Source of the DNA: Solirubrobacteraceae bacterium | GTDB lineage: Bacteria > Actinomycetota > Thermoleophilia > Solirubrobacterales > Solirubrobacteraceae | DNA length: 31,922 nucleotides | Direction of reading: 5' to 3' | NCBI GenBank assembly: GCA_035547175.1 | Contig: DASZVK010000097.1 | Span: 1 to 31,922 of the forward strand | Part shown: one piece after another, positions 1 to 31,922 of the stretch | Layout: each line of letters opens with the position of its first letter | How positions within the stretch are numbered: position 1 is the first letter of the stretch | Program-made: the position numbers and the translations under genes | Notes under the pieces: generated by a model | The model's input: the letters and a program-made list of their open reading frames with translations, nothing else | Told to the model about the DNA's origin: nothing | Database searches by the model: none

Positions 1-90
1 CGCCACCGCGGCGACCTCGGCGCGCTCCGCCTCGAGCGCGTCGGTCGCCACGCGAAGACGAGGCTCTGCCGGCGCGGACGCGGGACTCAC
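1..90 (-). CDS. Possible N-terminus of a gene running off the left edge (MSPASAPAEPRLRVATDALEAERAEVAAVA...), product unknown
   Basis: GTG at 90-88 opens a stop-free frame to the window edge with coding-like GC3, divergent from the gene at 219; too short to assign. Confidence 0.35.
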   Translation of the reverse strand, partial: MSPASAPAEPRLRVATDALEAERAEVAAVA

Positions 91-164
91 CGCGCGGCGC
101 GCGCCGGGCGCCCGCGCGGGCGGCGCCCCTTCACGCGCGGCGCCCGTCCAGGCATACTGCGTTC

Positions 165-192
165 TTGTCGTCCATCACCGACCCGCTATACG
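165..192 (+). promoter_or_regulatory. Promoter/operator P1 (TTGTCG-N16-TATACG), copy 1 of the shared cluster motif
   Basis: TTGTCGTCCATCACCGACCCGCTATACG, upstream of the GGAGGA RBS and GTG 219; aligns without gaps to 2929 and 13960. Confidence 0.6.
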
Positions 193-218
193 CGGTCGAT
201 CCGTCGATAGGAGGAGAC

Positions 219-1328
219 GTGGCCCTCAGGTTCGGTACCTACACGGAGATCCAGTGCCCGCCCGGCGGCGACCACGCCAAGCTGATCCACGACGCGCTCG
301 AGGTCGGCGTCGCCGCCGACCGGCTCGGATACGGCGTCTACTGCTGCGTCGAGCACCCGTGGTTCGAGCAGTTCTCGATCAGCACCGCGCCGCTGGCGCT
401 GTTCGCGACGCTGGCCCAGCGGACCAGGGACATCCGCTTCCGCGCTCTCTGCCACACGCTGCCGCTGCACAACCCGTTCGTCCTCGCCGGCGAGCTGGCG
501 CTCGCCGACATCCTGCTCGACGGGCGCTTCGACGTCGGCATCGGCCGCGGCCACGCGTGGCTGCAGGATCCGGCGAACATCGCCCTGGAGGAGAGCATCG
601 AGCGCTTCCCCGAGTGCGTCGACATCCTGCTGGCGGCCTGGACGAACGAGCGCTTCTCCTACGACGGCAAGCACTACAAGGCGCATGACCTCGCGGTCGT
701 GCCGCGGCCGCTGCAGAAGCCCCACCCGCCGATCTGGCAGGTCGGCACGAGCGCCAAGTGGGTGCCGCGCGCGGTCGAGAACGGCTGGGGGATCGCGCTC
801 GGCGGCCCGGCCCCGAACGTCGCCTTCGAGGAGGCGATCGCCCAGTACCACGCCGCCTGCGAGGCGGCCGGCAAGCCCTCGAACTTCGCCTACATCAAGG
901 CGGTCAACCTCGACGAGGACCACGACAGGGCCGTCGAGGAGGGGCGCGTGCCGCTGAAGGGCTTCATCGACTTCAACGTCTCGCCGATGGACTCGCTGGA
1001 CCGCAGCCCCGAGGGCCGCCAGCGCCTGATCGACGCCGGCTACGGCTTCTACGCCGCCGACGACTTCCCCAACACCCGCAACCTCTCCTACGAGCAGCTG
1101 CTCGACCACGAGATCGTCTACGCGGGCAGCCCGGAGCGCGTCGCCCAGCAGCTGATCGACCTCTGGGACCGCTTCCGGTTCGACGAGTTCTGCCTGATCT
1201 GCCACTACGGCGGCGTCGGGCTCGAGCAGTCGCTCAAGACCCAGGAGCTGTTCGCCACCAAGGTCAGGCCGCTCATGGAGCAGGCCGCCGAGAAGGCGTC
1301 CCGGAAGAGCTCGGTGGCCGCCCGCTGA
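219..1328 (+). CDS. LLM-class (luciferase-like) flavin-dependent oxidoreductase/monooxygenase, 369 aa
   Basis: RFGTY start, VEH motif, HTLPLHNPFVLAGELALADILLDGRFDVGIGRG, PRPLQKPHPPIW, GSPERV, FATKVRP; GGAGGA RBS before GTG 219 (ORF-track start at 165 lies in the promoter). Confidence 0.9.
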   Translation: MALRFGTYTEIQCPPGGDHAKLIHDALEVGVAADRLGYGVYCCVEHPWFEQFSISTAPLALFATLAQRTRDIRFRALCHTLPLHNPFVLAGELALADILLDGRFDVGIGRGHAWLQDPANIALEESIERFPECVDILLAAWTNERFSYDGKHYKAHDLAVVPRPLQKPHPPIWQVGTSAKWVPRAVENGWGIALGGPAPNVAFEEAIAQYHAACEAAGKPSNFAYIKAVNLDEDHDRAVEEGRVPLKGFIDFNVSPMDSLDRSPEGRQRLIDAGYGFYAADDFPNTRNLSYEQLLDHEIVYAGSPERVAQQLIDLWDRFRFDEFCLICHYGGVGLEQSLKTQELFATKVRPLMEQAAEKASRKSSVAAR

Positions 1329-1354
1329 GCGCGCGATCGGACCGGGAGCGCGCC

Positions 1355-2902
1355 ATGGCCCAGCACGATGCGATCGTCGTCGGCTCCGGCGTCAACGGCC
1401 TCGCCTGCGCGGCGCTGCTGGCCAAGGCGGGCTGGGACGTCTGCGTGCTCGAGCGCAACGACTGGCTCGGCGGTGCGATCCGCACCGCCGAGATCACGCA
1501 GCCGGGCTTCGCGCACGACGTCTTCAGCGCCTGGCACCCGCTGTGGGTCGGCGGGCCCGCGCACCCGCAGCTCGCCGCGGACCTCGCGCGCCACGGCCTC
1601 GAGTACCGCAACACCGACCTGCCGAGCGCGACCGCCTTCCCGGACGGCGACAGCGCCTTCCTGCTGCGCGGCGCCGAGGAGAACGCGCGCGAGCTGGGCC
1701 CCGAGTGGCACGACGCGCTCGCGCGCTTCCTGCCCAACGCCGACCTCGCCTTCGGCGTGCTGGGCACCGAGCTGTGGTCGCGCGCCGGCGCGGCGCTCGC
1801 CTGGCGGGCGATCCGCCGGCTGGGCCGCGAGGGCGCGCGCGACTTCGCCGGCGAGCTGCTCGTCTCCGCACGCGACTGGCTGGAGACGACGTTCGCCTCG
1901 CCGAAGGCGCACGGGCTGCTCGCGCCCTGGGTCCTGCACACCGGGCTGGGCCCGGACGCCGCCGCCTCGGGCTACATGGCGCAGGTGATCGCCGTCGCGA
2001 TCCAGGACGGCGGCCTGCCGATCCCCGTCGGCGGCGGAGCCCGGCTCGCCGACGCGCTCGTCGCCTACGTGCGCGAGCAGGGCGGGACGTGCCGGACGCG
2101 GGCCGACGTCGTCGGCGTCTTCTCCGGCGGCGTGCGGCTCGCCGACGGCGAGGTCGTCGCGGCGCGCCGGGCGGTCGTCTGCAACGTCACCCCGACGGCG
2201 CTCTACGGCGGCCTGCTGGAGGGCGCGCCGGCGGCGCCGACGCAGCGGCCGTTCCGCTACGGGCGCGCCGAGATGCAGATCCACTTCGCGCTCTCCGAGC
2301 CGCCGCGCTGGGCGGGCGACGAGCGCCTCGGCCGCACGGCGATCGTGCACCTCACGCCCGGCCTCGACGGCGTCTCGCGCGCGGTCAACGAGGCCGACCG
2401 CGGCCTGCTGCCGGCCGAGGCGACGATCGTCGTCGGCCAGCCGCTGACGATCGACCCCTCGCGGGCGCCCGACGGCAAGGGGATCCTCTGGATCCAGCTG
2501 CAGGAGCTGCCACGGCACGTCAAGGGCGACGCCGCGGGCGAGATCGACGCCGGCGACGGCGCCTGGACGGAGGACCTGCGCGAGCGCTACGCCGACCGCA
2601 TCCAGGCGCGCCTCGCGCGCCACGTCCCGAACCTGGAGCCCTCGATCCTGCGGCGCGTCGCGCTCTCGCCCGCCGACCTCGAGGCCGCCAACGTCAACCT
2701 CGTGGGAGGCGATCCCTACGGCGGCTCGCTGGCGCTCGACCAGAGCTTCCTCTGGCGCGCCCCGCACCGCACGCCGGCGCCCGGCGTCTGGCACGTCGGC
2801 GCCTCGACCCACCCGGGCCCCGGCCTCGGCGGCGGGTCGGGCGCGCTCGTCGCCGAGCAGCTCCTGCGCGGCTCGCCGCTGACGCGCCTGCTGCGCCGTT
2901 GA
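1355..2902 (+). CDS. Phytoene dehydrogenase-like NAD(P)/FAD-dependent oxidoreductase, 515 aa
   Basis: Rossmann start HDAIVVGSGVNGLACAALLAKAGWDVCVLERNDWLGGA; C-terminal GASTHPGPGLGGGSG; SPADLEAANVNLVGGDPYGG; ATG 1355 after GGGAG. Confidence 0.88.
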   Translation: MAQHDAIVVGSGVNGLACAALLAKAGWDVCVLERNDWLGGAIRTAEITQPGFAHDVFSAWHPLWVGGPAHPQLAADLARHGLEYRNTDLPSATAFPDGDSAFLLRGAEENARELGPEWHDALARFLPNADLAFGVLGTELWSRAGAALAWRAIRRLGREGARDFAGELLVSARDWLETTFASPKAHGLLAPWVLHTGLGPDAAASGYMAQVIAVAIQDGGLPIPVGGGARLADALVAYVREQGGTCRTRADVVGVFSGGVRLADGEVVAARRAVVCNVTPTALYGGLLEGAPAAPTQRPFRYGRAEMQIHFALSEPPRWAGDERLGRTAIVHLTPGLDGVSRAVNEADRGLLPAEATIVVGQPLTIDPSRAPDGKGILWIQLQELPRHVKGDAAGEIDAGDGAWTEDLRERYADRIQARLARHVPNLEPSILRRVALSPADLEAANVNLVGGDPYGGSLALDQSFLWRAPHRTPAPGVWHVGASTHPGPGLGGGSGALVAEQLLRGSPLTRLLRR

Positions 2903-2928
2903 GCCCCGGCTCGCGATATGGCGCGTCA

Positions 2929-2958
2929 TTGACGACGATCATAATTCCGTTATACGAT
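2929..2958 (+). promoter_or_regulatory. Promoter/operator P2 (TTGACG with TATACG/TACGAT), copy 2 of the shared motif
   Basis: AT-rich intergenic TTGACGACGATCATAATTCCGTTATACGAT; -35 TTGACG with TACGAT at 18-bp spacing; also a CGTCA-T-TGACG dyad at 2924-2934. Confidence 0.7.
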
Positions 2959-2975
2959 CGCCGCGGGGGTAGGGC

Positions 2976-3866
2976 TTGACGCCGCGCATCTCGGTCTCGC
3001 AGATCTCGACATTCCGATCGTCCTTCGCCGACGACGTCCGCGACTACGCCGCGGCCGGGCTCGACGGCATCGGCATCTGGGAGATGAAGCTGCCCGACGG
3101 CGGCGACGCCGAGTCGCTCGAGCTGCTCGAGGCCAGCGGGCTCGAGCGCGCCTCGGCGGTCACGGCCGTGCCGTCGATCCTGCCGATGCCGCTGCTCGGC
3201 CCGCCCGACGACCCCGCCGAGCGCCTGCACGCCTACTGCGCGTCGCTCGAGCGCCTCGCCGCCTTCGCGCCGGCCGCCGTTGTCTGCGTGACCGGCAGCG
3301 GCGCCGGGCGCGACCCCGACGAGGCGCGCTCGATCGTCGTCGAGGGCCTGCGGACGATCGGCGCCGAGGCCCAGCGCCTCGGCCTGCGCATCGCGCTGGA
3401 GCCCTACCAGCGGATCGACGGCGAGCCGTGGTCGATCGTCTTCTCGATCCCGGAGGCGATCGAGCTGCTGCGCGACGCGGGCGACCCGCCGGCGATCGGC
3501 ATCCAGTTCGACGTCTGGCACCTGTGGAACACGCCGACGCTATTCGACGACATCGCCTCCGAGATCGGCCGCTTCGCCGGCGTCCACGTCTGCGACTACC
3601 GCGACCCGCCGCGCGCCTGGGCCGACCGCGCGCTGCCCGGCGAGGGCGTCGCCGGCGTCCCGGCGATCCTGGCGGCGCTCGACGCCGCGGGCTGGGACGG
3701 CCTCTACGACGTCGAGATCTTCTCCGACGACGGCACGTTCGGAACCGAGCTGCCCGACTCCCACTGGGCCGCGCCGGCGCTCGAGACGCTGGCCCGCGCC
3801 CGCGATGCAGTGCGCCGGAGCCTTTCGCCGGCTCTAAACCAACCAACCAAGGACGAGGTGACATGA
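2976..3866 (+). CDS. Sugar phosphate isomerase/epimerase (xylose-isomerase-like TIM barrel, IolE-like), 296 aa
   Basis: Metal-ligand pattern LRIALEP...QFDVWH...HVCD...DVEIFS; LPGEG motif; TTG start. Confidence 0.8.
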   Translation: MTPRISVSQISTFRSSFADDVRDYAAAGLDGIGIWEMKLPDGGDAESLELLEASGLERASAVTAVPSILPMPLLGPPDDPAERLHAYCASLERLAAFAPAAVVCVTGSGAGRDPDEARSIVVEGLRTIGAEAQRLGLRIALEPYQRIDGEPWSIVFSIPEAIELLRDAGDPPAIGIQFDVWHLWNTPTLFDDIASEIGRFAGVHVCDYRDPPRAWADRALPGEGVAGVPAILAALDAAGWDGLYDVEIFSDDGTFGTELPDSHWAAPALETLARARDAVRRSLSPALNQPTKDEVT

Positions 3867-5053
3867 GGAGAGGACGCAGGAAGAGCGCCGCCGCGGTGCT
3901 CGCGATCGCGGCGATCGGCGCCGTCGGCGCCGTCGCGGCGACGAGCAGCAGCGCTGCGTCGACGCCGATCACGATCGGATGGGCGTACGACGCCACCGGG
4001 TCGATGGCGCCGTTCGACATGCCGGCGCTCGCCGCGGCGCAGCTGCGGGTCAAGCAGATCAACGCCAAGGGCGGCGTCAGCGGCCATCCGCTGAAGATCG
4101 CCACGTGCAAGACGCAGGGCAACAAGCCGGCGGTGGCCAAGGCGTGCGCGCTGAAGCTGATCAGCGGCGGCGCCAAGGTCGTCTTCTCGACGTGCGACGT
4201 CGACCTCGGCGCCCCCGTCGTGCAGGAGGCGATCAACCGCGGCATCCTCGCGGTCTCGCCGTGCATCGGCACCGACCAGATGGGCCCCAAGCGCTTCGGC
4301 AAGAAGGGCGCGCTGGCGTTCAGCTACGGCAACGTCGCCCAGGACGAGGGCTCGGCCATGGCCGACTTCGCGTGGAGCAAGGGCTGGAAGACGGCCGCGC
4401 TCGCGACCGACGGCGTGATCGTCTACTTCAAGGACGTCGTCGCCGCGTTCAAGGCCCGCTTCCAGCAGCTCGGCGGCAAGATCGCCGACGAGGAGACCTA
4501 CCACTCGCTCGGCGGCCACGACGTCAACAACACGATCAGCCGCCTGCAGGGCGTCAAGGCCGACGTGATCGTGACGGCGACGGCGGGCGCGTTCGGCGCG
4601 CTCTCGACGCTCGTCTCGGGCCTGCGCAGCGCCGGCGACAACACCCCGATCCTCAACTCGTGGGCGGGCGACGGCACGTACTGGCTGCCCAAGAGCCCGG
4701 CGGTGACCAACTACTGGTACGTCACGTTCGCGTCGGTCTTCGGCGACGACCCCAACCCGACGGTCAAGGCGATGGCCAAGCAGATCAAGGCGGCGACCGG
4801 CGGCTTCGTCACCGGCCCGGCGGCGATCGACGGCGTCGCGACCGCGATCCGCAGGGCGCACGGCTCGACCGACGGCGCCAAGCTGGCGTCGATCATGCAG
4901 TCCTTCAAGGACGTGTCGACGCTCTCCGGCGAGGTGAGCTTCTCGTCGAAGTGGCATACGGTGTTCGGACGCCAGTACCGGGTGATGAGCATCAACGACA
5001 ACAAGGCGAAGTTCGTCAAGCTCATCAGGGCCAAGGTCGTCCCGACGATCTGA
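3863..5053 (+). CDS. ABC transporter substrate-binding protein, LivK/Peripla_BP_6 type, 396 aa
   Basis: Basic-hydrophobic signal peptide, ITIGWAYDATG, INAKGGVSG; ATGA overlap with upstream stop; followed by LIV ATPases and permeases. Confidence 0.88.
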   Translation: MRRGRRKSAAAVLAIAAIGAVGAVAATSSSAASTPITIGWAYDATGSMAPFDMPALAAAQLRVKQINAKGGVSGHPLKIATCKTQGNKPAVAKACALKLISGGAKVVFSTCDVDLGAPVVQEAINRGILAVSPCIGTDQMGPKRFGKKGALAFSYGNVAQDEGSAMADFAWSKGWKTAALATDGVIVYFKDVVAAFKARFQQLGGKIADEETYHSLGGHDVNNTISRLQGVKADVIVTATAGAFGALSTLVSGLRSAGDNTPILNSWAGDGTYWLPKSPAVTNYWYVTFASVFGDDPNPTVKAMAKQIKAATGGFVTGPAAIDGVATAIRRAHGSTDGAKLASIMQSFKDVSTLSGEVSFSSKWHTVFGRQYRVMSINDNKAKFVKLIRAKVVPTI

Positions 5054-5054
5054 G

Positions 5055-5825
5055 TTGACGGCGCTCGCCTCAGCCGACGCGCAGCGGACGCCCGGGGAGA
5101 TCCTCCGGGCGTCCGCCGTGTCGCGCTCGTTCGACGGCGTGCAGGCGCTGCGCGGCGTCGACCTGGAGCTGGGGCGGGGCCACGTCGTCGGCCTGATCGG
5201 CCCCAACGGGGCCGGCAAGTCCACGCTCGTCAACGTGCTCAGCGGCTTCGACCGCCCCGACGAGGGCAGCGTCGCGCTCGGCGACCAGGACCTGACGAGC
5301 TGGCCACCCCACCGGCGCGGCCGCCACGGCCTCGCCCGCACCTTCCAGCACAGCCACGGGTTCCGCGCGCTGTCGGTGCGCGAGAACGTCGAGGTCTCGG
5401 CGCTCGGCGTCGGCGCCGGCCCGCGCGAGGCGGCGCGGCGCGCGAGCGCGCTGCTGGCCCGGCTCGGCCTCGACCGCTACGCCGACGCGCCCGCCGCCGC
5501 GCTGCCCCAGGGCGACGAGCGCCGCCTCGGCGTCGCCCGCGCGCTCGCCACCGAGCCGCGCTTCGTGCTGCTCGACGAGCCCGCCGCCGGGCTGCCCGAG
5601 GCCGAGGTCCCGGACTTCGCCGCGCTGGTCCGCTCGATCGCCGGCGAGCACGGGGCCGGCGTGCTGCTGATCGACCACAACATGGCGCTGATCATGGAGA
5701 CCTGCGACCACATCGTCGTGCTCGATCATGGGCAGGTGCTGGCCGGCGGCTCCCCCGAGCAGATCCGCTCCAACCTCGACGTCGCGGCCGCCTACCTCGG
5801 CGAGTCGCCGGTGCACGAGGCATGA
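5055..5825 (+). CDS. ABC transporter ATP-binding protein (LivG-like)
   Basis: Walker A GPNGAGKST, RTFQ, Walker B VLLDEPAAG, IDHNM; signature degenerate (LPQGD). Confidence 0.92.
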   Translation: MTALASADAQRTPGEILRASAVSRSFDGVQALRGVDLELGRGHVVGLIGPNGAGKSTLVNVLSGFDRPDEGSVALGDQDLTSWPPHRRGRHGLARTFQHSHGFRALSVRENVEVSALGVGAGPREAARRASALLARLGLDRYADAPAAALPQGDERRLGVARALATEPRFVLLDEPAAGLPEAEVPDFAALVRSIAGEHGAGVLLIDHNMALIMETCDHIVVLDHGQVLAGGSPEQIRSNLDVAAAYLGESPVHEA

Positions 5826-6523
5826 GCCTGCGGGTCGAGGGGCTGCGCGTGCGCTACGGCGGCGTCGAGGCCGTCCGCGAGCTGTCGCTGTCGGTGGCGC
5901 CGGGCGAGATCGTCTCGCTCGTCGGGCCCAACGGCGCCGGCAAGTCCTCGACGCTGCACGCGATCATGGGCCTCGCCCCGGCGAGCGGCAGCGTGCGCGT
6001 CGGCGAGCGCGAGCTGATCGGCGCGCAGCCCGAGGACATCGCCCGCGCCGGCGTGGCGCTCGTGCCCGAGAGCCGGCGCATCTTCGCCGAGCTGACCGTC
6101 GAGGAGAACCTGCGGCTGGGCCTCGCGGCGCGGCGCGCCAGGGGCGGCGAGCTCGAGCTGCTGGACTCGATCGTCGAGCTCTTCCCGATCGTCGGCCGGT
6201 TCCGCGCCCGCCACGCCGGCGCGCTCTCCGGCGGCCAGCAGCAGCAACTCGCGATCGCGCGCGCGCTCGCGGCCGAGCCCGACGTGATCCTGCTCGACGA
6301 GCCCTCGCTGGGCCTCGCGCCGCTGATCGTCGACGCGGTCTTCGACGCGCTGGCCGCGATCCGCGACCGCGGCCTCGCCGTGCTGCTCGTCGAGCAGCGC
6401 GCGCAGCGCGCCGTGGCCGCGGCGAGCCGCAGCCACGTCCTGGCCGGCGGCGTCGTGCGCGCGCAGCTGGGCCCGCAGGACGCGGGCGACCTCGACCGCC
6501 TCGTGGGGAGCTACCTGTCGTGA
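5822..6523 (+). CDS. ABC transporter ATP-binding protein (LivF-like)
   Basis: GPNGAGKSS, LTVEENL, LSGGQQQQLAIARAL, ILLDEPSLGLAP, LLVEQ. Confidence 0.93.
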   Translation: MSLRVEGLRVRYGGVEAVRELSLSVAPGEIVSLVGPNGAGKSSTLHAIMGLAPASGSVRVGERELIGAQPEDIARAGVALVPESRRIFAELTVEENLRLGLAARRARGGELELLDSIVELFPIVGRFRARHAGALSGGQQQQLAIARALAAEPDVILLDEPSLGLAPLIVDAVFDALAAIRDRGLAVLLVEQRAQRAVAAASRSHVLAGGVVRAQLGPQDAGDLDRLVGSYLS

Positions 6524-7410
6524 GCTTCACCTGGCAGACGCTCGCCGACGGCCTCTCGCTCGGCGCGATCTACGCGCTGATGGCGGTCGGCATCGGCCTC
6601 GTCTTCGGCGTGCTGCGGCTGGTCAACTTCGCCTACGGCCAGCTCGTCATGGCCGGGGCGTTCGCCCTGGCGATGGCCTCCCAGTGGGGCTGGCCGGTGT
6701 GGGCCGGGATCGTCCTCTGCTTCGCCGTGGTGCTCGTGCTGTCGGTGCTCATGGAGCGGCTCGTCTTCCGGCCGCTGCGCGGTCACGCGCCGGCGGTGAT
6801 GCTCGTCGCGACGTTCGCGGTCGCCTTCCTGCTGGAGAGCATCGCGCTGCTGTGGTTCGGCTCGCTGGGCAAGACCGCGGCGTCGCTGGCGACGCTCAAC
6901 CAGCCGTGGACGATCCTCGGCGTCGAGATCCGCAGGATCGCGATCGTCGCGATCCTCGTCGCCGCGGCCGCGCTGGTCGGCCTGCGGCTGCTGATCGACC
7001 GCACCTCGATCGGCCTGCACATGCGCGCCGCGTCGATGGACTTCTCGACCGCGCGGATGCTCGGCGTGCGCGCCAACCGCGTGATCTTCTTCGCGGTGCT
7101 GCTGTCCGGCGTGCTCGCCGCGATCGTCGCCGTGATGCTGACCGTGCAGACGCCGCTGGTGACGCCGGACTTCGCGCTCAACGACACGATCGTCGTGCTC
7201 GCCGGCGTCGTCGTCGGCGGGCTGAACCGGATCGTCCCGGCCACGCTCGGCGGCTTCCTGATCGGGTTCGTCAGCGGCCTGCTCGGCGGGGCGCTGCCGA
7301 CCGACCAGAGCCAGTACCTGCCGACGTTCGTGTTCGCCGCCGTGATCCTCGTGCTGTTGGTCCGCCCGCGCGGGCTGTTCGACCTCTCCCGCACCGTGGA
7401 GCGCGTGTGA
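6520..7410 (+). CDS. Branched-chain amino acid type ABC permease (LivH-like), 296 aa
   Basis: GLSLGAIYALMAVGIGLVFGVLRLVNFAYG, GLHMRAAS, ARMLGV, VVVGGL; GTGA overlap. Confidence 0.92.
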   Translation: MSFTWQTLADGLSLGAIYALMAVGIGLVFGVLRLVNFAYGQLVMAGAFALAMASQWGWPVWAGIVLCFAVVLVLSVLMERLVFRPLRGHAPAVMLVATFAVAFLLESIALLWFGSLGKTAASLATLNQPWTILGVEIRRIAIVAILVAAAALVGLRLLIDRTSIGLHMRAASMDFSTARMLGVRANRVIFFAVLLSGVLAAIVAVMLTVQTPLVTPDFALNDTIVVLAGVVVGGLNRIVPATLGGFLIGFVSGLLGGALPTDQSQYLPTFVFAAVILVLLVRPRGLFDLSRTVERV

Positions 7411-8468
7411 GGCGCGGCGCGGAGCTGAGCGGGCTCGCCCTGCCGCTGGCGCTGGTCGCCGCCACGGCGCTGCTCGGCGCGCTCGTCTCGCAGTCCTCGC
7501 AGACGTACTTCACCGACGCGCTGGTCAACGTCGCGATCGTCACCGCGCTGTACGTGTTCGTCGGCAACTCCGGGGTGCTGTCGTTCGGCCACATCAGCTT
7601 CGTCGCGCTGGGCGCGTGGACGGCGGGCGTGCTGTCGGTGCCGGTCGCCGAGAAGCCGGCGACGATGCCCGGCCTCGCGCACTTCCTCGCCGCCACGCAC
7701 GTCGCCAACGTCCCGTCGCTCGCGCTCGCGGCGCTCGTCGGCGGCGTCGTCGCGCTGGTCGTCGGCTTCCCGCTGACGCGCCTGTCCGGGCTGTCCGCCG
7801 GCATCGCCACGTTCGCGGTGCTGGAGATCACCCACAACCTGCTCCAGTACGAGACGGCGCTCGGCCCCGGGACCAACACCTTCTCCTCGGTGCCGGAGAC
7901 GACCGGGATGCTGCAGGGCGCGATCGGCGCCGGGATCTGCGTCGTCGCCGCGTTCCTGTACTCGCGCAGCCGCTGGGGCCGCCTGCTGCGCGCTACGCGC
8001 GAGGACGCCGCGGCCGCCCGCGCGATCGGCGCCTCGATCCACGTCCAGCGCCTGATCGCCTTCACGCTCTCGGGCGCGCTCGCCGGCCTCGCCGGCGGCC
8101 TCTACATCCACCTGCTGCCGCTCAGCATCGACTCGGTCTTCCTCGACCTGACGTTCATCACGCTCGCGATGCTGGTCGTCGGCGGGTCGGGCAGCCTGCT
8201 GGGCGCCGTCGTCGGCGCGCTCCTGGTCAGCGCGGTCGACTCGTGGTTCTCGCTGGCCGAGAACGGCACCTCGCTGTTCGGCTGGCACGTCGACGTCCCC
8301 TCGGGCACGACCCAGATCATCGTCGGGACGGCGATGGCGGCGGTCCTGATCTTCCGTCCCTCGGGCATCATCGGCCCAGGGGCGATCCGCCTGCCCGGCC
8401 TGCGCAGGGCCGGGTCGGCCGCCGACGGGCAACCGACTCCCACCGAGGGGCATCCAACTCCCAACTAA
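7407..8468 (+). CDS. Branched-chain amino acid type ABC permease (LivM-like), 353 aa
   Basis: GNSGVLSFGHISF, SRWGRLLRATRED, MLVVGGSGSLLG, RPSGIIG; GTGA overlap. Confidence 0.9.
   Translation: MRRGAELSGLALPLALVAATALLGALVSQSSQTYFTDALVNVAIVTALYVFVGNSGVLSFGHISFVALGAWTAGVLSVPVAEKPATMPGLAHFLAATHVANVPSLALAALVGGVVALVVGFPLTRLSGLSAGIATFAVLEITHNLLQYETALGPGTNTFSSVPETTGMLQGAIGAGICVVAAFLYSRSRWGRLLRATREDAAAARAIGASIHVQRLIAFTLSGALAGLAGGLYIHLLPLSIDSVFLDLTFITLAMLVVGGSGSLLGAVVGALLVSAVDSWFSLAENGTSLFGWHVDVPSGTTQIIVGTAMAAVLIFRPSGIIGPGAIRLPGLRRAGSAADGQPTPTEGHPTPN
8427..8467 (+). repeat. Imperfect 21-bp-period tandem repeat in the LivM-like C-terminal tail
   Basis: GGGCAACCGACTCCCACCGA (8427) vs GGGCATCCAACTCCCAACTA (8448), 16/20 identical; encodes GQPTPTE/GHPTPN. 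Confidence 0.5.
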
Positions 8469-8481
8469 GACAAGGAGCACC

Positions 8482-9282
8482 ATGTCGATCGAGTCCAGCA
8501 ACGCGACCACGGCCCTCCTGGCGGGCCTCGCCGACGGGTCCGTGCGCGTCGTCGACCTCACGCAGCCCCTGAGCGAGAGCACGCCGGTGCTGATCCTGCC
8601 CGAGCCGTTCGCGAACACGCCGAAGCTCTCGCGCCGCACGCTCAGCCGCTACGACGAGGCCGGGCCGGCGTGGGCCTGGGACGTGCTCGAGATCGGCGAG
8701 CACCACGGCACGCACTTCGACGCGCCGATCCACTGGATCAGCGGCCGCGACGGCAAGGACGTGGCGTCGGTCGACCCGAGCCGCCTCGTCGGCCCCGCGA
8801 TCGTGATCGACAAGTCCGCGCAGGCCGCCGCCGACCCCGGCTACCTGCTGACGGTCGCCGACCTCGAGGCCTTCGAGGACGAGCACGGGCGCATCCCCGA
8901 TGGCGCCTGGGTGCTGTTCCGCTGCGGCTGGGACGCGCGCGCCCACGACGAGGCGGCGTTCCTCAACGCCGGCCCGGACGGGCCGGTCACGCCGGGGCCC
9001 GACGTCGAGGCCTCCCGGTGGCTGGGCACCGAGCGCGGGATCTCGGGCTTCGGCGTCGAGACCGTCGGCATCGACGCCGGCGCCGCCGGCGGCTTCGACC
9101 CCGTCTACCCGCTGCACAACTACCTGCTCGGCAACGACCGCTACGGCCTCACGCAGCTCGCCAACCTCGGTGAGCTGCCGCCGACCGGCGCGGTGATCGT
9201 CGTGGCGCCGCTGAAGCTCGTCGACGGCACCGGCGCCCCGACCCGCGCGCTGGCGCTGGTCCCGGCGGAGAGGCAGGGCTGA
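8482..9282 (+). CDS. Cyclase-family metal-dependent amidohydrolase (isatin hydrolase / kynurenine formamidase fold), 266 aa
   Basis: HxGTHxDxPxH motif (EHHGTHFDAPIHW), VVDLTQPL, GVETVGID, GTGAPTRALA; AAGGAG RBS. Confidence 0.9.
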   Translation: MSIESSNATTALLAGLADGSVRVVDLTQPLSESTPVLILPEPFANTPKLSRRTLSRYDEAGPAWAWDVLEIGEHHGTHFDAPIHWISGRDGKDVASVDPSRLVGPAIVIDKSAQAAADPGYLLTVADLEAFEDEHGRIPDGAWVLFRCGWDARAHDEAAFLNAGPDGPVTPGPDVEASRWLGTERGISGFGVETVGIDAGAAGGFDPVYPLHNYLLGNDRYGLTQLANLGELPPTGAVIVVAPLKLVDGTGAPTRALALVPAERQG

Positions 9283-9285
9283 GCG

Positions 9286-11454
9286 ATGGCCGAGCGGTCG
9301 TTCGCCAACGAGGTCCAGGTGCTGCGCGAGGGCGCCGGGACGACGCTGCACGTCGAGGGCATCCTCGCCGTCACCAAGGCGCTGCTGCAGTCCGGCGTCG
9401 CCTACGTCGGCGGCTACCAGGGCGCGCCGATCTCGCACCTGATGGACGTGCTCGGCGACGCGCAGGAGATCCTCGCCGAGCTCGGCGTGTACTTCGAGAA
9501 CAGCGCGTCGGAGGCGACGGCCTCGGCGATGCTCGCCGCGTCGGTGCACTATCCGCTGCGCGGCGCGGTGACCTACAAGTCGACGGTCGGCCTCAACGTC
9601 GCCTCCGACGCGCTGGCCAACCTCTCCAGCGGCGGCGTCACCGGCGGCGCGCTGGTGATCCTCGGCGAGGACTACGGCGAGGGGTCGAGCATCATGCAGG
9701 AGCGCGCGCACGCGTTCGCGATGAAGTCGCAGATGTGGCTGCTGGACCCGCGCGTCGACGTGCCGACGATCGTGCAGGCCGTCGAGACGGGCTTCGAGCT
9801 CTCCGAGGCGTCGCACACGCCGGTGATGCTCGACCTGCGCCTGCGCTCCTGCCACGTGCACGGCAGCTTCGTCGCCAAGGACAACGTGCGCCCGCCGATG
9901 ACGGTCAAGCAGGCGATGGAGAACCCGGTCCGCGCCGTCGACCGCATCGTGCTGCCGCCGGCGAGCTTCCTGCACGAGAAGGAGAAGATCGCCGAGCGCT
10001 GGCCCGCGGCCGTGCGCTTCATCTCCGAGCGCGGGCTCAACGAGGTCTTCGCCGACGGCGCGGCCGACGTCGGGATCATCACCCAGGGCGGGCTCTACAA
10101 CACGCTCAACCGCTCGCTCGAGCTGCTCGGCTGCTCGGATCCCTATGGCCGCACGAAGCTGCCGCTGTACGTGATGAACGTGACCTATCCCGTCGTCGAG
10201 GAGGAGGTCGTCGCGTTCTGTGCCGGCAAGCGCGCGGTGCTGCTGCTCGAGGAGGGCCAGCCCGACTACATCGAGCAGAGCCTCAGCGCGATCCTGCGCC
10301 GCGCCGGCCTCGACACGGCGCTGCACGGCAAGGACATGCTGACGATGGCCGGCGAGTACACGACGACCGTCATCACGCGCGGGCTGTCGGCGTTCCTGCG
10401 GCGCCACCTGCCCGACGCGATCGAGCACGAGCCGGCGCTGCTGCGCGACGCGGACGACCCGGCGAGCCCGTTCGCGCCGCGCGTCGCGCCGCAGGTCGTC
10501 GGCGCGCGCGCCCCCGGCCTGTGCACCGGCTGCCCCGAGCGGCCGATCTTCAGCGGGCTCAAGCTCGCCGAGCGCGAGACCGGCAGGCACCACGTCAGCG
10601 CCGACATCGGCTGCCACCTGTTCGCGATCAACGCGCCGTTCGAGATCGGCGCGACGACGATGGGCTACGGCCTCGGCTCGGCCGGGGCGGCGGCGCTGTC
10701 GGCCAAGGACGCCGACCGGCCGAGCATCGCGATCATGGGCGACGGCGGCTTCTGGCACAACGGCCTGACCAGCGGCGTCGGCAACGCCGTCTTCAACGAG
10801 AGCCCACAGGTCGTCACGATCGTCGACAACAACTACGCCGCGGCGACCGGCGGCCAGGACCTGCTGTCCTCGAAGGCGCCGCTGCCGACCCGCTCGACGC
10901 AGCACCCGATCGAGAAGGCCGTGCGCGGCGTCGGCGTCGAGTGGGCGCGGACGATCGACGACACCTACGACGTCGGCGCGGTGCGCGACGCCTGGCTCGA
11001 CGCGCTGACCGCCGAGCAGCCGGGGCCGAAGGTGCTCGTCATGCAGAGCGAGTGCCAGCTCAACCGCCAGCGGCGCGTCCGCCCCGAGACGGCCAAGGCG
11101 CTCAAGCAGGGCAAGCGCGTCGTGCGCGAGCGCTTCGGCGTCGACGCCGAGACGTGCACCGGCGACCACGCCTGCATCCGCATCTCGGGCTGCCCGTCGC
11201 TGTCGATCAAGGCCAACCCCGACCCGATGCGCACCGACCCGGTGGCGACGGTCCTGTCGAGCTGCGTCGGCTGCGGCGTCTGCGGCGCCAACGCGCACGC
11301 GGCCGTGCTGTGCCCGTCGTTCTACCGGACCGACGTCGTCCACAACCCGACGCTGAGGGACCGGCTGCTCGCGCGCGTGCGCGCGTGGTGGATCCGCGTC
11401 GCGTCTCGCGGGATCGAGCGTCGCGCCGCGCGCTTCGAGCCGGTCGCGACCTGA
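9286..11454 (+). CDS. iorA: Indolepyruvate:ferredoxin oxidoreductase alpha subunit-like (TPP, Fe-S), 722 aa
   Basis: GYQGAP, KSTVGLNVASD, GLCTGCPER, DIGCH, TPP motif GDGG...DN...TGGQ, C-terminal ferredoxin-type Cys clusters (CTGDHAC..GCP; CVGCGVC..LCP). Confidence 0.9.
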   Translation: MAERSFANEVQVLREGAGTTLHVEGILAVTKALLQSGVAYVGGYQGAPISHLMDVLGDAQEILAELGVYFENSASEATASAMLAASVHYPLRGAVTYKSTVGLNVASDALANLSSGGVTGGALVILGEDYGEGSSIMQERAHAFAMKSQMWLLDPRVDVPTIVQAVETGFELSEASHTPVMLDLRLRSCHVHGSFVAKDNVRPPMTVKQAMENPVRAVDRIVLPPASFLHEKEKIAERWPAAVRFISERGLNEVFADGAADVGIITQGGLYNTLNRSLELLGCSDPYGRTKLPLYVMNVTYPVVEEEVVAFCAGKRAVLLLEEGQPDYIEQSLSAILRRAGLDTALHGKDMLTMAGEYTTTVITRGLSAFLRRHLPDAIEHEPALLRDADDPASPFAPRVAPQVVGARAPGLCTGCPERPIFSGLKLAERETGRHHVSADIGCHLFAINAPFEIGATTMGYGLGSAGAAALSAKDADRPSIAIMGDGGFWHNGLTSGVGNAVFNESPQVVTIVDNNYAAATGGQDLLSSKAPLPTRSTQHPIEKAVRGVGVEWARTIDDTYDVGAVRDAWLDALTAEQPGPKVLVMQSECQLNRQRRVRPETAKALKQGKRVVRERFGVDAETCTGDHACIRISGCPSLSIKANPDPMRTDPVATVLSSCVGCGVCGANAHAAVLCPSFYRTDVVHNPTLRDRLLARVRAWWIRVASRGIERRAARFEPVAT

Positions 11455-13118
11455 TGTCGAGCTGGTCCGAGGGGCGCCGGCCGATCACGCTCGCCATCCT
11501 CGCCCTCGGCGGCGAGGGCGGCGGCGTGCTGGCCGACTGGATCGTCGCGCTCGCCGAGCACGGCGGCTGGACGGCGCAGAACACGTCGGTGGCGGGCGTC
11601 GCCCAGCGCACCGGCGCCACCGTCTACTACGTCGAGATGCTGCCGCCGCCGGGCGAGGGCGACCCGCGGCCCGCCGCCCTCGGCGAGGGCCGCGCCGCGC
11701 CGGTGATGAGCATCTTCCCCACCCCCGGCGAGGTCGACGTCGTCATCGCCTCCGAGCTGATGGAGTCCGGGCGCGCGATCCAGCGCGGCTTCGCGACGCC
11801 CGACCGCACGACGCTGATCGCCTCGACCAGCCGCGTCTACTCGATCGACGAGAAGATGGCGCTCGGCGACGGCCGCGTCGACGGCGCCGAGCTGCTGGCG
11901 GCCGCCGCGCGCTCCTCCAAGCGGCTCGTCGCCGCCGACTTCGCCAGGCTCGCCGAGCAGGCGGGCACGGTCATCAGCGCGTCGCTGTTCGGCGCGCTGG
12001 CCGGCTCGGGCGCGCTGCCCTTCGCGCGCGAGCAGTTCGAGGAGCGCATCCGCGCCTTCGGCAAGGGCGTCGAGGCGTCGCTGGCGGGCTTCGCCGCCGG
12101 CTACGAGGCGGCGACCGCCGAGCCGCCGCGGCCCGCCGCCGAGCCGGCCACCTCCGCGGCGCTGCCGATCACCGCCTGGCCGCCGGGCGACGCGCCCGCG
12201 CCGCTCGACGACGAGGAGGCGGCCAAGGAGGCCGAGGAGCGGCGCCGCAACGAGATCGCCGCCGCCGACCCGGCGTCGCTCGTCGGCCCGGACCTGCGCG
12301 AGCTCGCGCAGCGCGTCGCCGAGCTGCCCGCGGCGTCGCGCTCGATGGCGCTGCACGGCATCGTCCGCACCGCCGTCTACCAGGACGTCGCCTACGCCGA
12401 GCGCTACCTCGAGCGCCTCGGCCGCTTCGCCGCGGTCGAGCCCGACCCCGGCGGGGCCGCCGCGCTGACGACCGAGGCGGCGCGCCACGTCGCGCTGTGG
12501 ATGGCCTACCAGGACACGATCCACGTCGCGCTGCAGAAGACCCGCCAGCAGCGCATGGAGCGCATCCGCGACGAGGCCCGGGCGCGTCCGGGCGATCTCG
12601 TCGAGGTGCGCGAGTTCCTGCATCCGCAGATCGACGAGATCACCGACACGATGCCCTCGCGGCTCGGCGCGCGGCTGCGCGAGGCGCGCTGGTTCGGCGG
12701 CCTCGTCCACCGGCTCACGCACAAGGGGATGATCCTCAACACCAGCTCGGTGTGGGGCTACACGCTGCTGAGCACGCTGGCGCGCATGCGGCCGCTGCGA
12801 CCGCGCTCGCTGCGCTTCGTGCGCGAGCAGGCGGCGATCGAGGCCTGGCTCGAGCAGGCGCTGGCGGCCGCCGAGGCCGACCCCGAGCTCGCCCGCGAGA
12901 TCGTCGAGTGCCAGCGCGTGCTCAAGGGCTACGGGGCGACGCACGCGCACGGCTCGGAGAGCTTCGCGAAGCTGATGGCGGCGGCCCGCTCGCTGGTCGG
13001 CGAGCCCGGCGCCGCCGGTCGCCTGGCGGCGCTGCGCGACGCGGCGCTGGCCGACGAGGACGGCAGGGCCCTGGACGCGGCGCTCGCCGCGCCGGCGCAG
13101 ACGGGCGAGGGCGGCTAG
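11454..13118 (+). CDS. iorB: Indolepyruvate oxidoreductase beta subunit family protein, long form with C-terminal extension, 554 aa
   Basis: ALGGEGGGVLADW, GVAQRTGAT, VDVVIASELME; C-terminal domain with CQRVLKGYG; TGATG overlap with iorA. Confidence 0.88.
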   Translation: MSSWSEGRRPITLAILALGGEGGGVLADWIVALAEHGGWTAQNTSVAGVAQRTGATVYYVEMLPPPGEGDPRPAALGEGRAAPVMSIFPTPGEVDVVIASELMESGRAIQRGFATPDRTTLIASTSRVYSIDEKMALGDGRVDGAELLAAAARSSKRLVAADFARLAEQAGTVISASLFGALAGSGALPFAREQFEERIRAFGKGVEASLAGFAAGYEAATAEPPRPAAEPATSAALPITAWPPGDAPAPLDDEEAAKEAEERRRNEIAAADPASLVGPDLRELAQRVAELPAASRSMALHGIVRTAVYQDVAYAERYLERLGRFAAVEPDPGGAAALTTEAARHVALWMAYQDTIHVALQKTRQQRMERIRDEARARPGDLVEVREFLHPQIDEITDTMPSRLGARLREARWFGGLVHRLTHKGMILNTSSVWGYTLLSTLARMRPLRPRSLRFVREQAAIEAWLEQALAAAEADPELAREIVECQRVLKGYGATHAHGSESFAKLMAAARSLVGEPGAAGRLAALRDAALADEDGRALDAALAAPAQTGEGG

Positions 13119-13948
13119 TGGCCAACGGCAACGGCTTCCCCCCGCGCGCCCTGCTGCTGACCGTGCTGGGCGCCTACGTGCGGCGGCTCGACGAGTGGAT
13201 CTCGATCGCCGGGCTGATCCGGCTGATGGACGAGCTCGGCGTCGACGAGCAGTCGGTGCGCTCGGCCGTCTCGCGCTTCAAGCGCCGCGGGATCGTCGTC
13301 CCCGAGCGCCGCGGCGGGGCGGCCGGCTACCGGATGAGCGAGTCGGGGCACCGGCTGCTGGAGGAGGGCGACGCGCGGATCTACGGTCGGCCGCGGGCGG
13401 CGCTGCTCGACGACGGCTGGGTCCTCGCCGTCTTCTCGGTGCCGGACTCCAAGCGCGCCGACCGCCACGCGCTGCGCTCGCTGCTGGCCTGGCTGGGCTA
13501 CGGGAACCTGTCCTCGGCGGTCTGGATCGCCCCGTGGCACGTCGAGGCCGAGACGCGCGAGGCGCTCGTCCGCCGCGGCCTGGCCGGCTACGTGCAGATG
13601 TTCCGCGCCCACTACGAGGCGTTCGGCACGCCCGCCGACCTCGTCGCGCAGTCGTGGGACCTCGCCGAGCTGCGAGCCCGCTACGTGGCCTTCCAGCGGG
13701 CGGCCGCGCCGATGGCGAGGCGCTGGCGCTCGCAGACGCCCGGCGGCCGCGACGCGTTCGTCGACCACGTGCTCGTGCTGTCGGAGTGGCGGCCGCTGCC
13801 GTTCCTCGACGCGGGCCTGCCGGTCGAGGCGCTGCCGCGCGACTGGCCCGGCCCGCGCGCGTGGGAGACGTTCCACGGGCTGGTCGAGCGGCTCGAGGGC
13901 CCGGCGTTCGACTACGTCCGCGAGGCGATCGGCGATGCGGCCAAATAG
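13118..13948 (+). CDS. paaX: PaaX-family transcriptional regulator, 276 aa
   Basis: LLLTVLGAY, SVRSAVSR wHTH, WVLAVFSVP, LGYGNL...VWIAP, WDLAEL, DAGLPVEALPRDWPG; TAGTG overlap. Confidence 0.9.
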   Translation: MANGNGFPPRALLLTVLGAYVRRLDEWISIAGLIRLMDELGVDEQSVRSAVSRFKRRGIVVPERRGGAAGYRMSESGHRLLEEGDARIYGRPRAALLDDGWVLAVFSVPDSKRADRHALRSLLAWLGYGNLSSAVWIAPWHVEAETREALVRRGLAGYVQMFRAHYEAFGTPADLVAQSWDLAELRARYVAFQRAAAPMARRWRSQTPGGRDAFVDHVLVLSEWRPLPFLDAGLPVEALPRDWPGPRAWETFHGLVERLEGPAFDYVREAIGDAAK

Positions 13949-13959
13949 GTAGTGCTGTG

Positions 13960-13987
13960 TTGACGACCGTCACAGAGACGCTATGTT
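13960..13987 (+). promoter_or_regulatory. Promoter/operator P3 (TTGACG-N16-TATGTT), copy 3 of the shared motif
   Basis: TTGACGACCGTCACAGAGACGCTATGTT, containing a perfect dyad TGACG-AC-CGTCA over the -35. Confidence 0.7.
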
Positions 13988-14015
13988 TGGAGCTGCGATG
14001 GCGATGCGCCCGGGG

Positions 14016-16379
14016 ATGAGGATCGCGGTGTCCGGCGGAGGACCCGCCGGCCTGTACTTCGCGATCCTCATGAAGCGCTCCCAGCCGGCGCACGAGATCA
14101 CCGTCTGGGAGCGCAACGCGCCCGACGACGCGTTCGGCTTCGGCGTCGTCTTCTCCGACGAGACGCTGACCGTCTTCGAGCACGCCGACCCGGAGAGCTA
14201 CGCGGCGATCACCGAGCAGTTCGCGCGCTGGACGGACATCGACATCCACCTGCGCGGCCAGGTGATCACCTCCGGCGGCCACGGCTTCGCCGCGCTCGGC
14301 CGGCGAGCGCTGCTGGGCATCCTCCAGCGTCGCGCGCTCGAGCTCGGGGTGACGATCCACTTCAACGCCGAGACGCCGCCCTACGAGGAGCTCGCCTCGC
14401 ACGACCTCGTGCTCGCCGCCGACGGCCTCAACAGCGCCCTGCGCCACCGCTTCGCCGAGACGTTCCGGCCGTCGCTGGACCCGCGCCGCTGCCGCTACAT
14501 GTGGCTCGGCACGGACCTCGTCTTCGACTCCTTCAAGTTCTTCGTCAAGGAGACCGAGCACGGCATCGTCCAGGTCCACGGCTACCCCTACGACGCGACG
14601 ATGAGCACGTTCATCGTCGAGGCCGGCGAGCGCTTCTGGCAGGGCGCCGGCCTGGACGCGATCGCGACCGAGGGCCTCGGCCCGGGCGAGAGCGACGAGG
14701 CGAGCATCGCCTTCTGCGCCGAGCTGTTCGCCGACGAGCTCGGAGGCCACGCGGTCGTGTCCAACAACTCCAAGTGGCTGCGCTTCACGACGGTCCGCAA
14801 CGAGCGCTGGCGCCACGAGAACGTCGTCCTGATCGGCGACGCCGCGCACACCGCGCACTTCTCGATCGGCTCAGGGACGAAGCTGGCGATGGAGGACGCG
14901 GTCGCGCTGGCGTGGGCCTTCCACGAGAACGGCGACGACCTCGACGCCGCCGTCGCCGCCTACGAGGCCGAGCGGCGCCCGATCGTGGAGAGCACCCAGC
15001 GCGCCGCCCAGGCCAGCCTCGAGTGGTTCGAGGGCATCGACCGCTACGCCGGCCAGGACGCGCTGCAGCTCGCCTTCAACCTGCTCACGCGCAGCCGCCG
15101 GATCACGCACGCGGAGCTGACGCTGCGCGACGCGCCGTTCGTGCGCCGCGTCGAGGAGGAGGCGCTCGACGCGCGGGTGGGCGGGCACGAGGTCGACGGC
15201 CGCATGCCGCCGCCGATGTTCACGCCGCTGCGCCTGCGCGACGTCGAGCTGGCCAACCGCGTCGTCGTCTCGCCGATGGACATGTACTCGGCCGTCGACG
15301 GCGTTCCCGGCGACTTCCACCTCGTCCACCTGGGCAGCCGCGGCCAGGGCGGCGCCGGCCTGGTCATGACCGAGATGGTCTGCGTCTCGGCGCGCGGGCG
15401 GATCACCCCCGGCTGCACCGGCCTCTACGCGCCCGAGCACCTGCCCGCGTGGAGGCGGATCGTCGACTACGTCCACGCCCACGGCGGCGCGCGGTTCGGC
15501 TGCCAGATCGGCCACTCGGGGCGCAAGGGCTCGACGAAGCGGATGTGGGAGGGCATCGACCAGCCGCTCGAGGACGGCAACTGGCCGCTGATCGCGCCCT
15601 CGCCGCTGCCCTACTACGCCCACAGCCAGGTCCCGCGCGAGATGACGCGGGCGGACATGGACGAGGTCCGCGACCAGTTCGTCGCCTCGGCGCGGATGGC
15701 GGCCGAGGCGGGCTTCGACCTGCTCGAGGTCCACGCCGGCCACGGCTACCTGCTGTCGTCGTTCCTCTCGCCGCTGACCAACCGCCGCACGGACGAGTAC
15801 GGCGGCAGCCTCGAGAATCGCGCCCGCTTCGTGCTCGAGGTGTTCGACGCCTGCCGCGCCGTCTGGCCCGAGCATCTGCCGATGTCGATGCGGATCTCGG
15901 CGACCGACTGGGCGCCGGGCGGCTTCGACGGCGACGACGCGGTCGCCTTCGCGCGCATGCTCAAGCAGCACGGCTGCGACCTCGTCGACGTGTCCACGGG
16001 CCAGGTCGTCCACGACCAGCGGCCCGCCTTGGGGCGCAGCTTCCAGACGCCGTTCGCCGACCGGATCCGCAACGAGGTCGGCATCCCGGTGATCGCGGTC
16101 GGCGCGATCTCGTCCTACGACGACGTCAACACGATCATCCTCGCCGGCCGCGCCGACCTGTGCGCGCTCGGCCGCCCGCACCTCTACGACCCGCATTGGA
16201 CGCTGCACGCGGCGGCCGAGCAGGAGTGGCCCCACGTCGCCTGGATCTCGCCCTACCAGGCCGGCCGTCGCCGGCCGGTGACGGGCAAGGACGCGGCCGC
16301 CAAGCCGGCCCCGCGCACGTTCGCCGGGCCCGCCGCCGAGCCGCAGCCGACGCTGTCCCGCCCGCCGATCGAAGCCTAG
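14016..16379 (+). CDS. Bifunctional 2-aminobenzoyl-CoA monooxygenase/reductase or salicylyl-CoA 5-hydroxylase/oxidoreductase (FAD monooxygenase fused to Old Yellow Enzyme domain), about 787 aa
   Basis: [45 protein letters not shown]; OYE half [50 protein letters not shown]; alternative ATGs at 13983/13998/14004. Confidence 0.9.
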
Positions 16380-16389
16380 GAGCGCCCCC

Positions 16390-16809
16390 TTGCCCGACCA
16401 CGAGATCGTCAACCCGCCCTCGCTGCCCAAGCCGTCGGGCTTCAGCCACGGCGTGCGCGCCGGCGACGTCGTCCACCTCGCCGGCCAGACGGCGCTGGAC
16501 GCGGACATGAGGATCGTCGGCGAGACGATCGTCGAGCAGTTCCGCCAGGCGCTGGGCAACGTGCTGACGACGCTGCTCGAGGCCGGCGGCGAGCCGCGGG
16601 ACCTCGTCAGCCTGACGATCTACCTCACCGACGTCGCCGACTACCAGCGCCACGGCCGCGAGATCGGCGCCGTCTACCGCGAGCTGATCGGCGACTGGTA
16701 CCCGGCGATGGCCGGGATCGGCGTCACCGGGCTCTGGCAGCCCGAGGCGCTGATCGAGATCCAGGGCGTCGCCGTGATCCGCCAGCCCAGCCCCACCGAT
16801 CCCGCCTGA
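16390..16809 (+). CDS. RidA/YjgF family protein, 139 aa
   Basis: PSGFSHG, LAGQT, PAM..., LIEIQGVA; TAGGAG RBS before TTG. Confidence 0.88.
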   Translation: MPDHEIVNPPSLPKPSGFSHGVRAGDVVHLAGQTALDADMRIVGETIVEQFRQALGNVLTTLLEAGGEPRDLVSLTIYLTDVADYQRHGREIGAVYRELIGDWYPAMAGIGVTGLWQPEALIEIQGVAVIRQPSPTDPA

Positions 16810-16835
16810 ACCTTCCGACCACTGGAGGAGCCGTC

Positions 16836-17270
16836 ATGTCCGACACCATCAGCGAGGCCGTCCCGGTCGTCACCCGCGCCGGCCACGAGGACCAGCAGAC
16901 CGGTCAGTCCGGCGGCTGCGTGCGCGTCTCCGGCGTCGGCCCGCAGCACACGCCGGCGACGAGGATCTGGTTCGGCCGCGTCAGCAACGAGCCCGGCTAC
17001 CGCTCGCTGCCCCACCACCACGGCGAGGCCGAGACCGGCGGCTACGTGCTCAAGGGCGTCGGGCGCATCTACTACGGCGAGGGCTACCGCACGTGGGTCG
17101 AGATGACCGAGGGCGACTTCGTCTTCGTGCCGCCGCACATGCCCCACGTCGAGTGCAACATGAGCACGACCGACGAGCTGGTGTGGCTGACGTGCCGCAC
17201 GCCCGACAACATCGTCGTCAACCTGCCCGACGTCGAGGACTCCGAGCTGGAGGGGTACCGGCGAGCATGA
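16836..17270 (+). CDS. Cupin domain protein, 144 aa
   Basis: PHHHGEAET and GDFVFVPPHMPHVE cupin motifs; GGAGGAG RBS. Confidence 0.88.
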   Translation: MSDTISEAVPVVTRAGHEDQQTGQSGGCVRVSGVGPQHTPATRIWFGRVSNEPGYRSLPHHHGEAETGGYVLKGVGRIYYGEGYRTWVEMTEGDFVFVPPHMPHVECNMSTTDELVWLTCRTPDNIVVNLPDVEDSELEGYRRA

Positions 17271-18130
17271 CCGCCATGCCGATGCTGGCCGCGCTCGAGC
17301 TGCGGCCGGTGGGCGAGGCGTCCTTCGAGGCCACGCCCCAGCGCGTCCCCTGGCCGAAGGCGTACGGCGGCGACCTGGTCGCCGCCGCGCTCGCCGCCGC
17401 CGACCGGACCGTCGAGCCGGGCCGCGCCGTGCACTCGATGCACAGCTACTTCATGCGCCCGGCCGAGATCCTGCAGCCGGTCCGCTACGACGTCGAGGTC
17501 CTGCGCGACGGACGCTCCTACGGCACGCGCGAGGTGCGGGCGTTCCAGGACGACAGGCTGATCTACATCGCGCTGGTCTCCTACCACGTGCGCGAGCGAG
17601 GGCTCGCGCACCAGGCGCAGATGCCCGACGTCCCGGAGCCGGAGTCGCTGCCCTCCAGCGCGCAGGCGCTCGCGGGCGTCGAGGGCCCGGCGGCCGACTA
17701 CTGGTCGCACGACCGCAGCTTCGACATGCGCCACATCCCCTCGCCGGTGTACCTGAGCGTCGAGGGCGAGCACACGGGCCAGCAGGCGCTGTGGCTGAGG
17801 TCGTTCGGCCCGCTGGCCGACGATCCCGCGCTGCACCGGGTCGCGCTCGCCTACGCCTGCGACTACACGATCCTCGAGCCGGTCCTGCGCGCCCACGGCT
17901 ACGCGTGGATGGACGACGGCCTCGTGACCGCGAGCCTCGACCACGCGATGTGGTTCCACCGCGACGGCCGCGTCGACGACTGGGTGCTCTACGTCCAGAA
18001 CGCGGAGTCCGCCCAGGACGGACGCGGGCTGGCGCGCGGGCACTTCTTCTCGCGCGACGGCGTCCACATCGCGACGGTCCTGCAGGAGGGCGTGATCCGC
18101 ACCCCGGCCGCGGCGACCGCCGGCCGCTAG
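17267..18130 (+). CDS. Acyl-CoA thioesterase II (TesB-like double hotdog), 287 aa
   Basis: YGGDLVAAAL, HSMHSYF, RDGRSY, YACDYTIL, ASLDHAMWFHR; ATGA overlap. Confidence 0.88.
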   Translation: MTAMPMLAALELRPVGEASFEATPQRVPWPKAYGGDLVAAALAAADRTVEPGRAVHSMHSYFMRPAEILQPVRYDVEVLRDGRSYGTREVRAFQDDRLIYIALVSYHVRERGLAHQAQMPDVPEPESLPSSAQALAGVEGPAADYWSHDRSFDMRHIPSPVYLSVEGEHTGQQALWLRSFGPLADDPALHRVALAYACDYTILEPVLRAHGYAWMDDGLVTASLDHAMWFHRDGRVDDWVLYVQNAESAQDGRGLARGHFFSRDGVHIATVLQEGVIRTPAAATAGR

Positions 18131-18139
18131 GAGGCGACG

Positions 18140-19084
18140 GTGGACTTCGGCGTCTTCCTGCCCGTGTCGGGCCGCGCAGCGAGCCGCGGCGGCCTGACCC
18201 ACGCGGCGCGCAAGGCCGAGGAGCTGGGCTTCACGGCGGTCTGGGCCGCCGACCGGATCGTGATCCCGTGGAGGATCGAGACGACCTACAACTACAACTG
18301 GTCGGGGCAGTTCTTCGTGCCGCCCGAGGCGGCGTTCCTCGAGCCGCTGACGGTCCTCGCGTTCCTCGCCGGGGCGACCGAGAGGATCCGCCTCGGCGTC
18401 AGCGTGCTCGTCGGCCCGTACCGCGACCCGGTGTACTGGTCGAAGGTCGTCGCCTCGATCGACCAGCTCTCGGAGGGACGCTTCGTCCTCGGCTTCGGCG
18501 TCGGCTGGATGCCGGAGGAGTTCGCCGCGCTGGGCAGGGCGGAGCACTTTGCGCCGCGCGGCAGGGTCGCCGACGAGCAGCTCGCGATCTTCAGGACGCT
18601 GACGCGCGACGAGCACGCCAGCCACGACGGCGAGTTCTTCGCCTTCGACGACGTCGCCTTCCAGCCCAAGGGCTTCCGCGGGCCGGGCTCGATCCCGGTG
18701 TGGGTCGGCGGCGAGGCCAGGCCCTCGCAGCGCCGCGCCGGCCGCGCCGGCGACGCCTGGTTCCCGTACTTCCCGCGCGTGACGCCCGACGAGCTGGCCC
18801 GCCGCTACGCCTACGTGCTCGAGACGGCCGAGGCCGCCGGGCGCGACCCGCACGACGTCGCGCTGCACTGCTGCCTGTCGGTCGAGGTCACGCCCGAGCC
18901 GGTCGAGCAGGAGCCCGACCTCCTGCGCGGCAGCCCCGAGCAGGTCGTCGAGCGCCTGGCCGCGTTCGCCGAGGTCGGCGTGCAGCACTGCGCGCTGCAG
19001 TTCCTCGTCGGCCGCTACCCCGAGCGCGTCGAGCAGATGGAGCGCTTCGCCGCGCAGGCGCGGGCCGACGGGCTGCTCGGGTAG
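18140..19084 (+). CDS. LLM-class oxidoreductase, probably F420-dependent (Rv2161c/TIGR03619-like), 314 aa
   Basis: AEELGFTAVWAADRIVIP, EPLTVLAFLAGATERIRLG, IDQLSEGRFVLGFGVGWMPEEF, QPKG, GSPEQV. Confidence 0.85.
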   Translation: MDFGVFLPVSGRAASRGGLTHAARKAEELGFTAVWAADRIVIPWRIETTYNYNWSGQFFVPPEAAFLEPLTVLAFLAGATERIRLGVSVLVGPYRDPVYWSKVVASIDQLSEGRFVLGFGVGWMPEEFAALGRAEHFAPRGRVADEQLAIFRTLTRDEHASHDGEFFAFDDVAFQPKGFRGPGSIPVWVGGEARPSQRRAGRAGDAWFPYFPRVTPDELARRYAYVLETAEAAGRDPHDVALHCCLSVEVTPEPVEQEPDLLRGSPEQVVERLAAFAEVGVQHCALQFLVGRYPERVEQMERFAAQARADGLLG

Positions 19085-19085
19085 G

Positions 19086-19117
19086 CGCGCTCCGACTCCG
19101 GCGCCGTCGGGAGCGCG
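19086..19117. terminator. GC-rich hairpin ending the catabolic cluster (convergent junction)
   Basis: CGCGCTCCGAC ... GTCGGGAGCGCG inverted repeat with one bulge, right after the stop at 19084. Confidence 0.5.
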
Positions 19118-19163
19118 GTCTCGCGCGGCGACGAACCGTGAGGGAGCGTGCACGCGCCCGCTG

Positions 19164-19592
19164 TTAGCAGGCCAGGCCGAGCTGCTCGCGCCACGCGCCG
19201 ACCTGCGGCATCGCCACCTCGTCGGGGACGGCCCACGAGAAGTGCACGTTGAACAGCCGGAACGCGCCCGCGTCGTCGCGCACCGCGAACGCCGTCGCGC
19301 GCATGGGAAGCTCCGTGCCGTCCGGGAGGGTCGCGGTGATCTCGACGGCCGCGAAGCCGCCGTCGCCGACCTCCCAGGAGCGCAGGCCGGAGGCGACCCA
19401 GGCGACGCCCATCCGCGTCATCTGCTGGATCGAGGACAGCCACTCGTCGCGCCCGGCGCCTATGCGCTGCGTGCCGATCGTGAACGCTTCGGGGTCCTCG
19501 GCGAGGATCGCCCCGACCCCGGTCGCGTCGCCCGCGGTCATCCGCTCGCACCAGGCCTCGACGGCTGCGGCCACCTGCTCAGATCGCTGCAT
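19164..19592 (-). CDS. SnoaL/NTF2-like family protein, 142 aa
   Basis: Size and pattern typical of NTF2 fold (helix, AFTIGT, RATAFAVR, HFSWAVP); strong coding bias. Confidence 0.7.
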   Translation of the reverse strand: MQRSEQVAAAVEAWCERMTAGDATGVGAILAEDPEAFTIGTQRIGAGRDEWLSSIQQMTRMGVAWVASGLRSWEVGDGGFAAVEITATLPDGTELPMRATAFAVRDDAGAFRLFNVHFSWAVPDEVAMPQVGAWREQLGLAC

Positions 19593-19660
19593 GGAAGTCC
19601 TCTTCCGGCGTCCGAAGGGCTAGATAGTCAACTCCGCTGCGCCCCCTGTCGTGTCCCGTC

Positions 19661-20155
19661 ATGGCCCTGGTCGGCCGCGGCGGGGCCTCCGGACCCGAGC
19701 TCGTCGAAATGGCGACCGGCGCCGCCCCGCTGTTCTGGTCGGGCGGCGCCAGTCACGTCCTGCGGGAGGCGCGCCGGCTCGCCGACGACGGCTACCTGTC
19801 CGCGCGCACCGAGCCGGCCAAGACGCGCCCACGCACCGTCTACGAGCTCACCGAGAAGGGCCATGCCGCGATGCGCGCATGGCTCGCCGCGCCATCGAGC
19901 TACCCGCGGATCCAGCACGAGGCGGCGATTCGCCTGTTCGCATCGGACCTCGGCGACCGCGATGCGGTCGTCGAGAGCCTGCGCGCGCTGCGCGCCTCGC
20001 TCCCGCACCTCGAGGCGCTGTGCGACGTCTACGCGCAGCGCGCCCGGGACATCCCGCACCGGGCCAAGGCCACCCTGTTCGAGCTCTCGCTCGCGCGGCG
20101 CCTCATCCAGGCGCACCGCGAGTGGGTCGACGACGTCGAGCGAGAGCTGCTCTAG
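19661..20155 (+). CDS. PadR-family transcriptional regulator with C-terminal extension
   Basis: W...SHVLREARRLADDGYL, RTVYELTEKG, MRAWLAAP, C-terminal coiled helices; start uncertain. Confidence 0.8.
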   Translation: MALVGRGGASGPELVEMATGAAPLFWSGGASHVLREARRLADDGYLSARTEPAKTRPRTVYELTEKGHAAMRAWLAAPSSYPRIQHEAAIRLFASDLGDRDAVVESLRALRASLPHLEALCDVYAQRARDIPHRAKATLFELSLARRLIQAHREWVDDVERELL

Positions 20156-20201
20156 CCGGTCACCCTTGGTGGAGCGGCTCAGCCCGCTCGGCGGCGCGCT
20201 T

Positions 20202-20318
20202 GCCGTCCTCACCACCTTCGACCTCGACGAGTACGTCTACCGGGCGACGAAGGCCGGAGGGAGCGGCTTCTCCTCGAGGACACGACTCGTCGCCGCCGGC
20301 GATTCGCTGCTCGCACCG
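20202..20318 (+). pseudogene. Remnant of a NarL/FixJ-family response regulator
   Basis: Translates AVLTTFDLDEYVYRATKAGGSGF...VAAGDSLLAP, matching the receiver motif LTTFDLDEYV..AL.AGASGFLLKD and the linker VAAGDSLLAP; the segment between them is mostly deleted; no start and no HTH. Confidence 0.75.
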
Positions 20319-20377
20319 CGAGACCGGACCGGTTCGCCCTGGCGATGCGTAGGCGCGGCGATTCGCAGCGGCTGGCA

Positions 20378-20450
<73 letters not shown>

Positions 20451-20453
20451 AGC

Positions 20454-20897
20454 GTGGGAGAGGGTAGCGATCGGGGGGACGCCAGCGGCCTGACACGCTT
20501 CGTCGACGCGCAGGACGCCGGAGGGGCCTACGACCGCGCGCTCGCGGAGCTTCGCCGCGGCCGTAAGACGAGCCACTGGATGTGGTTCGTCTTCCCGCAG
20601 ATCGAGGGCCTCGGGTACAGCGCGATGGCTCGCCGCTATGCGATCTCCTCGCTGGACGAGGCGCGCGCCTATCTCGCCCACCCGGTCCTCGGGCCGCGCC
20701 TGCTCGCCTGCGTCGACGCGCTGCTGGAGGTCGAGGGCCGCAGCGCCGGCGAGGTCCTCGGCCCCGTCGACGCGCTCAAGCTGCGCTCGTCGATGACGCT
20801 GTTCGCGCGCGCCGACCCGGGCGAGCCCCGGTTCGCCCGTGTGCTCGAGCGCTACTACGACGGCGAGCCGGACCCGCAGACCCTAGGTCGGCTCTGA
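20454..20897 (+). CDS. DUF1810 family protein, 147 aa
   Basis: RFVDAQ, GRKTSHWMWFVFPQ, YLAHPVLGPRL, DALKLRSSMTLF. Confidence 0.88.
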   Translation: MGEGSDRGDASGLTRFVDAQDAGGAYDRALAELRRGRKTSHWMWFVFPQIEGLGYSAMARRYAISSLDEARAYLAHPVLGPRLLACVDALLEVEGRSAGEVLGPVDALKLRSSMTLFARADPGEPRFARVLERYYDGEPDPQTLGRL

Positions 20898-20916
20898 CGC
20901 GGTCGTGAGCGCGAGC

Positions 20917-21345
20917 CTACTCGCGCGCGTACACGGTCGTCACCGGCAGCCCCAGGCCGTTGAGCTTGTGCGGCAGGTCGAGGTGCAGCCACCTCGAGAG
21001 GTGCCTGGGCAGCGTCGAGATGATGATCTCGTCGAAGCCGTGGAGGTTGACCGCGTCCTGGACGGCGTCGAGCGCGACGTGGCTGCCGATCATGCCCTCG
21101 ACGTCGCCGCCCGCCGCCTCGCGCAGGTGCGGCAGGGCCAGCGCGAGCACGGCTTCGGCGTCGCTCGCGCCATGGCCCTCGGGATCGTCCGTGACCTCGC
21201 TGAGGCCGTGCGCCCTCCTCGGCACCAGCAGCGTGAAGCGAGCGGGGCCGCGAGCCGCCCGCTCGCGGACCGCCTCGATCAGCGGCGGGGTCGCGGCGGT
21301 CCTGTGTGCGACGACCAGCACGCGGGCGGGACTCGACGGATCCAT
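20917..21345 (-). CDS. Hypothetical protein, universal-stress-protein-like fold, 142 aa
   Basis: VLVVAHRT...FTLLVP...FDEIIISTLP...SRWL..DLP pattern; GAAGGGAG RBS. Confidence 0.65.
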   Translation of the reverse strand: MDPSSPARVLVVAHRTAATPPLIEAVRERAARGPARFTLLVPRRAHGLSEVTDDPEGHGASDAEAVLALALPHLREAAGGDVEGMIGSHVALDAVQDAVNLHGFDEIIISTLPRHLSRWLHLDLPHKLNGLGLPVTTVYARE

Positions 21346-21396
21346 CGTGGGCTCCCTTCGTCGAACGCTCTGCGGCGCATCTTCCCAGGAACGAGC

Positions 21397-21426
21397 TTGC
21401 GAAATCGTTGCTTACGCAACTACAAT
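21397..21426 (+). promoter_or_regulatory. Sigma70-type promoter TTGCGA-N18-TACAAT with GTTGC-TTAC-GCAAC palindrome in the spacer
   Basis: Near-consensus hexamers; perfect 5-bp inverted repeat at 21407-21420; ATG 7 nt after the -10. Confidence 0.75.
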
Positions 21427-21433
21427 AGGTGGA

Positions 21434-22336
21434 ATGCGCGACCTCGCCGAACGTTCCGCGCGCCCCGCCTCCGGGGCCTCCCTGCCCGCTGGGCTGCGGC
21501 TCGGGCCGGTGCGCCTGGCCGTCTCCGACCTGCCCCGGGCCGAGCGCTTCCATCGCGACGTCATCGGGCTGCGGCCGACCGTGCCGGCGGCCGGCGGCGA
21601 CCGCCGCGAGCTCGCGCTGGGCGACGGCGAGACGACCGTCGTCACGCTCGTCGAGGAGCCTGGCGCGCAGCCGGCGCGCCGGGGTCCCGGCCTGTACCAC
21701 GTCGCGCTGCTGTACCCGACGCGCGCCGAGCTCGCCCGCGCGGCCATGCGGATCGCGCTGTCGCGCACGCCGATCCAGGGCGCGTCCGACCACGGCACCC
21801 ACGAGGCGATCTACCTCGCCGACCCCGACGGCAACGGCCTCGAGCTGGCCGCCGACCGGCCGCGAGACCGGTGGCCCGACGTGCGCAGCGTCGACGGGTA
21901 CGCGGGCGGGCCGCAGCCGCTCGACACCGACTCGCTGCTCGCGGAGGTGGCGGGCGAGGCACCGACGGCGAGCGCCGCGCCGGGCCTGCGCGTCGGCCAC
22001 GTCCACCTGCACGTCGGCGACGTCGCCCGCGGCCTGGCCTTCTACCGCGACGCGCTCGGCTTCGACGAGATGGTCGACCTCGGCTCGGCGGCGTTCGTGT
22101 CGGCCGGCGGCTACCACCATCACGTCGGCTTCAACGTCTGGCGAGGTCGCGGCGACGAGCGCGTGTCCGACGGTGTCGTCGGGCTGCGCGACTGGACGAT
22201 CGAGCTGCCGGCCGCGGCCGACGTCGCCGCCGTCCGCGAGCGCCTGGCCGCCGCCGGCGCCGAGGTCTGCGACCACGACTGCGGCTTCTCCGCCACCGAT
22301 CCGTGGGGCATCCCCTTCACGGTGCGCGCCTTCTGA
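21434..22336 (+). CDS. VOC/glyoxalase family protein (CatE-like), 300 aa
   Basis: LGPVRLAVSDL, GLYHVALLYP, ASDHGTHEAIYLADPDGNGLELAADRP, GHVHLHVGD, GGYHHHVGFNVW, DPWG. Confidence 0.88.
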   Translation: MRDLAERSARPASGASLPAGLRLGPVRLAVSDLPRAERFHRDVIGLRPTVPAAGGDRRELALGDGETTVVTLVEEPGAQPARRGPGLYHVALLYPTRAELARAAMRIALSRTPIQGASDHGTHEAIYLADPDGNGLELAADRPRDRWPDVRSVDGYAGGPQPLDTDSLLAEVAGEAPTASAAPGLRVGHVHLHVGDVARGLAFYRDALGFDEMVDLGSAAFVSAGGYHHHVGFNVWRGRGDERVSDGVVGLRDWTIELPAAADVAAVRERLAAAGAEVCDHDCGFSATDPWGIPFTVRAF

Positions 22337-22429
22337 CGCGAACGCGCGTCTGGCCTCGCGCGCGTGAGCGCGCGCTCGCTATCCTGACGCCCGCTCGGCC
22401 TGGATCATCCCGGTCGTTCCAGGCACCCG

Positions 22430-22511
22430 GGCGGGGTTCCCGAGCGGTCAAAGGGGACTGGCTGTAAACCAGTTGGCACTGCCTTCGCAGGTTCGAATCC
22501 TGCCCCCGCCA
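22430..22511 (+). tRNA. tRNA-Tyr(GTA)
   Basis: GGCGGGG/CCCCGCC acceptor stem, anticodon stem ACTGG/CCAGT with loop CTGTAAA, long variable arm, GGTTCGAATCC T-loop. Confidence 0.96.
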
Positions 22512-22522
22512 CTGACACGAGA

Positions 22523-22545
22523 GAGGGCCGCCCCGGGCGGCCCTC
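22523..22545. terminator. Hairpin between tRNA-Tyr and the convergent sigma factor gene
   Basis: GAGGGCCGCC-ccg-GGCGGCCCTC perfect 10-bp stem. Confidence 0.7.
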
Positions 22546-22575
22546 CCTCGTTCCTCCGACGTCCCCTCGCTCGCG

Positions 22576-23718
22576 CTACGACGCGTCCCGCAGGCGCTGC
22601 GCCTCGGGAAGCGACTCCAGCTTCTTGAGCGTGTGGTTCTCGATCTGGCGGATGCGCTCGCGCGTGACGTTGAACGCGCGGCCGACCTCCTCCAGCGTGC
22701 GCGGCCGGCCGCCCGTCAGGCCGTAGCGCATCTCGATCACCTCGCGCTCGCGCTGCGGCAACGCCGCCAGCGCCTTGCGCACGTTCTCGCGACGCAGGTT
22801 CTCCGAGGCCAGCTCGAACGGCGACTCGGCCGTCTGGTCCTCGACGAAGTCGCCCAGCTCGGACTCCTCCTCCTCGCCGATCGGCTTCTCCAGCGAGATC
22901 GGCTGCTGGCTCATGCGCAGGATGTCGCGCACCTCGCGCGCCGTCGTCTCCAGCTCGGCCGCGATCTCCTCCGGCGTCGGCTCGCGGCCCAGCGCCTGCA
23001 CGAGCTGGCGCTCGACGTGGACGACCTTGTTGAGCTTCTCGACCATGTGGACCGGGATCCGGATCGTCCGGCCCTTGTCGGCGATCGCGCGCGTCACCGC
23101 CTGGCGGATCCACCACGTCGCGTAGGTCGAGAACTTGTAGCCGCGCCGGTAGTCGAACTTCTCGACCGCGCGGATCAGGCCGAGCGAGCCCTCCTGGATC
23201 AGGTCCAGGAACGTCAGCCCGCGGCCCAGGTAGCCCTTGGCGATCGAGACGACCAGGCGCAGGTTCGCCTCGACCATGTGGGTCTTGGCGTCCATGTCGC
23301 CACGCTCGATGCGCTTGGCCAGCGCGACCTCCTGCTCGGCCGTCAGCAGCGGGACGCGGCCGATCGAGCGCAGGTAGAGCCGCAGCGAGTCCAGCGACGG
23401 CTCGACCGTGAGGTCGAGCTCGGGCTTGCGCGGCGGATCGGTCGTCTCCTTGTTGTCGCGCGCGTGCGCGACGGCTTCGAGGCGCGCCGCCTCGCTCGTC
23501 GCCGAGCGCCCGTCGGAGCCGACGACGTCTATGCCCTGCTCGACCAGGTGCGCGTGCAGCTCCTGCACCTGCTCCTTGGTCACCTCGATCTCGTCGAGGC
23601 ATGCGGCGATCTGCTCGAAGGTCAGGACGCCCTTCTCCTGCCCCTCGGCGATCAGATGACGAAGCTCCTCCATCTCGAGGATGGAAACCTCGTCCGCCAA
23701 CAGCACCGTATCGGTCAA
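22576..23718 (-). CDS. RNA polymerase sigma-70 factor, RpoD/SigA-like with region 1.1, about 380 aa
   Basis: [77 protein letters not shown]; AGAAGGGT RBS before TTG 23718 (alternative ATG 23673). Confidence 0.93.
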
Positions 23719-23877
23719 CGACACACCCTTCTGGACTTCGGGAACCCTCTCCAACCACTCGCCGGACGGCTGCGCCACCGGCCTCGGAATGCCCGGCCTC
23801 CTCAAACCCGGCCCCGAGTTGGTGGCAAGTGATACCAGACGCCCGAGCGGGACGCGGGCGCCCGTATGCTGGCCTCC

Positions 23878-24891
23878 ATGCACGTTGCGACGATCGCGCC
23901 GGACGTCCAGAGCCAGCGCCCGACGGTCCACGTGTCGCTCTCGCGCGTGGGCGTCACCGGCGTCGAGAAGGTCATCCGCGTCCGCGACCAGCTCTTCTGG
24001 GCGCGGCTGGAGTGCTTCGTCGACCTCGGCCCGAGCCAGAAGGGCGCGCACATGTCGCGCTTCGAGGAGGTCGTCAATGAGGCGATCGGCGAGGTCGTGA
24101 TCCGCGGCAGCGCGCTGCGCGCCGAGGACCTCGCCCAGCGGATCGCCGAGCTGGTGCGCGAGCGCCAGGGCGCGCTGCGCGCCGAGGTGACGATCACCGC
24201 CCGCTATCCCGAGCACAAGCCCGCCCCCGTCTCGGGCATCGAGACCCAGGAGCTGTACACGCTGCACGGCGCCGCGGTCGCCAGCGAGGCCGGCACGCGG
24301 CGCCTCGTCGGCGTCTCCGCGCAGGGCATGACCGCCTGCCCGTGCGCGCAGCAGCTCGTCGCCGGCGCCTCGCGCGAGCGCCTGCTCGCCGACGGCTTCA
24401 CCGCCGACCAGGTGGAGCGGATCCTCGACCACGTCCCCGTCGCGACCCACAACCAGCGCGGGCTCGGCACGCTGCACATCGGCTCGCCTGAGGGCGTCGA
24501 CGCCGACATCGAGGCGGAGGACCTGCTGCGGATCGTCGAGTCCTCGATGTCGAGCGAGATCTACGAGCTGATGAAGCGCTCCGACGAGGGCGCCGTCGTC
24601 GAGAAGGCCCACCGGCGCCCGCGCTTCGTCGAGGACTGCGTGCGCGAGATGGTCAGGGGCGTCGTCGAGCGCTACGGGCGCCTGGGGCCGGGCACGTTCG
24701 TCTCCGCCCGCCAGGAGAACCTCGAGACGATCCACCAGCACAACGTCGTCGCCGAGCGCCAGGGGCTGCTCGGCGAGCTGCGCGCGGAGGTCGCCGGCGA
24801 CGAGCCCGCGCCGCTCGGCGAGGGCGAGCCGTCGCGCCGTCAGGTGTCGATGCGCGAGTGGCTCGAGATGGGGTCCGCGCCCGCCCGCTGA
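23878..24891 (+). CDS. mptA: GTP cyclohydrolase MptA/FolE2 family, 337 aa
   Basis: [50 protein letters not shown]; TATGCT 7 nt before ATG 23878. Confidence 0.88.
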
Positions 24892-25439
24892 GCCTCGCGG
24901 CGCGCCTCGGCTTCGCGCAGCAGCCGGCGCATGCCGAAGAAGTAGTCGATCCCGCTGATCACGGTCGCGGCCACGGCGACGTACAGCAGCGCGTCGACGG
25001 CCGCAGGCGTCGGGTCGTAGGCGATCGCGAAGAAGATCGCCGCGACCTGCACGATCGTCTTGGCCTTGCCCCACCAGTTCGCCGGGATCACCACGCCCTG
25101 ACCGGTCGCCGCCATCCGCGCGACCGTCACCGCGAACTCGCGCGCGATGATCACCATCGCGATCCAGGCGGGCATGCGGTTCAGCGACACCAGCACGACG
25201 AGCGCGGCGACGATCAGCAGCTTGTCGGCGACGGGGTCCATCAGCTTGCCGAACGTCGTGATCGCCTGCTGGCGACGCGCCAGCCAGCCGTCGATCGCGT
25301 CGGTGATCGACGCCGCGGCGAAGACGATCGCCGCCAGCAGGTCGCCCTCGTGCGTCGCGTCGAGCAGCGCGACGACGAGCACCGGGACCAGCAGGATCCG
25401 CAGCAGCGTCAGCAGGTTGGGAACGTTCAGCGTGAACAC
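24840..25439 (-). CDS. pgsA: CDP-diacylglycerol--glycerol-3-phosphate 3-phosphatidyltransferase, about 199 aa
   Basis: [14 protein letters not shown]-alcohol motif [11 protein letters not shown]...[19 protein letters not shown]. Confidence 0.92.
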
Positions 25440-25501
25440 CGGTGCCCGAAGGTACCCGGCCTCGCCGCGCGCGTTACGTGCCCTTGCGGCGAGACCCTTT
25501 T

Positions 25502-25519
25502 GTTTGATAGTCATCGAAC
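25502..25519. promoter_or_regulatory. Imperfect palindrome GTTTGAT-AGTC-ATCGAAC, candidate ArsR-type operator
   Basis: 6/7 inverted match in the only AT-rich patch between divergent pgsA and the thiolase operon. Confidence 0.5.
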
Positions 25520-25588
25520 TGAATCGGGCCGTCCGGCGCGCCGGGGCGCGCGACCGGCTCGGTCGAGGCGAGCGAAGCCGGAGGGACC

Positions 25589-26737
25589 ATGCCGAGGATC
25601 GAGGAAGTCGCCGTCGCCGGCGTCGGCACGGTCGCGTCGCAACGCAAGCCGGGCCCCGGCGTGTCGACCCCGGGGCTGCTGGCCCGGGCCCTGCGGACGG
25701 CGCTCGAGGACGCGGGCATCCCCGCCTCGGAGGTCGACGGCCTCGGCGTCGGATCCTTCAGCCTCGCGCCCGACCGCACGATCGACCTCGCGTGGCACCT
25801 CGGCCTGCGCCTGCGCTGGATGATGGAGGACGTCACGACGATGAACCTCGTGCACCACGCGGTGCACGCGATCCGCTCGGGCGACGCCACGACGATCGCG
25901 ATCCTCGGCGGCGACCACCTCATGGGCGCCGGCTACGGGGCGATGGTCGACGACTACAACCGCGTCACCCGGGAGCACCTCGCGCCGCTCCCGACCGGCG
26001 GGCCCAACCCGCTGTTCGCGCTCGTCACGCAGGAGCACATGGACCGCCACGGCCTCTCGCGCGAGGACTACGGACGGGTCGTGATCAGCCAGCGCGCGTT
26101 CGCGGGCACCAACCCCTACGCCGCCTACCGCGAGCCGCTGGCGATCGAGGAGTACCTCGCGGCGCCCGTCGTCTCCGACCCGCTGACGATCTTCGACTGC
26201 CCGCCGATCGTCGCCGGCGCCGAGGCGATCGTGCTGACCGCCGAAGACCGCGGCCCGCCCGGCCGGCGCCGCGTCGCGATCCGCGCGATCGCCTCCAGCT
26301 TCAACCACGACCAGCAGGCCGGCGACGGGCTGCGGACCGGCCTCTCCCAGATCGCCGACGGGCTCTGGCGCGACGGCGGCGTCGGTCCCGAGGACGTCGA
26401 CGTGGCCGAGCTCTACGACGACTACCCCGTGATCGTGCTCGCCCAGCTCGAGGACCTCGGGCTGATCCGCGACGGCGACGCCTCGGCGATCCTGCGGGGA
26501 CCGGGCCGGTCGCGCCCCGGCGTCAACACCGGCGGCGGGATGCTGGCGGCCGGCCAGGCCGGCGCCGCGGGAGGCATCCAGGGCTTCGTCGAGGCCGTGC
26601 GCCAACTCCGCCACGAGCGTGGCGACGGGCAGATCGCCGGCGCCCGCATCGCCGTCGTGGCGGGCTACGCGATGGTGCTCTACCGCTACGGCGCCTGCTC
26701 GGTCGGCGCCGTGCTCGAGGGGCTGGAGGCGCGCTGA
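25589..26737 (+). CDS. Thiolase-family (SCP2/Ltp-type) protein with non-canonical active site, 382 aa
   Basis: [57 protein letters not shown]; GGAGGG RBS. Confidence 0.85.
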
Positions 26738-27072
26738 TGGCGCTCGACCTGCCGACCTGCGCCTCGTGCGGGCTCGCCGTCTTCCCGCCGCACCTGCTGT
26801 GCTCGCGCTGCGGCTCGGCCGAGTGGGCCTCGACGACCGTCGAGGCCGGCACGCTCGAGCGCGTCACGTTCGTGCGTCGCAGCCTGCAGCGAACCGCCTC
26901 CATCGGGACGCCGGCGATCGGCCTGGTCCGCACCGACCCGGGGCCGCGGATCGTCGTCCGCGTGCGCGGCGACGCGCAGCCCGGACAGGACGTCCGCCTC
27001 GACCTCGTCGACGGAGCGGTCGTCGCCTCGCCCCTCGAAGCGCCACCACCGACCAAGGAGGCCCCCAGTTGA
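26737..27072 (+). CDS. DUF35-type Zn-ribbon/OB-fold protein, 111 aa
   Basis: CASCG..FPP...CSRCGS double CxxC followed by an OB-like part; TGATG overlap with the thiolase. Confidence 0.85.
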
Positions 27073-28331
27073 GCACGACCACGGCGACGTCACCCATCGG
27101 CTCGCTCCCCGCGGTCGGCAGCGTCCCACGGCGCATGCACGCGATGGTCGTGCGCCAGGAGCGCTACGGCGAGCCGATCGACGCCTTCCAGGCAGAGGAG
27201 GTCGACGTCCCCGGGCTCGCTCCCGGGCAGGCGCTCGTGGGCGTGATGGCCGCCGGGATCAACTACAACAACGTCTGGGCCGCGCGCGGGACGCCGGTCG
27301 ACGTGATCGCCGTCCGCCAGCGCGCCGGCGAGCCCCACGACTTCCACATCGGCGGCTCGGACGCCTCCGGCGTCGTCTACGCCGTCGCGCCCGACGTGAC
27401 GAGCGTGGCGGTCGGCGACGAGGTCGTCCTCCACCACGGCTGGTGGGACGCCGACGACCCGTGGATCGCCGCCGGCCGCGACCCGATGACCGCGCCGTCC
27501 TCGCGCATCTGGGGCTACGAGACCAACTTCGGCGCCTTCGGCCAGTTCGCCGTCGTCCAGGCGCACCAGTGCATGCCGAAGGCGGCTCACCTCACCTGGG
27601 AGGAGGCGGCGGCGCCGAGCCTCGTCGGCACGACCGCCTACCGCATGCTCTTCGGCTGGCCGCCCAACACGGTGCGCGAGGGCGACGTCGTGCTCGTCTG
27701 GGGCGGCGCCGGCGGGCTCGGGACGCAGGCGATCCAGCTCGTCCGCCACGCGGGCGGGATCCCGGTCGCCGTGGCGTCCTCGGCGGAGTCCGGCGAGTAC
27801 TGCGTCTCGCTCGGCGCGGCCGGCTGGATCGACCGCACGCAGTTCAGCCACTGGGGCATGCCGCCGCACTGGGACGACGTCGCCGGCCAGAGGGAGTGGA
27901 CGGCGCAGGCGCGCGCGTTCGGCAAGGCGATCTGGGACGCCGTCGGCGAGCGCCGCAACCCGGCGATCGTCTTCGAGCATCCGGGCGAGGCCACGATCCC
28001 GACGTCGATCTTCGTCGCCGACAACGAGGGCATGGTCGTCATCTGCGCCGGGACGACCGGCTACTCGGCGGTCGTCGACCTGCGCTACCACTGGACGCGC
28101 CAGAAGCGCCTGCAGGGCTCGCACGGCACCAACGACGAGCAGGCCTACGCCTACAACGAGCTCGTGCGCGCCGGGGCGATCGACCCGGCGATGGCGCGCG
28201 TGCTGCCGTTCGAGGACATCCCGCGCGCCCACCAGGAGATGGCCGACGGCCGCGCCGGCGTCGGCAACACGTCGATCCTCGTCGGGGCCCCGGAGCCGGG
28301 CCTGGGCCGGTCCGCGCCGCGGCCGGCCTAG
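27069..28331 (+). CDS. ccr: Crotonyl-CoA carboxylase/reductase (enoyl-thioester carboxylating reductase), 420 aa
   Basis: [58 protein letters not shown]; AAGGAGG RBS before TTG. Confidence 0.9.
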
Positions 28332-28654
28332 GCGACGGGGTGCGGGACGCGCAGGCCCATGACGCGCTCGAGCAGGCCCGGCATCTCGTCCTCGATCTCG
28401 CGCAGGCGGGCGCGATAGTAGAAGTAGCGGCCCTCGCGACGGGTCTCGATCAATCCTGCCGCGTTGAGCATCTTGGTGTGGTAGGAGATCGTCGACTTGG
28501 CGATCGGGAAGTGGTCGTCGAAGACGCGGCAGCCGAGCTCGCCCGCCTCGACGATCATCTCGAACATCTCCATCCGCGTGGCGTCGCTGAGGGCGCTGAA
28601 CACCATCGACAGGCGCTGCCGCCGCGCCTCGTCGATCGGCCTCCTCGCCGGCAT
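28328..28654 (-). CDS. ArsR/SmtB-family transcriptional regulator, 108 aa
   Basis: [32 protein letters not shown] wHTH, MPGLL C-terminus; stops overlap with ccr on CTAG. Confidence 0.88.
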
Positions 28655-28707
28655 GGCGCAAGTCTAGTCGCGGCGCGGCGCGAGCCGTGGGCGTTAGCCT
28701 CCCCGGC

Positions 28708-29289
28708 ATGCCGCTGATCCCCATGGTCGTCGAGCGCACCGCGCGCGGCGAGCGCGAGTACGACATCTACTCCCGGCTGCTCAACGAGCGGATCATCTTC
28801 CTGGGCACGGCCGTCGACGACCAGGTGGCCAACCTGATCGTGGCGCAGCTGCTGCATCTCGAGTCGGCCGACCCCGACAAGGACATCAGCCTCTACATCA
28901 ACTCGCCGGGCGGGTCGATCTACGCCGGCCTGGCGATCTACGACACGATGCGCTTCATCAAGCCCGACGTGCAGACGATCTGCTGCGGGATCGCGATGAG
29001 CATGGGCTCGCTGCTGCTGACCGGCGGCGCCAAGGGCAAGCGCTTCTCGCTGCCCAACTCGCGGATCCTGATCCACCAGCCGTCGGCCGGGTTCGAGGGC
29101 CAGTCGACCGACATCGAGATCCACGCCCGCGAGATCCTCAAGACGCGCGAGCGCATCGACGAGATCTACGCCGAGGCGACCGGCCAGTCGATCGAGCAGG
29201 TGCACTCCGACATGGAGCGCGACCGCTTCTTCACGCCCGAGCAGGCCGTCGAGTACGGCTTGATCGACAAGGTCATCAGCTCGCACTAG
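28708..29289 (+). CDS. clpP: ATP-dependent Clp protease proteolytic subunit, 193 aa
   Basis: [30 protein letters not shown], catalytic AMSMG / IHQP / ERD. Confidence 0.96.
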
Positions 29290-29301
29290 GCGCTCCGCGC
29301 G

Positions 29302-29318
29302 GCGTCGGGCGCCGACGC
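29302..29318. terminator. Short GC hairpin between convergent clpP and FAH genes
   Basis: GCGTCGG-gcg-CCGACGC; weak support in such GC-rich DNA. Confidence 0.3.
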
Positions 29319-29393
29319 GCCCGCGACGCCCGCGGTGGCCGACGTCGAGCACGACTATCGGGCCGAACGTCGGCCACCCCCCGTGGGAGGCGG

Positions 29394-30182
29394 CTAGACG
29401 ATCCGGTGCTCGATCGCGCCGAGCTCGTCGACCTCGATCCGCACGATGTCGCCCGAGGCGAGATAACGCGGCGGGTCCATCGCATGGCCGACGCCCGACG
29501 GCGTGCCGGTCAGGACGAGCGCGCCGGGCTCGAGCGCGCAGGTCTCGCCGATGAACGAGACGAGACGCTCGACCGGGAAGATCAGGTCCTTCGTCGAGGC
29601 GTCCTGGCGCTGCTCGCCGTTCACCCACGTGCGCAGCCCGAGCGCGCCCGGGTCGGCGACCTCGTCGGCGGTCGTGATCCACGGCCCCCACGGGCACGAG
29701 GCGTCGAAGCCCTTGGCCCGCGACCACTGCTGCTCGGAGCCCTGCAGGTCGCGCGCGGACAGGTCGTTGGCGACGGCGTAGCCGGCGACCGCGCCGCCGG
29801 CGCCGATGACGACCGCCAGCTCGCCCTCGTAGTCGAGCTTGCCGCGCGCCGCCGCGGGCGGGTCGACCGGGTCGTTCGGCGCCACCGACGACGGCCCCAG
29901 CTTGAGGAACACCAGCGGCTTGGCCGGGGCGTCGCTGCCCATCTCGGCGATGTGCGCCCCGTAGTTGCGGCCGATGCAGAAGATCGCGGGCGGTCGCGGC
30001 ACCGGCGCCAGCAGGCGCACGTCGGCGAGCGCGCGCTCGGCGCCCGACGCGGGCGTGCGGTCCCCCGACGCCAGGCGGTCGAGCACGGTCGAGCCGTCGC
30101 CGAAGGCGACGACGGCGTCGCCGCGGACCTCGCCCCCGACGGGGACGTCCGAGCCGGGCGCGATGAAGGTGGCGAGACGCAT
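29394..30182 (-). CDS. Fumarylacetoacetate hydrolase family protein, 262 aa
   Basis: IFCIGRNY, LDYEGELAVVIG, NDLSARDLQ, KGFDASCPWGP, LTGTPSGVG. Confidence 0.93.
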   Translation of the reverse strand: MRLATFIAPGSDVPVGGEVRGDAVVAFGDGSTVLDRLASGDRTPASGAERALADVRLLAPVPRPPAIFCIGRNYGAHIAEMGSDAPAKPLVFLKLGPSSVAPNDPVDPPAAARGKLDYEGELAVVIGAGGAVAGYAVANDLSARDLQGSEQQWSRAKGFDASCPWGPWITTADEVADPGALGLRTWVNGEQRQDASTKDLIFPVERLVSFIGETCALEPGALVLTGTPSGVGHAMDPPRYLASGDIVRIEVDELGAIEHRIV

Positions 30183-30225
30183 GGCCGGACCCTATCCCAG
30201 CGGTTCGTGCGGGTACCGTGAGGGG

Positions 30226-30852
30226 GTGGGCCCAGCCGAGCTCGACCGTTCGCTGCGCGCCGCCGGGATCGTCGACGAGCGCGTGCTCGCCGCGATCGCC
30301 TCCGTGCCTCGCGATCGCTTCACCGGAGCGGCGCGCGCGCACGAGGCGTGGGCCGACCGCGCGCTCCCGATCAGCTGCGGCCAGACGATCTCGCAGCCGA
30401 CCGTCGTCGCGCGCATGTGCGAGCTGCTCGACGTCCGGCCGGGCGACCGCGTGCTCGACGTCGGCACGGGCTCGGGCTACCACGCCGCCGTGCTGGCGGC
30501 GCTCGGCGGCCGCGTGTGGGGCGTCGAGCGCCACCCCGAGCTCGCGCGGCGGGCGGCGCAGACGCTGGCCGAGCTGGGCATCGAGGACGTCGAGGTCGTC
30601 GCCGGGGACGGCATGCTCGGCCACCCGCCCGCCGCCCCCTACGACGCGATCAACGTCGCCGCGACGGCGACCGGCGACGTGCCGCCGGCGCTGCTCGACC
30701 AGCTCGCCCCGGGCGGGCGGCTGGTGGCGCCGGTGCGCGACGGCGGCGACGAGCGCCTCGTGCTCGTCGTGCGCGAGGCCGACGGCTCGCTGCGGCGCAC
30801 GCTCGCCGACCACGTGCGCTTCGTCCCGCTCGTCCCCGGCGAGCCGGGCTAG
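30226..30852 (+). CDS. pcm: Protein-L-isoaspartate(D-aspartate) O-methyltransferase, 208 aa
   Basis: VPRDRF, LPISCGQTISQP, VLDVGTGSGY, APYDAI, GGRLVAPV, VRFVPL. Confidence 0.92.
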   Translation: MGPAELDRSLRAAGIVDERVLAAIASVPRDRFTGAARAHEAWADRALPISCGQTISQPTVVARMCELLDVRPGDRVLDVGTGSGYHAAVLAALGGRVWGVERHPELARRAAQTLAELGIEDVEVVAGDGMLGHPPAAPYDAINVAATATGDVPPALLDQLAPGGRLVAPVRDGGDERLVLVVREADGSLRRTLADHVRFVPLVPGEPG

Positions 30853-31310
30853 GCCAGCGCGGCGACCAGCGCCGCGTCGAGCAGGTCCGAGCGGTCGTCG
30901 GGCAGCGCGCCGACCGGGAACCAGCGCGCCTCGGCGATCTCCGCGGGCTCGGCGGTCACGTCGCGGCTGTCGACGTCGACGCGGAAGACGCGGATCGTGT
31001 CGTGGCGGCCGTGGCTGCGTCGCCGGCGCTCGCCCAGGTCGGTGAAGCGCCCGCCGGTCACGCCGAGCTCCTCGCGCAGCTCGCGGCGCGCCGCCGTCTC
31101 GAAGTCCTCGCTCCTGCGCACGAAGCCGCCCGGCGCGTCCCAGTGCCGGCGTCCGTAGGCGTGGCGCACGAGCAACGCCTCGCCGTCGCGGACGAGCACG
31201 CACTTGACGCCGCGCGTATGCGGGCGCAGCGCCTGCGAGCCGACGACGAGCAGCGCGTGGACGACGCGGTAGCCCGCGCGGCGGACCCCGACCGGAAGGC
31301 GCTCGATCAC
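30849..31310 (-). CDS. NUDIX hydrolase, 153 aa
   Basis: Nudix box PGGFVRRSEDFETAARRELREELG, EIAEARWF. Confidence 0.88.
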   Translation of the reverse strand: MIERLPVGVRRAGYRVVHALLVVGSQALRPHTRGVKCVLVRDGEALLVRHAYGRRHWDAPGGFVRRSEDFETAARRELREELGVTGGRFTDLGERRRRSHGRHDTIRVFRVDVDSRDVTAEPAEIAEARWFPVGALPDDRSDLLDAALVAALA

Positions 31311-31420
31311 GTCCGGGCAGTCTCGCGCACCGCCGACGTGCGAGGGTTCCGGTAGCCCCGACGGCGGTCCGCCCCGCCGCCCGCGGGATGGGACGGCGAC
31401 ACGCAGGCGAGGAGGATCAG

Positions 31421-31922
31421 ATGAGCGACAACCCGCTGACCCGGCTGCTGGGCGTCGAGCACCCGATCGTGCTCGCCCCGTTCGGGGGCCTGTCGTCCGT
31501 CGAGCTGACCGCGACCGTCAGCGAGCTCGGCGGGCTGGGCTCCTACGGCCTCTACGGCTACGAGCCCGACCGCATCCTCGAGACCGTCGCGGCGCTGCGC
31601 GCGGCGACGTCGCGGCCGTTCGCGGTCAACCTCTGGCTGCCGACCGGCGACGAGGTCACGCCCGCCGACGGCGGGCTCGACGCGACGATCGCCGTCGTCG
31701 CGCCGTTCTTCGCCGAGCTGGGCGCGCCCGTCCCCGAGCCGCCGGCGGCGTACCTGCCCGACTTCGCCGCCCAGGCCGAGGCCGTGCTCGAGGCGCGGCC
31801 GGCGGCGCTCAGCTTCGTCTTCGGCGTCCCGCCCGCCGGCGTCGTCGACGCCGCGCGCGAGCGCGGCATCCGGATCGTCGGCACCGCCACCACCGTCGAG
31901 GAGGCGCTCGCCCTGGAGGCGG
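31421..31922 (+). CDS. Nitronate monooxygenase family protein (partial, runs off the right edge)
   Basis: MSDNPLTRLLGVEHPIVLAPFGG, GGLGS, PFAVNLW, SFVFGVP, GTATTVEEA; GAGGAGG RBS. Confidence 0.88.
   Translation, partial: MSDNPLTRLLGVEHPIVLAPFGGLSSVELTATVSELGGLGSYGLYGYEPDRILETVAALRAATSRPFAVNLWLPTGDEVTPADGGLDATIAVVAPFFAELGAPVPEPPAAYLPDFAAQAEAVLEARPAALSFVFGVPPAGVVDAARERGIRIVGTATTVEEALALEA

Follow-up and report, generated by a model that had tools for sequence, protein, structure and literature searches.

Three promoters with predicted MeqR2-type operators in a soil actinobacterial locus for aroyl-CoA catabolism

Described PaaX-type and PaaR regulators

MeqR2 and its paralog MeqR1 are PaaX-type repressors of quinaldine and anthranilate catabolism from plasmid pAL1. 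The operator of MeqR2 from Arthrobacter sp. Rue61a is reportedly the palindrome TGACG-NN-CGTCA (TGACGNNCGTCA). The protein is said to have bound this palindrome in vitro, and disruption of the palindrome reportedly abolished binding. Its effector is said to be anthraniloyl-CoA, and the operator reportedly either overlaps positions -35 to -24 of the core promoter or sits just 3' of the transcription start. In the two upper-pathway promoters of pAL1, it reportedly starts at the -35 box and reaches into the spacer. In the pAL1 sequence (NC_009453.1), all four promoters where the palindrome is expected carry it. An exact TGACGNNCGTCA is located 5' of the PaaX-type gene, another exact one is located between the two upper-pathway operons, and a palindrome with one mismatch separates the lower-pathway operon from RidA. 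As read from the plasmid, this placement appears to fit the sites reported for MeqR2.

PaaX of E. coli and Pseudomonas is a repressor of the paa, pac, and sty genes that responds to phenylacetyl-CoA, and its operator is TGATTC-N27-GAATCA (PMC9493321). The repressor is in competition with RNA polymerase both at catabolic promoters and at the promoter of its own gene, and is freed by an aryl-CoA intermediate (PMC9493321). The PaaR proteins of Corynebacterium, Thermus, and Burkholderia are of the TetR type and regulate phenylacetate catabolism; such proteins are found in Actinobacteria among others (PMC9493321).

The window, which is the whole 31,922-nt stretch of DNA analysed here, encodes a regulator that resembles PaaX in protein family, domain architecture, and proposed release by an aryl-CoA. 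In contrast, the operator, the recognition helix, the TIGR02277 score, and the paa gene context all differ. TGATTC-N20-30-GAATCA is absent from the window, in agreement with the initial annotation, which had set its motif apart from the E. coli PaaX site. The 37 window proteins include no paa gene products (paaABCDE, paaK, and others) by Pfam. PaaR is comparable as an acyl-CoA-responsive repressor of aromatic-CoA catabolic operons, but it belongs to another protein family and has another operator, and no TetR gene belongs to the three gene units of the window.

The repeated motif in the window

A 25-bp motif starts at 165, 2929, and 13960, always on the plus strand, and each copy precedes a string of genes on the same strand by 22-32 nt. 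The first start codons are at 219 for copy 1, 2976 for copy 2, and 13983 or 14016 for copy 3. With up to three mismatches, the consensus of the initial annotation has three matches in the window, compared with 0.02 expected from shuffled sequences. At zero or one mismatch, the three copies are the sole matches across the whole 2.7 Mb assembly. The repeated motif that had been noted at these positions is real. The pseudo-dyad described within it is also real, and the claim that the motif goes beyond a -35/-10 pair holds, with an operator-like dyad inside. The motif can be divided into a -35 box (TTGACG), a 12-bp palindrome (TGACG-NN-CGTCA) whose first bases lie within that box, and the G-N-TA with which the -10 region opens.

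Copy 1 (TTGTCGTCCATCACCGACCCGCTAT, 165-189) lies 5' of unit 1, and its core (TGTCGTCCATCA, 166-177) has two mismatches to TGACGNNCGTCA. Its -35 box is weakened (TTGTCG), it has no good TAnnnT box, and it is not called in the sigma-70 scan. Copy 2 (TTGACGACGATCATAATTCCGTTAT, 2929-2953) lies 5' of unit 2, with two mismatches in its core (TGACGACGATCA, 2930-2941), both in the right half. Its predicted promoter comprises TTGACG, an 18-nt spacer, and TACGAT (2929-2958). Copy 3 (TTGACGACCGTCACAGAGACGCTAT, 13960-13984) lies inside the 67-nt gap from the regulator gene to unit 3. Its core (TGACGACCGTCA, 13961-13972) is the perfect palindrome TGACG-AC-CGTCA, and its predicted promoter comprises TTGACG, a 16-nt spacer, and TATGTT (13960-13987). 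All of these features are on the plus strand. The sigma-70 scan gives three promoter-like calls in 19.7 kb, compared with 0.3 expected, and copies 2 and 3 account for two of the three; in both predicted promoters, the dyad starts at the -35 box and reaches into the spacer, a placement like that reported for the two upper-pathway promoters of pAL1. The outer right half-site TCA is kept in all three copies, for which base composition gives a chance of about 0.006 per promoter.

The 12-mer of copy 3 has 17 exact copies in the genome, and copy 3 is the only one in non-coding DNA. Cores with two mismatches are common (46 in the window versus 28 expected, and 3647 in the genome), so copies 1 and 2 owe their significance to the whole 25-28 nt pattern and its position, not to the dyad alone. 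For the same reason, the 12-bp core was rejected as a classifier on its own. The 3' element CGYTAT was considered as a second operator half and rejected, since its distance from the core differs by 2 nt among sites and tracks the spacer length. It fits G-N-TA-NNN-T and most plausibly represents the G-N-TA that opens a putative -10 region outside the operator.

A 28-nt matrix was built only from foreign sites at PaaX-like loci and scanned over 5.38 million genome positions. Copy 3 scores 29.7 and ranks first in the genome, copy 2 scores 25.7 and ranks second, and copy 1 scores 18.0 and ranks seventh of the 5.38 million positions; the extended matrix rewards promoter features too, and the high ranks of copies 1 and 2 do not separate an operator from a similar promoter. 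Among other high-scoring sites, C70:8065 and C387:1245 were discounted as lying inside coding sequence, and C85:1696 is intergenic, yet beside unrelated-looking genes. The short pattern TGACKNNMGTCA-N6-CG has 15-22 matches per 10-Mb Streptomyces genome among complete genomes and is too unspecific to define a regulon. A search for RNA runs containing this DNA found none; the matching runs are soil and rhizosphere DNA metagenomes only.

Regulator, gene units, and related loci

The regulator is a PaaX-family (MeqR-like) protein of 276 aa, encoded on the plus strand at 13118-13948 by the last gene of unit 2. It has all three PaaX Pfam domains (PF07848, PF20803, and PF08223), is 39% identical to each of the pAL1 PaaX-type proteins (MeqR1, MeqR2), and groups in the MeqR1/MeqR2 clade. 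The recognition helix VRS(A/S)VSR(L/F)K(R/K)RG is common to the regulator and MeqR1/MeqR2 and is nearly invariant in 83 clade members, while it differs in outgroup PaaX-like proteins and E. coli PaaX. The regulator is below the TIGR02277 PaaX equivalog cut-off (142.7 versus 264.55 bits), and its match to E. coli PaaX (8A39) reaches only E = 2e-16. Its closest homolog carries the name Solirubrobacteraceae. The overlap of the regulator's GTG start codon with the stop codon of IorB (TAGTG) makes co-transcription from the copy 2 promoter and autoregulation probable.

The three units, assigned from Pfam, NCBIfam, and ORF calls, are all on the plus strand. Unit 1 (219-2902) comprises a luciferase-like monooxygenase (219-1328) and a phytoene-desaturase-like FAD oxidoreductase (1355-2902). 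Unit 2 (2976-13948) consists of genes that abut or overlap. It begins with a xylose-isomerase-like TIM barrel and a branched-chain-type ABC transporter (a binding protein, two ATPases, and two permeases). A cyclase-family hydrolase (8482-9282) and two parts of a 2-oxoacid:ferredoxin oxidoreductase, IorA-like (9286-11454) and IorB/DUF6537 (11454-13118), are followed by the regulator gene. Unit 3 (13983-19084) contains a bifunctional aroyl-CoA hydroxylase/reductase of the 2-aminobenzoyl-CoA monooxygenase/reductase type, RidA, a cupin, an acyl-CoA thioesterase II, and an F420/LLM-class oxidoreductase. The hydroxylase/reductase matches NF006101 at 1215 bits (cut-off 1078), a monooxygenase family whose NCBI name refers to salicylyl-CoA. 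The profile begins at residue 12, and the probable true start is ATG 14016. A PadR-like protein is encoded just 3' of unit 3 (19661-20155).

The window resembles pAL1 in having several promoters with one operator type and a regulator gene near genes for RidA, a cupin, a thioesterase, and an enzyme of the 2-aminobenzoyl-CoA monooxygenase/reductase type. The gene set of unit 3 is that of the pAL1 lower-pathway operon and links the regulator to genes for anthranilate breakdown via CoA thioesters, and the domains, identity, and recognition helix of the regulator extend the resemblance. In contrast to pAL1, an Arthrobacter plasmid, the window locus is chromosomal and belongs to a soil MAG of 74% GC. 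It has no quinaldine genes, and the Pfam scan of the 37 window proteins finds no anthranilate-CoA ligase. The putative regulon instead has the cyclase-family hydrolase, the IorAB-like 2-oxoacid:ferredoxin oxidoreductase, the ABC transporter, and the LLM and FAD oxidoreductases. In addition, two of the three window sites have degenerate right half-sites, and the regulator is encoded by the final gene of a catabolic operon.

In 80 loci chosen solely by similarity to the regulator protein, TGAC-N4-GTCA occurs 139 times, compared with about 10 expected, and nearly all of these loci carry the dyad. The palindrome recurs across Actinomycetota beside PaaX-like, aminobenzoyl-CoA monooxygenase, and RidA genes, in promoter regions of AMP-ligase and PaaX, acyl-CoA dehydrogenase and RidA, and enoyl-CoA hydratase and monooxygenase operons. 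The 12-mer of copy 3 is identical to the one 5' of the pAL1 regulator gene (L084:19754). The closest relatives have regulators that are 65-72% identical and sites in equivalent places. L168:10915 lies within the PaaX-monooxygenase gap and is the positional ortholog of copy 3, L168:6155 and L166:6052 lie 5' of IorA-IorB-PaaX, a module that recurs among these relatives, and L165:14753 separates the RidA and monooxygenase operons. The left half and -10 region of L165:14753 (TTGACGACGATGAC..CGTTATA) are near-identical to copy 2. Right half-sites as degenerate as those of copies 1 and 2 are present at L165:14753, L166:6052, L168:6155, and L168:15144. Where the regulator is missing from orthologous XylI-ABC operons in soil metagenomes, so is the motif, and a different palindrome occurs upstream of orthologous ABC operons elsewhere. 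PaaX-like genes are present in three of the 41 genomes searched, namely this genome and two relatives whose genes are distant outgroups, and this rules out phylogenetic footprinting with close MAG relatives.

The motif had been proposed as a new operator, probably for the local PaaX. The assignment to a local PaaX regulon is favoured by the same palindrome in promoters beside orthologous regulators, which also bears out its expected presence in orthologous upstream regions. The novelty finds no support, because the pAL1 promoters carry the core and the palindrome is the reported MeqR2 operator.

Proposed regulation and alternative readings

There is a good probability that the three promoters contain MeqR2-type operators, which would make the locus a well-founded regulon prediction of a known kind and not a new operator. 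Each copy would be a housekeeping-type (sigma-A) promoter with a built-in repressor operator. The -35 hexamer TTGACG would supply the left half of TGACG-NN-CGTCA, and the palindrome would continue through the first third of the spacer. A dimer of the 13118-13948 regulator is predicted to bind the palindrome and block RNA polymerase at the -35 region, and an aroyl-CoA from the pathway would release it. To judge by gene context only, this aroyl-CoA is most likely anthraniloyl-CoA; the salicylyl-CoA name of the monooxygenase family and the lack of an anthranilate-CoA ligase among the window proteins speak against it. Since the regulator gene is the last of unit 2, the regulator would repress its own synthesis too. 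We infer binding, repression, effector identity, and transcription starts. Copy 3 is very probably a canonical site. Copies 1 and 2, with their degenerate right half-sites, are probably weaker operators, a reading held with fair confidence for each.

Copy 3 might also be the only working operator, with copies 1 and 2 being ordinary promoters that are alike through the -35/-10 elements, perhaps by common descent, and units 1 and 2 being controlled otherwise. The two core mismatches in each of copies 1 and 2, the frequency of such cores, the blend of promoter and operator signal in the matrix ranks, and the reported loss of MeqR2 binding upon disruption of the palindrome are in line with this. 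It is nevertheless unlikely, as the outer TCA is kept in all three copies, the operator-position sites of the relatives are equally degenerate, and copy 2 probably drives the operon of the regulator in the same way as the relatives have a site 5' of IorA-IorB-PaaX.

That all three copies are plain strong promoters bound by no repressor, with a spacer likeness due to chance or shared ancestry, is barely credible. The motif does contain good -35 and -10-like elements, and AT-rich promoter words are conspicuous in a 74% GC genome. However, the palindrome is conserved in distant Actinomycetota beside the same regulator family and is identical as a 12-mer at pAL1 promoters, the non-coding DNA of the genome has no second copy of the perfect dyad seen in copy 3, and regulator-less orthologous operons are without the motif. 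The dyad is also very unlikely to belong to another regulator, such as the PadR-like protein or the protein encoded by the divergent, truncated ORF at 1-90. The PadR-family gene is directly 3' of unit 3 and the ORF product could be a regulator, but the dyad-bearing loci were picked only via the PaaX-like protein, the annotated ones show no other recurring regulator family, and MeqR2 is said to bind this palindrome in vitro.

The preferred reading, MeqR2-type control of all three units, offers a regulon of three promoters in an uncultured soil actinobacterium that can be put to the test. It also suggests that a large PaaX-like clade in Actinomycetota, including Streptomyces, Nocardioidaceae, Nakamurella, and Solirubrobacteraceae-like MAGs, generally uses an operator that was originally described from a single Arthrobacter plasmid. 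The operator stands beside 2-aminobenzoyl-CoA monooxygenase/reductase-type genes, and regulon prediction in the genomes of this clade would thus be possible. The regulatory mechanism is already known, and of greater interest as a lead is the gene set of the putative regulon, with an IorAB-like oxidoreductase and a cyclase but without a CoA ligase. Tentatively, a MeqR-type repressor may have been rewired in this soil lineage to a ligase-free route to anthraniloyl-CoA. The cyclase-family hydrolase (isatin hydrolase or arylformamidase-like) and the IorAB-like oxidoreductase might convert an indole/isatin- or kynurenine-derived 2-oxoacid, e.g., isatinate, directly to the aroyl-CoA. ABC uptake and the LLM/FAD oxidoreductases might have been recruited by newly evolved operator-promoters.

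A minus-strand ORF at 1-90, whose GTG start is at 90, diverges from unit 1 and continues past the edge of the contig; by GC3 frame plot, positions 1-150 are coding on the minus strand. The minus-strand sequence AGTATGCC (151-158), 6 nt past the copy 1 core, may be the -10 box of a divergent promoter for this ORF. CATACTG is located at about an equal distance from the core in the most syntenic relative (L168:6141-6155).

Motif copies and gene units

The 25-mers at 165, 2929 and 13960 (copies 1, 2 and 3), all on the plus strand, were found by direct sequence reading where the initial annotation had placed them. The motif is made up of TTGACG as the -35 hexamer, a 12-bp palindrome TGACG-NN-CGTCA (the core) that has its left half within this hexamer, and, on the 3' side, CGYTAT. 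The core of copy 3 is a perfect palindrome, as had been proposed, and those of copy 1 (TGTCGTCCATCA) and copy 2 (TGACGACGATCA) are imperfect. At up to three mismatches the 25-bp consensus has just three matches in the window against 0.02 expected, and at up to one mismatch the whole assembly contains none other than the three copies. In all three units, 22-32 nt separate the motif end from the first start codon. A consensus promoter scan found three sigma-70-like sites in 19.7 kb (0.3 expected), including copy 2 (TTGACG-18-TACGAT) and copy 3 (TTGACG-16-TATGTT); copy 1 was not called.

The host genome is metagenome-assembled (2.7 Mb, 412 contigs, 74% GC), and the window is the entire 31.9-kb contig C97. 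Gene strings were delimited by GC3 frame analysis, Pfam and NCBIfam, and all three units lie on the plus strand. Unit 1 (219-2902) encodes a luciferase-like monooxygenase and an FAD oxidoreductase. Unit 2 (2976-13948) begins with a xylose-isomerase-like TIM barrel, a branched-chain-type ABC transporter and a cyclase-family hydrolase, and continues with an IorA-like and IorB/DUF6537 2-oxoacid:ferredoxin oxidoreductase, ending with a PaaX-family regulator. Unit 3 (13983/14016-19084) encodes a bifunctional aroyl-CoA hydroxylase/reductase, which is of the 2-aminobenzoyl-CoA monooxygenase/reductase type, together with RidA, a cupin, a thioesterase and an LLM-class oxidoreductase. The regulator is probably co-transcribed with unit 2, because its GTG start and the IorB stop share bases (TAGTG, 13116-13120); the overlap also suggests translational coupling to the catabolic operon. 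Elsewhere on the contig are housekeeping genes (principal sigma factor, ClpP, FolE2), and the cluster is therefore chromosomal. A PadR-like regulator gene (19661-20155) follows unit 3, a divergent SnoaL-like gene occupies 19164-19592, and the consensus search of the window gave no motif copy ahead of either.

The regulon content is a more unusual aspect of the system than the operator. No AMP-forming CoA ligase is encoded in the window, and the cyclase-family hydrolase (PF04199) and split IorA-like/IorB-DUF6537 genes (8482-13118) immediately precede the regulator gene. Isatin hydrolases belong to the cyclase family (PMC6117287). The cyclase and IorAB-like content suggests that aroyl-CoA could be formed directly without a ligase, for example from isatinate. 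The annotation would be compatible with a candidate indole/auxin/isatin regulon.

The regulator and its proposed MeqR2-type operator

All three PaaX Pfam domains are found in the regulator (13118-13948), which scores 142.7 bits with the PaaX equivalog model, under the 264.55-bit cut-off. It is 39% identical to both PaaX-type proteins of plasmid pAL1 from Arthrobacter sp. Rue61a, MeqR1 and MeqR2 (E = 8e-56 and 2e-57), and matches E. coli PaaX (8A39) at only E = 2e-16. Control of quinaldine degradation in Rue61a involves two plasmid-encoded PaaX-related regulators, as stated in its genome paper. In a quick maximum-likelihood tree, the regulator is a deep branch within a clade of the pAL1 proteins and monooxygenase-linked regulators, with PaaX-likes from same-genus and same-family genomes as outgroups. 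The putative recognition helix VRS(A/S)VSR(L/F)K(R/K)RG is almost invariant in 83 clade members, with R48, R53, K55, R57 and G58 at 100%; the outgroups and E. coli PaaX (VRTALFRLNKEG) have different sequences there. The conserved helix is compatible with a common DNA specificity, unlike the E. coli PaaX operator TGATTC-N27-GAATCA (PMC9493321). That pattern is absent from the window, in agreement with the dissimilarity first remarked upon.

MeqR2, a PaaX-type repressor, reportedly binds the palindrome 5'-TGACGNNCGTcA-3'. In this work, attributed to Niewerth, Parschat, Rauschenberg, Ravoo and Fetzner in J Bacteriol 2013, 195:1068, the palindrome is said to span -35 to -24 in both upper-pathway promoters and +4 to +15 in the lower-pathway promoter, and to lie also downstream of the meqR2 promoter, with anthraniloyl-CoA as the specific effector. 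Direct inspection of pAL1 (NC_009453.1) revealed an exact TGACGACCGTCA, the same as in copy 3, 200 bp upstream of the PaaX-type gene adjoining the monooxygenase, two more exact palindromes between the divergent upper-pathway operons, and a 1-mismatch TTACGATCGTCA between the lower-pathway operon and RidA. The lower-pathway operon comprises FAH, cupin, thioesterase, AMP ligase and monooxygenase genes. These palindromes fall at four promoters, in agreement with the reported MeqR2 sites. The operator is of this MeqR2 type, also present at the pAL1 promoters, and the novelty claimed for it in the initial annotation is therefore not supported. The accompanying proposal, that an operator of the local PaaX-type regulator ties the three units together, is well supported by comparison as a prediction. 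Transcription starts and repression at the three copies are likewise predicted.

Predicted operator and promoter elements in related loci

Few close relatives of the MAG carry PaaX-like genes: they occur in three of 41 genomes, this one and two relatives whose two copies are distant. A protein search retrieved regulators 64-72% identical, one of which is named as coming from a Solirubrobacteraceae MAG. An IorA-IorB-PaaX module is found again in the closest relatives (including loci L166, L167 and L168), often accompanied by a cyclase and the monooxygenase set. L168, with a 65% identical regulator and the order cyclase / IorA-IorB-PaaX-monooxygenase, carries three sites: TTGACGACCGCAAC ahead of IorA, TTGACGCCCGTCAC..CGATAT in the PaaX-monooxygenase gap as the positional ortholog of copy 3, and a weak CAGACGACGATCAC..GGTATACG ahead of the RidA operon, strongly resembling copy 2. 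In L165, TTGACGACGATGAC..CGTTATA is situated between the RidA operon and the monooxygenase operon, and in L166 TTGACGATCGACAC precedes IorA. Across this subclade the left half, doubling as the -35 box, is strongly conserved and the right half is often degenerate, which favours reading copies 1 and 2 as real sites, perhaps weaker ones. In L166, 15861-16080 is filled by a ~45-bp unit (..CGCCTGACCGCTCACCGCTGCAGTCCTCCTCCGCCGAGTACGAG..) repeated about five times in tandem, where a matrix site would be, upstream of an enoyl-CoA hydratase-RidA-ACAD-monooxygenase operon.

Scanning species-representative genomes with the regulator protein gave 80 loci (regulators 41-54% identical) from Streptomyces, Nocardioidaceae, Tetrasphaera, Angustibacter, Amycolatopsis, Nakamurella and Catenulispora. 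Nearly all adjoin a unit 3 monooxygenase homolog (59-65% identity) and RidA. TGAC-N4-GTCA occurs 139 times in their 1.49 Mb (~10 expected), and the sites are situated in promoter regions. The Streptomyces sites lie between the acyl-CoA dehydrogenase-RidA and AMP-ligase-PaaX operons, and upstream of the enoyl-CoA hydratase-monooxygenase operon. Two sites per cluster are kept in ~50 Streptomyces loci (L020:8018 and L020:14119; TTGACTGTCGTCAC..CGATACGC and GTGACTGTCGTCAC..CGCGATA), with one half-site TGACT, not TGACG. The first site suggests one operator common to back-to-back promoters; -10-like boxes flank it on both sides.

Actinobacterial -10 regions have the form G-N-TA-NNN-T. The cores of the 80 loci are flanked on one or both sides, at a fixed distance, by CG(N)GATA or CGATAC boxes, whose offset moves 2 nt in step with spacer length. 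Because these boxes shift with the spacer and fit the -10 form, CGYTAT is best read as promoter sequence and not as part of the operator.

Upstream of unit 1, window positions 1-164 hold a minus-strand ORF (GTG at 90) extending past the contig end. AGTATGCC at 151-158 (-) roughly mirrors, about the copy 1 core, the position of the plus-strand -10 box. Since it sits at a -10-like distance, copy 1 may be a shared operator of divergent promoters, by analogy with the Streptomyces loci and L168.

Genomic distribution of the motif

A 28-nt matrix (1 nt, the core and 15 nt downstream) was built with 15% background softening from training sites in other genomes only. Among 5.38 million genome positions, copy 3 ranked first at 29.7 bits, copy 2 second at 25.7 and copy 1 seventh at 18.0 bits (the fifth distinct site), scores to which promoter features also add. 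There are 17 exact 12-mers in the genome, of which copy 3 is the only truly non-coding one. Cores with two mismatches are frequent, numbering 3647 genome-wide and 46 in the window (28 expected). The case for copies 1 and 2 is less secure than that for copy 3, because such cores are common and the matrix rewards promoter features. Two candidates on other contigs were rejected: the exact 12-mer at C387:1245 encodes a VTVVT stretch, and the high-scoring matrix site at C70:8065 is coding. The best intergenic hit outside the window, C85:1696-1723 (-) of the same assembly (TTGACGGTCGTCCCGCGGGGGTTATGCT, 18.4 bits), has a 1-mismatch core GGACGACCGTCA; the hit lies on a 2-kb contig ~15 nt ahead of an EVE-like ORF and could be either a fourth site or a chance match.

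XylI-ABC operons with 70-80% identity to unit 2 were found on 80 soil-metagenome contigs, where downstream cyclase, IorAB, PaaX and monooxygenase genes are absent and none of the 80 shows a matrix site ahead of XylI. The distribution of the motif therefore follows the regulator and not the transporter operon. Most of these contigs have a different, strongly conserved palindrome, CTTGATCAGATGTCAAAC, adjoining a divergent gene and ~40-60 nt upstream of the XylI homolog in L087-L157 (e.g. L091:8880-8960). It is absent from the window, and looks like a separate operator replaced there by copy 2, which itself looks like a lineage-specific recruitment.

Follow-up and report, generated by a model that had tools for sequence, protein, structure and literature searches.

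Positions 165 to 19,084 of the window (the whole stretch of 31,922 nucleotides, from a soil actinobacterium, analyzed here) probably constitute a catabolic cluster, which, judging from sequence comparisons, would funnel isatin, or a precursor oxidized to isatin, into a 2-aminobenzoyl-CoA pathway without a CoA ligase. The proposed chain, from isatin via isatinate and 2-aminobenzoyl-CoA to ring hydroxylation, is well supported by context, and everything in it beyond the family assignment of g9 rests on gene context. Third-position GC frame analysis and start-codon inspection delineate 17 co-directional genes on the plus strand between 219 and 19084, which are given here with the motif copies that precede them:

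165..189, +, shared promoter/operator-like motif, copy 1, upstream of g1 (pattern match)
219..1328, +, g1, luciferase-like monooxygenase/oxidoreductase, 369 aa (Pfam PF00296, E 1.6e-46)
1355..2902, +, g2, CrtI/CrtO/amine-oxidase-like FAD oxidoreductase, 515 aa (Pfam PF01593/PF01266)
2929..2953, +, shared motif, copy 2, upstream of g3 (pattern match)
2976..3866, +, g3, xylose-isomerase-like TIM-barrel protein, 296 aa (Pfam PF01261, E 7.8e-30)
3863..5053, +, g4, Liv-type (Peripla_BP_6) solute-binding protein (Pfam PF13458, E 5.3e-40)
5055..5825, +, g5, LivG/LivF-like ABC ATPase (Pfam PF00005; NCBIfam LivG/UrtE-like)
5822..6523, +, g6, LivG/LivF-like ABC ATPase (Pfam PF00005; NCBIfam LivG/UrtE-like)
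6520..7410, +, g7, BPD_transp_2 permease (Pfam PF02653)
7407..8468, +, g8, BPD_transp_2 permease (Pfam PF02653)
8482..9282, +, g9, isatin hydrolase-family Mn-dependent cyclic amidohydrolase, 266 aa (PDB 5NMP match)
9286..11454, +, g10, IorA-type thiamine/Fe-S alpha subunit of a 2-oxoacid:acceptor oxidoreductase, 722 aa (PF02775)
11454..13118, +, g11, long IorB beta subunit with DUF6537, 554 aa (PF01558, PF20169)
13118..13948, +, g12, PaaX-family repressor, 276 aa (three PaaX domains)
13960..13984, +, shared motif, copy 3, in the paaX/monooxygenase gap (pattern match)
14016..16379, +, g13, FAD monooxygenase and OYE reductase fusion (PF01494, PF00724)
16390..16809, +, g14, RidA-family enamine/imine deaminase, 139 aa (PF01042, E 1.8e-21)
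16836..17270, +, g15, small metal-binding monocupin, 144 aa (PF07883; His/Glu cupin motifs present)
17267..18130, +, g16, TesB-type acyl-CoA thioesterase II, 287 aa (PF02551, PF13622, PF20789)
18140..19084, +, g17, F420-dependent luciferase-like oxidoreductase, 314 aa (TIGR03619, 221.5 bits; cut-off 166.9 bits)

These genes form three plus-strand units, g1-g2 (219-2902), g3-g12 (2976-13948) and g13-g17 (from 13983 or 14016 to 19084), and the only larger gaps are the two spacers between them, of 73 bp (2903-2975) and 34 bp (13949-13982). Within the units, genes are joined by ATGA start/stop overlaps at 3863, 5822 and 17267, GTGA overlaps at 6520 and 7407, a TGATG junction at 11454 and a TAGTG junction at 13118, or are 1-26 bp apart. 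The initial annotation had recognized the three coupled units and their overlaps but counted 16 genes instead of 17. Its gene families were all recovered by Pfam and NCBIfam, namely two luciferase-like enzymes, a CrtI/amine-oxidase-like flavoprotein, a xylose-isomerase-like TIM barrel, a five-gene Liv-type ABC importer, a cyclase, IorA, the long IorB, PaaX, the FAD+OYE fusion, RidA, a cupin and TesB. Neither a Rieske oxygenase nor MarR is found within 219-19084, and the contrast previously drawn with iad loci, which carry both, agrees with Conway 2022 (PMC9613470).

Its alignments place g9 in the isatin-hydrolase family. Along its entire length it aligns with isatin hydrolases that have been crystallized and assayed (5NMP, E 7e-81; 4J0N, 5e-75) as against only E 4.6e-6 for kynurenine formamidase, and, on the question of whether this cyclase might be a KynB, it groups with the solved isatin hydrolases. 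Its metal motif (HHGTHFDAPIH), aromatic pocket (PAWAW) and aligned Asp/His residues are all retained, corresponding to the Mn motif, WxW pocket and Asp-His-His residues defined for isatin hydrolases; the GLQC/GLAS signature reads GLTQ in g9 and its whole clade, and the I(L/I)E glutamate of KynB is missing (PMC6117287). Going by its family, g9 would open the lactam of isatin to give isatinate (2-aminophenylglyoxylate).

An examination of 79 loci holding a g9 orthologue (54-76% identity) shows a thiamine-dependent 2-oxoacid enzyme directly adjacent to the hydrolase in 73. Of these neighbors, 55 are ThDP decarboxylase-like, 13 are split ThDP enzymes and five are IorB; IorAB is the neighbor here and in five relatives. 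This conserved linkage suggests that the hydrolase product is consistently passed to a 2-oxoacid-decarboxylating enzyme. In the hydrolase tree, orthologues linked to IorAB are intermingled with those linked to a decarboxylase, there being at least five switches, a pattern that would fit one enzyme having displaced another on a shared substrate. Reciprocally, a search from IorB finds a cyclase within 10 kb in seven of eight independent contexts, and recovers the same module, in which isatin hydrolase and IorAB accompany a CrtI-like flavoprotein and which often includes PaaX and the FAD+OYE aroyl-CoA monooxygenase/reductase, in Rhodococcus, Nocardia, Hoyosella, Conexibacter, Caballeronia and Ralstonia. 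In R. opacus and Hoyosella the module is next to the genes for the indole monooxygenase IndA1/IndA2B and the accompanying SDR, and in N. farcinica, Hoyosella, Caballeronia and Ralstonia it is next to a thioesterase and FAD+OYE enzyme. The hydrolase gene of Ralstonia solanacearum is 100% identical to PDB 5NMP (residues 83-265), and its locus also encodes a g2-like flavoprotein (45% identity), IorA (63%), IorB (57%) and the monooxygenase/reductase (53%); thus, a crystallized enzyme from the same gene set provides an experimental anchor. The synteny check establishes co-conservation of the gene set across Thermoleophilia, Mycobacteriales and Betaproteobacteria, and its presence in Ralstonia and Caballeronia contradicts the earlier view that the module is specifically actinobacterial.

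The IorAB pair would, on the basis of its chemistry and conserved context, oxidatively decarboxylate isatinate with CoA to yield 2-aminobenzoyl-CoA. The thiamine motif of g10 (GDG-x27-NN) is at residue 485, and its Cys residues cluster at 413/416/443, 624/630/636 and 660/663/666/676; the protein matches the IOR-alpha model TIGR03336 with E 4.6e-75 but falls below the curated cut-off (253 vs 651 bits), and is 77-83% identical to Rhodococcus, Nocardia and Conexibacter proteins. It represents a distinct IorA subfamily. g11 scores 699 bits against NF006179 (cut-off 348 bits) and has more than 7400 homologues in public data. No gene for a ferredoxin or other acceptor was found in the cluster, and nowhere in the literature searched is IorAB assigned an isatinate to 2-aminobenzoyl-CoA function. 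It is unusual for an Fe-S 2-oxoacid oxidoreductase to supply an O2-dependent monooxygenase; the pairing is also seen in aerobes such as Rhodococcus.

It is conceivable, but unlikely, that IorAB is instead an indolepyruvate/phenylpyruvate ferredoxin oxidoreductase producing arylacetyl-CoA in aromatic amino-acid catabolism or auxin formation, with g2 as an amino-acid oxidase supplying the 2-oxoacid, PaaX sensing phenylacetyl- or indoleacetyl-CoA and TesB freeing the arylacetate. Although the IOR-alpha model is the best curated match of g10 and g2 has an amine-oxidase domain, seven of the eight IorB contexts link IorAB to isatin hydrolase, and 68 other loci pair the hydrolase with a different 2-oxoacid enzyme without an amino-acid oxidase. 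Likewise, PaaX is the regulator family of the phenylacetate pathway and a PaaK-like ligase adjoins PaaX-IorAB in C. woesei, but g12 scores below the phenylacetate-PaaX equivalog cut-off (142.7 vs 264.6) and is 39% identical to both PaaX-type regulators of the anthranilate pathway on plasmid pAL1, and neither PaaA nor PaaC, the epoxidase, was found in the genome (92.6% complete). Furthermore, arylacetyl-CoA would be the wrong type of substrate for the adjacent FAD+OYE aroyl-CoA hydroxylase, and IorAB is directly linked to the thioesterase and monooxygenase/reductase in Proteobacteria.

Returning to the isatin pathway, g12 is the sole, single-copy PaaX in the 92.6% complete genome, and would repress the three units via the shared operator-like motif, with release probably by an aroyl-CoA. 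The 25-bp motif TTGWCGWCNNTCAYN5CGYTAT lies upstream of each unit (165, 2929, 13960) and, allowing at most one mismatch, at just those three sites in the 2.7-Mb genome, a statistic that is partly circular because the pattern derives from the same sites; it was not seen in relatives. Copy 1 contains a degenerate TGACGNNCGTCA half-palindrome with two mismatches, and copy 3, in the 34-bp gap between paaX and g13, a perfect palindrome TGACGACCGTCA at 13961-13972; the genome, which is GC-rich, has 17 occurrences of the 12-bp palindrome. TGACGNNCGTCA is also perfect upstream of a pAL1 PaaX gene (L125:18319), and the pAL1 RidA/FAH promoter gap has a one-mismatch copy. MeqR2 of pAL1 is reported (Niewerth et al. 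2013) to bind this palindrome and respond to anthraniloyl-CoA.

Comparative context points to g2 as the conserved partner of the isatin hydrolase: its homologues (33-47% identity) adjoin or lie near the cyclase/IorAB genes in R. opacus, N. farcinica, Hoyosella, Patulibacter, R. erythropolis and R. solanacearum. Among NCBIfam models it matches CrtO best (E 8e-46), though far under the cut-off, and more speculatively it is the leading candidate for a dehydrogenase that would form isatin from oxindole or dioxindole. The luciferase-like enzymes had been favored for this role, which finds no support: g1 (good ribosome-binding site, AGGAGGAGAC; below every NCBIfam subfamily cut-off) and g17 are, along with g3 and the transporter, absent from nearly all related clusters. 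PDB matches of g3 are to sugar-isomerase-like proteins only, and g4 starts with a signal-like Arg/Ala-rich and hydrophobic segment. No indole monooxygenase was found in the 92.6% complete genome, and nothing in the analysis points to auxin, as had been proposed. This patchy conservation, with a motif defined post hoc and not conserved in relatives, raises the doubtful prospect that the three units adjoin by chance and that the pathway comprises g9-g16 only, with g1-g8 and g17 serving an unrelated imported substrate and no single regulon. However, g3-g12 are translationally coupled, which places the transporter in one unit with the hydrolase, IorAB and PaaX, the motif is confined to the three unit starts, g2 accompanies the hydrolase elsewhere, and a Liv-type ABC system adjoins IorAB in Caballeronia too.

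Even less probable is a kynurenine route, in which g9 would be an N-formylkynurenine formamidase, g2 would oxidize kynurenine to its 2-oxoacid and IorAB would form 2-aminobenzoylacetyl-CoA for thiolysis to 2-aminobenzoyl-CoA. KynB shares the cyclase fold, an amino acid would suit a Liv-type transporter, and in some phyla tryptophan 2,3-dioxygenase (6 loci) and kynureninase (11 loci) are encoded close to hydrolase orthologues, including some loci of Dormibacterota and Chloroflexota with both, such that the orthologues may have a formamidase role in some lineages. Yet g9 scores about 75 orders of magnitude better on isatin hydrolases and is missing the KynB glutamate (PMC6117287), the cluster has no thiolase, neither tryptophan 2,3-dioxygenase nor kynureninase was found in the 92.6% complete genome, and most hydrolase loci have the hydrolase and ThDP enzyme side by side without an oxidase.

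Downstream of PaaX, g13 matches NF006101 with 1215 bits (cut-off 1078), aligned from residue 12 of the ORF starting at 13983 (other in-frame starts are 13998 and 14004), and is 62% identical to the pAL1 enzyme, 65% to that of N. farcinica and 50-53% to those of Hoyosella, Caballeronia and Ralstonia. It is probably an aroyl-CoA 5-hydroxylase/reductase, as its family indicates, which would hydroxylate, and possibly reduce, the likely substrate 2-aminobenzoyl-CoA at C5. g14 is 65-66% identical to RidA of the N. farcinica and pAL1 clusters, and RidA is present in 11 hydrolase loci, mostly adjoining the monooxygenase/reductase; it would strip the amino group from an enamine/imine intermediate. g15 (79% identical to the N. 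farcinica cupin, 72% to that of pAL1) and g16 (TIGR00189, E 7.9e-69; 55% identical to the pAL1 thioesterase) may act further on the product, on the model of the homologous operon of pAL1. The initial annotation had regarded the cluster as undescribed, which does not apply to this lower half: across g12-g16, identity to the anthranilate "lower pathway" operon on plasmid pAL1 of Arthrobacter sp. Rue61a, which is published and partly characterized (PMC3534580), amounts to 39-72%. Unlike the window, that operon carries a ligase, a verified anthranilate-CoA ligase, and anthranilate-grown Rue61a cells contain anthraniloyl-CoA and a hydroxyanthraniloyl-CoA-like ester (PMC3534580).

The NCBI name of NF006101 is salicylyl-CoA 5-hydroxylase, and a thioesterase and cupin come after g13, resembling the steps after SdgC. 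In the Streptomyces sdg pathway, SdgC is followed by thioester cleavage and gentisate dioxygenase. Nevertheless, conversion of a 2-hydroxyphenylglyoxylate-type substrate through salicylyl-CoA to gentisyl-CoA, as in that pathway, is very improbable, given that the upstream enzyme is an isatin (lactam) hydrolase, that the monooxygenase/reductase is co-conserved with nitrogen-handling enzymes, either RidA (here, in Nocardia, in pAL1 and in the 11 hydrolase loci) or a carbon-nitrogen hydrolase (in Hoyosella, Caballeronia and Ralstonia), and that the closest characterized context, pAL1, degrades anthranilate (PMC3534580).

Comparative evidence strongly supports the central chain of isatin hydrolase, IorAB-type oxidoreductase and FAD+OYE enzyme anticipated by the initial annotation. 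If this reading is true, a thiamine/iron-sulfur enzyme would yield 2-aminobenzoyl-CoA directly, replacing an ATP-using ligase.

The 17 genes at 219-19084, all running in the same direction, constitute a real, conserved catabolic cluster. Its source genome is a MAG of 2.7 Mb, 92.6% complete, with Solirubrobacterales as closest relatives; the window is an entire contig of 31.9 kb with a G+C content of 73%. We consider it fairly likely that the cluster acts on isatin: the cyclase g9 would convert isatin to isatinate, IorAB (g10/g11) would turn isatinate into 2-aminobenzoyl-CoA without a ligase, and the monooxygenase/reductase g13 would hydroxylate this thioester, with further processing as in the anthranilate "lower pathway" of pAL1 (a plasmid of Arthrobacter sp. 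Rue61a) and the PaaX-type repressor g12 controlling the cluster. The reactions past the hydrolase we infer from family assignments and synteny. Delineated by codon-position G+C and start-codon inspection, the genes fall into three units, as proposed in the initial annotation, which had counted 16 of them; the overlapping start/stop junctions that it described are all present, every 4-nt and 1-nt overlap being seen.

Genes of the cluster
219-1328, + strand: unit 1, luciferase-like enzyme (g1; family profiles)
1355-2902, + strand: unit 1, CrtI/amine-oxidase-like flavoprotein (g2; family profiles)
2976-13948, + strand: unit 2, ten genes: xylose-isomerase-like TIM barrel (g3), Liv-type ABC importer of one binding protein, two ATPases and two permeases (g4-g8), cyclase (g9), IorA (g10), long IorB (g11), PaaX (g12)
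13983/14016-19084, + strand: unit 3, FAD+OYE fusion (g13), RidA (g14), small cupin (g15), TesB thioesterase (g16), F420-type luciferase-like oxidoreductase (g17)

Compared with related clusters, this contig is peculiar in its g1, g3, g17 and transporter genes, and g2 is the sole upstream gene kept as a partner of the hydrolase. PDB searches with g1, g2, g3, g4 and g15 gave family-level matches only, with no clue to substrate, and protein-atlas look-ups with g15 and g2 returned just unnamed cupin and phytoene-desaturase-like clusters. The best curated match of g2 is the CrtO ketolase, far under its cut-off, which suggests, speculatively, that g2 might oxidize C3 of oxindole or dioxindole to yield isatin.

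The identity of g9 is central to this reading. It matches assayed and crystallised isatin hydrolases over its full length (5NMP, E 7e-81; 4J0N, E 5e-75). The determinants of these enzymes have been defined as a Mn motif, a WxW pocket and a GLQC/GLAS signature, KynB having I(L/I)E (Sommer et al. 2018, PMC6117287). In g9 we found the Mn motif HHGTHFDAPIH, shared by 83 of the 83 clade members examined, the conserved catalytic Asp-His-His residues, and a PAWAW segment that aligns with PAWYW of RsIHA, this aromatic pocket (WxW/FxW) being present in 75 of 82 clade members. Full-length similarity, Mn motif, aromatic pocket and Asp-His-His are thereby common to g9 and the EC 3.5.2.20 enzymes LaIHA and LaIHB of Labrenzia aggregata and RsIHA of Ralstonia solanacearum, and the RsIHA gene sits in the same type of cluster. 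Unlike these, g9 has GLTQ in place of GLQC/GLAS, a third variant seen in 66 of 83 clade members; it is on these features a member of the isatin hydrolase family (EC 3.5.2.20) with one deviating feature. A kynurenine route as the main reading is rejected, as the best match of g9 to kynurenine formamidases (4CO9/4CZ1) is E 4.6e-6 against 7e-81 to isatin hydrolase and the alignment places no KynB-type glutamate (I(L/I)E) in g9. Neither tryptophan dioxygenase nor kynureninase was found in the 92.6%-complete genome.

The neighbors of hydrolase orthologues bear on the fate of its product. A one-genome-per-species scan with the hydrolase yielded 80 loci, with orthologues 54-76% identical, from Thermoleophilia, Rubrobacteria, Actinomycetes, Acidimicrobiia, Dormibacterota and Chloroflexota; genes were called in these loci and clustered and recurrent families annotated, the hydrolase itself being called in 79. 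It is directly adjoined by a ThDP decarboxylase-like protein of ~540 aa in 55 of the 79, by a split ThDP enzyme in 13 and by IorB in 5. Given such neighbors, the hydrolase product would almost always go to an enzyme that uses thiamine in decarboxylating 2-oxoacids. Isatinate (2-aminophenylglyoxylate) belongs to these acids, whereas the products of formamidases do not. The ThDP enzymes beside the hydrolase (68/79 loci; e.g. L061:10770-12398, and upstream of 10001 in L006, both loci of other genomes) fall under every curated NCBIfam cut-off and are candidates for an apparently undescribed isatinate decarboxylase. IorAB-linked and decarboxylase-linked orthologues are interleaved on the hydrolase tree, with at least 5 switches forced by well-supported branches, the pattern expected of repeated displacement between two enzymes with a common substrate; one of these would yield an aldehyde and the other a CoA thioester. 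Five Solirubrobacterales IorAB loci also contain PaaX and the FAD+OYE enzyme, together with RidA, SDR, enoyl-CoA hydratase and acyl-CoA dehydrogenase.

IorA (g10) has the thiamine diphosphate motif GDG-x27-NN at residue 485 (PF02775) and Fe-S cysteine clusters at 413/416/443, 624/630/636 and 660/663/666/676, and IorB (g11) contains the POR domain PF01558. g11 scores over the NF006179 cut-off (699 vs 348 bits) and g10 under that of the archaeal IOR-alpha equivalog (253 vs 651 bits); the pair is assigned to a long-beta bacterial subfamily and not to the characterised archaeal IOR. With ThDP and Fe-S clusters, the Azoarcus/Thauera phenylglyoxylate:acceptor and archaeal indolepyruvate:ferredoxin oxidoreductases decarboxylate an aryl 2-oxoacid oxidatively and transfer the acyl group to CoA, giving an acyl-CoA. 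The chemistry proposed for g10/g11 would be the same as theirs; g10/g11 differ in forming a distinct subfamily of two subunits with a long DUF6537 beta. Gene context argues for isatinate, not indolepyruvate, as the substrate of IorAB, and on that ground arylpyruvate oxidation is rejected as the main reading.

Long IorB has more than 7400 homologues in public data; identity is 67% or higher throughout the best 120, among which are proteins of cultured Rhodococcus, Nocardia, Conexibacter, Baekduia and Patulibacter. A sample of 400 further genomes of the phylum yielded no long IorB, and the NF006179 cut-off was exceeded in 1 of 301 sampled genomes of the class, tallies that we treat as sampling or filter effects rather than absence because many close homologues from the same orders (Conexibacter, Baekduia, Patulibacter) are present in the protein database. 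Synteny centered on IorB gave eight independent contexts.

Gene contexts of IorB
Rhodococcus opacus: g2-like flavoprotein, cyclase, IorA, IorB, PaaX, ligase, then the indole-oxidation genes SDR / IndA1 / IndA2B / DLH
Hoyosella: IndA2B, IndA1, SDR, AraC, flavoprotein, cyclase, IorA, IorB; farther off FAH, bicupin, thioesterase, FAD+OYE enzyme, C-N hydrolase, PaaX
Nocardia farcinica: FAD+OYE enzyme, thioesterase, ligase, RidA, FAH, small cupin (79% to g15), flavoprotein, cyclase, IorA, IorB
Conexibacter woesei: PaaX, IorA, IorB, cyclase
Rhodococcus erythropolis: RidA, flavoprotein, cyclase, IorA, IorB
Patulibacter: indole-monooxygenase-type gene, PaaX, IorAB, flavoprotein; without cyclase
Caballeronia plasmid: Liv-type ABC system, IorAB, thioesterase, FAD+OYE enzyme, bicupin, FAH, C-N hydrolase, racemase-family protein, MarR, cyclase
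Ralstonia solanacearum megaplasmid: gene set as in Caballeronia

The module is largely kept across the contexts read from IorB. A lack of co-conservation in relatives, named in the initial annotation as a refuting outcome, was therefore not observed, which favors the isatin reading. The cyclase gene of Ralstonia matches residues 83-265 of PDB 5NMP with 100% identity, so that the one assayed isatin hydrolase with a readable context sits in this gene set. In R. solanacearum SL3103 (L124:1678-2259) the hydrolase ORF spans just residues 83-265 of the crystallised protein and is missing from the plasmid gene table; this copy may be frameshifted or pseudogenised. Hoyosella, Caballeronia and Ralstonia (L122-L124) have in common a lower set of thioesterase, FAD+OYE enzyme, FAH, C-N hydrolase and Asp/Glu-racemase-family protein; in Hoyosella and Caballeronia the annotation adds a bicupin or cupin gene. 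Judged by gene content, these enzymes might cleave the ring of 5-hydroxyanthranilate to give an amide, followed by hydrolysis, deamidation and maleate isomerisation. IorA (window 9286-11454) is 77-83% identical to its counterparts in Rhodococcus, Nocardia and Hoyosella (L114, L115, L116, L120-L122), far above its neighbors in the same comparison (hydrolase 48-55%, PaaX 31-48%), which suggests either very strong constraint or recent between-class transfer.

The lower module, g12-g16, has its closest described counterpart in the anthranilate lower-pathway region of pAL1. All five members of the pAL1-type operon set (PaaX, RidA, cupin, thioesterase and FAD+OYE enzyme) are present in the window at 39-72% identity: monooxygenase/reductase 62%, RidA 66%, cupin 72%, thioesterase 55%, and g12 39% to both PaaX-type regulators of pAL1. 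In g13 an N-terminal FAD aromatic hydroxylase (PF01494) is fused to a C-terminal OYE FMN reductase (PF00724), and it scores 1215.5 bits with NF006101 against a cut-off of 1078. The ligase of the pAL1 operon has been verified as an anthranilate-CoA ligase, and anthranilate-grown cells of the pAL1 host contain anthraniloyl-CoA, a presumed hydroxyanthraniloyl-CoA and an ester whose properties would fit a cyclohexanedione-carboxyl-CoA that has lost its amino group (Niewerth et al. 2012, PMC3534580). By analogy with these CoA esters, 2-aminobenzoyl-CoA is the most likely candidate substrate of g13, and a deaminating role of RidA is plausible. A salicylyl-CoA route as the main reading is rejected on the indirect evidence of the 62% identity of g13 to the enzyme of the pAL1 anthranilate pathway and the co-conservation of RidA or C-N hydrolase genes with the FAD+OYE enzyme in related clusters. 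Whereas pAL1 forms anthraniloyl-CoA with an ATP-dependent ligase and also has an FAH hydrolase, the window cluster has isatin hydrolase and IorAB instead of the ligase; a family profile search found no AMP-binding (ligase) gene in the window, and isatin hydrolase and IorAB would sit where a source of thioester is needed. The only FAH gene in the window (29394-30182, minus strand) lies 10 kb off the cluster, behind sigma-70, FolE2 and ClpP housekeeping genes; its product shares 44% identity with the FAH encoded in the N. farcinica cluster and may have a part in this pathway.

The regulator g12 has the three PaaX domains PF07848 (N-terminal), PF20803 (middle) and PF08223 (C-terminal), and falls under the cut-off of the phenylacetate-PaaX equivalog TIGR02277 (142.7 vs 264.55 bits). 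Since PaaA/PaaC were not found in the genome (92.6% complete) and g12 is its sole PaaX, g12 is unlikely to serve phenylacetate catabolism. A 25-bp motif, built from its own three sites, occurs at all three unit starts and at no other site of the genome; it is not conserved in the relatives' loci searched. The ATG annotated for g13 at 13983 falls within this motif and the family model aligns from residue 12 onward, so that the true start is probably 14016, or 13998/14004, perhaps on a short-leader transcript. The motif copy in the 34-bp paaX/g13 gap holds a perfect palindrome, TGACGACCGTCA, of which this GC-rich genome has 17 copies. The same form is perfect upstream of one pAL1 PaaX gene, with a one-mismatch copy in the pAL1 RidA/FAH promoter gap; common to the window and pAL1 is a promoter gap next to a PaaX gene that contains a TGACGNNCGTCA palindrome. 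MeqR2, the PaaX-type repressor of pAL1, is reported to bind this palindrome and to be released by anthraniloyl-CoA, which offers a lead.

Comparison with other systems indicates that the cluster is a variant of known pathways and not a new kind of system, and that its module is widespread. [quoted passage not shown] WA46. The abm genes of A. evansii cluster with SDR, enoyl-CoA hydratase and acyl-CoA dehydrogenase genes. So does the fusion enzyme in window relatives (loci L004, L011, L013, L014, L016 and L048), whereas the window has cupin, thioesterase and F420-type oxidoreductase in place of these beta-oxidation genes and is without an aryl-CoA ligase. The iif / IndA1-IndA2B clusters of Acinetobacter sp. 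O153 and Rhodococcus opacus 1CP provide a second comparison, being physically joined to the flavoprotein-hydrolase-IorAB module in R. opacus and Hoyosella. Of the genes close to such indole-monooxygenase clusters, a review of flavoprotein monooxygenases mentions only 'indolepyruvate' ones (Heine 2018, PMC6165268). The iif route, however, leads through a cofactor-independent oxygenase to free anthranilate and does not pass through isatinate and CoA. An indole monooxygenase was not found in the 92.6%-complete MAG by tblastn with the R. opacus proteins.

The iad locus of Variovorax, Bradyrhizobium and Achromobacter encodes IadA/IadB (IorA/IorB homologues), the cyclase-family amidase IadI, the Rieske oxygenase IadCDE and a MarR regulator, and its pathway runs via isatin/isatinate-type C8 intermediates to anthranilate (PMC9613470; bioRxiv 10.1101/2025.10.25.684584). 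It shares with the window IorA/IorB homologues, an amidase of the cyclase family and a binding protein of a Liv-type ABC system; among the iad genes tested, only IadA/B-like and IadI-like genes are common to both. Family profiles found no Rieske oxygenase, acyl-CoA synthetase/thiolase side-chain removal genes (IadFGH) or MarR in 219-19084. The cluster gives no support to the link to auxin drawn in the initial annotation: nothing in it is auxin-specific, and these iad hallmarks are absent. The nine genes that suffice for forming anthranilate in Variovorax do not include iadA/iadB, and the iad papers assign IadA/IadB no reaction (PMC9613470; bioRxiv 10.1101/2025.10.25.684584).

The remaining genes of the window include, after the cluster at 19164-22336, a SnoaL-like protein (minus strand), a PadR regulator, DUF1810, a 142-aa ORF and a two-domain VOC/glyoxalase-fold protein that is possibly an extradiol dioxygenase; SnoaL-like genes also adjoin the indole-monooxygenase/IorAB region of Patulibacter. 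At 25589-28654 a coupled trio encodes a thiolase-like protein, in which only the C-terminal thiolase domain was detected, a DUF35/ChsH2-type OB-fold protein and a crotonyl-CoA carboxylase/reductase-like MDR enzyme, beside a convergent ArsR-type regulator. This trio appears unrelated to the isatin cluster.

Isatin and anthranilate lie on the degradation route of indole, auxin and other tryptophan-derived signals in many soil, plant- and host-associated bacteria, in which the step after isatinate has no gene assigned; the IorAB-like genes of auxin loci (iadA/iadB) and of Rhodococcus indole-monooxygenase clusters are so far unexplained. We propose, with an even chance of being right, that the long-beta IorAB subfamily is an isatinate:acceptor oxidoreductase that would yield 2-aminobenzoyl-CoA directly and without ATP, that its CrtO-like neighbor would form isatin, that the PaaX-type repressor would sense aroyl-CoA, and that elsewhere the ThDP enzyme would be a non-oxidative isatinate decarboxylase. 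This subfamily is taken to comprise IadA/IadB of the auxin-degradation loci and thousands of homologues in Actinomycetota and Pseudomonadota. In the literature outside subscription journals we found no paper proposing conversion of isatinate to a CoA thioester or its decarboxylation. If true, the proposal would provide a ligase-free, ATP-saving shunt from oxidised indoles into the aroyl-CoA pathway, explain the recovery of isatin, often called a dead-end product, and give a genetic basis to old indole-isatin-anthranilate-gentisate observations. It would also give a role to an enzyme subfamily that is very widespread, public data containing more than 7000 homologues, in a module whose cultured carriers include Rhodococcus opacus, Nocardia farcinica, Conexibacter woesei and Ralstonia solanacearum.

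Follow-up and report, generated by a model that had tools for sequence, protein, structure and literature searches.

An isatin hydrolase-IorAB gene module of a Solirubrobacteraceae bacterium and its possible role in forming 2-aminobenzoyl-CoA from isatin

Which reaction is served by a cyclase-family gene coupled to two genes annotated as indolepyruvate oxidoreductase (IOR) subunits, with a gene for an aryl-CoA hydroxylase further downstream? This arrangement occurs on contig DASZVK010000097.1 of a Solirubrobacteraceae bacterium (assembly GCA_035547175.1). The window analyzed here, 31,922 nucleotides, is the entire contig, one of 412 in an assembly whose genome is 92.6% complete. Indole and auxin breakdown yield isatin, the starting compound of the module that we propose for this soil actinobacterium.

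Gene organization of the locus

The features of the window that bear on this question are the following:

1355..2902, + strand, CrtI/CrtO-like FAD oxidoreductase (Amino_oxidase and DAO matches)
2929..2956, + strand, promoter-like motif, with similar copies at 165-192 and 13960-13987
4004-5053, binding protein gene (GC3-based call)
8482..9282, + strand, predicted isatin hydrolase (cyclase family, Mn-type), 266 aa (PF04199 and isatin hydrolase PDB matches)
9286..11454, + strand, IorA-like TPP/[4Fe-4S] subunit of a 2-oxoacid:acceptor oxidoreductase, 722 aa, IadA-type (TPP_enzyme_C)
11454..13118, + strand, IorB-like subunit, 554 aa, gamma/domain III fold plus DUF6537, IadB-type (NF006179, Pfam POR)
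13118..13948, + strand, PaaX-like transcriptional regulator, translationally coupled to IorB (PaaX, PaaX_M, PaaX_C)
13983..16379, + strand, predicted ACMR-type (2-aminobenzoyl-CoA monooxygenase/reductase) aryl-CoA 5-hydroxylase/reductase, 798 aa (NF006101, FAD_binding_3 and Oxidored_FMN)

The original prediction described the cyclase, IorA, and IorB genes as contiguous, with a 3-nt gap and a 1-nt overlap, and the junctions read from the sequence agree. The TGA of the cyclase gene (9280-9282) is followed by GCG and then by the IorA ATG at 9286, while IorA and IorB meet in TGATG at 11452-11456, where one base is common to the stop and the start. The genes had also been placed just 5' of a monooxygenase gene. 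The monooxygenase is indeed there, but the PaaX-like gene, missed earlier, intervenes; its GTG start and the IorB stop have one nucleotide in common (TAGTG). The IorA and IorB frames are backed by third-position GC of 0.95-0.99, and Pfam and NCBIfam searches confirmed the family assignments of the cyclase, IorA, and IorB. Together, the three form the distal portion of a longer, tightly packed unit that begins at 2976 with a TIM-barrel gene and continues through an ABC transporter. The claim that the window holds neither an acyl-CoA ligase nor a CoA transferase also stands, as neither an AMP-binding ligase nor a CoA transferase turned up among those of its called ORFs that were scanned against Pfam. 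Nor does the window contain a gene for a Rieske oxygenase, or the cluster one for a ferredoxin or another electron acceptor; the lack of an acceptor gene counts against the isatinate oxidoreductase reading proposed below.

When the intergenic regions were read directly, a promoter-like motif was seen ahead of the LLM/CrtI unit, of the TIM-transporter-isatin hydrolase-IorAB unit, and of the monooxygenase unit. Its three copies share a TTGwCGwC box, a TCA in the interior, and a GyTAT box, and the spacing of these elements matches from site to site. A generic repeat finder did not recover this motif in the window and returned only GC-rich noise.

The cyclase as a putative isatin hydrolase

The cyclase-family protein matches PF04199 in Pfam (E 7e-40), and its full-length matches in the PDB are the isatin hydrolases 5NMP (E 7e-81), 4J0N (5e-75), and 5NNA (6e-73). 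Kynurenine formamidase, a remote relative found merely at about E 5e-6, was rejected as its identity on the strength of this comparison. Sequence similarity thus assigns the protein to the isatin hydrolase subfamily and predicts that it acts on isatin rather than N-formylkynurenine. The active site of LaIHA has the metal ligands His69, His73, and Asp75, a fourth metal ligand, Gln219, and also His79 and an Asp193-His207 dyad (PMC6117287). Residues H74, H78, D80, H84, D198, and H212 of the cyclase align with these metal and catalytic residues, six of the seven being kept. The exception is T224, which aligns with Gln219 and is followed by Q225; isatin hydrolase B has Ala at this position.

IorA and IorB relative to indolepyruvate oxidoreductases

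Against the curated IOR equivalog models, IorA scores 253 bits (TIGR03336; cut-off, 651) and IorB scores 22 bits (canonical IOR_beta, TIGR03334; cut-off, 206). By these models, both subunits fall outside true indolepyruvate oxidoreductase, in agreement with the earlier view that IorAB is not a true indolepyruvate enzyme. IorA, for which no match was found in the PDB by sequence, carries the TPP motif GDGG...N at residues 485 to 516; its cysteines 189, 413, 416, 443, 590, 624, 630, 636, 660, 663, 666, and 676 are invariant or nearly so across 63 homologues. IorB exceeds the cut-off of NF006179 (PRK08312) by a wide margin (699 versus 348 bits) and comprises Pfam POR and DUF6537 domains. In its AlphaFold model (pLDDT 83), residues 1 to about 220 match PorC/OorC and domain III of PFOR, while Foldseek found no PDB match for the helical C-terminal half (DUF6537).

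Conservation of the isatin hydrolase-IorAB module

IorA is 73-82% identical to nearly all its actinobacterial homologues and 63-67% identical to those of iad-type loci in Burkholderiales. In the IorA tree, all 28 sequences with an isatin hydrolase gene within 10 kb fall in one clade of 49 members (support 100/100), which includes an iad-type locus (L079), compared with none in the 14-member sister clade. The linkage between isatin hydrolase and IorA is beyond chance; it is kept across two phyla, and among 43 actinobacterial loci it is seen in about half, in at least five gene arrangements. The other 21 of the 49 clade members, several of them on short contigs, have no isatin hydrolase gene within 10 kb, which we count against an isatinate substrate. 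In Patulibacter-type loci, IorAB is paired instead with a CrtI-like gene, SDRs, and hydantoinase-B/M24 genes.

A gene of the benzoate-CoA-ligase family adjoins IorAB in 11 of the 43 related actinobacterial loci. Since these loci carry both, IorAB is not a general substitute for an aryl-CoA ligase. No orthologue of this locus-linked ligase was found in the assembled genome of our bacterium (92.6% complete), where the closest match is 30-35% identical to a group whose members share 53-97% identity. Given this completeness and the 412 contigs, a ligase could sit on unassembled DNA. The original notion of a ligase-free route therefore holds for the window and the assembled genome, but not as a general property of such loci. 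No IorB orthologue was found among 40 relatives of the source genome; thus, the cluster is accessory in its lineage.

Association with indole and auxin degradation genes

In Rhodococcus opacus, including strain 1CP, the module adjoins genes for an SDR, a StyA-like protein, a StyA-flavin-reductase fusion, and a DLH-SnoaL protein. This arrangement agrees with a published type of indole monooxygenase cluster (PMC6165268, PMC13101518), and the presence of "indolepyruvate" genes in such clusters has been remarked on in a review (PMC6165268). A second context is provided by a Burkholderiales locus with, in this order, MarR, IorA (67% identity), a DUF6537-containing IorB, the alpha and beta subunits of a Rieske protein, a ligase, a thiolase, DUF35-SDR, the cyclase (48% identity), an SDR, and a binding protein. 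The published iad gene order agrees with this locus, with iadA corresponding to iorA, iadB to iorB, and iadI to the cyclase gene (PMC12852158, PMC9613470). Isatin and isatinate are intermediates of the iad pathway (PMC9613470). A nine-gene construct without iadA and iadB accumulates C8H7NO3, the formula of isatinate; Variovorax without these two genes still forms anthranilate, which counts against an isatinate substrate (PMC12633357). iadA and iadB serve as exclusive markers of iad loci. Our literature search found no function for IadA/IadB and no enzyme for the step beyond isatinate in indole or auxin degradation; nor did a search on isatinate, isatin hydrolase, IorAB/IadAB, and aminobenzoyl-CoA find a proposal for the conversion of isatinate to aminobenzoyl-CoA. 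Of further candidates for comparison, a Limnobacter locus (L040) was rejected as a bridge to the iad loci, not being iad-like, and the "iad" genes of Pseudomonas sp. LY1 were set aside because these names denote a different, iac-like cluster.

Other genes of the neighborhood

The PaaX-like protein scores 143 bits against TIGR02277 (cut-off, 265) and has homologues in at least 14 related loci, that of R. opacus included. It is probably an aryl-CoA sensor. To our knowledge, phenylacetyl-CoA is the only effector known for a PaaX regulator, and we count this against an aminobenzoyl-CoA effector. The 798-aa fusion of an FAD monooxygenase and an OYE domain exceeds the cut-off of the NF006101 model for salicylyl-CoA 5-hydroxylase/oxidoreductase (1215 versus 1078 bits), and ACMR-type genes are present in 12 or more of the related loci; we propose that this enzyme is the consumer of 2-aminobenzoyl-CoA. 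The CrtI/CrtO-like protein has the CrtO ketolase as its top NCBIfam match, far under the cut-off, and phytoene dehydrogenase as a distant PDB match. In Rhodococcus, Nocardia, and Patulibacter loci, homologues with 39-47% identity adjoin isatin hydrolase-IorAB. The protein is a conserved partner of the module and, we infer, a candidate isatin-forming oxidase. The possibility that this gene encodes an L-amino-acid oxidase that would supply a true IOR with substrate was rejected, since its top matches are of the CrtI/CrtO type and its amino-acid oxidase matches cover the dinucleotide fold only.

A proposed route from isatin to 2-aminobenzoyl-CoA

The product of an isatin hydrolase is a 2-oxoacid, and the gene that starts 3 nt further on encodes a subunit of a 2-oxoacid oxidoreductase. 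We propose that the cyclase, IorA, and IorB form a two-step module, a reading based on sequence comparisons to which we assign a probability of about 0.6. In the first step, the hydrolase would open the isatin lactam to give isatinate (2-aminophenylglyoxylate). IorA/IorB, dependent on TPP and [4Fe-4S] clusters, would then oxidatively decarboxylate isatinate and transfer the 2-aminobenzoyl group to CoA, yielding 2-aminobenzoyl-CoA, CO2, and two electrons for an acceptor, with zero ATP spent. The thioester would enter the ACMR-type hydroxylase/reductase encoded 3' and probably also serve as the effector of the PaaX-like regulator coupled to IorB. That IorAB is an isatinate:acceptor oxidoreductase appears probable from comparative genomics; this preference follows from the recurrence of the module with indole monooxygenase, ACMR-type, and iad-type genes. 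The predicted identity of the hydrolase, the IOR scores below cut-off, and the conserved indole, auxin, and ACMR context likewise support the original idea of an isatinate oxidoreductase that would give anthraniloyl-CoA without ATP.

The same genes could be read in other ways. IorAB might be a genuine oxidoreductase of arylpyruvates (indolepyruvate or phenylpyruvate), serving to convert an imported aromatic amino acid to an arylacetyl-CoA, with the isatin hydrolase merely a co-located detoxifier. The family annotation and the Liv-type ABC transporter upstream agree with this, RidA and the amine-oxidase-fold flavoprotein could carry out amino-acid deamination, and the PaaX-like regulator would fit, phenylacetyl-CoA being the known PaaX effector. 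Yet the subunits score far under the IOR cut-offs, the flavoprotein is of the CrtI/CrtO kind, which is no amino-acid oxidase, and the family of the downstream CoA-dependent enzyme is known for aroyl-CoA, not arylacetyl-CoA, substrates. No aminotransferase or phenylacetate ring-oxygenase gene was identified in the window or among the recurrent neighbor families of the 43 loci scanned, and PaaA/PaaC were not found in the genome (92.6% complete), in a search whose control was positive in only 4 of 14 reference genomes. With the hydrolase linkage maintained in two phyla as well, we consider an arylpyruvate substrate quite unlikely.

Alternatively, IorAB may act on a different 2-oxoacid that the LLM, CrtI-like, and TIM-barrel enzymes encoded upstream supply. 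This could be the product of opening another lactam or a lactone, for instance 2-hydroxyphenylglyoxylate, from which salicylyl-CoA would be formed; the substrate of the hydrolase would then be not isatin but, for example, dioxindole or an O-analogue. The NCBIfam name of the downstream enzyme, salicylyl-CoA 5-hydroxylase, points this way, as do the Patulibacter-type loci, which retain IorAB and the CrtI-like gene without the hydrolase; Gln219 of LaIHA is not strictly kept, and a preprint places IadI after C8H7NO2, possibly as a broad amidase (PMC12633357). Against this stand the very strong resemblance of the cyclase to three isatin hydrolases with assayed activity and solved structures, the RidA gene and the ACMR-plus-beta-oxidation gene set of relatives, which fit an amino-substituted ring, and the indole and auxin genes of relatives, which indicate nitrogen heterocycles; on balance, this reading is unlikely. 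A role outside catabolic carbon flow, in which IorAB would supply reduced ferredoxin from a common 2-oxoacid to pathway oxygenases, might be suspected from the flavin or Rieske oxygenases of these clusters, which need reductant, and from the lack of an acceptor gene next to IorAB. However, the window encodes neither ferredoxin nor Rieske oxygenase, the iad loci have their own reductase, IadC, and IorAB is tightly coupled to a hydrolase, not an oxygenase, and to a PaaX-type sensor of CoA esters, all of which makes this role very improbable.

Extending the isatinate reading, the whole IorA/IorB-DUF6537 clade, IadA/IadB included, may be a widespread CoA-acylating isatinate:acceptor oxidoreductase that provides a lower step common to aerobic indole (Ind/Iif type) and auxin (iad type) catabolism. 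It would pass 2-aminobenzoyl-CoA directly to ACMR-type hydroxylases, with a gentisate branch in some actinobacteria and PaaX-like proteins as sensors of 2-aminobenzoyl-CoA. We give this broader proposal an even chance. Such a gentisate branch would explain the old indole-isatin-anthranilate-gentisate route.

If the isatinate reading is true, it would supply an enzyme for the isatinate step of bacterial indole and auxin degradation and a role for IadA/IadB. Isatin chemistry would be joined to the 2-aminobenzoyl-CoA pathway, and to gentisate in some actinobacteria, while the ATP of an AMP-forming ligase would be saved. The range of 2-oxoacid oxidoreductases of the IOR lineage would widen to include an arylglyoxylate substrate used by aerobes. 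A very common automatic annotation would be corrected as well, as the IorB of the window has matches at E <= 1e-20 to at least 7,468 database proteins.

Comparison with known systems

Phenylglyoxylate:acceptor oxidoreductase of Azoarcus evansii (PadEFGHI) converts an arylglyoxylate and CoA to an aroyl-CoA, CO2, and two electrons by means of TPP and iron-sulfur clusters. This five-subunit enzyme from an anaerobic pathway is of the general 2-oxoacid:ferredoxin type. The chemistry proposed for IorAB is the same, but this is a functional analogy and not membership: the enzyme of the window has two IOR-lineage subunits instead of five, carries DUF6537, and is found in aerobes. What IorAB has in common with the archaeal and bacterial indolepyruvate:ferredoxin oxidoreductases (TIGR03336/TIGR03334) is an alpha/beta architecture with a TPP motif, three [4Fe-4S] sites predicted in alpha, and a gamma-domain fold in beta. 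Their beta subunit is about 200 aa and consists of the gamma domain only, whereas that of the window has 554 aa with the additional helical DUF6537; the contexts differ too, isatin and aryl-CoA for IorAB versus amino-acid fermentation.

The cyclase resembles the Labrenzia aggregata and Ralstonia solanacearum isatin hydrolases (4J0N, 5NNA, and 5NMP) over its full length (E 7e-81 to 6e-73) and keeps their HxxxHxD...H metal site and Asp-His dyad. It differs from LaIHA in having Thr at the Gln219 position, with Gln one residue on. In the IndA1/IndA2B (formerly StyA1/StyA2B) cluster of R. opacus 1CP, isatin hydrolase-IorAB-PaaX lies directly beside SDR, IndA1-like, IndA2B-like, and DLH-like genes. 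With this cluster and the Acinetobacter iif cluster, the window has only the lower module in common; it contains no StyA-like, SDR, or DLH genes. Unlike the iad locus of Variovorax, Achromobacter, and Bradyrhizobium, it also lacks the Rieske components IadDE, MarR, and the IadF/G/H genes for side-chain removal, equivalents being present only for IadA, IadB, and IadI; it has LLM, CrtI-like, and TIM-barrel genes 5' and the PaaX-like regulator and ACMR-type hydroxylase 3'. Both loci nonetheless encode the same three types of protein (iadA, iorA-like; iadB, iorB-like; iadI, cyclase). Between the window and the iad-type Burkholderiales loci, identity is 63-67% for IorA and 45-50% for the cyclase, DUF6537 is present in both IorB proteins, and the IorA sequences belong to one clade.

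Gene organization of the window

Gene calls, based on a third-position GC frame plot together with Pfam and NCBIfam scans, reveal a closely packed series of genes on the plus strand.

Plus-strand genes of the window (position, strand, product)
219-1328, +, LLM-class oxidoreductase
1355-2902, +, CrtI/CrtO-like flavoprotein
2976-3866, +, xylose-isomerase-like TIM barrel
4004-8468, +, Liv-type ABC transporter (binding protein, two ATPases, two permeases)
8482-9282, +, cyclase-family protein
9286-11454, +, IorA-like subunit
11454-13118, +, IorB-like subunit
13118-13948, +, PaaX-like regulator
13983-16379, +, 798-aa FAD-monooxygenase/OYE fusion
16390-16809, +, RidA
16836-17270, +, small cupin
17267-18130, +, TesB-type thioesterase
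18140-19084, +, F420-type LLM oxidoreductase

The window (73% GC) is a complete contig of a 2.7-Mb assembly in 412 contigs, 92.6% complete, and the nearest relative of its IorA in our tree comes from a Solirubrobacteraceae genome. The junctions described in the original prediction, a 3-nt gap between the cyclase and IorA and a 1-nt overlap between IorA and IorB (TGATG), can both be read from the sequence. IorAB does lie upstream of the monooxygenase, as claimed, but the PaaX-like gene, which had been missed, intervenes. Also missed was that cyclase-IorA-IorB is the distal part of a unit starting at 2976. Since the IorB stop and the PaaX-like start overlap by 1 nt (TAGTG), the regulator extends the translationally coupled string. 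Downstream of the cluster, at 21509-22336, lies a gene for a two-domain glyoxalase/extradiol-dioxygenase-superfamily protein.

Predicted isatin hydrolase and IorAB oxidoreductase

The cyclase-family protein (266 aa) matches over its whole length the structurally solved isatin hydrolases from Ralstonia solanacearum (5NMP, E value of 7e-81) and Labrenzia aggregata (4J0N, 5e-75; 5NNA, 6e-73); kynurenine formamidases reach about 5e-6 at best. In an alignment to the L. aggregata enzyme LaIHA, whose metal and catalytic positions are published (PMC6117287), H74, H78, D80, H84, D198, and H212 are kept, while the position of LaIHA Gln219, an Ala in isatin hydrolase B, is Thr224, with Gln225 next to it. 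Given this homology and these residues, we file the protein as an isatin hydrolase, a predicted activity. A second gene of the cyclase family is present in this genome (G000:C129:6577-7113).

The product of isatin hydrolase, isatinate, is 2-aminophenylglyoxylate, a 2-oxoacid. IorA has a TPP-binding domain with a GDGG...N motif at residues 485-516, and 12 of its cysteines are invariant or nearly so among 63 homologues, enough for three predicted [4Fe-4S] clusters. In the AlphaFold model of IorB (554 aa, pLDDT of 83), the N-terminal domain resembles the gamma subunit (or domain III) found in oxidoreductases for pyruvate and 2-oxoglutarate. DUF6537, which makes up the C-terminal half (residues about 250-554; window 12200-13118), is confidently predicted as all-helical; its model had no PDB match by Foldseek, and acceptor docking is one possible role. 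IorB scores 699 bits against the "IorB family protein" model NF006179. Against the indolepyruvate:ferredoxin oxidoreductase (IOR) equivalogs, IorA reaches 253 bits (alpha; cut-off, 651) and IorB reaches 22 bits (beta; cut-off, 206). Together, the TPP motif, the cysteines, the IorB fold, and these subthreshold scores point to an apparently functional 2-oxoacid:acceptor oxidoreductase within the IOR lineage but outside the characterized equivalog groups, in line with the earlier view that IorAB is not a true indolepyruvate enzyme.

Distribution of the module

A scan of species-representative actinobacterial genomes yielded 43 loci with IorB relatives, among them Rhodococcus, Nocardia, Hoyosella, Skermania, Pseudonocardia, Terrabacter, Leucobacter, Patulibacter, and many Solirubrobacterales MAGs. 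Conservation of IorA is unusually high, at 73 to 82% identity in nearly all loci. Neighboring genes were clustered and representatives scanned with Pfam and NCBIfam.

Recurrent partners of IorAB in the 43 actinobacterial loci
Isatin hydrolase, about 22 loci
RidA, 18 loci
PaaX-like regulator, at least 14 loci
ACMR-type hydroxylase (2-aminobenzoyl-CoA monooxygenase/reductase), at least 12 loci
CrtI-like flavoprotein, at least 12 loci
Benzoate-CoA-ligase-family ligase, 11 loci

The hydrolase gene lies directly upstream of IorAB on the same strand in 14 loci, including the window; elsewhere it is convergent downstream (6 loci), divergent upstream (1), or a few kilobases away (2). Among Burkholderiales, 41 of 301 genomes have an IorB homologue, and most of those with the closest IorA (63 to 67%) encode a cyclase 45 to 50% identical to that of the window. 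A maximum-likelihood tree built from 63 IorA sequences splits, at a branch with 100/100 support, into a clade of 49 (the actinobacterial sequences plus those of iad-type Burkholderiales loci) and a group of 14 further paralogues from Burkholderiales. The clade of 49 contains all 28 isatin-hydrolase-linked loci, and the group of 14 contains none. A number of changes as low as the observed one occurred only once in 500 label shuffles; shared ancestry inflates this type of count. Linkage in two phyla and in varied gene arrangements nevertheless speaks for a functional coupling of hydrolase and IorAB.

In Rhodococcus opacus (including 1CP), the order is CrtI-like flavoprotein, isatin hydrolase, IorA, IorB, PaaX-like regulator, aryl-CoA ligase, SDR, StyA-like monooxygenase, StyA-flavin-reductase fusion, and DLH-SnoaL protein. 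This arrangement corresponds to the cluster type of the indole monooxygenase IndA1/IndA2B, whose "indolepyruvate" genes a review has already remarked on (PMC6165268, PMC13101518). In Hoyosella, Skermania, and R. spongiicola (L010, L011, L042), the module and an ACMR-type gene adjoin genes for a gentisate-1,2-dioxygenase-like bicupin, an FAH-family hydrolase, a maleate-isomerase-like protein, and a 4HBT thioesterase. These genes may account for the old indole-isatin-anthranilate-gentisate route, for which a 2018 review listed the genes as unknown (PMC6221969). Several Solirubrobacterales loci also carry acyl-CoA dehydrogenase, enoyl-CoA hydratase, hydroxyacyl-CoA dehydrogenase, and thiolase genes. 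This beta-oxidation-type set resembles the Azoarcus 2-aminobenzoyl-CoA cluster.

Patulibacter-type loci (L015, L017, L021, L026, L027, L043) have an IorA about 80% identical and no isatin hydrolase; IorAB is accompanied by CrtI-like, several SDR, CMD-family, alpha/beta hydrolase, M24/creatinase-like, and hydantoinase B proteins. In these loci, another way of opening a lactam may feed the same oxidoreductase. The L017 contig, labeled uncultured Paraperlucidibaca (Moraxellaceae), has 73% GC and an IorA that groups with Patulibacter and is 81% identical to that of the window; mis-binning of actinobacterial DNA is the probable explanation.

Relationship to auxin degradation loci

The Burkholderiales locus L079 (MarR, IorA, IorB with DUF6537, Rieske alpha, Rieske beta, AMP ligase, thiolase-like, DUF35-SDR, cyclase, SDR, binding protein) has the gene order of the published iad locus, where iadA and iadB are annotated as iorA and iorB, iadI encodes a cyclase-family protein, and indole-3-acetate (IAA) induces IadA and IadB in V. 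boronicumulans (PMC12852158). According to Conway et al., iadA and iadB mark iad-type loci exclusively, and the pathway proceeds from IAA via dioxindole, isatin, and isatinate to anthranilate (PMC9613470). In the iad papers retrieved, no function is given for IadA/B. In a preprint, a nine-gene iadC-K2 construct lacking iadA/B was enough for anthranilate formation, and two compounds accumulated strongly only in the iadC-K2 overexpression strain: C7H7NO and C8H7NO3, the latter matching isatinate in its formula (PMC12633357). Such a buildup without iadA/B is expected if IadAB normally consumes isatinate.

Ligases, downstream enzymes, and regulation

As originally stated, the window has no AMP-binding ligase or CoA transferase among the called ORFs scanned. 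The module-linked ligases of the 11 loci form one group (53 to 97% mutually identical) whose best family match is benzoate-CoA ligase. The assembly's 10 AMP-binding genes all lie on other contigs, and the search of this 92.6% complete assembly for an orthologue of that group gave a best match of 30 to 35% identity, a generic AMP-binding similarity; thus, the cluster is ligase-free as far as the assembly shows. Among relatives, ligase and IorAB routes appear to coexist, which makes sense where an IifA-like DLH oxygenase gives free anthranilate and isatin is a side or parallel product.

The 798-aa protein scores 1,215 bits against the NCBIfam equivalog "bifunctional salicylyl-CoA 5-hydroxylase/oxidoreductase" (cut-off, 1,078). 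Its FAD-monooxygenase plus OYE architecture is that of ACMR. A possible role of the small cupin is ring cleavage in the lower pathway. Cupins of the same type (65 to 86% identical) adjoin an FAH-family hydrolase in Nocardia and Pseudonocardia loci; the window's FAH homologue (29394-30182) lies 12 kb from the cupin on the opposite strand. The CrtI-like flavoprotein (window 1355-2902; L003, L018, L015, L026) is the steadiest partner of IorAB, even without isatin hydrolase. Its top NCBIfam match is the beta-carotene ketolase CrtO, far under the cut-off; oxidizing 2-oxindole or dioxindole to isatin in the manner of a ketolase would be a fitting candidate role.

Three promoter-like sites share the pattern TTGwCGwC ... 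TCA ... GyTAT.

Promoter-like sites
165-192, upstream of the LLM/CrtI unit
2929-2956, upstream of the TIM-transporter-isatin hydrolase-IorAB unit
13960-13987, upstream of the monooxygenase unit

Their similarity would fit a common regulation of the hydrolase/IorAB and monooxygenase units, and they may be operators of the PaaX-like regulator. PaaX-type regulators respond to a CoA thioester. This gene is coupled to IorB, and PaaX-like genes recur in 14 or more related loci, among them R. opacus, where the gene stands between those for IorB and the ligase. These features suggest a PaaX-family sensor of an aryl-CoA other than phenylacetyl-CoA.

Proposed pathway and alternatives

We favor, with a probability of about 60%, a route in which isatinate and CoA yield 2-aminobenzoyl-CoA without ATP. 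An imported indole-derived compound would be converted to isatin, with the CrtO-like flavoprotein and the LLM enzyme as candidates, and isatin hydrolase, with strong homology support, would open isatin to isatinate. IorAB would decarboxylate isatinate with TPP. The electrons would run via three [4Fe-4S] clusters to an acceptor, and the 2-aminobenzoyl group would be transferred to CoA bound at the N-terminal domain of IorB. The product would relieve the PaaX-like repressor and be hydroxylated or reduced by the ACMR-type enzyme, whose family membership is clear and whose substrate is putative; RidA, the cupin, and TesB would act next.

Against this route stand the many clade members without a nearby hydrolase, notably the Patulibacter-type loci, and the formation of anthranilate by Variovorax without IadAB (preprint, PMC12633357). 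A different 2-oxoacid substrate, such as 2-hydroxyphenylglyoxylate, is improbable; the equivalog matched by the downstream monooxygenase is named for salicylyl-CoA. Slightly less probable still is a true arylpyruvate oxidoreductase, a role that would suit the IOR lineage and sits poorly with scores so far under the equivalog cut-offs. That IorAB serves purely to supply electrons seems very unlikely.

We did not find the favored conversion of isatinate to 2-aminobenzoyl-CoA in the papers retrieved. It is the same type of reaction as that of phenylglyoxylate:acceptor oxidoreductase, from which IorAB differs in its lineage, its two subunits, and its occurrence in aerobes.

Follow-up and report, generated by a model that had tools for sequence, protein, structure and literature searches.

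Three overlapping genes for a thiolase-fold protein, a DUF35-like protein and a crotonyl-CoA carboxylase/reductase (Ccr) were analyzed in a 31,922-nucleotide stretch of DNA from a soil actinobacterium of the Solirubrobacteraceae (the window). With a probability of roughly 0.6, they represent a real, lineage-specific operon in which two independently conserved gene pairs were joined in a variable chromosomal slot. The operon looks like a recent one-off and not like a widespread new pathway, because no other genome examined showed the combination. The operon, the ArsR gene next to it and the borders of the slot are located as follows, the gene layout having been derived by frame analysis and by reading the sequence:

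24840-25514, minus strand: CDP-alcohol phosphatidyltransferase gene (Pfam CDP-OH_P_transf), left border of the slot, true start probably the GTG at 25439
25589-26737, plus strand: thiolase-fold gene, 382 amino acids, GGAGGG ahead of the ATG
26737-27072, plus strand: DUF35-like gene, 111 amino acids, its ATG overlapping the preceding TGA by one base (TGATG)
27069-28331, plus strand: ccr, 420 amino acids, TTG start within TTGA, AAGGAGG 7 nt upstream
28328-28654, minus strand: ArsR gene, 108 amino acids, convergent with ccr, the stops overlapping by 4 nt
28708-29289, plus strand: ClpP gene (CLP_protease, 285 bits), right border of the slot

Within the trio, the overlaps measure 1 nt and 4 nt, and the ribosome-binding site of ccr sits inside the DUF35 gene. 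The TTG was chosen as ccr start codon because the N-terminus is conserved, residues 8-22 aligning with residues 3 onward of the solved homologue 9KVA. The overlapping trio with its convergent ArsR gene, described in a first-pass annotation of this DNA, is real, since the same junctions occur in independent soil and rhizosphere assemblies. At 0-2 differences from the window, contigs from other studies' runs span the junctions and the promoter region as follows:

Junction 26737: X5 contig, 26679-26891
Junction 27069: X5 (26881-27188) and X6 (26931-27168)
Promoter region: X6 (25372-25542) and X7 (25429-25590)
Junction 28330: X7, 28238-28521

Thereby, an assembly chimera was ruled out. Misbinning of the contig was ruled out as well, as the flanking genes are 74-91% identical to those of same-genus genomes with their order kept. 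The runs containing the operon stretch were DNA runs only, with no RNA run among them; co-transcription of the trio is expected because the genes overlap and terminator-like sites are missing. Orthologues of the CDP-alcohol phosphatidyltransferase from the same genus are 74-84% identical, and relative to the long reading their alignments start at residues 8-26; the synteny of this gene is kept among relatives. ClpP orthologues are 85-91% identical in three relatives from the genus and a fourth from the family, in which the slot between the transferase gene and clpP holds 1.1-4.6 kb of other cargo, namely aldo/keto reductase, EamA, histidine kinase and ABC-2 transporter genes.

For the neighborhood comparison, which is a sample of about 100 loci in all, the contexts of the nearest Ccr homologues were taken from 80 species-representative and 6 metagenomic loci. 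None of these 86 loci has a DUF35 gene, and only one contains a thiolase-like gene, which is distant and 35% identical. At the 11 other thiolase-like loci examined, the thiolase-like gene is in every case directly followed by a DUF35 homologue, and Ccr is present at none of them. The expected conservation of ccr next to a thiolase/DUF35 pair was therefore not found, and the order thiolase-DUF35-ccr is missing from all of the roughly 97 homologous loci. In a set of 400 genomes of the class, the thiolase-like gene occurs in 6 and this Ccr type in 2, and no genome other than the present one combines the two. A metagenome scan with the thiolase-like protein returned one distant locus, its patterns being too specific. 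All-against-all clustering of the neighboring frames at 85 Ccr loci revealed no widely shared neighbor of Ccr enzymes with Gly after the catalytic His (His-Gly type) and missed the short ArsR genes; it was outperformed by direct searches with proteins of the window and of C218, another contig of this genome. As a single-lineage event, the arrangement thus defines no new widespread pathway. Of the undescribed module for C-C cleavage or formation and reductive carboxylation that had been proposed at first, the coupling of the genes and the context outside known Ccr pathways held up, but its recurrence did not, as it was found in no other genome examined.

Across genomes, the constant partner of this Ccr is the ArsR gene and not the thiolase gene. 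The ArsR protein in the window scores 61 bits with the ArsR/SmtB model NF033788 (cut-off 55) and has one Cys in the usual alpha-3 region. In each of five independent loci (L030, L031, L027, L028 and L128), a homologue with 63-70% identity adjoins one of the nearest homologues of the Ccr. Also, an operator-like motif was found upstream of the trio:

25502-25519, plus strand: GTTTGATAGTCATCGAAC, imperfect palindrome GTTCGAT-N4-ATCGAAC, 70 nt ahead of the ATG of the thiolase-like gene

When up to 2 mismatches are allowed, this is the window's sole match (0.01 expected), and no other exact match exists in the 2.7-Mb genome. Between the ArsR gene and ccr of L030, L031, L028 and L027, the motif recurs with no more than 1 mismatch, in the orientation of ccr and 36-42 nt ahead of it; the 1.22 Mb of fetched loci contain no further copy. 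The sequence GTTTGATA-N4-TCGAAC precedes ccr in the ArsR-carrying relatives and precedes the thiolase-like gene here. From this position before the thiolase-like gene, the trio is predicted to be, and probably is, under the control of one promoter at which ArsR would bind to the motif. Two near-palindromic look-alikes, each 2 mismatches away from the motif, are probably chance matches; one (C218:3989) covers the start of an enoyl-CoA hydratase gene at its initiation codon, and the other (C271:3603) is close to cytochrome c maturation genes. Through the common motif, regulation of acyl-CoA metabolism by an ArsR-type protein becomes directly testable.

The thiolase-fold protein matches Thiolase_C_1 with 88.6 bits, while all NCBIfam thiolase models stay far under their cut-offs. 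At the position of the nucleophilic Cys it has T84 (Gly in 111 of 118 homologues), and GQAG stands at the place of the thiolase motif GHP, so that both the nucleophilic Cys and the His/Cys acid-base residues of thiolytic thiolases are missing. Judged from these residues, the protein cannot perform thiolysis, as it is without a catalytic Cys. Instead, all 118 homologues share Y276-D277-D278 and Q323 without exception, the residue after the Tyr-Asp-Asp motif being Tyr in 115 and Phe in 3. Y276 aligns with Tyr302 of CtSal (motif Y302-D-C304-Y, PDB 9MYR) and thus with the catalytic Tyr of the Sal/Ltp2 type. The third motif position is an essential Cys in Sal and a His (plus a second Tyr) in Ltp2 (PMC12329534), whereas it is the family-invariant D278 here. 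The second Tyr of Ltp2 is absent from this Y-D-D-[Y/F]-P family, which has Gln323 at this place, as Sal has Gln352. By analogy, the protein is most likely an aldolase of the Y-D-D-[Y/F]-P family by which a beta-hydroxyacyl-CoA is split or formed; Tyr276 would serve as base and Asp278 as acid in the aldol reaction. Its initial description as a thiolase-fold protein paired with DUF35 was correct with respect to the pairing; the nucleophilic Cys of a thiolase is absent, however, and the protein resembles an aldolase.

The DUF35 protein is a stand-alone combination of a C-x2-C-x10-C-x2-C zinc ribbon and an OB fold, with 27.7 bits for zf-ChsH2 (over the cut-off) and 22.6 bits for OB_ChsH2_C (under the cut-off). 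Its best solved match is ChsH2(DUF35) (6OK1_B, E = 5e-4). The zinc-ribbon motif, the zf-ChsH2 match and the adjacency of the genes point to a partner of the Sal/Ltp2 type in a predicted complex. The systems CtSal with CtShy(DUF35) (9MYR, PMC12329534) and TcLtp2 with ChsH2(DUF35) (6OK1) share with the operon pair the Cys-less thiolase fold, the Tyr-Asp start of the motif and the zinc-ribbon partner. They differ in that their DUF35 partner is the tail of a MaoC hydratase and not a separate protein, and in their steroid genes, none of which is near the operon; the sequence similarity of the thiolase-fold protein to Sal and Ltp2 is low (about 100 bits). Next to Sal and Ltp2, a third type of catalysis by thiolase-fold aldolases could be represented by the Y-D-D-[Y/F]-P family. 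In two genomes (loci L134 and L135), the pair is followed by genes for an acyl-CoA dehydrogenase, a Ccr-superfamily reductase and an enoyl-CoA hydratase, and a reductase partner is thus not foreign to the thiolase/DUF35 family.

The Ccr reaches 519.8 bits with TIGR01751 (cut-off 378.55) and is the only protein of the genome above this cut-off. Its best solved match is 9KVA (633 bits); the scores are 493 bits with AntE, 373.5 bits with the M. extorquens Ccr and about 260 bits with CinF. The CO2 pocket of the K. setae enzyme consists of Asn81, Phe170, Glu171 and His365 (PMC6628652). All four positions are kept in the operon enzyme, as had already been noticed in the first-pass annotation, with N67 in NYNN, Y150-E151 in WGYE and H352 in GSH; the assignment was made by alignments to CinF, AntE, 4GI2 and 9KVA, with the K. 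setae numbering mapped indirectly. Ordinary Ccr (M. extorquens 4GI2, K. setae 6OWE) belongs to the same family model and has the same four pocket residues, but differs at the gate after the catalytic His, where the bulky Phe of ordinary Ccr is replaced by G353. The Phe gate is present in 4GI2, in the Ccr of the relatives and at all loci with an adjacent mutase. In the tree, the His-Gly enzymes arose only once (162 of 162 tips, support 0.84); among them the Glu171 equivalent is E in 72, D in 70, N in 13, Q in 6 and G in 1, while it is invariant in 49 of 49 His-Phe enzymes. In crotonyl-specific Ccr, the acyl pocket is closed by the Phe; the presumed role of a Gly gate draws on solved-structure alignments and in part on mutagenesis studies. 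Since Gly occupies the gate, the substrate is probably not confined to crotonyl-CoA.

Among the solved relatives, CinF (2-octenoyl-CoA carboxylase/reductase, 4A0S) has Gly right after the catalytic His like the operon enzyme, but Ala in place of Ile147. AntE (4Y0K) has Val at the gate, or Ala in the solved variant 4Y1B, and Ala in place of Leu185. The enzyme 9KVA from Mesorhizobium metallidurans (PMC12632816) is of the same His-Gly type (QGSHG) with the same Ile and Leu pocket residues, but has Asn at the place of Glu151; it was reported as a dimeric structure, without kinetics or substrate range (PMC12632816). From the comparison with CinF and AntE and the background on the gate, the operon Ccr probably carboxylates an enoyl-CoA not restricted to crotonyl-CoA. 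The His-Gly subclade, for which no biochemistry or kinetics were found in a literature search, is large, combines a CinF-like open gate with a relaxed Glu position and usually occurs outside ethylmalonyl-CoA and polyketide contexts. Its homologues number in the thousands, and the scoring covered 8000 candidates. As enoyl-CoA carboxylase/reductases are valued as fast CO2 fixers, such enzymes could widen the range of natural carboxylation substrates.

The genome (2.7 Mb, 92.6% complete) speaks against the two usual roles of Ccr. In at least 14 genomes of relatives, an ordinary His-Phe ccr lies 3-8 kb from an ecm-like mutase gene (the unpublished genome G009 was counted only in tallies of relatives and carries none of the claims). 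In the present genome both were cleanly deleted from the syntenic sites, where corA is followed after 17 nt by a 120-aa gene and no mutase is located between C62:2830 and C62:3339. The genome has a single Ccr-family gene and a single acyl-CoA mutase, which belongs to the 700-bit Mcm-like class of the relatives; their ecm-like class (about 435 bits) is absent from the 92.6%-complete genome. The early statement that there is no mutase or polyketide synthase nearby is correct for the window, and the suggested check for ecm elsewhere in the genome was negative. Therefore, the operon Ccr, unlike ordinary Ccr, does not serve the ethylmalonyl-CoA pathway. That it is nevertheless simply the genome's enzyme of this pathway, located here by chance, would agree with its being the sole TIGR01751 protein and with its 59-60% identity to Rhodospirillales Ccr encoded beside an ecm-like mutase gene, but is very improbable in view of the missing ccr and ecm-like mutase genes, the Mcm-like nature of the remaining mutase and the placement in a different clade with a Gly gate; the first-pass annotation, which had named this case as part of its own refutation, thus stands on this point. 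A role of the Ccr in providing unusual extender units for polyketide synthesis is scarcely credible. The Gly gate shared with CinF and the higher score with AntE than with the M. extorquens Ccr would fit, both CinF and AntE being enzymes of secondary metabolism that serve polyketide clusters; however, such a synthase is missing from the window, and the genome contains no polyketide ketosynthase, with one FabF-like and one trivial hit. The Ccr thus stands outside any ethylmalonyl-CoA or polyketide context, as first described.

An enzyme that only reduces its enoyl-CoA without fixing CO2 is unlikely. The Glu171 equivalent is not conserved in the His-Gly subclade, with Asn in the solved 9KVA, and no kinetics are published for this subclade; against this, the operon Ccr keeps N67, Y150, E151 and H352, and the K. 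setae enzyme retains carboxylation upon the Phe-to-Tyr exchange and still carboxylates to 97% as E171A variant (PMC6628652). A dedicated pathway of the three genes, as first proposed, in which an aldol-type C-C step and reductive carboxylation act on the same unusual acyl-CoA, is doubtful; it would lead, for example, from an aldehyde and acetyl-CoA via 3-hydroxyacyl-CoA and enoyl-CoA to alkylmalonyl-CoA, or in reverse from the catabolic side. It would be in line with the 1-nt and 4-nt overlaps, the ribosome-binding site of ccr inside the DUF35 gene, the Ccr-associated operator motif before the first gene and the gene sets of L134 and L135. Also, an oxidoreductase of C218 is 64% identical to the one after the pair in L029 and is encoded beside an enoyl-CoA hydratase and an ADP-forming acyl-CoA synthetase, gene kinds which accompany His-Gly Ccr elsewhere; this hydratase and synthetase, however, share no more than 30-41% identity with their counterparts at Ccr loci elsewhere. 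Further points against a dedicated pathway are that the gene order recurs in 0 of the roughly 97 homologous loci, that no other of the 400 class genomes has both genes, and that the operon is without a hydratase or dehydratase linking 3-hydroxyacyl-CoA to enoyl-CoA.

The preferred reading, the joining of two pairs in one lineage, would combine the Cys-less thiolase-fold protein and its stand-alone four-cysteine zinc-ribbon DUF35 partner, acting by aldol chemistry on a beta-hydroxyacyl-CoA, with a His-Gly carboxylase/reductase that travels with an ArsR-type regulator. By the joining, the ArsR-ccr motif would have come to lie ahead of the thiolase-like gene, providing one promoter for three genes. 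With the Mcm-like mutase alone, methylmalonyl-CoA formed from acrylyl-CoA could be used, while ethylmalonyl-CoA would have no known outlet in this genome. Rather improbable is the idea that, after loss of the ordinary ccr-ecm locus, the cell gained a new ArsR-controlled route in which an Asp-using aldolase/DUF35 pair makes or cleaves a beta-hydroxyacyl-CoA and an open-pocket Ccr fixes CO2 on the matching enoyl-CoA, the His-Gly enzymes being a separate class that carboxylates enoyl-CoAs from imported hydroxy acids. If true, this would be an as yet undescribed assimilation of an aldehyde or hydroxy acid with incorporation of CO2.

Ccr is accompanied by an enoyl-CoA hydratase and an ADP-forming acyl-CoA synthetase in 13-14 loci, which without exception belong to the His-Gly type, with about 50 loci of this type compared. 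These separate genes represent the same three activities as propionyl-CoA synthase (6EQO) and the archaeal set of 3-hydroxypropionate-CoA ligase, dehydratase and acryloyl-CoA reductase; in contrast to these systems, the synthetase and hydratase are missing in the window and the reductase is of the carboxylating type. A link of the operon to the isatin/2-aminobenzoyl-CoA cluster at 165-19084, whose product is a cyclic enoyl-CoA, was dropped because none of its genes recurs beside a His-Gly Ccr or the thiolase pair; the genes between this cluster and the operon are syntenic housekeeping genes. Against the preferred reading, the tight overlaps and the predicted shared promoter could equally mean selection for joint function.

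As the window has a G+C content of 73% and long spurious reading frames are therefore abundant, its genes were called by third-position G+C. The block under study comprises four genes:

25589-26737, + strand, thiolase-fold gene
26737-27072, + strand, DUF35-like gene, one base common to its ATG and the preceding TGA
27069-28331, + strand, ccr, TTG start within TTGA, AAGGAGG 7 nt upstream
28328-28654, - strand, ArsR gene, convergent with ccr

The ccr start was set by the conserved N-terminus, with alignment to the solved Ccr 9KVA of M. metallidurans from residue 8. Searches with family models gave Thiolase_C_1 for the thiolase-fold gene, zf-ChsH2 above and OB_ChsH2_C below cut-off for the DUF35-like gene, TIGR01751 for the ccr product (519.8 bits; cut-off 378.55) and ArsR/SmtB for the ArsR gene product (61 bits; cut-off 55). 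No promoter-like or terminator-like consensus site was found inside the block. In soil and rhizosphere runs from other studies, contigs with 0-2 differences to the window spanned every junction. The four-gene arrangement is genuine and present in more than one sample, and the three coupled genes and convergent ArsR gene described in the first-pass annotation were confirmed by reading frames, overlaps, family models and independent contigs.

That annotation had also proposed that these genes form a coupled module, and a conserved neighbourhood of ccr with thiolase/DUF35 genes was not found in either search direction or in a survey of the class. The Ccr enzymes of same-genus, same-family and same-order relatives are merely 42-52% identical to the window Ccr and have no thiolase-like gene nearby; the nearest homologues (59-82% identity) belong to Gaiellaceae, Solirubrobacterales, Chloroflexota, Acidimicrobiia, Streptomyces and others. 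The 6-kb flanks of 80 species-representative Ccr loci contained no homologue of the DUF35 gene and a single thiolase-like gene, a distant one with 35% identity in L096, and six further metagenomic Ccr contexts contained neither gene. For the thiolase-like protein, with a homologue family of 52-68% identity, a small DUF35 gene was located directly 3′ of the gene in 11/11 other loci examined and Ccr in 0/11; partners there were CoA ligase or CoA transferase, acyl-CoA dehydrogenase, luciferase-like oxidoreductase and ABC transporters. Among 400 genomes of the class, the thiolase-like gene occurred in six, all of one other family, the window's Ccr type in two, and both together in none, the source genome apart. 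Thus, the observation of the genes stands, while the recurrent system does not, as the linkage is not conserved: the proposed module looks like a one-time joining of two mobile pairs. In L134 (3411-12766) and L135, from two genomes that belong to a different family of the class, the thiolase-like/DUF35 pair follows a three-subunit molybdenum hydroxylase and precedes an acyl-CoA dehydrogenase, after which the operon continues with a PIG3/YhdH-like reductase from the same superfamily as Ccr, an enoyl-CoA hydratase and an enzyme of the thiamine-diphosphate type. The operon may serve to cleave the side chain of a heteroaromatic or aromatic acyl-CoA by an aldolytic route.

The control region gives information on how the pairs were joined. 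ArsR homologues with 63-70% identity adjoin the nearest Ccr homologues in five independent loci (L030, L031, L027, L028, L128), where the ArsR gene is located upstream of and divergent from ccr; in the window, it is shifted to the far side of ccr. Common to those ArsR-ccr intergenic regions is GTTTGATA-N4-TCGAAC, 36-42 nt before the ccr start. The same motif is present at 25502-25519, before the thiolase-like gene, as the sole match in the window (0.01 expected) and the sole exact match in the genome; elsewhere in the 1.22 Mb of loci retrieved it does not occur. Thus, the thiolase/DUF35 pair has come to lie between ccr and the control region proper to this Ccr. The position of this candidate ArsR operator, which is worth carrying forward, is the strongest argument for a probable co-regulation of all three genes in the source organism, putatively by binding of ArsR. 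Because the genes are arranged under one operator, a function common to the joined enzymes is kept possible, if rather unlikely.

Left of the block are the gene for GTP cyclohydrolase FolE2 and a divergent CDP-alcohol phosphatidyltransferase gene, and right of it genes for ClpP, a fumarylacetoacetate-hydrolase-family protein, an isoaspartyl methyltransferase and a Nudix protein. In same-genus genomes, the order FolE2, transferase, variable stretch, ClpP, hydrolase, methyltransferase and Nudix is kept with 55-91% identity, which rules out a misbinned contig. The transferase-ClpP interval is a variable slot of 1.1-4.6 kb in genus and family (25515-28707 in the window, compared with L123-L127), elsewhere carrying aldo/keto reductase, EamA, histidine kinase or ABC-2 transporter genes; therefore, the four-gene block is lineage-specific cargo. 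Slot genes were scanned in three relatives of the same genus, and all three have the aldo/keto reductase gene directly before ClpP. Further features of the window are:

165-19084, aromatic catabolic cluster: luciferase-like oxygenases, Liv-type transporter, cyclase, IorAB-like enzyme, PaaX-type regulator, 2-aminobenzoyl-CoA monooxygenase/reductase-like gene, RidA, cupin, TesB-type thioesterase; none of its genes recurs beside Ccr or the thiolase pair at other loci
20917-23758, three frames of coding-type composition without Pfam match, kept by relatives at 52-72% identity: about 20920-21345 (- strand), 21429-22336 (+ strand), 22451-23758 (- strand)

For the thiolase-fold protein, identity as a thiolase was ruled out, since Thr84 occupies the position of the nucleophilic Cys (Gly in 111/118 homologues) and the thiolase His is replaced within 'GQAG'. 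Invariant in the family are Gln323 and the run Tyr276-Asp277-Asp278, after which come Tyr or Phe and then a likewise invariant Pro. In alignments with the bile-acid aldolase CtSal (PDB 9MYR), this motif falls on Y302-D-C304-Y; in CtSal, Tyr302 is the base and Cys304 the acid, and Gln352 occupies the place of the second Tyr found in Ltp2, an enzyme with the motif Y-D-H-F (PMC12329534). Judged from these residues, the protein would be an aldolase-type enzyme with Asp in place of the acid. Because Asp278 stands where the steroid side-chain aldolases Sal and Ltp2 have Cys and His, respectively, it is a new variant belonging to neither, and the putative Asp-type aldolase family is worth carrying forward. 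Its DUF35 partner has the usual C-x2-C-x10-C-x2-C ribbon and matches ChsH2(DUF35) best among solved structures.

The best solved match of the window Ccr is 9KVA (633 bits), reported as a dimeric structure only (PMC12632816). Alignments showed the following residues, of which N67, Y150, E151 and H352 are the carboxylation residues previously noted; their counterparts in the K. setae enzyme (PMC6628652) are given in brackets:

N67, CO2-pocket Asn (K. setae Asn81)
Y150, CO2-pocket aromatic residue (Phe170)
E151, CO2-pocket Glu (Glu171)
H352, catalytic His (His365)
G353, directly after His (also Gly in CinF and 9KVA; AntE has Val and the M. extorquens enzyme Phe)
I147, three residues before Y150 (also Ile in ordinary Ccr; CinF has Ala)

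Gly after His was found in 162/211 aligned Ccr sequences, and a tree with the Ccr of the relatives as root unites these 162 in a single clade (support 0.84). At the CO2-pocket Glu position, these enzymes have E (72), D (70), N (13), Q (6) or G (1); Phe-type enzymes kept Glu in 49/49. Since the Gly enzymes form a single clade and the mutase-neighbouring Ccr loci are all of the Phe type (8/8), the Gly type is a separate subclade with an opened pocket, worth carrying forward as a Gly-gate subclade, for which a literature search found no published biochemistry. By analogy with CinF and AntE, and partly with mutagenesis work, Gly after His would broaden the substrate range.

The first-pass annotation had called the context of this Ccr unexplained, and indeed neither the ethylmalonyl-CoA pathway nor polyketide synthesis accounts for it. 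No polyketide ketosynthase was found in the source genome. Relatives have about three mutase genes each, and in at least 14 of their genomes a mutase class of ~435 bits lies 3-8 kb from a Phe-type ccr; in the source genome there is a single mutase, which falls into the 700-bit Mcm-like class. Its corA, which precedes ccr in two relatives (G004, G016), is split between the end of contig C322 and the start of C62 (region C322:2-511 and C62:1-716). Only 17 nt separate corA from the 120-aa gene that in relatives comes after ccr, a gene without family match, yet a constant companion of their ccr. The ecm-like mutase of relative G006 is missing between the colinear genes C62:2384-2830 and C62:3339-3791. 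These colinear flanks on C322/C62 ruled out an assembly gap; the ordinary His-Phe ccr and the ecm-like mutase, one locus in relatives, are cleanly deleted. With this deletion and one Mcm-like mutase, the window Ccr is not the genome's ethylmalonyl-CoA enzyme.

Gly-type Ccr is accompanied by ADP-forming acyl-CoA synthetases in 13 loci and enoyl-CoA hydratases in 14, and Phe-type Ccr by either in none. Among named models, those for acetate-, 3-hydroxypropionate- and 4-hydroxybutyrate-CoA ligases come closest to the synthetase, each scoring below its cut-off. In metagenomic L027, L028 and L128, the recurrent set consists of ArsR, His-Gly Ccr, synthetase, hydratase and an ABC transporter. The Ccr, synthetase and hydratase resemble a propionyl-CoA synthase divided among separate genes, its reductase being of the carboxylating kind. 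On contig C218 of the source genome (L130, 732-8528), another cluster encodes an enzyme of the alcohol-dehydrogenase type, a protein with a metallo-beta-lactamase fold, an FAD-linked oxidase, an enoyl-CoA hydratase and an ADP-forming acyl-CoA synthetase, together with a luciferase-like oxidoreductase that is 64% identical to the one encoded in L029 directly after the thiolase/DUF35 pair. At 3989 in this cluster, the near-palindrome GTTCGATGGATCTCGAAC overlaps the hydratase start codon.
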